Positions 1-64,000 of a DNA stretch of 64,000 nt are shown here, piece after piece (positions within the stretch are counted from its first letter, which is position 1; each line of letters opens with the position of its first letter). The stretch spans positions 248,001-312,000 of the forward strand of contig OX597832.1 of assembly GCA_951406725.2 (NCBI GenBank). The letters are read 5' to 3'. The notes beneath the pieces are model-generated. The model had not been told where the DNA came from and made no database searches. It worked only from the letters and a program-made list of their open reading frames with translations. This stretch comes from Octopus vulgaris. Its lineage: Eukaryota. The translations under genes were made by a program, and so were the position numbers.

Positions 1-921
1 TGTATTTATCTTGCTCCTGTTCACTCAACTGAAAATTAGTTCCATCATCAACAGCTGGGAATTACTCTTGCAATGAAATAACGTTCCATCCTGGAGGAAT
101 TTGCAAAGATAATAACCAACTAACATCTTGTTTCTACTATCAAAAAGCTGTTATGATAGTTTGCATCACCCATGGTCTTGAATGACTCACACATGTGCAC
201 ACACACACAAGAATATTTACATGTCTGTAGCAAATGTTTTGGATTTAGAGCAATTCTAAAGATGTATACTTATATACAATTGGTTCACTGGTATGCTATG
301 TAATTAGTATCATTGACTTATGATTTAATATAAATGTAACCTGATGATTTAGAAATAACCCGAGAGAGCACATAGTGTTTTGATTGTATAGAGGATTGGT
401 GAAGTGTGGAACCTAGTTGAAATGTTCTCTGTAGGAACTGTAGTTCAGAAATATTCTGATATACTATCGATTAATTTGATTATAATTAGATTTGAACATA
501 AAATTATTCTGGTGCTATCATTGACCTAACTGAAGAAATTTTTAATTTGGAATGCTCACACGAGTTAGATAGATCTTGTCCAGTACAATCTCATCATTTG
601 TTGTGATCTTTTGTCATCTGTTTTAACCAGCCTCTTGTGTGTCTTCAGTGGTCTTCCTCTCTTACAGGTTCCTTTTACATGAAGTTTCTTTATTGAACTG
701 TCATTGTCAATACACATCACATATCTATATCTAAACTGTAACCTCTCTCTCTCTTTTGTACACTGCAGCTGACACCTCTTATATCCAGTTCTTTTCTCAG
801 TTTGTCAATATTTCAATGTTCATACACACTAACATAACACTTCCAGTGGAGTGTGCTTGTTTCATTTCTCCCCAACTAAGCATGTCTTCCTTATTCACTT
901 CTCCATACAACATGCATCATA

Positions 922-2206
922 CGAGGGACGTTCAATAAGTAATGCCCCTGACCCACTTGCAGTTGTTTGAAATTTTTGCATGTGCAATTATTCACATCTC
1001 AATAGATTAAGTGGCGAATTACAGCTCTGAACTACTTGTGGTTTCTGATTTACAGGTGTTTGAACTGAGTCAAGTGTGAAATGGAACCTGTTGAGTGTCG
1101 AGCAGTGGTCCAGTTTTTGTATTTGAAAGGACACACACCACGGGAGACTTTTGATGAAATGAAAGTAACTTATGGTGATGATGCCCCATCATATGACCTT
1201 GTAAAACGAAGGCATTGTTTATTCAAACATGGTCGGAACTCTGTGGAAACAGCTCCCAGATCTGCCCCCCCCCCTTCTGCCATTGATGAGGCATCTGTCC
1301 GTCAAGTTGAGGCTGCCATTTTGGAAGATCGACGCATAACTATTCGCCAAATAGCCCATGAGGTCAAGATTAGTACCGGGTCTGTGGAAACTATCATTCA
1401 TGACCATTTGCATATGCAAAAGGTGTCTGCCAGATGGATTCCCAGGCTGCTCACACCTTTCCAGAAGCAAGAACGCGTCGAGTGCTCGAGAATGAATTTA
1501 GGGATGTGCCAAGAAGATGAGTCAAAATTTTTCAAAAGACTGATTACACAGGATGAAACCTGGGTCCATCACTATGATTCAGAGACCAAAGCCCAGTCAA
1601 TGCAGTGGAAGCACCGTGACTCACCTCCTCCAAAGAAGGCAAGGGTGCAGCCCTCCGCTGGCAAGGTCATGCTCACAGTCTTCTGGGACCAGGACGGAGT
1701 AGTGATGACAGATTTCCTGGCAAAGGGTACCACAATTACAGGAGCCTATTATCCTTCACTTTTGAGGAAATTAAGAGAAGCTATCAAAATCAAGAGGTGG
1801 GGCAAGATCAGCAAAGGCATCCTCCTCCTGCAAGACAACGCTCCGGTCCACAACTCGCATCTCGCCAGATCAGAAGTACAGGTGTGTGGCTATGAACTCC
1901 TCCCCCATCCCCCCTACTCTCCTGACCTTGCACCCTCTGATTTTCACCTCTTCCCAGCCATGAAGTTGTTTTTGAAAGGAAAGCGTTTCCCAGATGATGC
2001 AGCTTTGATTTCTGAAGTCACGTCGTGGTTGGAGGACCAAGCTGGGGTCTTGTACAAAAACGGTTTCCAAAGCTGCATCAAACAACGGGAGAAATGCGTA
2101 ACTCTGGATGGTTCCTATGTAGAAAAAGATTAATAACTGTGCCAAGTTTCGTTGCTCTACTGCTATGGGAAGTGGGTCAGGGGCATTACTTATTGAACGC
2201 CCCTCG
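922..2206 (+). mobile_element. Full-length mariner (DD34D) DNA transposon
   Basis: ~37-bp TIRs (CGAGGGACGTTCAATAAGTAATGCCCCTGACCCACTT and its inverse), TA on both flanks (920-921, 2207-2208), 1285 bp long. Confidence 0.97.
1081..2133 (+). CDS. Mariner transposase, uninterrupted 350-aa ORF
   Basis: WIPRLL, TQDETW, LQDNA and YSPDLAPSD motifs; 34 residues between the second and third Asp. Confidence 0.95.
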   Translation: MEPVECRAVVQFLYLKGHTPRETFDEMKVTYGDDAPSYDLVKRRHCLFKHGRNSVETAPRSAPPPSAIDEASVRQVEAAILEDRRITIRQIAHEVKISTGSVETIIHDHLHMQKVSARWIPRLLTPFQKQERVECSRMNLGMCQEDESKFFKRLITQDETWVHHYDSETKAQSMQWKHRDSPPPKKARVQPSAGKVMLTVFWDQDGVVMTDFLAKGTTITGAYYPSLLRKLREAIKIKRWGKISKGILLLQDNAPVHNSHLARSEVQVCGYELLPHPPYSPDLAPSDFHLFPAMKLFLKGKRFPDDAALISEVTSWLEDQAGVLYKNGFQSCIKQREKCVTLDGSYVEKD

Positions 2207-2717
2207 TACAATTTTTCCTTCACTCATTGAGAGAATCCTTCTGTTATCAGCAAAAGTAATAGCACCTACCCAGTTCTTATTTATCTGCTATGCTAATTAG
2301 GTTATGTAGATAACAATCCTATTCGGGTTTTCACTTCATAAATAACATATGAATCATTGCTAACATCCCAGAAGAAAGCCATCTAAAAGTGAAGGTGATG
2401 AGTGTCTACAACACATCAAATGTTTGACTAATATTCTTTCTTGTATGAAATAATTGATAAATGTCATTATTTTTTTTTTTTTTTTTTCTAATCTAGATTC
2501 TTTTTAAGCAAGATTCAAACTGGATTAGATTTGGAATATTTTGCTTCTCAGTGTGTGAGGGGTGAGGGAGAAGAGGGAGGTTCTGTTGGCTTACTGTTTA
2601 GTTTAAGCTAATCTCATACTTACTCTTTAATGACATATACTGACCAAATAGAAAATTGGTTATTGTTTAGCCCCAGGTCAGCTGTAATTCATCAGACTAA
2701 TGATCAAAGATATTCCA

Positions 2718-3181
2718 CAGTTCTATATTTAAGAGATGAGGAATTATTTACATTTGATGGATATTTGTCCTCATCCTGTTTGTTGTTAACATGTTTCAGC
2801 CTCCATCCTTCATCAGGTGTCTTGGGGAAATTTCGAACTTGGGTTCTCATTCCTAAGGTATTTTTTGATATTGTTGTTGTTGTTATTATTATTATCATTA
2901 TTCAGGTCACTGCCTGGAATTGAACTTGGAATCTTGGGGTTAGCATGCCCACGGGCATATGGCGTAGCGGTTAAGAGTGCAACCTACTAACCCCAAGATT
3001 CCACGTTCGATTTCAGGTAGTGACCTGAATAATAATAACAACAACAACATTGAAAAATACCTTAGGAATGAGAACCCAGGTTCAAAATCTCCCCAAGACA
3101 CCTGATGAAGGCTGGAGGGTATATCAACTGAAATGTGTTAACAACAAGCAAGATGAGGACAAATATCTGTCAAATATAAAT
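2718..3181. mobile_element. Non-autonomous Penelope-like fold-back insertion (inverted pair of terminal repeats with tRNA-like cassette and decayed hammerhead)
   Basis: 2718-2943 is the reverse complement of most of 2944-3181. A 12-bp TSD AAAGATATTCCA lies at 2706-2717 and 3182-3193. The same sequence follows the GIY-YIG ORF at 5220-5470. Confidence 0.85.
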
Positions 3182-3836
3182 AAAGATATTCCAGTTGTGA
3201 CCACCACTCTTACACATATCTGCAATTATGTTGCCTGTTGTGTCCTTTTAAAACTATAGGGTATGCATTTGAGGGAATTTGACTACTACTTTTGTAATTT
3301 GACAGATCTCTTGGAGGTTCTCTCATTCTTGACTGAACAGGTGTTCCTTTTCTGTCATTATTCCTTTTTTCTTGGCAACTTATTAAAACTGTGGTTATAA
3401 AATCCGACATACTTTTAACACTTTGATAATGTTGATGCTGAGGTTGATTATAATTATCTAATCACATTTACTACTTTATAGTTTTAATTGTTTAACTATC
3501 CAATTACAAGTCTAGCAGTATAATTGTAACATCATACATATTTGTCATCTTATGATAGGTTGTTTTCCTGCATGTCAATCACTAATAACTCTTCCATTAT
3601 ACGAACCTCACAGTCTTCCTCCAAACTGTTTAACCACTCTTACCGAGAAACGCTCTTTTTATACCCTACTAAACATTTTGTCCTTCCTAATCACACCCTT
3701 CCATCACTTAGTATCTTTCACCACCTTAGGTATTATGTCCCTCTGGAAGTACAGTTTGCTGTAAAACTACATCTACTGCAGCTGTAACCAATCATTTGCC
3801 ATGTCTACTATATTCTCTATTTCTTTGTGTTGTTTC

Positions 3837-3887
<51 letters not shown>

Positions 3888-5214
3888 TATATACACACAC
3901 ATACATAGGCTGTTATTTTAACTGAAGACATAGGTTACCATTAATAGTCCTAGGGTACATGTGCTATAGTCTGTCATTAAAGATACTTAAGTTATTATAG
4001 TACCTAGGTATATAGTTTGTCACTTACCCTACTGGGAAGTTTTGAATTGAAGATGACATCTTTCCCTATCAGCTCTAATTAAGCCATTTCAGTTTTCTGA
4101 ATCTGATACTTCTAGCAGGTGAAACAACCATGTAAAAGTTATTTCATCAGTATGACATATAAGTAAAGGAGATGTTGCTTAGTTATAGGTTAAAGTTTAT
4201 GATTTATATGTGACACATTAAAATATTATACTCAAAGTACTGCCAATATAAAGAATTTTTAAAATGCCGAGATTAACCTTATGTTTTACTCTAACAAATG
4301 TAACAACTAGACTTCAAGCCTGTATCACCAATCTAGTGTGGCTCATTAGAACTTGCAAATTCATTTGAGACCTTCTGACACAGGTTACCTTTCTTTAAGC
4401 CTGCTTAGCGCACTCTCCCATACTGCAATACAAAAATCACTACTAGCCATGGGTCTACATCATGTCCAATATCTCTTATTGTGACTCTAGTACTGGGACA
4501 CAGATGTATAGCCAGAGGTATGTCTGACAATTTCTGTCTGTGTTTTGGCTGTTTTCTGTTTTAAAAGTACAGCAGATAATACCATGACTTTGGTTTTTCA
4601 GTTAAGATAATTTCTCTTGATATGTACTGGAGGATATGTACCACTTGATGTAAGAAATTTAAACCATTTCTGCTTTCTCATCAGCAGAAGTATATGATTT
4701 TTCTCTTTTCCCTCTCCTGGATAGCAAAGAAATTTTATCAGGTTTTACAAAATTTTCCTGTCTACATTTTTTTTATTAGTACAGCGATAGGTTAAATAAT
4801 TCTGTTTGTTCATTTTGCATTGAAGGCATGCTTGTATTCACTTCACTATTATATGAACAGGCTGCAAAATTTGGGATTGGATAAGAATGTATTTATTTTC
4901 TTCTCTTAAATGTTCACTATATTGTTCTTTTCTTCTTCCTCTTGCAGTGTTTTACCATGTGGCATAATTATATGTGGTAGCCATTTTGGATGTGAAACTT
5001 TTAAAGAATAGAAATAAAATTTTTAAAATTTGTGAAGCAAATTTTTGTTTTTATGCTGTCTACCCCACAGGGATTGAGGGCAACTCCCTCTTTCTTAGAC
5101 AATTTTATACTTTTTTTTTATTTTCTAGTACTCCAAAGAAAATTTTATTTGGCAGTGTTTTAAATAAATGTGTTTTGAAAGGATAAGCATGTCTTCACAT
5201 TATGAGAGTTGAAT

Positions 5215-6388
5215 ATAATAATAATAATTTACATTATTTACATTTGACAGATATTTATCCTCTTGTTTGTTGTTTACACAACATTTTGGTTGATATACTC
5301 TCCAGCCTTCATCAGGTGTCTTGGGGAAATTTCAAAACTGGATTCTCATTCCTAAGGTATTTTTCGATGTTATTATTATTATTCAGGTCACTGCCTGGAA
5401 TCGAACTCAGAATTTTGGGGTTAGTAGCCCGTGCTAATCACTACGCCATATGCTCGTGGGTAATTATGGAGTGAATTTTAGGGTTTATAAATCTAATATT
5501 TTCCTATCCTTCCTTAATACTCATATCTGCTTGGTCTGCTTAGGCGGTTGTTGTGTTCAAGCATATATGTTGCTTCTTTTAGTTTTTGTATTTTCCAAGT
5601 GGTGTTCTCTGTCTATTATTTTAACTTCATCCCACTGGGGGAGTTGGTCTCCATTTTTCCATACATGATCAGCTATACCTGATTTATCAATATCTCCTCC
5701 TGTCACAGCTTTGCAATGTTCAGCTACCCTTATTTTGATGGGGTGGCATGTTTCACCTTTGTATAACCTACCACACCTGCATGGGATGGAGTACATGCAG
5801 TCTTTGGTCATATTCTCTTCTATTGGTGGTTTTACTTGAAGAAGATATATGCAAAGTGTTGTATTACTCTTGAATACTGTCCTGATGTCATATGGGCTGC
5901 ATATCTTTTGTATCTTTTCAGAGAGGCCTTTCACACAGGGTAGACAGGCTGTGGATAGTTTATTGGTTTCGCCCTCTCTTTTCTTCATAATTAGAGCGGA
6001 TATTATACTTTTGGGGTAGTTGTTGCTTAACAGATCATTATTGAGCTTGATCCTTTCTTTGTGGTGTGTATCATGATTGCTGCTTATATTCTTTGCTCGA
6101 TGTTTTAGGCACTGAGCAATCCCTCTCTTTACACTTTATGGATGGTGGGAATTGAAGTTGAGGTATTGTCCAGTGAAGGTCGGCTTGCGGTGTACGGATG
6201 TCCTGAATCCATACTTGGTGCATGTTTTTGATATGTCCAGGAATGCTAGCTGGTTGTCTTTTTCCTGTTCCACTGTGAACTGTATAGATGGCTTTATTGA
6301 GTTGTGTTAACAATAAACAAGATAAGGACAAATATCCGTCAAATATAAATAATGTACATAATTCCTTATCTCTTAAATATAGAAGTGT
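5215..6388 (-). mobile_element. 5'-truncated Penelope-like element (RT C-terminus + GIY-YIG endonuclease + terminal repeat) with an inverted terminal piece at 6304-6388
   Basis: ORF 5557-5988 has MYSIPCRCGRLYKGET...RVAEH...SGIADHVW (PLE GIY-YIG). Upstream minus-strand frames give NSIKPSIQFTVE, LAFLDI and TFTGQYLNFNSHHP (PLE RT thumb). Confidence 0.9.
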
Positions 6389-6987
6389 ATTATAATAATA
6401 TTAATGGTTTCAAATTTTTGGCACAGGGCCAGCAGTTTTAGAGGGAGAGCATTAATTGAATACATTGACTCCAGTACTACTTGACTGATACTTTATTTTT
6501 CAACCTTGAAAGGTCGAAAGGCAATGTTGAACTCAGGCAGCTAAGCATTCTATCCCACATGCTAACAATTTTGTTTGTTCTTTATGTTATCATTTCATAT
6601 TTTGGCATGAGGTTGAAGTTAATTTATAGCATCGACTCCAGTACTTGAATGTTAGTATGTTTTATCAACCCCAGAGGGGTGAATGGTAAAGTTGACCTTG
6701 ACAGAAATTTAACTCAAAATGTTAATTATAGGAATAAATGCTGCAAAGTACTTCTCCAGTGTTCAAATAATTCTCCAAGCTTGCTACTTAATCGAGTTAA
6801 TAATAACACTAATTCTCATTATATACCCATATCTACACACACACACATACACAGACACACTTCTCCCTCAGTAATGTCATTCTACATTGAACTGTTGTTA
6901 TGGTGATGGTGTCTATGTTACTGGTGGTTGTATTACATCTCTTACATCCAGTGACTAGTTTATTCTTTTACCAAACAATTTTAAACT

Positions 6988-7384
6988 TCTAAGGTATTTT
7001 TCTATGTTGTTATTATTATTATTATTATTCAGGTGACTGCCTGGAATCAAACTCGGAATTTTGGGGTTAGTAGCCGATGCTCTTAACCACTATGCCATAT
7101 ACCCATGGGCAATTATGAAGTGAATTTTAGGGTTTATAAATCTAATATTTTCCTATCCTTCCTTAATACAAGTTTCCATATGCTACTCATATCTGCTCAG
7201 TCTGCTTAGGAGGTTGTTGTGTCCAAGCATATATGCTGTTTCCTTTTGTTTTCGTATTTGTCAGTGGTGTTCGAAGAAGATATATGCAAAGTGTTGCATT
7301 ACTCTTGAATACTGTCCTGATGTCATATGGGCCACATAGTGGTTAAGAGTGCGGGCTACTAACCTCAAGATTCCAAGTTCTAGC

Positions 7385-7423
<39 letters not shown>

Positions 7424-8184
7424 CTGGGATGAGGTGGTGAAGCACGACCTTCGAACTTTAGGTCTCACCGAGGAAATGACTAAAGACCGAGACCTTTGGA
7501 AGTATGCTGTGCGTGAGAAGACCCAGCAAGACAAGTGAGACCATAACCCATGGCCTTAGTCCACTAATGCATACCTTTCCTTCTTGAGACACAAAACTCT
7601 ACTTGTGAAGACCTGTTGAGGCAAGTGAAAATCAAAATCAAAATCGATCAACATGAACGGAAATTGTAGCTGTGATACCAGTGCTGGTGGCACATAAGAG
7701 AACCATCCGAACGTGGCCATTGCCAGCGCCGCCCTGACTGACTTCCGTGCCGGTGGCACGTAAAAAGCACCATCCGATTGTGGCCGTTGCCAGCCTCGCC
7801 TGGCCTCTGTGCTGGTGGCACGTAAAAAGCACCATCCAATCGTGGCCGTTTGCCAGCCTCGCCTGGCACATAAAAAGCACCCACTACACTCATGGAGTGG
7901 TTGGCGTTAGGAAGGGCATCCAGCTGTAGAAACATTGCCAGATCAGACTGGGCCTGGTGCAGCCTTCTGGCTTCCCAGACCCCAGTTGCACCGTCCAACC
8001 CATGCCAGCATGGAAAGCGGACGCAAAACGATGATGATGATGATGATGATGATCGAAAAATACCTTAGGAATGAGAACTCAGGTTCGAAATTTCCCCAAG
8101 ACACCTGAAGAAGGCTGGAGAGTATATCAGCCAAAATGTGTTAAAACAAACGATGTGAATAAATATCTGCCGAATGTAAATAAT
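6988..8184. mobile_element. Third copy of the same PLE family as an inverted pair, interrupted by an RTE 3' fragment
   Basis: 6988-7335 matches 5350-5900 with deletions. The plus-strand arm is 7336-7420 and 8052-8184, with the decayed hammerhead at 8101-8142. Confidence 0.8.
7421..8053 (+). mobile_element. RTE family A, 3' fragment with (GAT)n tail
   Basis: TWDEVVKHDLRTLGL...WKYAVREKT coding end, 3' UTR repeats and tail match 16665-17446. Confidence 0.9.
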
Positions 8185-8254
8185 ACCACACTTCAATTAA
8201 TATCTACTCACTTGGATTCTATAATTTAAACTTCCTGACATGAAGCTTTGCTCA

Positions 8255-8256
<2 letters not shown>

Positions 8257-8332
<76 letters not shown>
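8257..8332. repeat. (CT)n microsatellite; many (TA)n/(CA)n tracts elsewhere (e.g. 3841-3900, 18050-18110, 39590-39646, 58370-58436, 62279-62415, 62646-62708)
   Basis: Direct inspection. Confidence 0.95.
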
Positions 8333-8335
<3 letters not shown>

Positions 8336-10509
8336 AATACACTCAAATAATCTAGTTTGTCAACAAAAAAGATGGTACTCAATAGTTCATGATAAACAAA
8401 CTGAAAATGTGTGAGAGACTGTGTTGTAAATCAGTATCACATCAGTGCAAATATCTTTTTTTCTCTCCATCTCCCTGCAAATATTGAAAATGTGAGTGAG
8501 ACAAGTAAATCCCTTAAACCAAACATTATGTTTAGTATCCATGCATAAAGGCTCTCTCTCTCTCTCTCTCTTACAGACAGACAGACAGACACACATACAT
8601 ACAGACAACTTGCTGCTTCTAAATGGGATTTTGTGACTGTTATTCAGAATATTAATTAATGTCATTGAATATGTCTAAATTTCTCAGGACAATTTAGAAT
8701 TATGCAAAACACAATAATTACTCTGTAAATGATATATCAAACTGCATTAACAGTTGATATATTGTATTGTCAGCAGTCATACTGTAATATCACTATAGTA
8801 TATATCAGTAGGTATACTATATCACTATGCATATTGTACTATTTATTAGCACATAGGGGTGCTTTCTTTTTATTACTTGTAAGCAGTCAATCCAATTGTA
8901 AATGACCATTATATTGTAGAGGCATAGGATATTATAGACATGAGATAAGCCTTGTTTGTTAACAATCATTAGGCTGATGGAACATAGCTAGGACATAAAA
9001 TATGGATCATGGAATAGTTTAGGATGAGATGATTCAGGACTTGAGTAAAATTATTATTGCAATCATCATCGTTACTACAAAAATATTTCTCATTATGGAC
9101 ACCAATTAATTGTTGTCATTTAGAACATTACATAGTATTTAGATATAAATTTTCTGTCAAGTACTTTGAAGTACTTTCAATGTCAGTTTAATTTTTCATT
9201 GTTTTCTGTTGAACTGAGATAGAGAAGGTAATTTGTTATTAATTGTAATCCTAGAATAATAACTTCTGGCTAAAATACATGCTGAACATACTGAAGTGAT
9301 TTGTGTTGTGTGCTTATATGTGTATGTATGTGTGTGTGTTAGTATATGTATACATTTTTTAGGTTGAGGATTTTGGCCACACTAAAGTACAGTATATACA
9401 AGTCATACTACTTCAACAATACCTAACTTTTGATGAACAAGGGAGTGTGATGCCACTGCTCTCAATTGCATTTCTCACTGTGATGTTGGTTTCTCTGGTT
9501 ACACAGATAATAGGTTATCCAGGTGTTTTTTGAATACATTTCCATTTCTCAGTTTCTTTAGCAAAATATTGTAAAGCTGTGGGTTTTCGAACCCTGGCTG
9601 TTGCAGTATATGATCTTGATTTTCCATAGAAGGGTGGGACCTTAAGGACTATGAAGTAACAACCAATTCAGCAATTATTATAGCTCTCAATACCAAATTT
9701 TGGCATGCACCTTTCATGGATCTTCCATGTATAGATAATTGCATATCTTTCCCATCTTTTCTCCAGTAAGTAGAATTTTAATGCTTTCCAATCACTTCCA
9801 ATAGCTTTACTATTACATCAAGACAATCTTCTTTGTGAAGCATTGTTGGATTGTTTCTAGATCTGCTCTTAGTTTAATACAGTTAGGTGACCTTAGTTGT
9901 GAGCAGCAGCCTTGGTGACCGAAGATAAATGTTCTCCACAAAAGCAGCATGGTTTCCTGCTCAGTTGTATTTATATATGGCAAAAAGGAGACTAAATGAT
10001 GATGAGGATGTGTGTGTGTGTGTGTACATATATGTATAATGTATTATATCTACATATATTTATAGGTATCAACAGAAATTTATATCATCATCATCATCAC
10101 TATCATTTACAGGTTAAAAAGAATTTGTTGAGGCATATTTTCTCATAGCTAGATATGCTCTTCATAGAAGACTAGAAATGAATAATCTTGCCTGTCTGTT
10201 GTTGATCATGCTCATTACAACTATCACGTGGTGTATAGACAAGAGTACATACAAATACACATAAAACATGCACACACACACATACACATGTTTGTGTGTT
10301 TGCATATGCCCTTGTGTGTGTGAGTTTAGAGGGATATATTTGGACAGATACCGTGATAGCTAACTCTCAGTTATGTTCTAGGATATTGTTATATCCTAAT
10401 GTATTTAATGTCTATGACTACTAGGAGTTGTCACTTATGCCGTAAATTTCTCTGATGGATAATACCATGTTTACTTCACTGGATGGTAATATTATCTGGA
10501 GTGTATATT

Positions 10510-10809
10510 TGCAATAATTATAATGATAGAGAATATGGAGACTGGTACATCCTCAAAATTTATTTTCTTTTATTTTACAATGTCATATACCATATTTTAT
10601 GGTTACAACAACCTACACATATTTTGAGCAGTTGCATATGCAACCAGGCATAATTTTCTGTGCAGCTTTGTTCAGAGTCTTTCAATCAGCTTGGTTTGTT
10701 GCATAGATCATCATAACCATAAAATATGCTGTATGACATTGTAAAATAAAAGGAAATAAATTTTGAGAATGTACCAGTCTCCATATTCTCTATCATTATA
10801 ATTATTGCA
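10510..10809. repeat. Fold-back element, ~95-bp inverted arms, ~110-bp spacer
   Basis: TGCAATAATTATAATGATAGAGAATATGGAGACTGGTACAT...TATGGTTA is mirrored at 10714-10809. Confidence 0.9.
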
Positions 10810-10900
10810 TGCATATATATATATAAGATTCTGTCTACCAAATCCACTTACAAAGCTTTGGTCAGCCCAGGACTATAGTAGAAGACACCTGTTTTATATA

Positions 10901-12233
10901 CAGGGTATTTGGGCTAAATTTGGTAATATTTTATGTTCTTTTTTAAGAACAGCTTGATGTATTGGTGATCAGTCAACAGTATTGGACAGCATAAAGATTA
11001 AAATTGTAGTTGAGAAAAAGTTAGCTGATATGGAGAACTGGAAACCTTCTGAATATTGGAAAAGAGTTACCAGTATCATGATGATTCATGCTGATTATCA
11101 AAGTGTCGACATGATGACTGCTGCTCAATGCTCTGTGAACATTGTAAAGGCTGTGAGATATGACATGGACAGCTGTAGTGAGGACTACAAAGCCATGATC
11201 AGCAGGAAGGGACACAAAGGGTGTTTTGATAGCACCTGCATGCCAGAATTTATCCAACAACTGCAGGACAAGGTGATGGAAGATCCAATGAAAGAAATTT
11301 GTGCTTTGGTGAGAGGAATGGGTGTTGGAGTAGCTTCTATGAAACTGGTTTTGAATGAAGACTTTTGCTACCACTTGTACAAGAGACACAAGGGACAAAT
11401 TCTGACAGTCAGGGCCCTGGAGAAACACTTGACAAAAGCAAAGAAGCTCCTGAACAAGCTGAGGTATCCTGTTAAGCCAGGTATAATCTGGTTCTTCTCA
11501 GATGAAAAGAACATCTGTCAGGACAAATTGCACAACACTCAGAGCAGCAGGTGACTTGCCTACAATCCATGTGATGTTCATCATCATCATCATCATCATC
11601 ATTTAGCATCCGTTTTCCATGCTAGCATGGGTTCACATATGAAAACCAAGTTACTCCAAGCTGTGATGGTCTTTGGCAGTGTCTCCAGTGAAGGTGATGC
11701 CATGCCACTCCAGATCTTTAAATAGGGCCTTAGGCCCAATTCAGATGGCTATGTAAAGCTGCTGGAGACTGGTCAAACCCTGGCTGGATAGGGATGCTGC
11801 TGGAAGACCAAATGTGTGACAGCAGGATACAGTTCTCTGCCATACTTCAAGAAAGAGTAAAAAGTGGTTACAAGTGAATTTTTATGACTTCGCCAGCCCC
11901 AATTTCTGGCCTCCTAGTTCCCCCAATTTTAATCCCATGGATTACTATGTGTGGGACACAGCTGAAAAACATCAATTTCTGCCTGAAACACCAAGGCCAA
12001 GATCAAGGAGGTGTTTTAAAGATGTTCCCAGGAACACAGAAGCACATGCACCAAGTTCTGGAGCTGTCTCAAGATCATGTTGGAAGCTGAGGACAGCTAC
12101 TTTGAATAAACTGTTTTCTTCCACCCATAATTGAGTTGATATTTTTTATATTTTAAAATATTTTGTGTTTGTATGGGATATTATGTTTTCTTTTGATTTT
12201 ATGTAATCTGTCCAATTTAGCTCAAACACCCTG
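10901..12233 (+). mobile_element. Decayed Tc1/mariner-superfamily element, maT (DD37D) type
   Basis: TIRs CAGGGTATTTGGGCTAAATT / AATTTAGCTCAAACACCCTG with TA flanks. Motifs FFSDEK, QD and WPPSSPNFNPMDYYVW, with 37 residues between the last two Asp. Contains stops and frameshifts. Confidence 0.85.
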
Positions 12234-12245
12234 TATATGTATATA

Positions 12246-12404
12246 GGCACAATCATGGATGTGTGGTTAAGAAGTTTGATTCTCAACCATTTGGTTTTAG
12301 GTTCATCTCACTGAGTGGCACCTTGGGCAGTGTCTTCTACTATAGTCCCAGGTTGACCAAATCCTTGTAAGTGGATTTGGTAGGCAGAAACTGAAAGTAG
12401 TATG

Positions 12405-12442
<38 letters not shown>

Positions 12443-12781
12443 GTGTGCATGCATGTGTGTGTTTGTATCTTTGTGTCTCTTTGTCATGACATCATTGTGC
12501 ATTTGTTGTAAAATGAATGTCATTCATCATCACTTTAACATCCAATTTTCCACACTTGCATAGGTTGGATAGAGTTTACGGAGGCAGATTTTCAATAGCT
12601 GGATGCTCTTCCTAATTTCCAATATTCTGTCAATACATGCCTCACTGGGGAAATTTTACCTTGCTTGGAAACAAGTAAGCATTGGTGATAGGAAGGGCAT
12701 CTGGCCATGGAAAACCTGTTTCAGCAAATCCCATCTCACCTATGCAAGCATGGAAAAGTGAATGTTAAATAATGATGATGA
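12246..12781 (+). mobile_element. tRNA-derived SINE with RTE-like 3' tail (related heads at 23374-23520, 60255-60410, 62530-62612)
   Basis: A/B-box-like head (TGTGTGGTTAAGAAG...GGTTCA), conserved body GTGGATTTGGTAG.CGGAAACTGAAAG, internal (TA/TG)n, and tail GGAAGGGCATC...GCATGGAAAA..GTTAAAT(GAT)n. Confidence 0.75.
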
Positions 12782-14157
12782 TTGACATCTACATATGAAT
12801 TGTAGAGTGATTTAAATGTCTATATACATATATATCATTATCATTTAACATCCATCTTCCATGTAGGACAGATGACAGGAGCTGGCTAGGTAGAAAAACT
12901 ACCCTAGGCTACTGTGTCTGTTTTTGGCAGGGTTTTATGGCTGGATGCCCTTCCTAACACCAACTGCTTCAAGAGTGGACTGAGTGCTTTTTTACATGGC
13001 ACTAGCACAGACGGGGTCAATTTTGGCATGATTTTTACAGCTGGATACCCTTCTAAATGCCACCCATTTTACAGTGTGAACTGGATGCTTTTTATGTGGA
13101 GGAGGGGATCTTGTGTCAGATGATGAAAAGTGACAGAGACAGAGGCAGAAACAGATGTCTTGCTATAGAGGAAGGGGCATTGGAGGAGGTGATCTTCTAT
13201 CAGATGATAAGAGGTTATAATGTGACAGAGAGAAATGTGTGTGTGTGTATGACTATTTAAAAGACTCTAGAATTCATGTGTATATTTGAAGGTTAGGCTG
13301 TGTGTGTTGACCAAATTGTCTTATGGTCCTGAGTTTGATTTTTATGTTGCTCCAGTCTACTTAGCTAAAAATCAGTACTTGCTGACTACCTGTGCAGCTC
13401 TATCTCTCATCAGCTGTTACATTCTGGACAATCTACTGCTTCAAGGTTAGCAAGACTGAAATGATAACAATCTGCTTGCAATTACATAGGCACCTAAAGG
13501 GATTAACAAAAGCATTGTATGTTGTTGTCAAGTCATACTTTGCAAGTGAGGACTATGCTTTTTTGTAAGTCTATATGCTTCTAGAGGCAAGTGTTATTCA
13601 CTGAGTATAAAAACATTAAGAAAATAGATTCAACCTTCACTTAACAACTCAGATTTCATTATTTTTTTCCTGTTTCTACTTCAAAATAAATGATATTTCA
13701 AATTGAACCATATCCTATGCAGTGTTCCCTCTAAGTTTGATGCTTGTGCATATGCATGTCTGTTTTACATGTAGAAAGGAAAAAATGTGTGCACACAAAT
13801 TTTCCAAGATGAAATCAAATTCTTTTTAATTGAAGAATTTGAGTAATGGTTGTGTGTACTCACATCAAAAAATTAGAGGACATATGATTCAACATCAGTC
13901 TTTATTAGTTTCTAGTTGCAGCAAGCATCTTGTGTCAGTTGGTCTTTTCTACTGATTCTCTTAAAACTAACTTATAGAATCTATCGAATTTAGTTTATGT
14001 ACTTAAACATAATTCCAAAATATACTTTTTATTTAATATTTCAATCTTTATTCTATTAATGGTAATTGTTGTTGTGATAACAAAATAGAATGATTGATTC
14101 ACTAAATATCTTCTTGTGTCTATACTGATTCATTTTTTTAATTTTTTTCAATTTCAG

Positions 14158-14312
14158 CCAGACTGGGAAAAGACTAATGGCCAAGTGTCGTATGTTGCTG
14201 CAAGAAAATGAGGATTTGGGGAAACTTATCGCATCTGGCAGGACAGCAAAGCTTGAGGGAGAAATAGCCCTGGAGAAGACACTTGTTCAAGAAATGAAGA
14301 AGAACCAGGCCG
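14158..14312 (+). CDS. WTAP: WTAP / fl(2)d (m6A methyltransferase complex regulatory subunit), penultimate coding exon
   Basis: A polypyrimidine tract and AG (14156-14157) precede 155 nt reading (S)QTGKRLMAKCRMLLQENEDLGKLIASGRTAKLEGEIALEKTLVQEMKKNQA, followed by GT at 14313. This matches the conserved WTAP coiled-coil motif SQTGKKLMAKCRMLIQENQELG. The exon is not in the ORF track. Confidence 0.95.
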
Positions 14313-15138
14313 GTTAGTTCATCTGCTATTGTAAAATTGTATCTTTGTTTACTATTTAATATTTTTATAACATAACTTTTGGTGAGGAACTAATTGGCTA
14401 TATACAAAAGGAGTGCTTCTTATACTGAGTGGGAGAATTGGCATCAGCTGATATTTCAGAAACTTTTTGCGGCTAACATCACAATGACATTATTGTTATA
14501 CCAGTGAACAGGCAATGAACATGGATAGTCACAATAATTACTTGTTAAATTTTAATATAGGTAGCAGTAGGTGTGAGTACTGGTGTATTTGTCTATTGAT
14601 GTACAGTCAGTGTTTGATTGACTCTTAGTTTAGAGACATTACTTTTAGACTTGCTATCATATAGGCATTCTTTTATTTGTGTGTATATGTGTATATGCTT
14701 GCATATATGTGTATGAATGTATGTGTGCATATATGTTAACTTGTTCATGTATAGTGTGTTTATGCTTGCCTGTATATATGTTTGTCCCTGTATATGCTTG
14801 CCTCTGTATGTATGTGTTTTATGTTCATTTATTAATTTTGCATTTTTTTAATGCTATCAAGGGTTAAACAAATATATTGTTGAAGCATTGGTTTATAGCT
14901 AGCTACCCTTCCTGTCAATAAACCTTTCTTGTTTTTCAAGTAAGTGATCTTTTATTTCATGTCATTGAAAGCATAAAGTGAGCAGACAATTTGTTGACAG
15001 AAGTAACAACAGCAACACCATTTGTAATTTATGACTTCCATAGAATGTAAATGTAAACACACACAAACATAATTATCATCCTCATTTGACCATCCATTTG
15101 ACCCAACAGAGGGACCAGCTATCCGAGTTGATAGTTCC

Positions 15139-16779
15139 GTGGTAGCTAAGTCAATTAGAAGCATGAAGACAGGGAAAGCCCCAGGCCCATCAGGAATTAC
15201 TGCAGAGATGCTCAAAATATCTGGCAGTGTCGACTATAACCTAGTCACCCGTATAGTCAGCCAGGTGATACACGAAGGAGTCATACCCAATGACTGGTGT
15301 AGCAGCATACTAGTCAACTGCTACAAAGGTAAAGGTGATGCCCTAGATACAAATAATTACAGAGGTATCAAGCTGTTGGATCAGGTAATGAAAGTTACAG
15401 AGAGGTTCATAGCCCAACTAATTAGAGAGAGAGTTAGTTTAGATGAGATGCAGTTTGGGTTCGTGCCAGGGAAAAGCACCACTGATACTATATTCCTGGT
15501 AAGGCAGCTGCAGGAGAAATACCTAGCCAAAGATAAGCCCCTGTACCTGGCTTTCATTGACATGGAGAAAGCCTTTGATAGGGTTCCCCGATCCCTCATC
15601 TGGTGGTCAATGAGGAAACTAGGGACAGATGAATGGCTGGTGGGGGCTGTGCAAGCCATGTACAGAGATGCCGTAAGTAAGGTTAGGGTTGGCAACATGT
15701 ACACAGAAGAATTCAAAGTAGAGGTTGGGGTCCACCAGGGTTCAGTACTCAGCCCCCTCCTATTTATCATAGTCCTCCAGGCAATTGTGGAGGAATTTAA
15801 GACAGGTTGCCCCTGGGAGCTCCTCTATGCTGACGACCTCGCTTTAATTGCTGAGTCACTATCAGAACTGGGGGAGAAGTTCCAGGTGTGGAAGGAGGGT
15901 TTAGAATCGAGGGGCCTTAGAGTCAACCTAGCTAAAACCAAAGTACTAATAAGTAGGAAGGTAGACAATCCACAAATGTCCTCAGGAAGATGGCCCTGCT
16001 CGATCTGTAGAAAAGGTGTAGGTAGAAACTCTATAAGATGTACCCAGTGTAAGCTATGGACACATAAGAGGTGCAGCAATGTCAAAGGTAGGCTAACTGG
16101 GAAGATAGTTTTTGTATGTGGCAGATGCTCGGGAGCATTGATCTCCGAAAATCTGCAGAAAACAACTTCCGTCACTTTCCAGGGGGAAAAACTAGAAGTA
16201 GTTGATAGCTTCCGTTATCTAGGTGACCAAGTCAGTAGTGGGGGTGGGTGCACTGAGAGTGTAACTGCTAGAATAAGAATAGGCTGGGCAAAGTTTAGGG
16301 AGCTCTTACCTCTGCTGGTGACTAAAGGCCTCTCGCTCAGAGTAAAAGGCAGACTGTATGATGCATGTGTACGAACTGCCATGCTACTTGGCAGTGAAAC
16401 ATGGGCTGTGACTGCTGAGGACATGCGTAAGCTCATGAGGAATGAAGCCAGTATGCTCCGATGGATGTGTAATGTCAGTGTACTTACTCGACAGAACGTT
16501 AGTTCCTTGAAAGAAATGTTGTACCTAAGAAGCATCAGTTGTGGTGTGCAAGAGAGACGATTGCGCTGGTATGGTCATGTGGCGAGAATGGATGAAGATA
16601 GGTGTGTGAGAAAGTGCCAATCCCTTGCAGTTGAGGGAACCCGTGGAAGAGGTAGACCCAGGAAAACCTGGGACGAGGTGGTGAAGCACGACCTTCGAAC
16701 GTTAGGTCTCACCATGGAAATGACTAGAGACCGAGACCTATGGAAGTATGCTGTGCGTGAGAAGACCCGGCAAGACTAG
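15139..16779 (+). CDS. RTE reverse transcriptase (partial ORF) with embedded C4HC3 PHD-like finger
   Basis: NYRGIKLL, QFGF, FIDMEKAFD, GVHQGSVLSP, LYADD, SFRYLG and RRLRWYGHV motifs. The true start is upstream and deleted. Confidence 0.93.
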   Translation: MVAKSIRSMKTGKAPGPSGITAEMLKISGSVDYNLVTRIVSQVIHEGVIPNDWCSSILVNCYKGKGDALDTNNYRGIKLLDQVMKVTERFIAQLIRERVSLDEMQFGFVPGKSTTDTIFLVRQLQEKYLAKDKPLYLAFIDMEKAFDRVPRSLIWWSMRKLGTDEWLVGAVQAMYRDAVSKVRVGNMYTEEFKVEVGVHQGSVLSPLLFIIVLQAIVEEFKTGCPWELLYADDLALIAESLSELGEKFQVWKEGLESRGLRVNLAKTKVLISRKVDNPQMSSGRWPCSICRKGVGRNSIRCTQCKLWTHKRCSNVKGRLTGKIVFVCGRCSGALISENLQKTTSVTFQGEKLEVVDSFRYLGDQVSSGGGCTESVTARIRIGWAKFRELLPLLVTKGLSLRVKGRLYDACVRTAMLLGSETWAVTAEDMRKLMRNEASMLRWMCNVSVLTRQNVSSLKEMLYLRSISCGVQERRLRWYGHVARMDEDRCVRKCQSLAVEGTRGRGRPRKTWDEVVKHDLRTLGLTMEMTRDRDLWKYAVREKTRQD

Positions 16780-17026
16780 TGAAGCCATAACCCGTGGCCC
16801 CTACCTGGGATGTAGTCAGTCCACCTGTGCATACCTTCCTTCTTGTGACACTTGTGAAGACCTGTTGAGGCAAGTGAAAATCAAATCAAATCAAATCAAA
16901 TCAAACCAAATCAAAATAGATGAACATCAATGGAATTTGTATCCTTGTGGCACATAAGAATACCATCCGAACGTGACCGTAGCCAGTACCGCATCGGTGG
17001 CCTCCGTGCTGTGGACACGTAACAAA

Positions 17027-17280
17027 CACCATCCGAGCGTGGCCGTTCGCCAGCCTCGTCTGGCACCTGTGTCGGTGGCACATAAGAAAACACCATCCGA
17101 GCGTGGCCGTCTGCCAGCCTCGTCTGGCACCTGTGTCGTTGGCACATAAAAAACACCATCCGAGCGTGGCTGTCTGCCAGCCTCGTCTGGCACCTGTGTC
17201 GGTGGCACATAAAAAACACCATCCAAGCGTGGCCGTCTGCCAGCCTCGTCTGGCACCTGTGTCGGTGGCACATAAAATCA
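17027..17280 (+). repeat. 63-bp tandem repeat (4 copies) in the RTE 3' UTR
   Basis: CACCATCCGAGCGTGGCCGTCTGCCAGCCTCGTCTGGCACCTGTGTCGGTGGCACATAAAAAA starting at 17027, 17091, 17154 and 17217. Confidence 0.95.
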
Positions 17281-18055
17281 CCCACTACACTCTCGGAGTG
17301 GTTGGCGTTAGGAAGGGCATCCAGCTGTAGAAACACTGCCAGATCTGACTGGCCTGGCGCAGCCTTCGGGCTTGCCAGACCCCAGTTGAACCGTCCAACC
17401 CATGCTAGCATGGAAAGCTGACGTTAAACGATGATGATGATGATGATTTAATGTCTGCATTCCATTATGGCATGGGCTGGATAGTTTGACAAGAGATGGC
17501 AAGCCAGAGAACTGTGTCAATCTCCAGTGTGTGTTTTGGCATCTTTTCTAAAGTTGGATACCCTTCCTAATTCCAGCCACTTTATGGAGTGTTCTTAGTA
17601 CATTTTTTTGTGGCACTGGTATTAATCTCTAAGTAACTTGCAAGAAAAGATCCCCCTAGCTGAGTGTAAGTACACTATTGAGGGAGGTGGCTTTATGTCA
17701 GATGTAGAGAGGTAAAGTATGATAAAAAGATAAGAACATGTGTCTTGCTGTAGAGGAGATACAAAATACATAGCTACCCCAGCAGGAAAGGGAGAAAGCA
17801 TGGTGGAGATGAGCTATTAGGGTATAAGGTCCAAGAAGTAAGATCAAGAGAAAATAGATACAGAGAATCAAAGATGGCTGGGTGAACAGGTTTGTGAGAG
17901 AGTGAAAGATTGTGTCACATAGTTAGAGACAGGGCTAAAGGTAAATACAGTCAGTCAATGGTGAAAATGGCTGGAAGTGTGAGCAGTGGTGAATCTTGGT
18001 TTGGGGGTAGTTAAATGTGTGTGCATACATGTGTGTCTGTATGTGCATATATATA

Positions 18056-18114
<59 letters not shown>

Positions 18115-18289
18115 CAGCATAAAAATAATCCTTTTGCTTGTCCAGCAGTCCCTATTGAGTCACATAAGCAGAGATAAAAGTTTTTGTTGTATTTTCCAAG
18201 ACTAGTCCTAAGCTCAAGTATTCTGTCACGTACTCTGTCCACCTTGGTCACTTTATCCACCCATTTTTTTGCTAAAAATATGCCTACAC

Positions 18290-21200
18290 TCGGGACCAGA
18301 TTTAAACCATGGAGGATCCAGGGCTCTTCAAATTCAGTGGACCCCCTCATACACAAGAATTAAAATCTTGGAAAATTAGCCAATTATAATCTCAAAATTC
18401 ATGTATCACATGTTAGCAGAGAATGTCACTTTATAGATACACTTTTCAAAATTGAAAATGTTGTTTTATAGATACACTTTTCAGAATTGAAACTTTTTTC
18501 TCACACATCCACTTTTGTGAAAAGTATAATACAATGAAGGAAGGAAGAGCAGGGTAAGATATTTTTCTCTGGTGCAAGTAACAAATGTTTCAGAATGTAG
18601 AATATGATAAAATGACAGAAAATTACAAAAAAGAAAAGTATATCATTTTAGTGATTGTTGCTGTTCCAAAGGCACAATGAGTGTGTGTGCGTGTGAGGGG
18701 GGGGGACAAACATTCAAAGACATGGGTTTTTAAAATTTTTGTTTTAAAAGAGCTTGTGTGAAAGAAAGGGAAAATCCTGACATAACTGGAGAAATTCCAA
18801 CATATATGACAGCTATTCCAAATGTATGCTTTTCCAGTTTCCTGTAAGTAGTGGGGCACAATGAGTAATATTTACTACATTTTTCATCATTGAGAAAAAA
18901 AATTTTTTTACACATGTTCACTACCAAACAAAACTACATCAGCCAAGCAAATGACCTCTAAATGCATTAAAAACACTGTGACATATTTAGAGTACTATTT
19001 CAGAAAATTATCTCTGTTCTCTTTGAGCATATAAAAGACAAATTTAGATGGGGCAAAATGAGTAAGACACGATTAAGTAAATGCTCCTTCATTTCTCCAG
19101 AATTGCATTTGATAAAAAATTCATACATATCAATAACGATTACTAGACACCACAAAGATCAGAAATTCAACAAAAATTTCATTAAATTAACGAAACTCAA
19201 CGTAAGATATTCTCTATAGTCTCTTCATAATCTGTGGGAATGGCTCTCAGCAGAATTCTGGTTGAAGCACCTCATAACCTCTCATAACCTTTTTTAATTT
19301 TTTGGAATATTCAGAAACTTTTTGCGAATTTGCATTCTACAAAAGGGAATTCATATGACTGAGAAAAAAATTTTTTTGATTTTTTAAAATTTAAAAATGT
19401 TACCATCTAGTATTATTACTACTTATATCTTGTTTAGAGATTTTAGAGCTAGCTACTTTGCTCGTTATGAGATCAGTGGTTGTCTGCCACTTCTCTGTTT
19501 ATATATTGTGAGTAGGGACTGCCATCTCTAGCAGGCAGGTATCCAGAGACCATGGTCTACTGGTCTTGCCAAGCTGGAGGAGAGTGATTTGCTCCCTTAC
19601 TCACACCATATCAGACACAGGTTGTGCATCATTAACCAGCTGGAAAAGATGTTTTCCTGGGGTTAAAATGTAGTAACACTGTTTTGTATAACACAGCCAT
19701 GTTATAGTGGTAAAAGAATGTTACCATCTAGTATTTTATCTACTTATATGTCATTTAGAGATTTTAGAACTAGCTACTTTACTCATTAAAAAAATTTTTA
19801 TTATTTGAATTTTTTAAAAAATCAGTTTAAAATACAGACAGTACGGATTTTTTGCTTAAATCCCAGCAATAAATCATTAAATGTGTTTATGGGAAGAAAG
19901 ATACTGAAAAACATCAATACATCAGAGTGACAAACAAACAAGGAGCGTACCAGATTGTTGTGAGATGTGCTAAAAATAACAACTAAATAACCCTTAAATC
20001 ACACAAAAATTTATTTTGGTTTCTTTCATAGTCCTATGAATTCACAAAAATTCCACCTGGTTCTCTTCCTGATACATTTATGCACCATGTTCGTTAAGGA
20101 GAAGAAATTATTAAAATTAGTCATTACTCATTTTGTTCCAATTTTGCATTTTTTTTTTTTGAACATTGAAAATGATCAAATTGGACATTAATATAGTAAA
20201 AATATTGCTTGTTAAACACCAAAAAATATGTAAATATTTGATTAGCATCTTCAATTACATATCTGACTATGTTTCAAACTCTCTCTACTGCAACAGCATC
20301 TAAGGTGACCAATGTTTACTCCCAAAGATGATGCAACAGTGCAAAATGCTGATGCATTACTTGCAATGTAATGGTTTCAAACAGGTAGTGAGAAATTAAG
20401 AAATTAGTAATTACTCATTTTGCCCAGTTACCCTCATAAAAAATACTGAAAAAGAAAAAAAGATTCAATTTAATGAAAACCATGTGAACATAAATGCAAT
20501 AATTCTAAAGCTGAAAAATGCTTTGAGCTGTTGAGAGACATAATTTGATAATTAAAACAAAATTCAAATTTTAAATTTTGGAACATTCCTTACTTACCCT
20601 TTCCTAAAATAAGACCAGTTTTCAATGCCTCACTAAAATAATGAAATTTACATGTAACATTTTTTGTGTGTGTGAGTGCATGTGTATGTGTGCCATTATT
20701 TGCCATCGTTCATTACTCACTCATGCGTTAAAACAAGGAATTAAACTTCTTTCTTTCAATCTAATTCTTTATCTCTATTTTTTTTTTTTTTTTTTTTTTG
20801 TACTTGTTTCAGTCATTTGACTGCGGCCATGCTGGAGCACCACCTTTTAGAGTGGTGAAAGAGTACAGCAGGGATCACCACCATCCCCTGCCGGAGCCTT
20901 GTGGAGCTTTTAGGTGTTTTCGCTCAATAAACACACACAACGCCCGGTCTGGGAATCGAAACCGCGATCCTCCGACCGCAAGTCCGCTGCCCTAACCACT
21001 GGGCCATTGCGCCTCTATATATATTCATATACGCAAACACACCCATATATTCATTCATTCATTTTCAAGAGTGGTAGATTTTTCCTTTTCTCTGTCATAG
21101 CAACAATAGTCCCCGAAAGGAAATTGTATGGGGGTTGATGACGCTAAAGTAGAAAAAGTTTAGCTACTTTTGGGACTGGTAGGAAATTTTTTTTTTATTG

Positions 21201-21414
21201 TTGTCGCTAAAGTGGAAAAATTTATAGTTATTTATCATTAAAGAGATTCCATTACATTTTTTCAAGATGTTTATAATTTGAAAGACAGCCTCTTTGTACA
21301 AGATTACCGGGAAGTGAATGGGCCTTCTTACCATATCCTTCATAGGAAGGGACCCCATTGTCAAAGGGGGTCTGAGGCAATTACACCCTTGGCACCCTCA
21401 TAAATCCGGCCATG
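18290..21414. mobile_element. Possible old non-autonomous DNA transposon with nested insertions
   Basis: Degenerate inverted termini CGGGACCAGATTTA ... TAAATCCGGCCATG with GC-rich subterminal motifs. No ORF. Confidence 0.35.
20860..21014 (-). mobile_element. tRNA-derived SINE, 5' part
   Basis: Minus strand reads GAGGCGCAATGGCCCAGTGGTTAGGGCAGCGGACTTGCGGTCGGAGGATCGCGGTTTCGATTCCC (A and B boxes). Same family as 42813-43192. Confidence 0.85.
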
Positions 21415-22109
21415 CCTGCACTCCCACACTATCACTGTTGCCTTCCCAGAAGATTTGATACCTCTGTTCTTTGTGAGGTGTCTGACTTAGAACTGCCTCC
21501 ATCTTGCCTCTTGCACAAGGCACACTTCTACATGTCTATGTTCTAGATTTCAACAATCTCACCAGACCTACCTATCAATGTATATACATTGACTGTAGCT
21601 GCCCTAAGGATGTGTACTAGATGGTAAAAGTGAGTAGGGAGCTGCAGTATAGATTTCAGCAGCTGAAAAAGAAGTTTACAGGGAAGTTTGCCTGTGAGCA
21701 AACTGCTCTTACACATTATCAGCTACACAGATATAATATTACTGTTCAGCTGAACCACCATTTACCCAGATCCTTAATCATTGAAGGCCAGGTAAATAAA
21801 ATAAAAGAATAATAATTGGCTGCATTGGGTAATATCATGTACTTCTAGCAGTAGATAGGGGATGGAAAAATAGAGATGAGTGTCTGTAAATCTCTGAGTG
21901 GTTCATAAATAACTTACTATGGAGTGAGAAAATAATGCTTGAGGGTTTTTCTACTTCAGACAATATAATGCTTAAATACATGCATATATTCTGAAAAAAA
22001 GACTATATTCTTGGCCTCAAATGAATTATGAATGAGAAAATGGATTGCAAACATTTATATAAGTACATATTGTGTGAATGTTAATACATTCTAAAGGAAA
22101 AAACTGTAC

Positions 22110-22750
22110 TCCTGGCCTCAGGAAGACATGGGACAAGGAAGTGAAGCATGATCTTTGAACATTGGGCCTCATGGAGGCACTGATTAGTGATTGAGACCTT
22201 TTTGGCAATATGCCATGCTTGAGAAAACCTGTCAAGCCAAATGAAATCGTAGTTGTGGCTGATGCCAGTGTCACATACCTGGTACCCATGCAGGTGGCAT
22301 GTAAAAAGTACCTTTTAAGCATTAGGCCTCATGGAGGCAATGTGGCCAATGCTGGTGTCGTGTAACTGGCACTTGTGCTGGTGGCACGTATAAGCACCTT
22401 TCATGCTTTGAGCCTCATGAGTGCAATGTGGCCAATGCCAGTGTTGCGTTGGGCCTCATGGAGGTAATGACAAATGATCGAGACCATTGACAATATGCCA
22501 TGCTTCAGTTGAAGACCCATCAAGTCAAGTGAAATTCTAGTCATGGCAGATACTAGTATCATGCAACTAGCACTCGTACCAGTAGCATGTAAAAGCACCT
22601 ATTACACTCTCAGAGTGGTTGGCATTAAGAAGGACATCCAGCTGTAGAAACCATGCCAAATCAGACTGGAGTCTGGTGCAGCCCCTCAGCTTGCCAGCCC
22701 TGGTCAAAATGTCCAACCTATGCCAGCATGAACAACAGATGTTAAATGTT
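22110..22750 (+). mobile_element. Decayed RTE family A 3' end with variant UTR repeats
   Basis: AGGAAGACATGGGACAAGGAAGTGAAGCATGATCTT coding end and CCAGCTGTAGAAAC...CATGCCAGCATG tail. Confidence 0.7.
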
Positions 22751-23774
22751 GATAATGGATTGCATTGGTGAAACATCAAATGGATGTTCTTTCTTTTAAA
22801 TATGTAATATTTAAGAGAGGGAAAGAAAGCAGTTTGTATAACTTCAATATTTGTAGATCTCAGTTAGCAAGCAATATATATTTACATGATGGGTTTCTTT
22901 CAGTTTCCGTCTACCAAATTCACTCACAGAGCTTTAGGTGTGTGTATATACTATATGCCTTCTAGTATTGAATTGAATACATTTAGCTGTTATTTCAAAT
23001 AATTTTCTTGTCCTTTTTTCTTCTCTCTCTCTATCTATATATATATATATATATATATATGCAGTATCTTTTTAAAAGTTATTATCTACCCAGTGGAGGT
23101 ATTTTTAAGAAGTTAGTAGCATTTGTACAGTACTTTAAATTTGTAAACCTATTAGTTATGGAAAAATTCTCTCAAATATAAATTTAGCATTTTTGTCATA
23201 TTTGAGGAAAGTTTCTCTTCTTCCAGACTGTATTACACTCTGTCTGTTTGGGAATGAGAGTTGCAGTTAATAATACCTTTGATATTTCAATTCTGGTCAA
23301 TGTTTGCTATATTAATCTAATAGCTGATGTTATGTTGGCATAGTTATTGGAATTATTATTGTGACATAAATACGGGTGTGGCTGTGTAGCTTGCTTCCCA
23401 ATCATGTGGTCTTGAGTTCAGTTCCACTGTGAGGCACCTCGAGCTTCTTCCACTATAGCTCCAGGCCATCCAAAGCCCTGTGAGTGGATGTGGTAGGTGG
23501 AAACTAAAAGAAGCCTGTTGTGTATGTGTGTGCATTTTAAATTTGCTTACGGTAACCTTTTGAATATGCAAATAAAGCTCCTATTCCATTATGCCAGTTA
23601 CCATCTAATGATGCTGACTAATAAGCCAGTTTTTCAGGGTTGCATCAAGTTATATTGACATGATGTAGGATAGATATAATAATAATAGCAATAATCCTAG
23701 GATGAAATTTATAAACTTTTAATGCATTGTTATGCATATTTCCACAAATCACATGATTTTTAAGATCACAGTCC

Positions 23775-26040
23775 TTTTTCCTGGGATGATTACCCTGTCA
23801 AAGGCATTCTCCATGTCAAAGCCAGGTACAGAGGTTTATCTTTGGCTAGGTATTTCTCTTGCAGCTGTCTTACCAGAAATATAGCATCACTGGTGCTTTT
23901 CCCTGGCACAAACCCAAACTGTATCTCATCTAGACTGACTCTCTCCCTAACTAGTTGGGCTATGACCCTTCATTACCTGAGCCAACAACTTGATACCTCT
24001 GTAATTATTTGTATCTGAAGCGTCACCTTAACGTTTGTAGCAATTGACTATGGTGCTGCTACACCAGTCATTGGGTATGACTCCTTGCATCATCTGGTTA
24101 ACTATATGGGTGACTAGGCTATAGCCAACACCACCAGATATTTTGAGCATCTCTGTGGTGATTCCTGATGGGCTGGGGGCTTTCCTTGTTTTCATACTTT
24201 TAATTGCTTTATCTACCAAGGTACTGTCAACTTGGATAGCTGGTCCCTCTGTTGGGTCGACATTCGGCAGACTCTCTTTCTCCCATTCATTATCTTTATT
24301 CAGCAACCTTTCATAGTGGCATCTCCAAACCTCTCTCTTTGCAGCCTTTTTTAATGCAAGTAAACCATCATCCATGCGAACACATTTTTCTCCTACAACA
24401 TCACGATTCTCTCTCACACACTGTCTTGCAACACGAAATACCTCAAGTCTTTGGTCCTCACAGCGCAGAACATTGGCAAATTTTTTCTTATCTGCTTCCC
24501 CTCTGGCTAAATAAACCTGTCTCCTAGCTTCCGTTCTGGCAGTCTGATACAGTTCCTTGCTACCACCGTTCTTCCAGTCCTTCCAAGTCTGTTTCTTTTG
24601 TCTAATAGCCTTGTCAAGAACATTGTTCCACCACCACGTTACCTTGGGTTGAGAGGGGACTTTGCACCATTCACAGATCAGGTCAGTGGCCCTCAGCAGG
24701 TTGTCCTGTAGAAACCTCCAGTTGTCTTCCACATCATGTGATGCTATATCTCCCATTTCATGAAAGGCTTCAAGTAATACGTCTCTAAATCTCTGTCCAT
24801 TTGCAGGATCTTTAAGCTTCCAGACCCCTCTCCTCCATGCTGGTCATCTCTTGGGCATCCATTTAGCCCTGAACCTGAAGTTGCTAACTACTAGTCTATG
24901 TTGTGGGGTACATTCTTCACCTGGGAAGGTTTTGGCATTTATAAGCAGCCATCTTTCCCTTTTTCTGGCAAGGATGTAGTTAATCTGACTAGTGTGTCTG
25001 CCAGAACAGTAGGTGACTAGGTGACTGGCAGGTTTCCTGAAGTTAGTATTGCAAACCATAAGATCATTTGCATCACAGAACTCCAACAGCCTGGTTCCCT
25101 CCTCATTGCAGGAACCAAAACCATAGTCTCCATGTATGCCATAGAAGCCCCCTGAATGTCCATTGAAGTCACCAGCCACAAAGAGAAGGCCCTGTCATTC
25201 GTCAGTGAGGTAGTCTGTAAGAGGGTGTCATAAAATCGGTCTTTCTGTCCATCGGGTAGCCCTGGCTGAGGGGCATAGGCCGAGATAATGGTTGCTAACC
25301 CATGATGGAGCACTAATCTAATCTTAAGTATTCTATCGCATACTCTGACTACCTCGATTACCTTATCAACCTTCTATGTTACATATCTGTAGCTCCTCCT
25401 TCTTCTTATTAAATTTCACAAGTCCCTAAATTCCTGACCATTTAGAAGATCCTTAAGTTTCCAAGTCCTTATTTTCCAAACCAGTGTGTGCTTCTTGGAA
25501 TCCTTCTAGCCTGAAGTCCAAAGTCACTAATAACTAATGTATGCTGGGGGGTACATTCTTCACTCGGGGATGTCTTTGCATTTATGAGCAACTATGTACC
25601 ATGCTTTCTGATGAGAATGTAATCAATCTGGCTAGCATGGTCACCCAATTGATAGGTGACTGGCTTCCTAGCAGACACACCTGGGGAACATAGGCAGAGA
25701 TAATTGTTGCCGTACTAATCTGAAAAACTAGCCTAAGCTTAAGTACTCTATTGTGCACTCTGACTACTTCAATGACCTTATCAACCCATTTCTCTGCCTA
25801 AAGTATGCCCACCCACCTACCTTGTCACTGTTACCTTCTCAGAAGATTTTATACCTATTTGTCTTGCCCATGAGGAACCTGACTGGAGCTCCCCTTCACC
25901 TAACTTCTTGAATCCAGCAAACATCAACACCTCCTTTCAAGCATCTCAACGCTCTTCCTTTCAATGAGCCTACATTAATGATACCAACTCTGAAATGTGG
26001 AAGGGAACATGCAAGGGTGGGTATGGCATTCACCATCTGA
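23775..26040 (-). mobile_element. Decayed RTE family A fragments (AP endonuclease to N-terminal RT), antisense in the WTAP intron
   Basis: IISAYAPQPG, AGDFNGH, GTRLLEFCDANDLMVCNTNF, QHRLVVS, TWWWN and IPNDWCSS motifs across frameshifted ORFs. A second, older APE fragment lies at ~25400-26040. Confidence 0.9.
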
Positions 26041-26797
26041 AAAGAAGGTTTCAATAAACGTTTGAAAACAGACATATCATATCAGTTGTTCTCGCATTAA
26101 TCTACCATTATTCATTCACATAAAAATTTGCTGCTTTTATTGGAAGTGAATGTAATATAAGCACTATTCATACAAATGTAAAAAGATAAGTAATTAAATA
26201 TAACAGCTAATTGGTCAATTCGTTTGTAAGTAACAAGGAAATAGGGGGTTTGTTAATTGACTAAATAAGTAACACAGTCTCCTTTTAATGCATGCAGTAA
26301 CATGAATAAGACTACTGATGGGGGAGGGGGGCTATGAGAGCCTTCTGGTACAGTGGACAGACTTCCAGTACTGGTGGTGGGGGCAGAGCCATGATAGCTT
26401 TCTTGTACAGAGGAGAAATTTCCGGTACAGAGGAGAGATTTCCTTTGTACCGGAAATCTTTCGTCTATACTGGAATTCTCTTCTCTGTACCAGAAAGCTC
26501 TCAGCTGTTATAAATGAAATAGGTTTTTAAACTTTTTGTAACTGTATTTCTATTGACATATACTGTTTTGTTACTATTTAATTTGTTAAATAATGAAGAA
26601 TTTAGTAACTTCCTCGTTATTAAGCTGGTGTCAAGAACAAATTACCATAAAATTTTGATGGAAGATTTATAATTTACTTCGTTTTTGTATCTGGTTTGCA
26701 AGGTTCATTATGTGAACTTGTGCGTTGAAGCAAATTAGGTTGTATCTGGAGAGACTCGTGTTTGATTTCCACTCATTTATTATTTATATTTTTTCTT

Positions 26798-26833
26798 CCA
26801 AAATTTTCGTTGCTTTTACAACTTTGTCAATGG
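26798..26833 (-). ncRNA. Minimal type I hammerhead-like motif, U3-A8 variant
   Basis: Minus strand: CCA-UUGACAA-A-GUUGU-AAAA-GCAAC-GAAA-AUUU-UGG. Lies in a repeat (26678-26835) related to 37928-38182. Confidence 0.55.
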
Positions 26834-27702
26834 ATGTTGATTCCATCTGTTATTGGAGCTGCATTCTGTTTTGTCTGTTTGTGTGCATGTGTGCTTATGT
26901 ATGCACTTATGTATCTGTGTGTATGCATATATGTGTGGAGTGTGTGTGTGTGTATATATGATCATGTGTTTCCATCTCCTTTTGTGTGTGTGTGTGTGTG
27001 TGTGTGCTTGTCTTACCTACAGAATTTTGTATGGTGTTATCCATATAAATCCATGAGGTGGTTATAATCAAAATAAGCAACAAGAATAACTTCGGTAATT
27101 TGGTACAATTGTTTCACGCTACATCATTTTATTAAATGTTGTAAGTATTGCAACAGTTTTAAAATGCTGAGCACTCATCAGCCATTAATAGAGGTTTTCC
27201 ATTAATACATAATTTTCATATCAATTGATAACATTATAGAGGAGGTAGATATATAGACAAAGATGTGGATTTAAATTTTAAGAACATTTAAGATAGTGGA
27301 GTTTATCAACTGACTGAAAAATATTCAGTTGTTTTGAACTGCTAGAAGGATTTGAAATGAGGTAGAGAGAAAGGGTTGTCACACTACAGATGCCTTTTAC
27401 TACTATTTGGCAAACAGATTTAGCATTAGGAAAACTAGATTAATGTCAAATGGTTACAATGACCACTCATAGAGAATGCAGAGATTTTTTAAAACTTATA
27501 TACATCAAGTTTATAATTAGCTGATAGGTATGTGTGTGTGTGTATGTATTTACCTACATAACAGCCTAACAGTGATCTAAATTTATAATTTAGATCACTT
27601 TAAAACAGTCTGTGTCATAGAACCAGTGGTGAGTGGTCTCAGGTAGGCTAACAATATTAACATTTTGTTTTAATATTTTTTTCTTTTTTTTTTTTCATGC
27701 AG

Positions 27703-28898
27703 ATTTAGACGAATTCTTGGCTGAGATTGATGAAGATGTTGAGGGTATGCAGAGCATGATATATTTATTGCAGCAACAGTTAAAAGAGTCCAAAGAACAG
27801 ATGAACCAACTAAAAGAAGAAAATAAAAAGCTCAAAGCTCTTGTTCCTGTAAATGAAACTGAATGTGAACCAGCCAGTGAACAGTCAAGCTCTCCAGCTA
27901 TTTCTAGTGTAGCTAGAACAGAACAATCTGAGACACCAGTAACTGTTGCAGACAATGTGATGTCTCAGCTAGATTCTAACAATGGTACAATTGCAGAAAG
28001 TGTTCAACCACAGGCCCAAGACATACTAACGACTGATGACTATTCCCCACCCATGTTTGTTAATAAAGACAGTAAATACATTGGTGCTACTGATAATGAT
28101 AGTAGTGTAGATAATAATGATGATGATGATAATGATGATGATGATGATGATGATGATGACGATGATGATGATGAGGGTGATAATGATGATGGTGATGATG
28201 ATGATGACGAGGAGGAGGAGGAGGATTTAGAGGAGGAGGAAGAGGAGGATAGTTGTGATAACAACACCATTACCAACACTAATATTGTGGAAAACAACAT
28301 TAGTTTAGCAGAAAATGTTGTTGAAGAAACAATAAATATGGAAATAGATTCTGTTGTTGATAATAGCATTCCTGCTGAGGAACCTTGTGAACTTGACAAC
28401 AAGTGTAAAACTGATGAAGAAGCATGTGACAGATTGACACCTCACAGTGCAGGTTCATCTCCAACTGCGGATCCCAGCTCTTCTGAGACTGACATTACTG
28501 TGTCAACTACACAAATTAGTTCATTGAATTCAGTGGTTGTGCACTCCCCAACAACTGTACTGTCATCTGAAAGGGTGCCATCTCCTTTATTAAATCATAA
28601 CTCTGGTTCCAGTCACTTCCAAACTTCCCCTCTTCCTGTTAAATTTGGCACTTATGAAGTGGATCAAAGTATGAGTCCAATTGCTAAAGATTTAACTGAA
28701 GAGACAGTTGAACAGACACCTATGGATACATCTGAGACTGTTAGTGATGAGGCTTTAACTGCTGAAAGTTCCCTCTTAAACAGCCACAATAACAAGTGGA
28801 CAGACAAAACTAGCAGTAATATTGTTTGTGAAGAGACAAGCCCAGTATCAGGCAATAATGGTACTATATCAGTGATGTCAGAAGATGAAGACAACTAA
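27703..28898 (+). CDS. WTAP: WTAP / fl(2)d terminal coding exon with long acidic low-complexity tail
   Basis: T-rich tract plus AG at 27701-27702. It joins the previous exon in phase (G|AT = Asp) to give DLDEFLAEIDEDVEGMQSMIYLLQQQLKE, like WTAP ELNDFIIQLDEEVEGMQSTILVLQQQLKE. Stop TAA at 28896-28898. The intron 14313-27702 is GT-AG. Confidence 0.95.
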
Positions 28899-29156
28899 TC
28901 AAATTGGCTTTTAAATATTCTTCATTCCATTTGTTTTTAGTCATGTTATTTTCTTCATTTTTATTGTCACTTTTTTATGTCCCCACAAAAGATCACAATT
29001 CCAACTATTTCATCTTTATCCATTTGTCTCTGTCCTCTTTGATATTTGTAAGAAACCACTTTTACATATATGTAGTGTTCCTGAAACTGCCACTAAGATT
29101 CAGTAATTGGAAATGCAGAAGCAATTCCAGAGATGTTTTTTTTTTCTTTTTGTTTG

Positions 29157-29162
29157 AATAAA
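29157..29162 (+). promoter_or_regulatory. Candidate polyadenylation signal for WTAP
   Basis: AATAAA about 260 nt after the stop codon. The background is AT-rich, so this is weak. Confidence 0.3.
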
Positions 29163-30214
29163 TTTCAGTGAATGACTTTGACCCTACTTATCCTTGTTGT
29201 CAATCATTAAATATTTTTTCTGTTAATTTCTAAATAGTTCTCTCTGATGTTAATCTCTAGATGGTATTATCTCCCCAGCATGTTAATATATGCAGGTTCT
29301 CCCTCTACCTATGATTCTTTTCAATCCTCACAATTGCCAGTGATACCTATCCAGCTTTTTTTTACATCACAGTAATGTCACATTTTGATCTTTACTTATT
29401 TATGATATCAGAAATGCTACACAGTTTCAATTGTCCAATTCATGTATCAGCTATTTTAGATGTTGCAAATTTAGTCTATCAAATCTTAAACTTGGTTTCT
29501 TAAGTTAATGTATCTCAGAAAAATGAAGATTAAAGAAGTAATATAATACATTTTATCTAAAACATAGCTTATTTAATATTGCAAAAGGAGTTATCTTAAT
29601 TTCAGTAGCTATCATTATTATTTTAGGAACACTACTTGTTCCTTACATAGGTTTTGTGTTCAGTCCCAACTCATAGCCAAATGATACCTGTGGAATTATT
29701 TTGTTGCTTGTAATATACATGTATCAGTTTCTGACTTCATTACACTGGCTTACAGGCAAAATTTTTTACAGTTAACCAAACTGTAGTTGTCCCTCAAAGT
29801 TGGCAGCAAAGGCCCTGTGTGATGTCTATTAAAAACCCAATTAAGTTTACTCAAAACTATTACAGCTTCTTTCTAATTTTTTCTGTGACAGAACAAACAT
29901 CAACAAACTATTGATATACTTTGACCTTTAATCTGTCTCCAATTTTTGTCACTTTGGAAGTATGATGTCGAATTGGTTTTCTTTTTATATTTTTTCAATT
30001 TCAAGTTCTTATTTTATACTCAGTATATACTAGAAACAATGTATATCTGAAAATGTGAAGAAATTAGATATTATTATATAGGACTTCAATGTGTTTTTTA
30101 GCAAGTGATTGCATCTCATATTACAACTAAGCGGGTCTAATGACCTCAATCTTTCAACTTGTCCACAAGAACTGAAGCTGCTTCTGCAGCTATTGGACTC
30201 CACAACTGAATCAA

Positions 30215-33200
30215 TCTTATCTCTCATCTAGGTCATCTCATAGGATGCCCCAAGACTGTTTCCACACATTTTCCCCATTCATCTCGATCTTCCGTAATGG
30301 TCCTCAGCTCCTGTACCCCTTCCATACCAGTATCTTTCCGCAAGTTGTTGATATAGGTCATCTTCCTCTTTCCTTTCTTGGTTCTTCCTTCTGTTGGTTG
30401 CCAGATCACTAGCTTGTTAGCAATTTCATCAGTGTGTCTGATGCAGTGTCCATCTAGCCTCATTCTTCTATGCTGTATCTTCAATGCTACTTTTGGTAGT
30501 CCCTGGTATAAGTCGGCATTTGTTGTATGACTCTTCCAGGAGACATTGAGTGCCATTCTAAGCACCCTTGCATAACAACCATCCAACTGCTTCTTCAATG
30601 CTTTAGTGAGTGTCCCTGTTTCAGCCCTGTGTAGAACAGACTCCACTGTTGCCAGAAACAACCTCACTTTCAATTTCCTTGCTAACTTTGAACTCCAGAC
30701 CTTTCTCAATTTATGGCATGCGCCAGGCTAGAGCTTTCCTTGCTACAATGTCTTTTTCAGTATTTTGTGTCCACACACCAAGGTATTTGAAATTTTCAAC
30801 TACCTTCAGTGACTTACCATCTCTCACTTTCACTGACACAGCCATTTCGTGGCTGAATACTTGCAACTCTGTTTTGTTTGCATTGCAGTACAATCCTACT
30901 TTCCCTGATTCCTGCTCTAATCTGCTCAGCACCTCCTGTGCCTGATCTGTCCTCTCTGTTAGTAATGCCAGGTCATCAGCATAGTTTAGGTCAGTTACTG
31001 TTACTGCTTGATGCCATCTACTTCTTTGCCTATGCAGTTTGAATCCCAGTTCTTCTTCCTTGTTCTCATACCTTCTACACATTACATAGTCCAGAACAAT
31101 GGCAAAGAGGTGTTAGTGTGTCGCCTTGTAATACTCTGGCTTTGATTTCAAAGTATTCCATCTCTCCATCAGGAGTGATCACATTCGCTCTGGTGTTCTC
31201 ATACAACTTACCTATTACTCTCAGAAGTCTTGGTGGAATATCATATGCTTTAAGTATCTTCATTATCATTCCTCTATTTACTGAATCAAAAACCTTTTTA
31301 AAGTCTACATGGATAATGATAGCCTTCCTGTTATGGCTCTTAACTCCCTCTATCATTCTTCTAAGTGCAACAATGTGAGATGTTGTTGACCGTCCTGATC
31401 TGAATCCATTTTGATTTGGTCAGAATTGTTTGTCTATCTTAGGTAGCATTCAGTTAAGTTTCATCTTGTTGACCATTTTTGCAACACTGGTTGCTCTGTA
31501 ATTCCCTCTGTAATTCCCAGTATCACTTAGGTCTGCAGTTTTGGGCAGTGGTAGCAAGTCTATCTTAGACCATTGTTCTGGCTTCACATTGTCATTTAGT
31601 AGTTTGTTTGCAAATTCAAGGATAATGTTACCTAAATCACATCTTTTTAGTACTTCTGATGGGATGTTGTTAGGACCAGTTTGTTTTCCTTCTTTCAAGT
31701 TACTTGTAGCGCTTTCTATTTCTTGTTTTGTGAAGTCTCCATCCTCAATTTGCAAACCGTCAAGTATCTTTGCTAATTCTTCATTTACTGTTTCACTGTC
31801 CACTTCCCGAGTAAGTTGTAGAAATGAGTGTTCCACTTCTTGAAGGAGTTAATCAGCCTCCAGCCTTCTCCATGCTTACTCTTTGTGCTTGCATTTTCAA
31901 CCTTAGAGAGCATTTCATCCAGTTCTTCTTGAATCTCTTGGTACATTTGTTTTAGACCCTCTTTCTTTCTTTGTAAAGTTTATTTAGTATCATTGTTGGC
32001 AGCTCTTTGATAGTTGCTGAATGCCTCTTGTACTTCCCGAGTAAGTTGTAGAAATGAGTGTTCCACTTCTTGAAGGAGTTAATCAGCCTCCAGCCTTCTC
32101 CATGCTTACTCTTTGTGCTTGCATTTTCAACCTTAGAGAGCATTTCATCCAGTTCTTCTTAAATCTCTTGGTACATTTGTTTTAGACCCTCTTTCTTTCT
32201 TTGTAAAGTTTATTTAGTATCATTGTTGGCAGCTCTTTGATAGTTGCTGAATGCCTCTTGTACTTCACTGCATGCTTTCTCTACCCTAGGATCATCAGAT
32301 AACTTTCTCCATTTCATCCTCTTCTTTATCAGTATCAGTTTTGCTGCTGCTTCCTCATTTTATTGCACAAACTTGCCATCTTGCTCTGTAACAGTGTCCC
32401 TGTTGTTGGATAATTCAGCAAATCTGTTACACACTGTAACTATATAAAGCTGTTGAAGTTCTGTATTTCGCAATGTAAACCAATCGTGGCATTTTTTCCT
32501 TGCAGGAGTGTTGCTTGTACATAGTCTAAGATGTAGTCTGGCTGTCACTAAGCGATAGTCACCCCTAAGCTGCTAAAGCTGTTATATGCATCTACATTGT
32601 GTACAGAATTTTTCCATTTCTTATTAATTAGTATATAATCAATTTGGGTCTTGCTACCATTCATGTCAGAGGTAAATACCCATTGTTTTCCTTTCTTGAA
32701 TAGAGTGTTAGTGATGCGAAGATTACATTCTGCCGCATGATTCAGGAGAAGCTGATCATTTTTGTTGGTTTCCTTATGGAATGTGTAGCGGACTGCATCC
32801 TCGCCTAAATGAGCATTAAAATCACTGCAATCTATGGTAACATGGTGTTTTGGTATTTCATCGGTGACATTTGTCAGTGTTTCGTAGAGCTCCTCTGCAT
32901 CCTTGCTTCCCATTGTGGGTGCATAATTAACAACTACCGTGGTTGGTGGTTTTCCATTGAACGTGGCTGTGACTATTCTGTCATTTACTGGTATTACTTC
33001 AGCCAATGCTTTCTCTGCCAAACCGTTGATTACTAATCCTACCCCTCCTGCTGCAGCACCATTAATACTTCTCCATGCACTTGTTGTTATCAGTGTGTAG
33101 CCTTCAAGTCATTCAATGAGAGTTGGGTCTTCTTCATGCACTATCTTGTGTTCAACTACTCCAAGGATGTTTAGTTTGCATTTGTTAAAGTTGTTAGCCA

Positions 33201-33897
33201 TCTCCAGATGTTTCTCTTTTTCCCTAACTGTTCTTACATTGACTGTTCCAATTTGCAGGTACTTTTTACTGTTCATAAGTTTGATTCCTCTGTTCTCATC
33301 ATCAGCTACTTCTCTTCCAGCTGGATTTAAAGAAGTACCTTCATCAGTCTTTATGCAACTTGCTTGAACATTTGGAACTTCTGAGTCAGGGGCGCTAACC
33401 CTGGTGCTGTTAATGTGTTGATTCATATGGGTTTCAGTTGCTATAGGAGTCACAGGGCACTGGTCCATGTGGTCCCACAGTTTCCATCTAACTAGGAATA
33501 TAAAGGGTCTCGTCCACTGTTTTGTATTCAAGATCCTCTGCATGACATCCTGCTAGTTCAAAGCCAGGAATTTGATCTGTTAGGTCCTGCTGATAGCTAA
33601 ATCCATGCCCTGCTGCCAATTCTTTGATTTATTGTCGTTAAGGCTTTGTCTGTCTCCTACCCTTCGACCTGTCTGGCCTGGTAAGACCTGCCTGAAGATT
33701 TCTCTCCCTCTAGCATAGCTTTCTGGGTCAATGGAGCACACAGGTACTTCACCACAACAAGGTACTTGAATTGGCCGTTGACTACACAGTAGTTCTTCCA
33801 CTGTTTGACAGGTCTTATTTTTCGTCCCACAGGGTGTCCAACAATCACCCTCCTCACCAAGCAAGCTTGTTGGGATTGCCAATTTAGTCAGACGACC
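30215..33897 (-). mobile_element. Full-length decayed RTE-clade LINE, family B
   Basis: 12-bp TSD CAACTGAATCAA at 30203-30214 and 33898-33909. APE motifs (IGTVNVRT, VVNYAPT, DFNAHLG, QIDYIL), RT motifs (VDFKKVFDS, VLQGDTL, LNYADDL, NFKYLG) and RRMRLDGHC; frameshifted. Confidence 0.93.
31802..32265. repeat. Near-perfect 230-bp tandem duplication inside RTE-B
   Basis: ACTTCCCGAGTAAGTTGTAGAAATGAGTG... starts at 31802 and again at 32032. Confidence 0.95.
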
Positions 33898-33910
33898 CAA
33901 CTGAATCAAA

Positions 33911-36770
33911 CATCATCGTTTAACGTCTGTTTTCCATGCTTGCATGGGTTGGACGGTTTGACTGGGGACTGGCAAGCCAGGAGGCCACACTAGATTCCAA
34001 TCTGATCTGGCTATGTTTCTACAGCTGGATGCCCTTCCTAACACCAACCACTCCGAGAGTGTAGTGGGTGCTTTTTATGTGCCACTTGGCATGAGAGCCA
34101 GTCAGGCAGCACCGGCATCGGCCACGTACGGATGGTGCTTTTTACGTGCTACCAGCACAGGAGCCAGTCAGGGCGGTGGGCCTGGCATCAAACACGTTTG
34201 GATGGTGTTTTTTACATGCCACTGGAGTGGGAGCCAGTCAGGTGGCACTGGCATTGGCCTCAACTACAATTTCCATTTGATTTTGATTTTACTTGACTCA
34301 ATAGGTCTCCTCAAGCATGGCGAGTCACCCAACGATTCAAAAGTACTTTTTAAATGGGCTGGTTATGCGACACTAGTGTAGGTTACGGCTGTGATCTCAT
34401 TTTACTTGCTGGGTCTTCTCAATCACAGCATATCTCCAGAGATCTTGGTCTTTTGTCATTGCCTCTGTGAGGCCCAATGTTCGGACGTCATGCTTCACCA
34501 CCTCATCCCATGTCTTCCTGGGTCTCCCTCTTCCATGGGTTCCTTTCACTGTTAGGGAGTGACACTTCTTCACACAGCTCTCCTCATCCATATGCAGCAC
34601 ATGACCATACCAGTGCAGTCGTCTCTCTGGTAAGCTACATCTGATGTTTCTTATGTCCAACATTTCTCTCAGGGTGCTTACACTCTGTCATGTGTGCACA
34701 CTGACATTACACATCCAGCAGATCATACTAGCTTCATTTCTTTCAAGCCTATGCATGTCTTCAGCTGTCACGGCCCATGTTTCACTGCTGTGTAGCATGG
34801 CAGTTTGCACACATGCATCATACAATCTACCTTTCACACTGAGCAAGAGGCCCTTTGTCACCATTAGAGGTAGGAACTTTCTGAACTTTGCCCAGGCTAT
34901 TCTTATTCTAGTGGCAATGCTCTCCGAGCATCCATCCCTACTACAGACTTGGTCATTTGGGTAGTGGAAGCTATCAACTACTTCTAGTTTCTCATCCTGG
35001 CATGTGATGGAATCAGTTTTCTGAGCATATTTATTGCCCCTGTGCATCTGCCGCACACAAAAGCTATCTTTCTGGTTAACCTTTTGATGTTGCTGCACCT
35101 CTTATGCGTCCATAGCTTACAGTAGATACATCTGGAGTTTCTGCCTACACCTTTTCTACAGATCAAGCAGGGCCATCTACCTGAAGGGGTTTGTGATGTG
35201 TTCGCCTTCCTATTTTCTAGGACTTTGGTTTTTGCATCATTGACTCTAAGGCCCTTTGATTCTAAACCTTGCTTCCACACCTGAAATTTCTTTTCTAGTT
35301 CTGGTAGTGATTCCTCTGTTATTGCCTAGAGGACTATGATGAATAATAGGAGACTGAGGGCTGATCCTTGGTGAACCCCTGCTTCTACCCGGAATTCTTC
35401 ACTATGCTCATTGCCGAACCTTACCTTACTAATGACATCCCTGTACAGGGCCTATACAGCTCTTATTAACCACTCGTCAATCCCAAGTTTCCGCATCGCC
35501 CACCAGATAAGGGACCAGGGGACCCTGTCAAAGGCTTTCTCCAAGTCAACAAAAGCCAAATATCGGAGTTTATCTTTGGCTATATATTTCTCCTGCAGTT
35601 GCCGTAAAAGGAATATAGCATCAGTGCTGCTTCTACCTGGCACAAAACCGAACTGCATCTCATCTAAGCATACTCTCTCCCTAATTAGTTGGACAATGAC
35701 CTTCATCACCTGATCCAGCAGATACCCCTGTAGTTATTTCTATCTAAAGCATCACCTTTACCTTTGTAGCAGTTGACTATGGTGTTGCTTTGCCAGTCAT
35801 TAGGTATGACTCTTTCGTGAACTACCTGGTGTACAATACAGGTGACTAGGCCATAACAAACACCAGATATTTTAAGCATCTCAGCAGTGACTCCTGATGA
35901 GCCAGGAGCTTTTTCTGACTTCATATCCTTAATTGCTTTGTCTACCAGGGTGCTATCTATTTGGGTAGCTGGTCCCTCTAATGAGTCAACATCTGGCAGG
36001 CTCTCCTCCTCCCATGCATTTTCCACATCCAGCGGTCTTTCATAATGGCTTCCCCAAACCTCTTTCTTTGCAGAATCATTAAAAGCAAGTGCACCATCAT
36101 CCATGCGGACACATTTCTCTTCTGTGACATCGCAATTTTCTCACACACTGTCTTGCAATCTTTGATCTTCACGTCGCTGAATATTGGCAAACTTCTTTTC
36201 TGCTTCTCCTTTGGCTATGTAAACCTGTCACCCAGCCTCCTTTCAGGCTATCTGGTACACTTCCCTGCTACCCCTACTCTTCCATGCCCGTTTCTTTGCT
36301 CTAATGGCCTTGTCTACAGTATTATTCCACCACAACGTTACTCTAGCTCTGGAAGAGACTTTGTAACAGCTGCAGATTTGGACTGTGGCACTCAGTAAAC
36401 TGTTCTGTAGGAATTTCCAGTTACCCTCTATGTCCGAAGTCTGTAGCACCTCCTTTCTTTCATCAAATTTCTCAATGAGGATGTCCCTAAATCTCTGACC
36501 ATGTGAAGGGTTCTTTAGCTTCCAAATCCTTTTTTTCTGGATAGGTCTACTTCTTGACATTATTCTGGCCTCGAGCCTAAAGTCACTAATAACTAGTTTA
36601 TGCTGGGGGGTGGATTTCTCACCAGGGAGGGTCTTTGTATTTAAGAGCAACCCTGCATCCTGCTGTCTGGTGAGGATGAAATTAATCTGGCTAGCAGATT
36701 CGCCTGATTGATACGTTATCAGGTGGCTGTCTGGCTTCCTGAAGTTAGTGTTGCAGATTAATAGGTTGCA
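33911..36770 (-). mobile_element. RTE family A, decayed copy (APE C-terminal part to 3' tail)
   Basis: Frameshifted ORFs homologous to 15139-16779, including WPCLICRKGVGRN..C..CKLWTHKRC; tail at 33911. Confidence 0.92.
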
Positions 36771-36789
36771 TGCCCAAATATGTTTTGTA

Positions 36790-38206
36790 AGTTATGAGTG
36801 TGTTGTATATTCTTTCATGGTATTATAACAATTTTTCACTGTGATTACTTAACATCACTTCCATTATTTTAATGATCATTAAAATAATGTGTCATAGAAT
36901 AAGGTGTCGGAAGAATAAGGTGGATGAGAAATTTTTTTCCCAACCAAGCTCTTTGATCTCCTGTGATGTGATCTTTGCAGTGTAGGGTCACGCATTGTCC
37001 TGATGAAACATCACTCCTTTTCGATTCACTAAAGCAGGTCATTTTTTTCTTCAAAGCTTGGTTCAAGCACTCTAATTGCTGACAGTAGACTTGAGCATTG
37101 ATTGTTGCATTAGGTGCTAACAATTCAAAGTGAATTACTCCTTTGCAATCCCACCAGATAGAGGGAAGAACATTTTTTCCATGAAGTTCCCTTCTCGGTT
37201 GTGGTTAAACTTTTTCCCTTTTACTAAGTCACTGTTTATGACATTTAACATTTTGATAGAAGACCCGTTTTCGTCCCCAGTCACAAGTCTATCCAAAAAG
37301 GGCAAAATGAGTTCACAAGATTGGAGAGAAGAGCAGTTGTCAACTCAGGATTTGTGGTTGCTTTCGGACAATTTATGAGGCACCTATTTTCCAAGTTTAG
37401 GAACCTTTCCAAGTTGCTGAAGATGACAATGAACAGTTGTATGGTTTGAACTAAGCTTTATTACCAATTCTTCAACTGATAATGCAGGATTTTCTTCAAG
37501 TAATGTCTCAAGGAGCTTATCATCAAACTCAACTGGACATCCTGTTCAATCTTCATCTTCAAGGCTGAAATCTTCACTTCTGAATTTTGCAAACCATCTT
37601 CTGTTAGTTCTTTCATTCAAGCATTCTTTCCCATAAACTGAGTGTATGTTCTGAGTCGCTTCGGCTGCAGAGTTTCTTTTTTTGTACTCATAAAGCATTA
37701 CGTGCCTTAAATGATCTTTGGATACTTCCATGTTAGAAAGGGTTTTAATCAAAGAAATTTTAATTCTATTATTTTGTAAAATGCATAAAAATAATTTTTA
37801 ATTCCATTAGACATTCTAAAATACTATTAAATTTAATTCAATTTTAAAAAAGGTAAAATCACACAATCAAATGAATGATAACAGAGATGAATAATTAAAT
37901 AAAAGAATGAGAACATTACTTCATTGCTGTTGTGTCTGGGGAGAGTCATTTTCTTTTTGTGCCTTATAATGTAACACACTCACCGGTAAAATTTCCAATT
38001 ATTTCTTATTTTTATTTTCCTAAAATTTTCGTTGCGTCTTTTTAGGAAAATAAAAATAAGAAATAAGTGGAAATTTTACCGGTGAGTGTGTTACATTATA
38101 AGGCACAAAAAGAAAATGACTCTCCCCAGACAACAGAATATGAACTCATATAAAGAATCTTGCAAACCAAATCCAAAACGAAATTACTTCATTGCAAAAA
38201 CCCATA
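36790..38206 (-). mobile_element. Decayed mariner, with a palindromic element inserted in its 5' end
   Basis: MEVSKDHLRHVMLYEY...AAEA...RRWFAKFRSEDFSLED, TINAQVYCQQL. Confidence 0.85.
37928..38182. mobile_element. Fold-back insertion (~100-bp near-perfect palindrome plus 45-bp tail) with 13-bp TSD
   Basis: Arms ~37928-38025 and ~38040-38137. TSD ATTACTTCATTGC at 37915-37927 and 38183-38195. The loop holds half of the hammerhead-like motif seen at 26798. Confidence 0.9.
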
Positions 38207-38674
38207 ATCATCAGCTGAAACATAATTTGAAAAACAAAAGAATATCCTAAGAATACAGCCTCAACAGACTTCAGCCATGTCCCTGCTGTATTCTTGACAT
38301 ATTCTTTTGTTTTTAAAATTATGTTTTGTCTGGTGATTACAGTTTTTTTGCAATGAAGTAATGTTCTCATTCTATTTAAAAGATGTGTAAGAAACAGCTG
38401 TAATGAACTGACAATTATCCATTGTTTGTTATTATTGATTTGATTATAATATACCATTAGAATTTATGACACATCGGACACCCTGGAGTATACCAACAAC
38501 ATATAATTTAGGCACTAAATACTCATAGGCTTGGTTTTCTCTGTGTACACAACTGGAATATCCTATTTGATATTTATCAACCATAGGCGGTGACCACAGG
38601 TTTATCCAACCCTACCTGTTGCATATCTTTTCAAATACCTGATTCTATCTGAATCTTTATATATATATATACAT

Positions 38675-39449
38675 ATAGGAGAGGGAAAATTATAAAAAGG
38701 CAGAATGCAAAATTGAAGGTAAATTTAAAAAATGGGTGTATGGAAAATTAACAAAATAATAACTCAAACCGGTTTCATGGCAAAACAAATTTTCAAGATT
38801 TTGAAAGGGAAAAAAAAGAAATTTACAATGTTTTTTTCAAAAAAATAATAATAAAGATATACAAAAATTAAAAAATAAGTATACCGATACATTGTAGAGT
38901 CATGTTTTTTGAGTTCAATAATAGTCCTTGGAAAAATTTCTTTGGAGGATTAAGATCCATGTGATTAAGCATGGTGCTTAGTTTAAAATGTTTGGTAAAA
39001 GAGTGTCAAAACAGGAAATGGGGTAGGAGTTATCCAGTTCCTATGAGTAAGGGGAGACAACTCTGTGGATTTTAAGCTCTTCAATTGGGATGATGGACTT
39101 TTTGTCAAACAGGATGCTTATATTCATTTTTTGTCAGATAGGATGTTAGAAAAAGGAGTATGGTCATCGTGGAGTTTGCATATTAAGATGCGTTTGGAAT
39201 TTTTCAATAAAAAGATTCTCCTTATTGATTCTTTCTTGTGTAGTGATTCCATCTTTACATTGGTAGAAGGGGAATATGTGAAATTTAGGATTTTTGCCTC
39301 TAGCGCATGAGCCTATGTGGCTACTTAGTGGAATTTGACGGTATTCTGGGAGATTTATCGGTTGTTGTTATTTTGTTAATTTTGTTAATTTTTATTAAAA
39401 TTTACCTTGAATTTAGCATTCTGACTTTTTATAATTTTTCCTCTCCTAT
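38675..39449 (-). mobile_element. PLE 3' fragment (GIY-YIG C-terminus) with inverted terminal repeat
   Basis: Minus frame 39358-39164 reads INLPEYRQIPLSSHIGSCARGKNPKFHIFPFYQC...ERINKENLFIEKFQTHLN. 38675-38763 is inverted at 39364-39449. Confidence 0.75.
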
Positions 39450-39584
39450 CATTTCTCCACGTGCGGTCAACACATCCCCACCATTTATTCATTTATAATA
39501 ATAATAATAATAATAATATGGGAATATTATTCCCAACTTACTGGGAAAAATTCAGTTTAGAAATACTAAATCAAATTTCACAAA

Positions 39585-39649
<65 letters not shown>

Positions 39650-39780
39650 TATATTTAAACACATAAGGAATCCACTTATCGGGATTGTACATGCTAGAAA
39701 GAACAGCTAGGTTCTATAACCACAAAAGTTAGGGATAAAATTCGACAGGAATAAATTTAGAAATGAAAAACATTTACCAT

Positions 39781-39871
39781 CTAGGTTCCTGGACCAATTG
39801 GTTTCTGATCTTATTTTAGCGAGTCAAGGAGAACTCACTAGGTTTGATCTTCCTCAGCAGTTCCAACCTAG
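39781..39871 (-). ncRNA. Type I hammerhead ribozyme, intact core
   Basis: Minus strand: CUAGGUU..CUG-CUGAGGA-A-GAUC...(UAGUGAGUU/GACUCGCUA)...GAUC-A-GAAA-CC-AAUU-G-GUC|CAG.AACCUAG. Stems I, II and III all pair; the base of stem II is an A-A mismatch. Confidence 0.8.
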
Positions 39872-40084
39872 GGTTAAACGTATACACACGGGACAATCAA
39901 AACTACTTGTCTCGTGTTTATACGTTCTAACATTTTCAAAATTTATTGCGCAGATGCAGTCCTTTGCTGGCCATAATAATGTGTTTAAATATACACTATA
40001 TTGTATGACTAATATATAGTCTTTTTGACTAAATTTTTTTACACGTTAGACCACTGGAAATATAAATTTTAATTAATTTCCATT

Positions 40085-41952
40085 AGAAAAAAACACCCTT
40101 TATCAATTCAATAATGAAAAAAATAAATTATACCATTTAGAAAAATTACACCTTAGAGAAAGATAAAACATATACTAATGATTAAGCAATGTGCAAAATA
40201 ATGAATAAAACGTATATACTTGGTAGAATAACTACACATGTTTCGTGGCTCTATTTAAGAAATGATAATAGTAAAATCATTTCAATATAAATATAGTCAC
40301 TCTTCAGGTTAAAGATAAAAACAATAAAATAATTAATTAGATAAATTAATAAATATATGTATATAATCTTGTAAAATATGAAATATCTTAACAAGTATAT
40401 TCTTATTTAAATAAAAAATAGAATAAAATGGTATAAATATTTATTATATCTACAAAAGTAAAATTTTGACATATACAAGAAAAGAATAATAAACTATATA
40501 ATTATTATTAGGAAATAAAATACAATTAATTAAAATATTTAAAACATGTATATATATATATATATATAAAATACAAAATATACATTAAGTGAAAATTAAA
40601 TACTATAATTTAATCTATATACATTAAAATAAATTATTAATTATTTTATTTATTTAATAAACATCTAAATAAAATCTTATACTCATTAAGTAATTTATAT
40701 TAAAAATCTTAATGTTAAGTAATATACATAATGCTAGTACAAGCTATAAATATTAGAATTAAAATTAGGAAACGGTTCAAATATATACACACCTATTATA
40801 TAAACTAACTATATTGATATATATGTAGTATCTATAGATTTAAAATTTTACTGAATTATATAGTTGACCAAAATATCAATTAACATTAAACTTATTTACT
40901 CAAATGTAATACTACGTAATAAATATACCACCTAACTATTAAATAATATGTCTTACAAAACTATTTCTCAAATTAAATTATATGTAATACGTTAAATCAC
41001 ATTATAAAAATAATAATAAACATAATAAATAAATATATATACATATCATAACTCATAATTATCAATAAATTATATATAAATTAATATTTTAACAACAATA
41101 ATAATAATAATCAAACATGATACAATTCAAAAGTTAAATAATATTATTAAATAAAAAACGTTACTTAGCTTGTTGACGAATATTATATAACTGAATTTTA
41201 AATGTAAAAATGTAGGTCTTAGCGTTTATAAGAAATTAAATTCATGAAGACGTTATGTAAAAAAATAGAATAAAATTATCAATGAAAATGATGAAAAATA
41301 TTTATTAATGAAAAAGACAAAAAATATTTAAGCTTCAAGAATTAAAAATAGAATAACAAAAGAACTATAAATGACTATTTACTATAAATTAAATACCAAA
41401 TAATTATTACATAAAATATAAATCATATCTACAAGAAATAAATAACATAAAAAGAAATAAGGTTTTATATATACAAAAAAATTAGCTAAATGTACCATAT
41501 AGGTAAATAAATTTATGTTAGTATTTAATTTTAAATGACTATTTACTAAAGTCCAAATAATTAATAAATAAAATATATAAATTAATTTATATTACTATAA
41601 TTAATATATCTTAATAAATATATATAATCATTTATTTATTAGCTAAACCTATTATATAGGTAATTTAATTTGCTTACATTTAATTTTATGTTCCTCTAAT
41701 GAATGAATTTTTCCAACACATAATTGTTATTAAATGATATTTTTTTTAATTCATTATTACACAATGAACAATAATTACTCCCTATACAATATGATTTAGC
41801 CCTACAAATAATCTCATTGTGTAATAATGAATTTTGCACATTACTTAATCATTGGTATATGTTTTATCTTATATTTAATCTTTCTATAAGATGTAATTTT
41901 TCTAAATGGTATAACTTAATTTTTTCATTATTGAATTGATAAAAGGTTTTTT

Positions 41953-41957
<5 letters not shown>
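40085..41957. mobile_element. Very AT-rich non-coding element bounded by ~120-bp inverted repeats, carrying the 40229 hammerhead
   Basis: 40085-40198 is mirrored at 41832-41957. A related terminal piece occurs at 55470-55623. Confidence 0.7.
40229..40311 (-). ncRNA. Type I hammerhead ribozyme, minimal stem III, long stem II
   Basis: Minus strand: UAAC-CUGAAGA-GUGACU...AGCCAC-GAAAC-AUGU-GUA|GUUA. Stem II extends through UAUUUA/UAAAUA and GAAAUGAU/AUCAUUUC. Confidence 0.8.
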
Positions 41958-41985
<28 letters not shown>

Positions 41986-41986
<1 letters not shown>

Positions 41987-42811
41987 GAGGTGGTATGAAA
42001 ATGTTCCCAGACTAGGTCTGTAGCACACCAACATAGTTGTGTGAGCAGTGAGAGCTAGCAGTGACCTTCATGAGGCAGTATGCTGAGTGACATTGTTCTG
42101 TTTGCTTCACAAGTTTTGAAATTTGTTTTTGTGATCATGTGTATGCTGTAGTCTGTGATTTTGTCATGGACAGGAACAAAGAACCCATGTGAAAGTTTGC
42201 ATTAAACTTAAGAAGTTTGTTTCAGGGACATTTTCAGCAGGTTTACAGCAATGACACAATGGATTGTATGTAATGTTTCAAGTGGTACAGGTGCTTCAAA
42301 AGTGAAAGAACATCCCTGGAAGACAATGAGCAATCTGGAAGTCATGCCATGAGAATCACTTCCAGATGTGTGATACTGTGCATTGAGAATTCGTCCCTCA
42401 GGGCCAGACTGTCAATTGAGAGTTCTACTGCAACATTTTGAAACGTTTAAGGAAGGATATTTGGTGATAGCAACAGGATCTGTGGAGCATGAAGAACTGG
42501 ATTCTTCATGGCAACCATGTTACCAAGCTCTACTTATGAGTTTTTTGTCAAAACAACATAGTGTCACTTCTGCACCTGTCCTTTCCACTAGATTTAGCAC
42601 CTGTGGACTTCCAACTTTTTCCCAAGATGAAAATTCAGCTCAAGGGTTGCCATTCTAAGGTCCTCAACTTGCTTATGGAAAATTACCTCGAGGCTGGACT
42701 CCAAAAGTGGTAAGAATGCTGGGACCAAGGTAACTATTTTGAAGATGATGCTAAAAACTTAGGTTATTTTATTAAGCATAACTAATCCAGGAACATTTTG
42801 ATTCCACCTTA
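41986..42811 (+). mobile_element. Internally deleted mariner relic
   Basis: TA-CGAGGTGGTATGAAAATGTTCC ... GGAACATTTTGATTCCACCTT-ATA termini; degenerate GQTVN..FY and DLAP.DF.LFPKMK.QLKG. Confidence 0.75.
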
Positions 42812-42812
42812 T

Positions 42813-43192
42813 ATGGGAAGCACTCCGTCGGTTACGACGATGAAGTTTCCTGTTGATCCGAATCATTGGAACAGCCTGCTCGTGAAATTAACGTGTAAGT
42901 GGCTGAGCACTCCACAGACACGTGCACCCTTAATGTAGTTCTCAGGGATATTCAGCGTGACACAGAGAGTGACAAGGCCGGCCCTTTGAAATACAGGTAC
43001 AACAGAAACAGGAAGTGAGAGAAAGTTGAGGCGAAAGAGTACAACAGGGGTCGCCACCCCTCCCTGCCAGAGCCTCGTGGAGCTTTAGGTGTTTTCGCTC
43101 AATAAACACACACAACGCCCGGTTTGGGAATCGAAACCGCGATCCTCCGACCGCGAGTCCGCTGCCCTAACCACTGGGCCATTGCGCCTCCA
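42813..43192 (-). mobile_element. tRNA(Arg)-like SINE, near full length
   Basis: Head GGAGGCGCAATGGCCCAGTGGTTAGGGCAGCGGACTCGCGGTCGGAGGATCGCGGTTTCGATTCCC; CpG-rich, so young. Confidence 0.85.
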
Positions 43193-43201
43193 CCTTGTAT
43201 A

Positions 43202-43664
43202 TCTATAATAATAAAAGTGAAATTCTGTCTGTCCGTCTGGGACCCTGTATCTCAGTCTACATTTACTCTACATTATAACTTTTTGGAATCAGGATGGTCC
43301 CGGAATTGAAAATCTGCCCTTCATTTGGTTCTTGAATATCCAGCATTGGGACCTGATTTAAAAGTATCTGGGTTGCTATTCTAGCAGGTAAAGCTTGGCT
43401 GATTCACGCCATCTTGGTTGACATTTGTCAGATAACATCAGAAAGCATTTGCTTATCAAGAAAAGAACGTAGGGACAGATTGGTCAACAGTTAGAATTCA
43501 AATTGGGACTGGAACAATAGAATGATTGCATTACAGAATTAATTCTCATTTGTCCTTAATCTCTGACCAAACACCACCAGGGCATATAGTCATTATAGAC
43601 ATGTTATTTAGTTCTCTGTAGTTTGGGGCCACAAACCCTCTGCAAGAGCTAGCTTTTAAGCTAG
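43202..43664 (+). mobile_element. Non-autonomous Helitron-like element
   Basis: A|TCTATAATAATAAAAG...TCTGTCTGTCC 5' end and CTAG|T 3' end; no TSD. Confidence 0.6.
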
Positions 43665-43769
43665 TGTATACATATATATATGTATATAAAGCATTGTGTA
43701 GTTTTCAAACTCCTAGAAAGAGAGATGACTCTGTTGTACGTATGATGTAAAGAGCAAGATTCATGTTAC

Positions 43770-45275
43770 CTTCTTGTACCTGATGTACCTGCTATAAAGG
43801 ATGGCACTTGAGTGCTATGAAGGATGACACTGGTTTATCTGCTGTATACAGAGTTACACTGATGTACCTAGTATATACAGTGTGTGCCTACTTTGTAAAG
43901 AGTGACACTGGTGTACCTGCTGTATTCAGGGTAACACTAGTATACTCAGTATATAGAGGGTAATACTCATGTGCCCATTTTCAGGGTGACATTGGTGTAC
44001 CTGCTGTATATAGAGTGACACAGTACACCTAGTATATACAGGGTGACACTGATGTACTTCTATACAGGTTGAAACTGATGTACCTGCTGTATACAGTGAT
44101 ACTGGGGTGTTTGATATACAAAAGGTGACTTTAACCCCTTTGCATTCACAGTACTTTGTCAAATGTAATGCTTATTTATTCAAATTGTTTTGAATTAATC
44201 ATGCATTATCTCATAGCGTCAAGATTTCAATGGTGTGAATGTTTATTTTTAGAATGAGATTGTAAGGTAGGTGTGAGAACTTGGGTCTGGCTGGTTTTAA
44301 TACTAAACAGGTAGAATATTTGGGCCAGATATGGCCAGTTTAAATGCTAAAGGGTTAAAATACAACACAGGTGCACATGAAGTATACAGGGTGACAACTG
44401 GTGTACCTAGTGTATACAGGAGAGTACCAATGTATTTACTATTTATATAGGGTGACAATTGTTATATACAGAATGACATGTAAATGCTATATGTAGGGTG
44501 ACACTGATGTACATGTTATACACTGGATGACTTTGGAATATTCACTATATGTGAGTTGATACTGATCTACATGTTATATACAGGATGGTTCTTGTGTACC
44601 TGCATTATACTGAACCATCTGCTACTCACAGTATAACACAGATGTGCCTTTTATATACAATGGTGGTCCTACTATATACAAATAGTGACAAATGTATGGT
44701 ATGTCAGCTATATACAGGGTAACATTGGTGTACCTGCTATGTACATGTGACACTGGTGTACTGATTGTATATGCAGGTGGTATCGATGTTCAATCTTTAG
44801 AAGTGTGACATTGGTGTACCTAGTATATACAGAGTAACACTGGTGTACCTACTTTATTCAAAATGATGCTGGTGTATGTGCTTTATGCAATATGTTACTA
44901 GTGTATCTGTTGTATACTGAGTGTGCGTAGTATATATATAAGTTGACACTAGTATGCCTGTTATATACAGAGGACTCTTGTGCACCTACCATACATCTGG
45001 TGATCTGCTGGGTTACAAACAGTGCACCTGCTATATGTAGATGTTGACACTGGTGTAGTTGTAGTTTGTGTGATAATGATGTATCTGTTATATATTGGGT
45101 GACTGGTGTAACAACTGATCTATCTGCTTTATTTAGAGTTTCACTGGAGTATCTGCTATATAGAAGGTGACACCTGTATAATACTTTATAAAGTGGAAGA
45201 CTGGTATGCCTCTCTTTATAGGTGAAGAGTAATATATCTGCTATAGTCAAGATGACTTGTGTACCTGCTGTTTAC
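43770..45275. repeat. Degenerate ~29-30-bp minisatellite (GTGACACTGGTGTACCTGCTGTATACAGG-like)
   Basis: Dozens of diverged copies of the unit are visible. Confidence 0.85.
44135..44354. mobile_element. piggyBac-like MITE inserted in the minisatellite
   Basis: TTAA|CCCCTTTGCATT ... AATGCTAAAGGG|TTAA. Confidence 0.8.
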
Positions 45276-45284
45276 TACCTATTG

Positions 45285-46368
45285 ATGTGTGTGGGTGTAA
45301 TCTGAGTGATCATGTATATGATCAGTTGGTGTCATCTATAAGTGTATGATCTATGGGAGTGAACTAAGGATGTGAACTGTGAGATGGATTTGTGGGTAAG
45401 ATCTATGTGTGATCTCTTGATGTTATCCATACTTAGGATGTCTGTGTAAGATCTGTGTGTATGATCAATGGGTTTGATCTATGGATTCCATGTATGGGTA
45501 TGGCATGTGGGTATGATCAGTTGATATATTATATGGGGGTAGTCTGTGGTTGTTATCTATGGTTGTAGCCTGTGGGTGTGATTAGTGAACCTGGAATAAG
45601 GTTGTGACCTGTGAGGATAATCTGTAGGTGGGATTTGTGTATGTGACCTGTGGTGGCATTCTATAGATATGGTCTGTGGGTGTGATGTGTGAGTATGCTC
45701 TGTAGTTCTGATCTGTGTTGTGTGTATAATCTGTGTATGGGTGTGATCTGTATCTATGTGATACTTAGGTGTAATATTGGTGTGAACAATGGGTGTGATG
45801 TGTGCTTGATATACAGGTTTGATTTATGGGGTGATCTATGTGTTTGATGTGTGTGTCTCATCTATAAGTATTATCTGTGGGGTGATGTGTTTGAGTGAAC
45901 TGTGGATGCAACCTTTGTATGTGATTGGTGTTTGTGATATATTATCTATGGATGTGATCTTTGTGTGATCTAAAGGTGTGAGTGTATGTGATTCATGTTT
46001 GTAATGAGTGCATGTATTCTCTGTGTGTGAGATCTATAGGTGTGATCTATGGATGTGATCTGTGTGAGTAGTCTCTGGATGTGTAATCTAGGCTTGAGCA
46101 ATGGCTGTTGAAAGACATCTGTGTGCATTATGTGAGTGTGAGATCTGTGTGTGGAACCTGGTGGGTATAATCTACGGGTGTTATCTGGGTGTGATCAATA
46201 ATTTTAATCTTTAACATTTTAACTATGGGTATGATCTATTCATCTGATCCATATGCATGGTCTTTGGATGTTATCAGTGTGTGTGATCTATTGGTATGCT
46301 CTATAGTTATGTGTTGTGGTTGTGATTTATGGGTGTGATCTTTAGATTTCTTTTGTTGGTGTGGTCTG
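45285..46368. repeat. Degenerate ~13-bp GT-rich minisatellite (GTGTGATCTATGG-like)
   Basis: Recurring GTGATCT(A/G)TG(G/T)GT units. Confidence 0.8.
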
Positions 46369-47012
46369 TGAGGGTCAGATGAAAAGTTCATAGGCTGACC
46401 AAGATACTCTCGTCGAATGTGACCAAAGGAGGTTTAGTTTTCAACAAAATTCTCCTTGCAGTCTGCACACTTCTTCCATCAGTATTGCAGTGCATGAATC
46501 CCATTGGTGAAGAAGCTTTCATTTTGTTGGTCAAAAAATATCAACTGCAGACAAGACATCATCCTCACTGCAATACTGGTTTCCAGCCAAGTGATTTTTC
46601 ATGTTAGATAACAGATGATAGTCAGATGGACCCAAATCAGGAGAATATGGAAGATAATCAATCAGTTCAAAGCTACAATCATGCACAGCACCCATTGAAA
46701 CCTAGCATTTGTGTACTGGAACATTGTCCTAATGAAGCAAGATCCCTTTCATCAGTTTCCTAGGCATTTGGTCTTGATAGCCTTTTGATAACTATCTCAG
46801 CAATTTGGCATAGTACTTCATTGATGGTGTGGCTCTTTTGAAGATAGTCAATAAATACAATGCCTTTTACATCCCCCAAAAAAACAAGGTCATCGCTTTC
46901 CCTGCAGATGAAAAAAACCTGGGCCTTCTTTGGAGTAGGTGAGGAGGGCTGTTTCCACTGCCTGAATTGTCTCTTTGTCTCTGACTCAAAGCAAAGAAGC
47001 CAAAGCTCATCC
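46369..47012 (-). mobile_element. Mariner relic (3' half)
   Basis: ESETKRQFRQWKQPSSPTPKKA, GIVFIDYLQKSHTIN; terminus GAGGGTCAGATGAAAAGTTC. Confidence 0.8.
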
Positions 47013-47969
47013 TCTGTAGTTAAGACATTTGCTTCACCACTACCTGGCTTTAAGTTCAGTCCCACTGCTCAGCAGCTTTTGTTACCATTGCTTCTGGTTT
47101 TCAAAAGTCTTCTTAGTCTCAAACCAGACTGTGTGAAAAACTATCAGGTGTTACACTTAATTCATGATCTGGGTGTTATTAGGGAAGCCCATTCTGTTGC
47201 AAGCATTTCTGGACTAAGCATAACATCTTCCCACCCTCCCACACACTTCAGAACCCCCTAAGAGGGTCTTAGATGTTACTCTTTTCTCTCTAATTAAACC
47301 ATTAATTATCTTGTGTGCAATTAAAAATATTCAACTGGAATTGAAACCGAATTACTGATTTTAATTGTTTAGGATTTAACACCACTCTGTAACACTTGTA
47401 CATATTATTAGGTATGTGTGTATGTATATGTATATATGTACATACAAGAAGAGGAGGAAGGGTATTTTATAAAAAAAAACATTAAAAGACTATCAAAATG
47501 TACTGGCATCATGAAATAGCAAAATAACAGAAAGTTGTCTAAACTGAAAATCTTTAAAAGTATCAAAGGTGATTTGTAAAGGACAAAGGTCAGGGTATTG
47601 TGAATAGTTGATTTACTTGCTATGATGTTTTGACAGGTGAGTCATAGATGTAAAATATCTTGTGCATTCTGATCACCTGTGGAGGCATGTTCTGCATGAG
47701 TATGTGTATTTCTGTTTTATATATATGTGGATGATGATGATGATGCATATATTATCAGTTGCACATATATAGTGTATGTGTTTTGTTTATATGTCAAATT
47801 TGCAAGATAGCATCCAGGGAAAGCTCCCTACATGACAACAAGTGTTAAAGAACTTCAAGTTGTCACAAACCAGGTGAGACAACTCACCTTGGATCACCAA
47901 GAATGGTACATACTGATATTTCATCATTATTATGGCTTATGTACTCAGACCATCTCTAAATAAAGTGAA

Positions 47970-48667
47970 TCACTGGTCTGCAACTTGTATTCAAATAGAG
48001 TGAAATCTATTTGCTGACATGTTGTGGCATAGCACATGTGAAAGAAAATTAAATTACAAATTAAAAGCATCTCTAATAATGTAAACATTATTCTTTTCTA
48101 CTGTAGACACAAAGCTCGAAATTTTTGGGGAGGGGGCCAGTCGATTAGATTAACCCCAGTATGCAACTAATACTTGATTTATCGACCCCGAAAGGATGAA
48201 AGGCAGAGTTGACCTCTGCGGAATTTGAACTCAGAACACAAAGACAGATGAAATACCACCAAGCATTTCATCCGGCATGCTAATGTTTCTGCCAGCTTGT
48301 TGCCTTATAATGTAAACATTATTGGTTGCACATACATAGCATATGAATTTTGTTCATATGCTAAATTTTCTTCAAGATAGCATCCAGAGAAAGCACCCTA
48401 TATGATGCCAAGTTGTCTCTCTTGATCTGTAACAATTTGATGCTCTTTAACATTTGGCGTGGTGTAAGGAGCTTTCCCTGGATGCTATCCCAAAGCAAAT
48501 TTTGGCATATGAACAAGACACATATGCTATGTATGTGTGACCAATAAATGTTTACATTATTAGAGCTGCTTTTAATTTGTATTTTAATTTTCTTTCACGT
48601 GTGTTACAATAAAGCATATCAGTAAAGAGACTCATTCTATTGGCATATTATGTCGCAGACCAGTGAT
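47970..48667. repeat. Old fold-back element whose left arm is split by a SINE
   Basis: 47970-48092 plus 48307-48410 is the imperfect reverse complement of ~48450-48667. A further partial copy lies at 47765-47868. Confidence 0.8.
48093..48306 (-). mobile_element. tRNA-derived SINE with 17-bp TSD (older relatives at 6405-6570 and 6595-6790)
   Basis: TSD ATAATGTAAACATTATT at 48076-48092 and 48307-48323; B box GAGTTCAAATTCC; core GCCTTTCATCCTTTCGGGGTCGATAAAT. Confidence 0.85.
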
Positions 48668-48755
48668 ACAGTTCCTTTTGAGATAATCTGCCAGACCTGA
48701 AATATCATGCCCTCTCTCCTTAGTTTGGTGTATTTTTGTACTCTATCTAAATCTG

Positions 48756-48797
<42 letters not shown>

Positions 48798-48921
48798 CAA
48801 TAGTATTAAGGAATGACCCTGACAGGCCGTTTCAACTCACTTGAAAGAGCAGCTAAAATCAAACTGCAAAATAGTAGTAATTCTGAAACTAAAGGAGAAA
48901 TAAAAACATTTATCTCCTTCA

Positions 48922-49017
48922 ACTTTGTACTATGCGTAGTTTCGACGTTTTTACGTAATCGAATTTAATTAAATTAAATTAAATCCGTTTACGATTGGCT
49001 TGTCTCATCAGCAAAGT
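48922..49017 (-). ncRNA. Type I hammerhead ribozyme, canonical and intact
   Basis: Minus strand: ACUUUG-CUGAUGA-GAC...GUC-GAAA-CUA-CGCA-UAG-UA|CAAAGU. Has a 6-bp stem I, a 4-bp stem III and a long stem II (CGUAA/UUACG, CGGAUUUAAUU/AAUUAAAUUCG). Confidence 0.9.
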
Positions 49018-49218
49018 AGCCAAGGAAAAGGAAAATATATACACACGAGGCAGCACCATCGAAGCCTCGAGTTTATATATTCTAAATTTTCGAAATCCAC
49101 CGTAACCGCGCCATCTACTCAGCAGCAAATATAAACTGCTGATACAATTTCAGAATTAATCAAAAAATCATTAATTAATCAATTAATATATATATATATA
49201 TATATATCTATATATATA

Positions 49219-51586
49219 CTGTATTTACCAGTGCACTGGAGATACTCTCACTTAAGACACACCCCTATTTTACAAAGATATTTTGTGGAAAAAAACAATC
49301 TTAGTATTTTTCATCATACATTTATTGAAAGATATTTTGAAGTGGTCTTGTAAGGAAAATTGTATGATTCTTTGCATAAAATACAATATTGTAAAAATAT
49401 ACTGGAATAAAGTATGAAATCATGTGTAGCTTTACACTCGTCTTTAAAGGAAACTAAATTAAATTTGCCATAGCAAAAAAGAAATATACATTGAATCCTG
49501 GTACATGCAAACAAAAAGCAAATATACTGATGCAAACCAATCACAAAGTAGAATAAATGTGATGAATTCCTATTGATAGTTACAGTTACTCATTCTCATT
49601 GTTGCTATCCATATTACCGGTACTCTCTTCATCATTGGAATTCTCTGCAATAGGATCTGGGTCTTCACTATCTACTTCAAACAATTTTAAAATGATTTCA
49701 CAATTACCACTTCTTTTACAGTGTTCCATGAACTTTTTATCCACTCATACACCTGTGTAATAATAGGCCTCTTCTTTCTTCCTGTTGGTGTCACTTCAAA
49801 ATCTGAAGACTGCATCCACTTGCTCCACTCTTTCTGCATGAATCCTTTAAATGGTTTATTGATTGAAACGTCTAAAGGCTGTAACTGACTGGTTAGGCCT
49901 CCTGGAATTATAGCTAACTGGGTCTTCAAGTTTCCTCTTAACAATCTCAGTTCTATGAGCCCCGAACTGGTCCCAATCTAACAAGGCAGGTTTCTTTAAT
50001 AGCCCACCAGGACACCTGGACCACACTTTGTCAAGCCACAATGACATTCCTTCCATGTCCCTCTTACCTTTTGGGTGGACACGAACATAAATGCCACTGG
50101 GTATCCTTTCTTTAGGCAATGTCTTTCTTTTAAAAATTAAAAAAAGGTGGCAGTTTTGTGCCATCAGCGCAGCATGCTAATACATCTATGTAGTGTGCCA
50201 CATGTTTTAACGGCCACAGTGTTAGAATCCTTGAATTCTACTGTCTTGTTTGAGAGTACATCATATGTCAGAGACTTCGTCCATATTTGCTACCTGTGAA
50301 TGTTCAAAATGAACTTCTTTTCTTCCATTAATGACATACCTGTGAAACTTAAGTATTTGATCTTCATATTCATGGACCTTTTTTTTTGTGCTATTCTTGT
50401 TCTAACCTTCATATAGAGGTTATTTTTCCTCATAAATCTGAAACACCATGATGTTGTCCCCTTAAAATCATTGATATTTCTGTCTTGAATTGTACATAAT
50501 TATTTTAATGGATAATGAAAAGCCCAATTTTCTTTGGTCTATATAACCCATGTTTTTAATTATTCTACTAGTTCAGACCACTTTACAACTACCCTATGGA
50601 GGCAGTGTTTGCTATGTTTAGCAGCTTTCAGCTGCTCTTGTTTCCTCCAAGTCCTTACCATTTTCTCAGTTGGTGGTGGACCAAAATACTGAGCAGCTAC
50701 TCTATTACCATGGTCTTTTGCATATGCTATGACATCTGGTTTGAATTTGATGTTATAACAGTGCCTTTTTTGTTTTTCAGCCATGGGTTTGGATTCTGCA
50801 TGAAATTTGCCATAAATAAACTTACTGGTACAATATTGGAAACTGTTCCCCAACTCTTGCCTCCTCTCAGATTAACTGTATAGTTGTTTATAATTTGGGC
50901 AAAAGAATTGCTATACAGGATGTGAAACTTCTATTACTAGGTGTGATGTTTTGCATTACCATGACAGGCCACAATGTGGAAAATAAGGAAAAAAAGACTA
51001 AAGAGCCAAACACAAATGAATGATCAAGAAAGGAACACAACAAGAAGAGGCACTGTTGTAAAAGTGAAGCCTCCTGGACATCATCTGATCTGATCATTGC
51101 AAATAGCTGTCAGGTCGATGAAAGTTTATTAACTTTCCTTTCAAATTTCTAGGAGCATTTTTCATTTAGATAATAAACAAATGTTTCTTAAAGATTACCC
51201 AGTCATTAAATAATGTAAACCCATGCTAGCATGGAGAATGGACGTTAAACGAACGATGATATATCAGGTGTGAGTTATGTATGCTGAGGTTGGAGGTAGG
51301 TGAAATGATGTGAGCTTCTTTCATAACTGCCAACATATCGTAAGCAATTTTTCGTAAGTTTGTGATAATTTGACTTGTTTTCAATATTGTAATAATTTGG
51401 CTTGTTTTCATTATTTTATTATCAGCAACAATTTTTGTGCCTAGGGAACTTACCCAATATGCTCATCCAGCTCCCTAGCCTACAGCACTCGGTCTCCCAT
51501 CTGTAATACAGCCACCTTAGACACAGGGCAATTTCTGGATACTTTTAAAAATAAGAAAAGTGCATTTAATCTGCTGGCAAATACAG
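49219..51586 (-). mobile_element. Decayed pogo/Tigger-like transposon with Brinker-type N-terminal DNA-binding domain
   Basis: TA-CTGTATTT ... AAATACAG-TA termini; YNIKFK.DVIAYAKDHGNRVAA..FGPPPTEKMVRTWRKQ, PALL.WDQF.AH, IIPGGLTSQLQPLDVSINKPFK. Confidence 0.88.
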
Positions 51587-52252
51587 TAAATTCTTTATAT
51601 GTATACATGAATGTTCATTTGAATATTTTCAGTTTTTATTTCTCTCTCTATCCCTATATATGTTTACATGCATATGAATAAGTAACAAGTGAAGGACAAG
51701 TGTCCTTAGTCTAACCTAGTGAGGTACCTCAACTTAAATACCTAATTCAACTGAATCTTACTTATATCTTACATGAATATGTGTATGTATATTTCATATA
51801 TCAAGCCCAAGTGTATTTATTTATTTATTTGCATCATTATTTATGTATTAGTTCACCTAGATTCCTGTTATACCCACTCTTTACTTCGCAAAATTAGTCC
51901 TCAATAAAGATTTCAGAGAGTAAGCTTAAATCATTTGAGTACTACAAAGTGTTTTCTACATTGAGCATTACTGGATCTCATCTGCTGACTCTCTCATCAT
52001 CATCATCATTTAACATTCGCTTTCCATATTGTCATGGATTGGATGGTTTGACTGAGGACTGGCAAGCCAGGAGGCTGCACCAAACTCCAGTCTGATCTGG
52101 CAAGGTTTCTACAGTTGGATTCCATTCCTAACACCAACCACTCTGAGAGTGTAGTGGGTGCTTTTTATGTGCCACCAGTCAGGCGGAACTAGCATAGACC
52201 ACGCTCAAATGGTGCTTTTTATGTATCACAAGCACAAGAGCCAGTCAGGCAG

Positions 52253-52287
<35 letters not shown>

Positions 52288-53170
52288 GCGACCTCATCCT
52301 TTCCCCTTAGTCGCTGCCCTCCCATCTCATATACATGACATTAATCACGCCCTTTGCCTCTTCAATTCCTTCACCTTCCCTCCCGGCCATTCATACTTCC
52401 TTTTCACCATGGACATAAAATGCCTGTACACTCTGATCTCCTACAACGACGGCCTCTTAGCCCTCCAATACTTCCTCAAACATTATCCGACCCCACACCC
52501 GGCACTTCCACCGTTCTCTACCTAGCAGAACTCGTTCTCACCCTCAACTGCTTTACATTCCCAGGAGAGATTTACCAGCATCTCTGGCGTTGCTATGGGA
52601 AGGAGAATGGACTCCATTTTGCTTATTTTTTAGTTATGTTGAGGCCCAAATTTTCTCACAGTTCTTCAGACTGACTCCAGAGCTATACGGTCACTATATA
52701 GATGACCGTATAGGCACTACCTCCCTCTCCCACAAACAACTCTCCAGTTTCATCTCTTTCATTTCTAACTTCCACCCTCTTCTCGAATTCACCTCTACCA
52801 TCTCTGATACTTCTGTAAACTTCCTCAATATCTCTCTCTCCATTGGTCCCCTCACCCACTCTCACCACTTCCACTTTCTTTAAACCCACGGACTCCTACC
52901 TCAAATTTTCCTCTTCTTTTCCCTCCCACACCAAATGTGCCATCTTTTCCAGTTCCCATGCCTGTGCAGCCAGGACCAGGATTTTGAGACCCAGTCCCAA
53001 TGCCTGGCCCTCTTGTTCATGCATTGTGGATACCCTTGCCCTAACTGTCCTTATCTGCACTTGTCAAATCGATCATACTAATCTTCCAACCGCATCCCCT
53101 TTCCTCTCTTTTTTCACCCCTCTACCCTACTCCTTTGTTTGAAGATCCTGTGGGCCTTCTGTCACCTCCA
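52288..53170 (+). mobile_element. Decayed Penelope-like RT fragment (probable 3' end resumes at ~54690-54942)
   Basis: FTMDIKCLYT, LAELVLTLNCFTF, LYGHYIDD, FHPLLEFT..ISDTSVNFL and FKPTDS motifs typical of PLE RT. Confidence 0.8.
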
Positions 53171-53174
53171 GCTA

Positions 53175-54260
53175 GTTTGACAGTCGTTAACTAACAGCTC
53201 TTTGTTTTACAACATTGAAGAGTTACAGCATCACTTTTCCAAATGCAATTCATGGTGCCAGAGTATATTGGGAGTTTCCTCTTGTAAATCAATTCTTGTG
53301 AACCCATGGATTGATAAAAAATTCATGCTGTTTATGAATAAAAGTTACGTCATGGAACCCCAGTCAGCTCAAAACATCAATGAGATGTTTGGTGAAGATG
53401 TGGTAAATGAGTGCACTGTATGCCGATGGTTTGAGAAGTTCCATTCTGGTGACTTTACTCTTGAAAATCAGCCCTGTGGTAGACCTGAAACCAAGGTGGA
53501 TAATGATGAGCTGGAAACTGTAGATATATCTCAAACTTCATGTGAGTTAGCAGTAAGGTTTGATGTTTTGATTCCAATTTGACCATCTGAAACAAATCAG
53601 CAAGGTAAACAAGTTGGACAAGTGGGTACCACACGAACTGAATGAACATCGAATGACATGTTATCTTGAAACTTGCTGCTCTTTGCTGTCACAGCATAAA
53701 AGCGAACCATTTTTGCATCGTATTGTTACATGTGATGAAAAATGGATTCCTTTCAACAATAGCATGCATTCTGCATGGTGGTTGGATAAACACAATCCAA
53801 AAAAGAATATTCTCCAAAAAAAGCTAATGCTGTCTGTTTGGTTTATCCAGCACTGGTGTCTTGGTAAGTCAATTACAGCAGATGTATACATCAACCAACT
53901 GGATGAAATGATGTGTGAAGTTGCTATTAAACAACCAAGATTAGTCAGTAGAGACAAGCCAATTCTCTTGCAAGACAATGCTTGACCACATGTTACACAA
54001 AGAACACTACTCAAGTTACAGGAACTGAACTTGGAAGTACTCTGTCATCCATCATATTCACTGCACCTTGCACCAACTGACAATGACGTTTTCTAGGCAT
54101 TAGACAACTTTTTGCATGGAAAAGCTTCAAATCTGAACATGTAAAAACAGCCTTTCATGATTTCATCACCTCTTGCTCTCCAGAATTCTTCGCTACAGGT
54201 ATAAATAATCTACTGATAAAATGGCAAAATTGTGTTGATAATTTAGGTGTAGTTCAAAAT
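53175..54260 (+). mobile_element. Decayed mariner nested in the PLE
   Basis: WVPHEL, IVTCDEKWI, LLQDNA, degenerate HPPYSPDLAP. Confidence 0.88.
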
Positions 54261-54800
54261 CAGACATTTTATTCTTAATGACATGATATTTCTGTTAACA
54301 AAATGTGCACACACACATATACACAATCCCACTCCGTCTATGCACACATGCCAACACATACACTCACACACACACACAACCACACACATCCATTCACACA
54401 GCCACACCCACCCATTCTCACACCATCTTCAGACTGCCTCTGCCTCACTATTGACCCTTCCATCCACGCACACATGCAAACACAAACACACACTACCACA
54501 CCCACCCATTCACACATGACACTATAGCTGCTGACCTTTCAAAGTGACACTAACACACATGCACACAAATCCTACCACACACCCACACACTCACCACATA
54601 TGCACACACACGCAATTACTACTACACACACACTACCATACATACACACTCTACCACACACACACATACACTGACCATTTTCACACTCACCTGTCCCAGA
54701 AAGCATTTCTCTTCTACTTCTAGTTACTTTAGAAATGTAACTGCATGTGATTGTTGGCGATTTTTTTTTCTTCTTCGTCTTGGGCTTCTTTGTTTTTCCT

Positions 54801-54835
54801 GTTTCTGAAGAAGAGCTATGCTCAAAACATAAAAC
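54801..54835 (+). ncRNA. Decayed minimal hammerhead at the PLE 3' end
   Basis: GUUU-CUGAAGA-A-GAGC-UAU-GCUC-AAAAC-AUA-AAAC. Two CG>CA changes would restore GAAAC-GUA. Confidence 0.6.
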
Positions 54836-54944
54836 TACTACTCTTTTCCTTCTCTGAACGTCTTATTAATACATTGTTTGTGCTACATCCACACACACAT
54901 TTGTTTTTTTTTTTCTTTTTCTCTGTGTCTTTTTGAATTGACTA

Positions 54945-54975
<31 letters not shown>

Positions 54976-55050
54976 GTAATTTGAGGGAATATTATTCGAA
55001 ACTTACAGGGAAAAATTCAATTTAGAAATACTAAATCAAATTTCACAAAA

Positions 55051-55442
55051 TCTCTCTATATATAAAGCTGAAGTTGTCTGTGTATGGCAGGTTTGGCAGC
55101 CTTCAACTAACACTATCTCCTCCGAGACCCTGTGGCACAAGTTGACCAAAATTGAGAGTATGATAGAAGAAGGCTTGTTCTTCCTTCCGAAGAAGAAAAA
55201 ACTCAAATCGGACCATGTTAACACCAAAAATTATTTACATCAAAAAGATGATTTTTTTCTATGAAAATCCCGATTTTTTACGATTTTTTGACTTCTCTGT
55301 CGCTATTTTTCGGTGTATTTCATTCAGAAAAATGTTCACTTAAAGAGAATAACAAGCTACATAATGCAAAATTTTCACTTTTCAAAAATTCCAATTCCAA
55401 AGGGTCAAAACAAACATGAGCAACGCCGGGTGATACTGCTAG
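55051..55442 (+). mobile_element. Non-autonomous Helitron-like element
   Basis: A|TC 5' end, GC-rich subterminal motif, CTAG|T 3' end, no TSD. An empty paralogous site is visible at ~39585. Confidence 0.8.
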
Positions 55443-57912
55443 TATAATATATATAATATATATAATTACAAAAAAACCCACCTTTTATCAATTCAAAATG
55501 ATAAATTAAATTACACCACCTAGAAAACTACATATAATAAAAATATTAAATATAGGATAAAAAATATACCGATTAAGTAATGTGCAAAATAATAAATAAG
55601 ACGTATATATTTGGTATAATAACAAATATATATATATATCAATTAATAATTAAGGGTACTAACAGACAGTACCAGCATGTTTTCACTTAAATACAAAGGT
55701 GAATGCAGGCAAATGAATAAAAAAAAACCTAAGACCCTGTATTAATGACAAAAATAATCAGATGTTACATGCCAATTTGATACATGAACAGTCAAGAAGG
55801 AAGGTGAAAAAATAGATTTATACAACTCTTAAATATAAGTTAGTTTGACTGTGGAAAATGAAGAAGGTGAAAATAATGCCAGCTTTTGTTGAGTCCTTGG
55901 AAACAGTATCAGAAGGCATCAAGAGGAATATAAAGGAAATCAAAATAGAGTGGCCAGTAGAACTGTAACAAAAGGTTTGCCTCCATGGCCAGAAGCATCA
56001 GAAATGTGTTAAAGTATAGATAGTTGAAAAGAACAGAAAACATGGCCCTGTAGGCTGCAGGTAGCAAGCCCATTAAATAATAATAATAATACCAGTAGTA
56101 TAGAGATACAGACATAGATTCCTATTCTTATTCTGTGCATTCCCGGTGTTTTACATATCCAATCCTTTCAGAGAGCTCACTATTTCTTAGCACTTCATTA
56201 TAATATCCAGCTGCACCCATAAAAGCCACTTCACTAAAAAATATCAAGAATCGACATTTACTAATGTTGTCAATCAAGTTTTTCAAGACACAAGGTAGCT
56301 GATTTAATTGTCTATGTGTGTATACTAATTCTCATTTGGTTTGTGGTATGGTCTGAAAATATCATTATCTAGTCTTAATTTGCATCAAGAAAATTAACAT
56401 TGATAAAATTTGTCTGCTGTAATAATAAATCCTATTTCTGTTGTTAACTACTTTGTAGATTGCACTAGGTGCACATTTTTCATGGTACCAACACAAGAGA
56501 GGTTGAATAAAGAGACCTTAAAGATTTACACATTCTTGCACATTTTCTAACTCCTCTGTAGTGTATACCGGTGCATTTGATAAAACCAGCACTAAAGAGA
56601 TTGTCATATTGAGGGAGCATGAAACTTTAGCTTCCTGTTTGGCACCAATACACATGGTACTAGTGTCCAGCTCACAGGACAATGTAGAGAATACTCAGAG
56701 AGCTAAGATATGTAGACCAGGAAGGAGCAATAGGAGGTGAAGGGAATGCAAAAGTGGGCGAGGGGAGCAAGTAAGTGTCAAAAGTACTCAATAATCTAGG
56801 GTGTGTACTTTTGCTCAGATGAACAAGGGGTGGATGGCTAGGTGGAAGATAGAAGCATTATTGTGATGTTATTTGGGGTGAAGTTAGATAGGTGATGACT
56901 GACTACAAGAGAAGGGTGAGGGTGAGTGATGGAAAGATAAAATGTAAGTGATGAGTGTCAGTAGAAGTGACCCTGTGTGGAGGGAAGAGTACATTGTCTA
57001 GTAGTGGAGAAATGTGAAGAGGGCAAAGAGGATGCACTAGAGAAAAGGAATTCTAGTAGCATGAGGATGACTCTGTGCAGTCTCTTATACATTGGCCTAG
57101 TGAAGGGATGAAAGTGGACTGATGTAGTCTCCAATATATGTGAGAAAATGTATATATACATTGAATGTCAGTGTTTAAGATACACTTCATTTTCAAAATT
57201 TAATAGAATCTACAGACAGAATTTAGTTTTATGAATACCTGCCAACTGATGACTGTATTGGTACATGCATAGGAAGCAAAAGAATTGCAAACATCAAGAA
57301 ACATTTCATTTGGTATTTGTGCACATCCTTGCTCAATGGCTGCCTCCATTTCATCAACTGTTGCTAGTTTTGTTGCATAAACTTTGCTGGTGAATGCAGA
57401 GGGTATTCTACCAAATTTCTTTGTCCAATTTACCTGTTTGGCAAAATCTTATTAATGTAGACTCTTACATTACTATGGTATTGTGAGGGTGCCCCATCTT
57501 GCAGTAAATGAAACTCCACATCTTCAAAGTCTGTGATAATCTGTCATGCTTGGCATGACAGATTGTCACAGCAAGTTCAAGTAAAGGGGACTAGTTATAG
57601 TACCATTAAAAAGAAACGCTCCAATTAATTCTATTCATAAGCTGCACTATATTATATGTAACTCCTAGTAAATTAACATTATGTTCCTTCTGTGATTCTC
57701 AGGTTGCACATTTCTGTTTGAAACTTCCTCCTAAACAGTCTTTGCATTTTTAACAGCACTTTCAAATGTTCAGTAGCACTTTGAGATAAATTCTCTTTGT
57801 TCAAAGATTAGTCTGGCTCCTTTCTCTATTTCCAGTGGGTTAAATCTAAAAGGAAGTGAAAATTGAGATGTCACCTATTAAGAACGTGTATACATTTTCT
57901 GGAAACACCCTG

Positions 57913-57950
<38 letters not shown>

Positions 57951-58362
57951 CACACACATGCATGAATATATACATATAGTTGCAAATACACATATTGTAT
58001 ATTTAGTGAATGTGTTTTATAAGTTTATGTCCACACATTACATAATAAAATGACAGAAGTGATAATGTCAAAGAAATGCCTGGCTGTATGCTTCTACAGT
58101 GACATGTTTATAATAGCATGACAGATTCTATGATGTTTGGGTAAGAACACAGTGACAGTTGGAATGCTTGTTGATTTGCAGTGGTAAATGTGGCATGTGT
58201 GGTTGCAGTTCAGTATTGACTACTGCAATTTACCCTGCACCACTAGATCTTGCTGCATCATACAGGATTGTACTGCAATATATGAAATTAAAAGGAAGAT
58301 ACACAAGCACACACACATACATGTATGTGTGTGTGTATATAAATATGTATGTACATATATAT

Positions 58363-58410
<48 letters not shown>

Positions 58411-58436
58411 CATACATATATATATATATATATATA

Positions 58437-59205
58437 ATAATAGTAAAGGATAAAACCGTTAAAGATTTTATCAGTGGTCAGCATATAATATAGACCTATT
58501 TAGGTGAATTCATATATAGAGTTTTATAATAGTATAAAATACAATTATAATTAAGAGCACAGAAGAGACTGCCTATCCTGAAAATAGATGCTAAATCGTC
58601 AAACCACTTAAAAATTATCTCTTTTACAATACACAACATGTTGAAATCGAGGGAGTAGGCTCGCAGAAATTCATAAATTAGTTAGCCTTGGATTGATCAA
58701 TTTCTGGATTAGTCCAATAACTTTTCCTCATCAGCAAGACACACTTAAGGAAATAAATGACATATTTATACATACCCACAGGAAAGCAAAGGCAAAGCTA
58801 CAGCTACATACAAATACTACAAATACATCTGCCACGAATTTCACATTCTAACTCAGCATGTGTGTATATAGTCAAAGTAGTACAGAAGTGACTAGACTGT
58901 CCCGAAGTGAATGGAAATTTTTCAATTATAATAATAATAACGAATAAAACCATTAAAGATTTTATCAATGACCAGCATATAATACAATCCTATTAAGGTG
59001 AATTCATATAGAGAGATTTATAATAGTATAAAATACAATTATAGTTAAAGGCATGGAAGAGACTTATGCTGAAAATAGACACCAAATAGTCAAACCACTT
59101 AAAAATTATCTCTTTTACTGTACATGTGTTGAAATCGAGGGAGTAGGCTCGCAGAAACTCCTAAAATAGTTAACCTTGGATTGATTAATTTCTGGATTAG
59201 TCCAA
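58437..59205 (-). mobile_element. Head-to-tail ~495-bp-period repeat (about 1.5 units) carrying a hammerhead; retrozyme / PLE terminal-repeat-like
   Basis: 58440-58718 is repeated at 58935-59205. Confidence 0.7.
58687..58738 (-). ncRNA. Type I hammerhead-like motif
   Basis: Minus strand: CUUG-CUGAUGA-GGA...UCC-A-GAAA-UUG-AU-CAA-UC|CAAG, with a palindromic stem III (AUUGAUCAAU). Confidence 0.7.
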
Positions 59206-59514
59206 TTGTTTTGGGATTTGAAAATACACCTGAATCTCAAAACATGTAGTCGTCTTTAGATTTTGTAAAAGATTATTCGAATACTGGTTTCAACAATTTT
59301 TTGTTTATCAATGGTAAAAATAGAAAATGAATATGAAAAAGGGTTTACAACAGTTAAAAGTTATTAGGGAAAATTTTGAAAAGCATTAATTTAATTCAAT
59401 GTTTATAGAAATTCCAATGAGCTTCACAGAGATAGACAGTAATAAGTTTAAATGTTTAATAACAGACATACATGACTATGCAGTGCTTCAACACACACAA
59501 ACACACGCACATGT

Positions 59515-60245
59515 GCAACAGGGCACCCAAAAGAAACCGTTATTTTGCAATATTACTTTATTCACATTTACACTTTTATCGGCATCAAAATATTATCCAT
59601 TTGAAGCAATGCATCAGCCCAGATGTGTTTTCTACTGTTTGAAGCAGTGATGCCTTTTAATACCTCCATCGTTTTTTCTTCTTCTCTGCCACATCTGCAA
59701 AATGTTTTCCTTTAAGGACATTTTTCATTTGGCATAACAAAAAAAAGTTGCAGGAAGTAAGATCAACTTCCCACTGTTCTTTCAGTTCACAACATGCATA
59801 ACTGATTTTGATCTTCCATGAGCAAGTGAAGCACAAATTTTGTTGCAACTCTTTTCATTTGGAATTCGTTGGCAGATCCAGGATACACCAGTCATATCAA
59901 CAAATTCGTCAATTGTTCTTCTGCAATATCAGTTCATGAATTTTCATGATGTTTTCATTCGTTTGGGAGATCAACTGTCATCCTGAACGAGGTTGGTCTT
60001 CAAGCAAGAAATGATTATTCCTTAAGTGTGAAACCACTCGTAAACTTGTGTTTTGCTCGTGGTTGCATCCTTGTAAGGTGTTTAAAGCATGAGCTGTTTA
60101 AGCCACTGTTTGCTCCATCTTTCACAGAAACATGCTGTTCCTTCATTTCAGCCGGTGCAATAGTTGACAAACAGGAGAGATGTACTGCAAAACAAAGACG
60201 CCACCAGTCGGCAGACTGGTTGCTTCAAGTGAATTTGGGTACCTC
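59515..60245 (-). mobile_element. Mariner relic
   Basis: DL..CNFFL..QMKNVLKGKHF, QQNLC (AAKFVP region frameshifted). Confidence 0.7.
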
Positions 60246-60437
60246 CTCATATATGTGACTGTGGTTAGAGACTTGCTTCCCAGCCAAAAAGTTCTGGGTT
60301 CAGTCCCACAGCATGGCACCTTGGTCAAGTGCCTTCTTATATAGCCTCAGACAGACCAAAGTCTTGTGAGTGGATTTGGTAGATGGAAACTGAAAGAAGC
60401 CTATTGTATATAAGTATATATATATATATATATATAT

Positions 60438-60532
60438 ATAATTGCTATTTAATCTTTTTAGGCTTAATTGAAATGGCTGTAAGTCCCTTACAGCCATTTC
60501 AATTAAGCCTAAAAAGATTAAATAGCAATTAT
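60438..60532. repeat. Perfect ~45-bp-arm palindrome
   Basis: ATAATTGCTATTTAATCTTTTTAGGCTTAATTGAAATGGCTGTAAG-TCC-CTTACAGCC...GCAATTAT. Confidence 0.92.
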
Positions 60533-60849
60533 CAAAATCATTATATTAGGCAAAATCTCTTCAGAGAGGTAGAAAAAAGATATACTGTTAGGTTTTTATG
60601 TGTTATATTTTAGAATCATCACAGCAAACTGAATATTATTCTATGGCTAATATTGGTATATGTCTGGGTTAGAGGGTTAGAAGTTGTTTTAGTGGGTAAT
60701 GGATGATATGTGAATATAATTACGGTAATAATGGGTAAATAAATGGAGACTGAATAGTAAACTGCAGTGAAGAGGAGTATCACATGAATGAGGAGATAAA
60801 ATAAATACTTTAGTAAGTTGTTTATAAAATTGAGAGAAACTTAAAAATG

Positions 60850-61224
60850 AAATAAAAACAAACTGACTTTTCTCTTTGGTACGAAAGTGACGTAAGGCGG
60901 GTGGAATGAATGAAGTTTATTTTATTAGTTACTGTGGTCAATACAAAACTAGCTTCACGATTAATGTAAAAACCAAATAAATTAATTTTAAAAAATTAAT
61001 TTAATTCAGAAGCACATTTTCCGATCTTCAGTTGTATATACAACTGAAGATTGGAAAATATGCTTCTAAATTAAATTAATTTTTTAAAATTGATTTATTT
61101 GGTTTTTACATTAATCGTGAAGCTAGTTTTGTATTGACCACAGTAACTAATAAAATAAACTTCATTGATTCCGCCCGCCTTACGTCACTTTCGTACCAAG
61201 GAGAAAAGTCAGTTTGTTTTTATT
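60850..61224. repeat. ~185-bp-arm palindrome centred on TATATA, each arm with a hammerhead-like motif
   Basis: Centre CTTCAGTTGTATATACAACTGAAG at ~61037. The arms differ by scattered transitions. Confidence 0.92.
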
Positions 61225-61239
61225 AATCTTATTTATATT

Positions 61240-61957
61240 GGATCTTTTCGGTTTGAATGGCAGTTTTTAACATAATTTCTAGGTAACTGAAAAATTTTAA
61301 ACTTCGTATACTAGTAGAATGTGTTTATAAAACATCATTTTCTCTTGGCTTTCTTGAGAAAATTCTATAGTTTGTAAGATATTTCGTCTTTAATTTTTTG
61401 CATTTCGGCAATTTTAACCAATCACTGGCGTCCATTGAGTTAAATAGCATTGTGCTGTATGAATATGTCCCTCGTTTAAGAAACTGATTGAGTTTATTTA
61501 CATTTGTGAAGAAAAAAGATACCCTTCCCCCACCCCTAACCCTAACCAACCCTAAATCGAAAATAGATTGAAATGCAATAGATTGATACTCGGGTCATAA
61601 TTATGGGTGACAATTTCATATGACACCGCAAGAAAAAACTGCCATTTTCTCTAGCGGTGTCATATGAAATTGTCATCCATAATTATGACCCGAGTATCGA
61701 TCTATTGTATTTCAATCTATTTTAGATTTAGGGTTAGTTAGGGTTAGGGTATATTTTTTTCTTCACAAATGTAAATAAACCCAATCTGTTTCTTAAATGA
61801 GGGACATATTCATACAGCACAGAATGTTGTTTACCACAATGGACGCCAGTGATTGGTTAAAATTGCCGAAATGTAAGAAATTAAAGACGAAATATCTTAC
61901 AAACTATAGAATTTTCTCAAGGAAGCCAAGAGAAAAAGATGTTTTATAAACACATTC
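61240..61957. mobile_element. Inverted dimer of a MITE-like element containing telomere-type repeats
   Basis: 61318-61637 is mirrored at 61644-61957. (CCCTAA)n at 61533-61555, (TTAGGG)n at 61727-61750. Internal TIR-like GGCAGTTTTT (61259) / AAAAACTGCC (61634). Confidence 0.75.
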
Positions 61958-62273
61958 ATAGGGCTTCAAAGTCAATAGGCAAAAAAAGAGTGATCTAGCA
62001 GTGGTCTAGGGAAAAAAATTACGGGTTATTTCCATATAAAGGGGGAACCAGTATGTTTTAAAAGTTGTGAAAAGAATAATACAAGAAAATTACTAATATG
62101 TCTAGAAAGAGAGCACTACCTATGTTATCATAAAGTTTATTCTATTGTTACCTGTCCCCTACGAGCATAGTGTGCCTGCATACCCATGCCCAGAGATAAC
62201 ACAGGTAACTAATACCGATAGTAAGCATGGATATGTTATCCCTTAGTCGGTTACTACAACCGCTAACCTTTGG

Positions 62274-62316
<43 letters not shown>

Positions 62317-62322
62317 ATATAT

Positions 62323-62416
<94 letters not shown>

Positions 62417-62645
62417 TATGGACAAGGCTACGTGGCATTCGATTATAAAAATAAAAGATGCACAGGACATCACCAACGAGTGAAGAATACATACAGAGAT
62501 AAGTTCTGTATGTAATGTGTATTTTTTCAGGTTCAGTCCCACTGTGTGGCACCTTGGGCCGACCAAAGCCTTCTGAGTGGATTTGGTAAACAAAAACTAA
62601 AAGAAGCACGTCATATATGTGTGTGTGTATATATACGTTAAAAAC

Positions 62646-62711
<66 letters not shown>

Positions 62712-62739
62712 CATAATGGAGTCATACTAGTTCATAATG

Positions 62740-64000
62740 TAGTCATACCCAATGACTGGCGTAGCAGCAACATAGTCAACTGCTACAAGGGTAAGGGTGA
62801 TGCTCTAGATAGAAATAACTACAGGGGTATTAAACTGTTGGATCAGGTGATGAAGGTCACAGAGAGGGTCATAACCCATCTCATTAGGGAGAGAATTTGC
62901 TTAGATGAGATGCAGTTCGGTTTTGTGCCGGGTAGAAGCACCACTGATGCTATATTCCTGGTCCGACAACTGCAGGAGAAGTACCTAGCTAAAGATAAAC
63001 CCCTCTACATAGCTTTTGTGGACTTGGAGAAAGCCTTTGACAGGGTCCCCCGATCCCTTATCTGATGGTCGATGCGGAAACTGGATATTGACGAATGGCT
63101 AATAAGGGCTGTACAGGCTCTATACAGAGAGGCTGCCAGCAAGGTTAGGATTGGCAACGAATATAGTGAAGAATTCCGGGTAGAAGTAGGTGTACACCAA
63201 GGCTCAGCCCTCAGTCCCCTTTTATTCATCATAGTCCTCCAGGCAATAACAGAGGAATTCAAAACAGGTTGCCCCTCTATGCTGATGACCTGGCTCTCAT
63301 AGCAGAATCACTACCGGAACTAGAAAAGAAATTTCGGGTGTGGAAACAAGGGTTAGAATCAAAGGGCCTTAGAGTAAATGTAGCAAAGACCAAAGTTATA
63401 GTAAGCAGAAAGGCGAACTCAGCACACACCCCATCAGGCAAGTGGCCCTGCTCGAGCTGTAGGAAAGGTGTAGGTAGAAACTTCATAAGATGCACCCAGT
63501 GTAAGCTATGGATGCATAAGAGGTGCAGCAACATCAAAGGGAAATTAACTGATAAGATAGCTTTCATGTGTGGCAGATGCACAGGGACAATAGACACCAC
63601 AAATACTCAGAAAACAGATTCCATCACACTCCAGGGGAGAAACTAGAAGTAGTTGATAGTTTCCGCTACCTGGGTGACCAAGTTAGTAGTGGAGGTGGAT
63701 GCTCAGAGTGTCACCACTAGAATACGAATAGCCTGGGCAAAGTTTAGAAAGCTCCTACCCCTACTGGCGACAAAGGGTCTCTCACTCAGAGTGAAAGGTA
63801 GATTGTATGATGCATGTGTGCGAACTGCCATGCTTCGCGGCAGTGAAACATGGGCCGTGACTGCAGAGGACATGCGTAGACTTGAAAGAAATGAAGCTAG
63901 CATGATCCGCTGGATGTGTAATGTCAGTGTGAATGCATGACAGAGTGTAAGCACCCTGAGAGAAATGCTAGGCATAAGAAGCATCAGATGCGGTGTGCAA
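62740..64000 (+). mobile_element. RTE family A RT region, frameshifted, runs off the window
   Basis: IPNDWRSS...FVDLEKAFD, GVHQGSALSP, LYADDL and the PHD-like finger. Confidence 0.93.

Follow-up and report, generated by a model that had tools for sequence, protein, structure and literature searches.

Hammerhead sites in the window

The 64-kb window, i.e., the whole stretch of octopus DNA analyzed, harbors 13 hammerhead sites assigned to nine families (A to I; Table 1). All 12 sites named in the initial annotation were recovered at their positions as copies of dispersed repeat families, while the 13th, of family I, had been overlooked.

Table 1. Elements carrying hammerhead motifs in the 64-kb window.
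Element	Position	Strand	Evidence and remarks
Family A head-to-head inverted pair	2718..3181		Self-match; decayed hammerheads C3=2816 (-), 3102 (+); plus arm begins at tRNA-like head
5'-truncated Poseidon-type PLE with decayed hammerhead A (C3=5315)	5233..6303	-	RT thumb and GIY-YIG remnant 6303-5488, then 3' UTR; family alignment
Family A 3' fragment, decayed hammerhead C3=8105	8052..8190	+	Self-match
Family H minimal hammerhead, U3-A8 variant, C3=26830, N17=26801	26760..26890	-	Core pattern in 12/20 loci
Family I element, full core, C3=27181, N17=27104	27020..27527	-	Family matches
Family C non-coding unit, full core C3=39857, N17=39792	39630..40082	-	A-A mismatch at stem II base; end at (TA)n
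5'-truncated Hydra-clade PLE, full-core hammerhead D C3=40307, N17=40233	40082..41985	-	Endonuclease C-terminal remnant 41815-41645
Family B non-coding unit (487-bp monomer), full core C3=49011, N17=48928	48780..49218	-	One mismatch in stem III palindrome
Decayed Neptune-type PLE, decayed hammerhead G C3=54805	52193..54945	+	RT remnant 52193-53036, mariner-like piece between, CA-rich UTR
Family E 1.6-mer (period 488), full core C3=58734, N17=58691	58433..59206	-	3' half of second copy near 59150-59206; end at (TA)n
Family F head-to-head inverted pair	60851..61224		C3=61031 (-), 61044 (+), both without A15.1

The core CUGANGA / GAAA / NUH with stems I-III was found in 6 of the 13 window copies (B, C, D, E, H and I, all on the minus strand) and in all nine family majority sequences, counting the U3-A8 variant of H and the C4 variant of G. 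Seven copies are decayed, namely four of A (G12 lost or deletions in stems II/III), G (G12 lost), and both F arms, which share 21 private differences from their family majority. Thus, the earlier sorting into intact and decayed motifs held for B, C, D, and E as well as for A, G, and F, but not for H (26798-26833), whose deviation is a family-fixed core variant rather than decay.

Scanning with a canonical type I descriptor resulted in three matches in the window, while 40 local dinucleotide shuffles averaged 0.025. A relaxed custom descriptor, which accepted the known additional base at stem II, palindromes in stem III, and variants of the core, revealed six against 0.075 (40 shuffles), and seven against 0.25 when one mismatch was allowed, so that the comparison with shuffled sequence proposed earlier came out far above background. 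One match of the relaxed descriptor, 60564 (-), sits inside a tail-to-tail palindrome; it is doubtful, may be due to chance, and was set aside. The proposed search with Rfam went the other way: the window gave no match at the gathering threshold, and none of 72 matches at E<=10 was to a hammerhead family, which may be explained by long stem II inserts and a minimal stem III. This result, the seven copies with a broken core rule, and the doubtful match would suit a reading of the motifs as chance folds in AT-rich repetitive DNA. Against it stand, besides the window scan, 14 descriptor matches versus a mean of 1.0 in shuffles of a 400-kb sample and 17 versus 0 in 399 kb of flanks, together with a motif position that is fixed within each family and palindromes in nine of nine families. 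Chance folding therefore retains virtually no probability and, on family conservation, is already refuted for the 13 sites.

As had been proposed, the majority sequence of every family combines a type I fold with a palindromic stem III (24/24 positions beyond A15.1-U16.1). In B and its relatives, both free stem III positions pair in 20/20 distinct haplotypes with four pair types each, and stems I and II pair in 18–20 of 20; one row of this set is another family, and the other stem III columns were fixed by the search pattern. Core and stems are thus kept across copies with compensatory changes between lineages, the outcome looked for in the suggested conservation check. Many family copies no longer have the full core, which was intact in 13/30 copies of A, 28/30 of B, 23/30 of C, 19/30 of D, 10/30 of E, 5/30 of F, 13/20 of G, and 12/20 of H. 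In C, E, and F, the stem II/G12 junction contains an additional base or a mismatch, which may slow cleavage. Shortly downstream, (TA)6+ was found for B (27/30), C (22/30), D (24/30), E (15/30), F (24/30), G (14/20), and I (15/20), and rarely for A (1/30) and H (3/20). The families had been called unrelated; their diversity is indeed high, but B and C are homologous (64% identical over ~190 nt, E 2e-9).

Penelope-like elements ending in hammerheads

Families A, D, and G can be assigned as the 3' ends of 5'-truncated protein-coding Penelope-like elements (PLEs) of Poseidon type, the Hydra clade, and Neptune type, respectively. In all three, an ORF for a reverse transcriptase (RT) with a C-terminal GIY-YIG endonuclease lies upstream of the hammerhead repeat, and remnants of it are present in the window, i.e., RT thumb plus GIY-YIG for A, the endonuclease C-terminus for D, and RT for G. 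The link to PLEs and the RT/GIY-YIG fragments reported before were thus both verified. The description of all families as non-autonomous was only partly upheld, since it fits B, C, E, and F with their PLE-type insertion scars, but not these three.

The A remnant at 5233..6303 shares 69% identity with a 569-aa genomic PLE frame, contains a tRNA-like head at ~5455-5385, and continues into an inverted tail (6303-6388). Elsewhere, hammerhead A follows the ORF in 20/20 Poseidon-type loci. For D, an ORF was found upstream in the window copy and in loci L275 and L090, with a contiguous RT-EN frame in L275. The window copy displays a long AT-rich 3' UTR and an inverted tail (41831-41985), and its endonuclease remnant matches the C-terminal 56 aa of intact Hydra-type ORFs at 51% identity. 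Such intact ORFs of 840 aa, which share 78% identity with the RT located upstream of D, contain the motifs DKT, CxCX5C, and, at the C-terminus, GIY-YIG. Read from translations against section 11 and the alignment passages of PMC8557442, rather than from a tree, D itself has DKT, a CxCX5C linker, no CCHH, and a (TA)n target.

Relatives of G (~70% identity) flank Neptune-type ORFs at three loci (L263, L264, L272), and at L187 an endonuclease end lies 1.3 kb upstream. In the window, the RT remnant and hammerhead G would be the two ends of one copy. The names Poseidon-type for A and Neptune-type for G are our presumption, taken from motif patterns (whether or not a cysteine linker is present) and from the similarity of the elements to each other rather than from a reference tree. 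A search of protein representatives (1200 relatives at E<=0.001, without names) added nothing on clade placement, and Pfam did not recognize the short remnants and matched RT and GIY-YIG only weakly in full frames. Among A, D, and G, 5'-truncated copies were seen in which the 5' segment is inverted or a partial tandem is present, and the genome also carries young intact PLE families, e.g., a Neptune-like one with 150/150 scored endonuclease matches identical.

No parent element was found for H and I. When four H loci were extended by 4 kb, they shared sequence only as far as about -650 and had no same-strand ORF, and no same-strand PLE ORF lies directly upstream of the hammerhead. For I, neither strand of the upstream 900 bp contained a readable ORF.

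Family A harbors its tRNA-like head inside the 3' UTR of the Poseidon-type PLE. In 21 of 30 selected copies, the element begins at -17 to -2 relative to the tRNA start, while in the unselected 400-kb sample about two of ten copies begin there and most are shorter. ARAGORN at a relaxed score recognized 6/30 heads compared to 1/600 shuffles, but none at a near-default score; A-box and B-box patterns were present in 18/30 and 22/30, respectively. A family A head had no tRNA match in Rfam, and ARAGORN detected no tRNA gene within the window. The inverted pair in the window is enclosed by a 12-bp target duplication (2706-2717 / 3182-3193). The tRNA-like start likely lets family A travel as a short parasite.

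Retrozyme-like non-coding units

Families B, C, E, and F are recognized as closed, retrozyme-like non-coding units of 460–505 bp that target (TA)n and show partial tandems as well as 5' inversions. Tandem periods were 472–494 in 18/30 loci of B (some overlapping), 458–505 in 8/30 of C, 482–497 in 4/30 of E, and 461–507 in 7/30 of F; the monomer of C measures ~480-505 bp at loci outside the window. At least two whole hammerhead units occur in B (L009) and F (L141). Copies of B are young (95–97% identical). In contigs from four runs that we guessed to be RNA, B was covered in pieces and the monomer junction was crossed in 4/4, though genomic tandems also explain such junctions.

No autonomous partner of these four families was found among 54 PLE-ORF loci, 20 Hydra-type loci, a second B search, and the young Neptune-like family; the hammerheads of the young Neptune-like and Hydra families differ from theirs. 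The units could instead be terminal repeats, left solo or duplicated locally, of autonomous PLEs whose copies with an ORF were missed by the sampling, given that terminal repeats in tandem are normal for PLEs, that D seemed non-coding for 1.3 kb until its Hydra ORF appeared, and that 30–60 loci per family were read. We consider this unlikely, as 29/29 distinct B insertions longer than one unit extend into the preceding monomer, reaching up to 3.3 units, and a same-strand PLE piece lies upstream in only 1 of 120 B/C/E/F loci (L030), with inverted segments between.

Cleavage, abundance, and known relatives

Altogether, the motifs are very probably type I hammerhead sequences that terminate both PLEs from three clades (A, D, G) and short non-coding units (B, C, E, F), the latter likely copied by Penelope enzymes; RNA cutting is predicted for dimers of the motifs only. 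This explanation best accounts for the fold, its fixed position near the 3' end, the ORF remnants, the closed monomers, 5' inversions and partial tandems, the (TA)n targets of most families, and the duplication flanking A. Read-through or tandem transcripts would unite two palindromic stems III, and partial cleavage would release monomers or 1.x-mers, possibly circularized. The PLE reverse transcriptase with its GIY-YIG endonuclease would then insert the released RNAs, mostly 5'-truncated, and single copies would decay. Since insertions extend 50–170 nt or more beyond the predicted cut, this cut does not define their 3' end.

How much cleavage takes place in vivo is a separate matter. Published PLE hammerheads cut poorly in vitro (PMC4209133), eight of nine frog retrozyme dimers remained uncut (bioRxiv 2026.07.22.740005), and Naiad PLEs, according to PMC8557442, thrive without canonical motifs. 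Full-length Hydra copies keep upstream hammerheads intact, and C, E, and F show no cluster of 5' ends at the cut. The motifs might hence be vestigial passengers, kept in master elements for RNA pairing or dimerization with little or no in vivo cleavage. We regard this as possible but rather doubtful, because the core and helices persist from lineage to lineage with compensatory changes and 11/29 B insertions begin 0–28 nt after the predicted cut.

With the best 40 scored per search, first-look genome candidates numbered 4436 for A, 2761 for I (best 40 at 94–97% identity), 2409 for G, 1551 for D, 1234 for C, 780 for H, 387 for B, 319 for E, and 133 for F. The systematic 400-kb sample (contigs C1-C4) contained 30–35 motifs per Mb, which extrapolates to roughly 85–100 thousand in the genome (range 43–164 thousand), if representative. 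Compared to the 2,000–9,000 motifs per genome reported in PMC4209133, this density implies far more. For the axolotl, 120,000 motifs (PMC7229834) and 28 Gb (bioRxiv 2026.07.22.740005) are given, so that, per base, motifs in the octopus would be about ten times as dense, if the sample is representative. The window, picked after the fact, had six matches versus 2.2 expected (~2-3x the genome-wide density, P about 0.03); a hotspot was rejected as main reading in view of this mild enrichment.

With the minimal type I hammerheads of PLE terminal repeats described by Cervera and de la Pena 2014 (PMC4209133) and by Lunse et al., as cited in the review PMC6765202, A, G, H, and D share the additional base preceding stem II, the stem III palindrome, a short stem I, the U3-A8 variant, mostly single truncated copies, and opposite-strand pairs. 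Unlike the motifs of PMC4209133, several octopus families have stem II inserts of 15–60 nt and palindromes of 8–12 nt. With the Hydra clade, including Hydra-1_Obim (PMC8557442, section 11, Files S1 and S2), the Hydra-type families here share DKT, the CxCX5C linker, C-terminal GIY-YIG, (TA)n targets, and a hammerhead near the 3' end. Compared to the members listed there, these families are very AT-rich, with 3' UTRs of 1.3–3.5 kb and different hammerheads, one having many intact 820–860-aa frames. B, C, E, and F resemble animal non-LTR retrozymes (PMC7229834; bioRxiv 2026.07.22.740005) in that their monomers are non-coding and span a few hundred bp, each unit holds one type I hammerhead, tandem copies occur, GC is low, and a PLE origin is proposed. 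They differ in that most copies are scattered 1.x-mers, inverted at the 5' end and targeted to (TA)n, instead of long arrays. The SINE-like hammerhead repeats of Schistosoma, as treated in PMC6765202, have a polymerase III-type promoter followed by the hammerhead, as A would with its tRNA-like head. In A, however, this head lies within the 3' UTR of a Poseidon-type PLE, and short copies carry PLE inversions and the target duplication.

The community had been described as poorly catalogued. Its PLE link and high diversity stand, but the association has already been published, one example being an octopus element of the Hydra clade and its hammerhead (PMC8557442, File S2); what stands out is the extrapolated abundance and the tRNA-headed family A. 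Tentatively, and with considerable doubt, the genome may hold ~100,000 intact-core hammerheads in dozens of Penelope-related families, including a tRNA-headed SINE born in a Poseidon 3' UTR and moved by PLE enzymes, and young retrozymes of 487 bp, with insertions whose 5' ends would bear the mark of ribozyme cleavage in vivo. The role of hammerheads in PLEs is still open, and the young B units, the intact PLE families with identical copies, and the PLE-type scars on non-coding units bear on this question. They also add structural support for the proposed travel of animal retrozymes with PLE enzymes.

Hammerhead families and their abundance

The window (G000:C19:248001-312000, GC 37%) is part of a 2.8-Gb genome and is filled with LINE, mariner, and microsatellite repeats. 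Every hammerhead motif named in the initial annotation was found to be present, and genome searches identified each site as a copy of a dispersed family; a ninth family, I, had been absent from that list. An Rfam scan of the window resulted in no hammerhead matches. The proposed shuffle comparison with a canonical descriptor revealed three matches vs 0.025 per shuffle. A broader descriptor, which also accepted a stem II with an additional base, stem III palindromes, and variant cores, led to six matches (0.075 per shuffle), or seven with one mismatch permitted (0.25 per shuffle); one of the descriptor matches, at 60564, is doubtful.

Alignments of the 20-30 top loci per family revealed the hammerhead as the majority sequence in every family. 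The full core is kept in six window copies (B, C, D, E, H, and I) and lost in seven (four of A, two of F, and G), and the intact-core share of the sampled loci ranged from 5/30 in F to 28/30 in B. Each of the nine families has a palindrome in stem III; past the conserved A-U pair it holds at 24 of 24 positions, a count in which the families are only partly independent. Among B and its relatives, the two free stem III positions pair in all 20 distinct haplotypes, with four pair types each. All full-core window copies share one strand, which could be due to selection against sense copies or to chance. Two of them lie immediately upstream of the WTAP-like exon and are probably intronic.

Sampling contigs C1-C4 at fixed positions, in forty 10-kb pieces, yielded 14 descriptor matches vs a shuffle mean of 1.0 (12 vs 0.6 with a stem I of at least 4) and additionally 8 A motifs, mostly decayed. 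The density is 30-35 per Mb, if extrapolated 84-98 thousand (95% range 43-164 thousand). Flanks of the fetched loci (399 kb) revealed 17 matches vs 0 in five shuffles, nearly every one from a separate family. In the window, there were six matches vs 2.2 expected (P 0.027). Altogether, the diversity of hammerhead families is real and the window is not special.

Features in the window and at further loci of the same genome
Feature	Location	Strand	Details
Mariner-type transposase	1069-2133	plus	open 354-aa frame
A pair	2718-3181		enclosed by 12-bp duplication
Poseidon-type ORF	6303-5488		GIY-YIG end precedes A
Six full-core hammerheads	26830-58734	minus	antisense to WTAP-like exon
Family I copy	27181		
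WTAP-like exon (splicing regulator)	~27696-28898		match E 1e-8
H-related family	37920-38164		inverted pair, cut off inside stem II
Endonuclease C-terminal remnant	39367-39176	minus	AT-rich Neptune-like PLE; 42% identity to young 775-aa family
Duplicated segment	39722-43259		~3.5 kb with C and D; from G000:C3:65074784 onward, 97% identity
Descriptor match	60438-60564	minus	within 95-bp perfect palindrome; may be chance
GC-rich Neptune-type family	L261, L262, L271		6.2-kb head-to-tail tandems, long CA-rich spacers; frame change near start apparently splits ORF
775-aa Neptune-like PLE family	L266:1-2070, L281-L310		150/150 scored endonuclease matches identical; tandem period ~4.27 kb; own hammerhead; (TA)n targets
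Further hammerhead tandem	L273:5377-6640		four 399-bp units, full core
Hydra-clade family	L341-L343		many intact 820-860-aa frames, asparagine-rich insert; 3' UTR 3.5 kb; hammerheads flank both sides

Families located behind Penelope-like ORFs

As the initial annotation had claimed, the window holds fragments of Penelope-like element (PLE) proteins, located upstream of A, G, and D. Family A was found behind a Poseidon-type ORF (a label based, like Neptune-type, on motif patterns and mutual similarity) in 20/20 ORF loci, and ORF pieces were present in 7/30 A loci. In the window, G is preceded at a distance of 1.8 kb by a Neptune-type reverse transcriptase (RT) remnant, and relatives of G (~70% identity) flank Neptune-type ORFs as direct repeats. 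D follows 1.3 kb downstream of an endonuclease remnant, and at locus L275 a D-type UTR runs into an RT-endonuclease frame whose intact relatives show Hydra-clade motifs. Non-autonomous status is probable for the non-coding units B, C, E, and F, but is not supported for A, D, and G, which lie behind PLE ORF remnants. For H and I, no ORF could be linked in family loci and upstream sequence.

Between ORF end and hammerhead, A carries a tRNA-like stretch. ARAGORN called 6/30 A heads at a relaxed score vs 1/600 shuffles and none at a near-default score, and Rfam left the head unmatched. Among the 30 top A copies, retrieved with a query that itself selected for copies reaching tRNA +1, 21 had 5' ends at -17 to -2 of this position and nine extended into the PLE; in an unselected sample, about 2/10 begin there and most are shorter. 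A local hairpin could also have caused this cluster.

Non-coding units and 5' ends of B

Direct repeats were detected with periods of 472-494 in 18/30 B loci (some overlapping), 458-505 in 8/30 C loci, 482-497 in 4/30 E loci, and 461-507 in 7/30 F loci. In the same family order, 17, 12, 9, and 11 of 30 loci carried flagged inverted segments, some of which are unrelated palindromes in the flanks. Most copies terminate in (TA)n, and a same-strand PLE piece was found upstream in just 1/120 loci. The families had been described as unrelated, which does not apply to B and C, as these are homologous; E and F share, by eye, short motifs alone. The two F arms in the window have 21 private differences in common and none unshared at majority columns, indicating a single template of origin.

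Of the distinct B insertions that exceed one unit in length (29 in all), 11 have their 5' end at +83 to +111, with the cut predicted at +83/+84 (binomial 1.6e-5 vs uniform, with the width of the tested interval set after the data were seen). This cluster is a hint of cleavage. An identical pattern would be expected if RT stalled at stem I, or from microhomology in AT-rich sequence. Such a cluster was absent from C (0/8), E, and F.

Putative mobilization and meaning

Fold, position, family structure, and insertion scars were read from the sequence. Hammerheads with a palindromic stem III act as dimers, weakly (PMC4209133, PMC6765202), and animal retrozymes form circles (PMC7229834). Tandem or read-through RNAs would dimerise and be partially cut, and PLE RT and endonuclease would insert them, for the non-coding units in trans. 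The genome contains young intact potential helpers, none of which has a terminal repeat in common with B, C, E, or F. The 775-aa Neptune-like family looks to have been active very recently.

Hydra-1_Obim is listed with a hammerhead (PMC8557442), and 235 Rfam hammerheads are given for the giant squid (PMC6962438). A term search of PMC13282606 found ribozymes unmentioned; its repeat library may hold families A-I. A literature search, with most subscription journals and Repbase outside its coverage, retrieved neither a cephalopod hammerhead census nor a PLE with a tRNA head in its 3' UTR. Overall, the observation is real, was correctly spotted, and is largely explained by known biology, namely PLE terminal-repeat hammerheads and retrozyme-like derivatives, the parts worth testing being the motif density, the tRNA-headed family A, and the 5'-end cluster of B.

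Follow-up and report, generated by a model that had tools for sequence, protein, structure and literature searches.

Genomic 5′ ends at predicted hammerhead cut sites of Penelope-type families in Octopus vulgaris suggest a minor record of RNA self-cleavage, apart from the origin of inverted repeats

In a 64,000-nucleotide stretch of Octopus vulgaris contig OX597832.1 (positions 248,001 to 312,000 of the forward strand; hereafter the window), several inverted or 5′-truncated retroelement copies begin close to the predicted cut of a hammerhead ribozyme. This raises the question of whether the 5′ ends of such copies record self-cleavage of the RNA from which they were copied, and whether cleavage is what generates the inverted repeats. 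Throughout, position 0 is N1.1, the first base of the predicted 3′ product. Four families with predicted hammerheads (A–D) were compared. Elements and motifs of families A, D and B lie in the window as follows.

5215..6303, minus strand: family A PLE-type copy, long arm, with RT end, GIY-YIG-like frame, tRNA-like head and hammerhead
5275..5320, minus strand: family A minimal hammerhead, CUGAUGA core, GUU triplet; N1.1 at 5279
5385..5456, minus strand: family A tRNA-like head, A-box-like and B-box-like motifs by eye
5557..6135, minus strand: family A 192-aa frame, GIY-YIG-like motif, weak match to a PLE ORF
38670..39363, minus strand: family D long arm, with GIY-YIG fragment (39176-39367), hammerhead and 3′ end
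38761..38802, minus strand: family D hammerhead, U3-A8 core variant; N1.1 at 38765
40085..41830, minus strand: family B element, body 16% G+C, no coding frame found
40229..40312, minus strand: family B hammerhead, CUGAAGA core, GUA triplet in this copy; N1.1 at 40232

The motifs display a CUGANGA/GAAA or U3-A8 core, a stem II, a palindromic stem III and, spanning the site, a stem I of 5 bp in family A, 4 bp in B, 3 bp in C and at most 5 bp in D. This is the anatomy of minimal type I PLE hammerheads, with self-cleavage as the predicted activity; an Rfam search returned no hammerhead in the window, and G12 and C15.2 are decayed in the family A copy listed here. Family B carries a GUC triplet in most copies (281/351 form the majority GUC sub-family), and its stem I is altered on both sides in 3/26 copies, probably of a single lineage. 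A mismatch is retained in 11/47 family D copies. The long arm of family A has its 3′ end at about +64, without a tail; its 192-aa frame gave a weak BLASTP match to a PLE ORF (E=3e-4, the GIY-YIG-like motif being seen by eye only) and no match in a Pfam search, and ARAGORN found no tRNA in the tRNA-like head. A 551-aa ORF with RVT_1 (2.8e-6) and GIY-YIG (1.4e-5) domains matches window positions 39176-39367 at 45% (E=4e-8), which would place family D by sequence with the EN+ PLEs (RT plus C-terminal GIY-YIG), the EN part alone being shown for D itself. Families B and C appear non-coding: among 151 and 170 upstream stretches, none gave a match to a PLE protein that was continuous with the element. 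They can be non-autonomous PLE-type elements at most. Reading the family B body with an alternative genetic code gave nothing convincing.

Families A and D also possess an inverted 5′-truncated copy, a tail on one arm and a target site duplication (TSD), and the tail of family C is visible by eye. A canonical EN+ PLE insertion is described, in the available text of PMC8557442, PMC3846280 and PMC4209133, as a pLTR with a minimal hammerhead, an adjoining inverted 5′-truncated copy, a 30-40 bp tail and a TSD; the elements here share this anatomy together with the U3-A8 variant, an extra base before stem II, the palindromic stem III and opposite-strand motif pairs. Unlike here, the 5′ ends in those texts are not mapped against the cut, and inversions are assigned to self-priming or EN resolution. 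Families B and C also resemble the non-LTR retrozymes, which the portions available of 10.64898/2026.07.22.740005 and PMC7229834 present as non-coding hammerhead sequences mobilised by PLEs. Those retrozymes are tandem arrays, whereas the copies in the window occur as solos and head-to-head fold-backs; self-comparison of the window revealed no tandem array of at least two hammerhead monomers for these families, and sampled family A loci are mostly solos and fold-backs.

The original prediction rested on four junctions, all of which are real, with offsets from the predicted cut of -3..0, 0, -3/-2 and +2. They are listed here with other rearranged copies of the window.

6301..6388, plus strand: first junction, inverted arm of family A, starting at -3..0; bears a tail absent from the long arm
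55465..55623, minus strand: second junction, solo family B copy, beginning exactly at N1.1
38040..38182, plus strand: third junction, right arm of family C, templated start -3/-2; N1.1 at 38043
39364..39495, plus strand: fourth junction, inverted arm of family D, start +2 (or -6); tail present
2706..3193, no strand assigned: family A fold-back with 12-bp TSD, both arms extending far beyond the site; a counter-example
41831..41957, plus strand: family B inverted arm, start near +33; a counter-example
37915..38195, no strand assigned: family C fold-back with 13-bp TSD, copies at 37915-37927 and 38183-38195

The first arm, an inverse of the family A 3′ end, had been said to start just after the GUU site with a 3-nt microhomology to the RT. 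Five intact RT copies read ...GTGAAC|TCAAT at this junction, so AAC/GTT does form a microhomology of 3 nt, which places the start of the arm between -3 and 0. The solo copy said to stop at the cut of the 40229 hammerhead does so exactly: aligned to 40082-40232, its match ends at 55623, which is position 0. At the third junction, claimed to lie within about 3 nt of the site, five Ts precede AGG, two templated by the partner arm and four by the arm itself, with one shared; the templated start is therefore -3 or -2, and a start at 0 would require two untemplated Ts. The same distance had been proposed for the arm at about 39364, which starts at +2 if one body substitution is allowed, or at -6 if a 3-nt deletion is allowed. 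The TSDs reported at 2706/3182 and 37915/38183 were likewise borne out. The four junctions are nevertheless a selection; the window also contains family A copies (2744-3183 and 8052-8190) that start far upstream of the site.

In 97-116 pattern-sampled copies per family, the density of 5′ ends was compared between -3..+10 and -30..-4, as ends per nt at risk. Sets of DNA-similarity matches were excluded from these counts because they are biased to long or junction-matching copies; only exact anchor matches of families B and D were retained from them, as their anchor lists are complete (86 and 92). Family D yielded 28/1095 against 2/1744 (p=4.5e-10, change-point -2), family B 25/745 against 10/905 (p=0.0015, change-point -12) and family A 12/1509 against 4/2725 (p=0.0016, change-point 0). 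Family C had 11 ends in each interval and thus no surplus; a 9/30 peak in its similarity-match set was gone in the unbiased set. Ends at or just after the site are beyond chance in B and D, marginal in A and not in C.

Could composition alone account for these ends? Short cDNAs would be commoner, AT-rich stretches 3′ of the core would join AT-rich targets, and the four junctions would be coincidences. This account holds for family C and nearly for A, is in keeping with the counter-examples inside the window, and draws on the AT-rich stretches just 3′ of the site in B and D, whose targets are (TA)n. We consider it improbable overall, since the hazard in B and D climbs toward the site from the 3′ side (B from 1.3 to 3.4, D from 0.8 to 2.7 %/nt) and then drops to about 0.2-0.3 %/nt over equally AT-rich upstream sequence. 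A calling artefact is excluded by simulation of uniform truncation, in which the end-caller does not produce a step at the site (corrected ratios D 19.5, B 3.4 and A 5.3).

Genome-wide, the 43 family B rows, all classified by hand, contain 15 ends at 0, then 6, 4, 3 and 0 ends at +1 to +4, and 9 at +5. With 3 ambiguous rows and 3 non-ends among them, the spike amounts to 15/37 ends at -1/0 (p=0.02 with -1 and 0 pooled; 8e-5 unpooled), and its 15 ends comprise 9 fold-backs, 2 direct re-primings and 4 solos.

The main rival to cleavage as the source of this spike is stalling of the RT at the fold, whereby the uncut hammerhead would cause pauses at stem I (about +4) and stem III (-1), with strong microhomologies fixing the junctions. 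Eight of the 15 ends have a C at -1, the N17 base in the majority GUC sub-family; their true end may therefore be -1, where stem III has its base. Roughly half of the ends have one microhomology with +19..+21 in common, an identical junction that recurs; family B ends also extend as far as -12, around the palindromic stem III (1.4 %/nt at -11..-6), hairpins elsewhere gather ends as well, and the ends form a +1 to +20 shoulder more than a single spike. On the other hand, in family B no end falls at +4 and no end was called at -1, and the GUA/GUCA sub-lineage shows three clean breaks at 0 (L235, L250 and L357) where the -1 base should be A. In A and D the stronger stem II gathers few ends, with 0 at -10..-4. 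Pausing also fits poorly with a chimera, L373, in which the 5′ half of another hammerhead, ending at its GUC, is fused to family D position 0, exact at both predicted cuts and without microhomology. On this evidence we judge pausing an unlikely explanation, though less so than composition. A second copy of the 5′ hammerhead of L373, at L069, runs on into a complementary stem I of its own. Of the 76 ends at -3..+10, L373 accounts for a single event. A bolder proposal, which we advance tentatively and hold to be somewhat short of probable, is that germ-line cutting by PLE hammerheads has been recorded twice, in N1.1 run-off cDNAs, which would make up about 9% of the family B copies that reach the site, and in chimeras of the L373 type, with the 5′ product of one family's ribozyme joined end to end to the 3′ product of another's.

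The genome-wide search for family D was at background (31 vs 23), in a family whose +1..+20 region is T-rich and for which only 40% of simulated ends were called exactly. For family A, about 18 true ends among the first 100 of 415 rows at 0..+5 give 0.33 (0.20-0.52) %/nt, and about 35 among the first 100 of 142 rows at -13..-8 give 0.23 (0.16-0.31) %/nt. This is about 1.4-fold, with no spike and the top count at +2 rather than 0. The excess is weaker than the pattern sample suggested, and small deletions at the site swamped the initial genome-wide search in this family. The 51 family C ends counted at +2..-3 are compatible with a uniform spread (p=0.53, judged within that interval). The genome-wide rates rest on assumed capture fractions (0.3-0.42). 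The sharp breakpoint peak expected at the cut stands as a surplus in B and D, is absent in C and nearly so in A. The main 5′ boundary is the tRNA-like head in family A and -44..-40 in family C, so that most copies derive from uncleaved RNA. A cap-derived G was considered for the family C -44 boundary and found unsupported, being present in 6/14, with only 2 clearly untemplated.

The tail is confined to one arm in 43/49 family A pairs and 21/24 family D pairs, and in 15 pairs of each family the tailed arm is the one whose 5′ part is shorter. Such an arm could not have been copied as DNA from a partner lacking the tail, which supports the proposed two priming events on one target. Arm-to-arm divergence was tried as a test of snap-back versus two templates and gave no separation (A 0.097 vs 0.094, B 0.112 vs 0.139, C 0.081 vs 0.089, D 0.064 vs 0.099). 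The original prediction went further, taking the inverted arms as complete 3′-product cDNAs and cleavage as the origin of PLE inverted repeats. The four window junctions, the tail asymmetry and the family B spike agree with it. It is contradicted by fold-back arm starts scattered from -900 to +100, the majority not near 0; by many ends at +2..+20; and by family C, which is flat at the site and has 41 ends at -60..-31. In addition, according to the available parts of the sources, Naiads lacking canonical hammerheads make the same inversions (PMC8557442) and hammerhead mutants insert normally in vitro (PMC11167929). As a general rule this model is already refuted, and in its full form we regard it as very improbable. 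Because most copies start away from the cut, cutting is not the builder of the inverted repeats. The broader idea of a genomic record of in vivo cleavage survives in the B and D surplus and the one chimera, and finds nothing in C and nearly nothing in A; such a record is likely, though minor.

We therefore moderately favour a reading in which these are inverted and 5′-truncated copies of four hammerhead-bearing Penelope-type families, a minority in B and D being likely copied from self-cut RNA. The protein would prime cDNA on both target strands from two internal start sites, one giving a tail and the other none; most copies run through the predicted cut site. In the B and D minority, the RT would run off the end of an already self-cleaved RNA; with the 3′ cleavage product as template, the cDNA would stop at 0, and trimming before joining may produce the shoulder at +1..+20. 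Joining via 1-4 nt of microhomology would then take place between the 3′ ends of the two cDNAs, or within a single cDNA folded back on itself. Cleavage would be a side route that fixes one of several RNA 5′ ends, and inversion would not need it.

Much of this scheme parallels Poseidon PAc in vitro, for which the accessible portion of PMC11167929 reports that both strands are cut and extended, that two internal RT starts give the tail, and that uncleaved RNA is the main substrate. The same portion reports no RNA-seq reads ending at the hammerhead site, finds cleavage not to be needed, and records no in vivo cleavage trace, whereas here genomic ends are in surplus at the site in B and D. The available text of PMC4209133 describes the minimal hammerheads of animal PLEs as weak in vitro. 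As with the HDV-like ribozyme of R2, in the account available in PMC3774820, a self-cleavage site marks genomic 5′ junctions that vary by microhomology; cleavage there sets an obligatory template 5′ end, whereas here it would concern a small minority of copies, as short dead pieces. In the titles, abstract openings and passages that it covered, our literature search found no paper mapping PLE 5′ ends to the hammerhead site, although subscription papers or supplements may hold such data.

With this result, cleavage drops out as the cause of inverted repeats in PLEs. A surplus of genomic 5′ ends at N1.1 that depends on the family, and is greatest in the GUC/GUA-triplet family, would provide a sequence-only readout of past ribozyme activity, applicable to any genome, and singles out family B for assay. 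If the twofold record is true, chimeras of the L373 type would let retroelement families exchange ribozyme heads.

The hammerhead-bearing Penelope-type (PLE) repeat families, designated A to D, lie in the window of this 2.8 Gb assembly as listed here, with each case number denoting the junction that the original prediction drew from that family.

5215-6388: family A, case 1
40085-41957 and 55465-55623: family B, case 2
Fold-back (head-to-head inverted arms) at 37928: family C, case 3
38670-39495: family D, case 4

Aligned copies of every family contain a minimal hammerhead, with core CUGAUGA and triplet GUU in family A, core CUGAAGA and triplet GUA or GUC in family B, and a U3-A8 core with triplet UUU or UU(U/A) in families C and D. 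The hammerhead was not found by an Rfam search of the window. Such features, including U3-A8, are described in PMC4209133, where activity in vitro is reported as low, and the architecture of the four families is already known. The family D body matches the GIY-YIG portion of a PLE ORF, the family A frame is PLE-like by eye only, and a search for a coding frame in families B and C found none.

Family A also carries a tRNA-like head upstream of the hammerhead, with A- and B-box-like motifs (window 5385-5456 (-), 2950-3030 (+) and 7030-7110 (-)), and most copies reaching this head stop at its 5′ edge, resembling a SINE incorporated in the pLTR. A common 3-nt deletion, seen genome-wide and at window 2782-2800, takes out the GUU triplet and was present in about two thirds of the first 100 matches listed in a genome-wide family A search. 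Deletions of 2 and 5 nt at the site and many stem II deletions also occur; the GUU deletions could mark a sub-family with a dead ribozyme, or jumps over a nick. Elsewhere in the window, a 421-aa frame with an acidic tract (27633-28898 (+)) resembles the terminal exon of a presumed WTAP/Fl(2)d-type gene, and a 354-aa transposase frame (1069-2133 (+)), presumably mariner-like, is flanked by 39-bp inverted repeats (920-958 and 2170-2208).

Positions are numbered from 0, the base immediately 3′ of the predicted cut (N1.1). The original prediction placed the four junctions at, or within about 3 nt of, predicted cleavage sites. Case 2 starts exactly at 0, and case 1 can only be placed between -3 and 0 because its three letters are also present in five intact RT copies. 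Case 3 starts at -3 or -2 provided every letter was templated, which a 3′ cleavage product could supply only with two added Ts, and case 4 starts at +2 on the simpler reading. Both target site duplications named in that prediction were confirmed. The window also contains counter-examples that the prediction passed over, namely the inverted arm of family B itself, starting at +33, and two family A copies (2744-3183 and 8052-8190). The family C fold-back sits inside one arm of an older fold-back (37890-38390), whose centre contains another decayed hammerhead-like 3′ half and whose inverted arm begins about 3 nt past the putative site. Further long fold-backs of other repeat families lie at 60438-60532, 60851-61224, 61317-61957, 10510-10809 and 48304-48563, three of them clustered within 1.5 kb.

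In sampled copies, 5′ ends were called by anchored extension of each fetched locus, using sequence downstream of the site as anchor (exact matches: A 5119, B 86, C 3523, D 92). Removal of window copies and near-duplicates left 116 of 117, 97 of 103, 100 of 107 and 102 of 103 copies, respectively, most of those of A and C coming from the initial portion of contig C1 and those of B and D representing almost every exact match. Relative to the nucleotides at risk, ends were more frequent at -3 to +10 than at -30 to -4 in family A (12/1509 vs 4/2725, p=0.0016), family B (25/745 vs 10/905, p=0.0015) and family D (28/1095 vs 2/1744, p=4.5e-10), with no significant step in family C (11/988 vs 11/1558, p=0.19). 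The best change-point fell at 0 in A, -12 in B and -2 in D, with none in C. A null simulation built on the observed divergence and actual flanking sequence, in which only 40-61% of ends were called exactly, left the ratios between the two intervals almost unchanged. The sharp breakpoint peak anticipated at the cut appears as a step with a shoulder in three families rather than as a single spike, and is missing from C.

Genome-wide, we looked for copies whose sequence diverges from the family immediately 5′ of a six-position window and sorted the listed rows manually, obtaining rates for families A, B and C with assumed capture fractions. For family D, this search yielded no more than background (31 vs 23). 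Family A gave about 18 true ends at 0 to +5 in the first 100 of 415 matches (10,219 anchors) and about 35 at the control positions -13 to -8 in the first 100 of 142 (9,918 anchors), or 0.33 vs 0.23 %/nt at those assumed fractions, with overlapping intervals; +2 was more frequent than 0. As this larger set outweighs the sample, the preference of family A for the cut is mild at most. In family C, the 51 ends outside the window numbered 7, 8, 10, 4, 9 and 13 from +2 to -3, with no peak over these positions and a good fit to an even spread of ends plus T matches arising by chance (p=0.53). At about 1.0 %/nt with capture assumed, their rate is near the 0.5-0.85 on either side in the sample. All 43 rows of family B yielded 15 ends at 0 and 6, 4, 3, 0 and 9 at +1 to +5 (451 anchors), the remainder being three ambiguous rows and three that were not ends, and the upstream control yielded 8-10 ends in 13 rows (351 anchors). 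With assumed capture fractions, these correspond to 4.5 %/nt (if the 15 are divided between -1 and 0), 1.8 at +1 to +4 and 1.4 at -11 to -6.

Of the 15 family B loci ending at 0, nine are fold-backs, two are direct re-primings and four are solos; that three kinds of junction share one donor position suggests a defined cDNA end. This end may reflect reverse transcriptase stalling at the fold rather than cleavage: a C precedes the junction in 8 of the 15 and, since most family B copies carry GUC (281/351), may be N17, which would place the stop at the foot of stem III. Against stalling, three GUA/GUCA-lineage copies break cleanly at 0, and no ends fall at +4. About half of the 15 share one 2-3 nt microhomology with +19 to +21, and the spike may depend on this hot spot or on one amplified ancestor. 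For R2, a ribozyme site recorded in genomic 5′ junctions is already known (PMC3774820); our literature search found no paper mapping PLE 5′ ends onto the hammerhead site.

One locus among the 76 ends at -3 to +10 carries, on both arms, a different hammerhead directly upstream of family D.

L373:4051-4174: second-hammerhead/family D chimera, a near-perfect fold-back with a 10-nt loop
L069:2223-2270: other copy of the second hammerhead family

In the chimera, the 5′ half of the second hammerhead stops at GUC, and the next letter is family D position 0, with zero microhomology. The D letters downstream do not pair with the stem I strand of this half, and the other copy runs on into its own 6-bp stem I. 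The simplest reading of this one event would be ligation of two cleavage products, or an end-to-end reverse transcriptase jump between them.

The inversions themselves were attributed by the original prediction to cleavage, with two RNAs primed on opposite strands. The tail is confined to one arm in 43 of 49 family A pairs and 21 of 24 family D pairs, and in 15 pairs of each family the tailed arm is the one whose 5′ part is shorter. The same is seen in case 1, whose short arm cannot be a DNA copy of the long arm because it alone has the tail. This asymmetry is consistent with two priming events, one on each strand, that use two internal start sites, as demonstrated in vitro in PMC11167929; they may have drawn on one RNA molecule or on two. 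For closely spaced family B fold-backs (arm starts 7-21 nt apart), snap-back of one cDNA fits equally well, self-priming having been put forward for PLE inversions (PMC3846280). Cleavage is not the cause of the inversions, as arm starts spread from about -900 to +100 and Naiads without a hammerhead form the same structures, according to PMC8557442. In family D fold-backs (L291, L309, L363, L380), the arms are often separated by reiterated AT-rich filler that looks like a T-rich template end copied again by the reverse transcriptase. Overall, the predicted observation was partly confirmed and its interpretation partly supported.

The main start points lie elsewhere. Of the 62 family A copies with an anchor in the tRNA-like head, 22 stop inside a 9-nt stretch along the 5′ edge of that head (about -185 to -177), and in this family an arm starts at -170 to -178 in 7 of 20 fold-back junctions. 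In family C, 41 sampled ends fall at -60 to -31, peaking at -44, -42 and -40; these peaks lie roughly 10 nt 5′ of stem I, next to a small hairpin. This main 5′ boundary at -44 to -40, exemplified by L152, L153 and L259 and with CAG preceding -42, may reflect the start of transcription, a splice acceptor or a hairpin stop. Both boundaries exceed any signal at the cut several-fold, and their templates were uncleaved. They show that this genome does record RNA ends or hairpins, and they bound the cleaved fraction in families A and C to roughly 1-2%.
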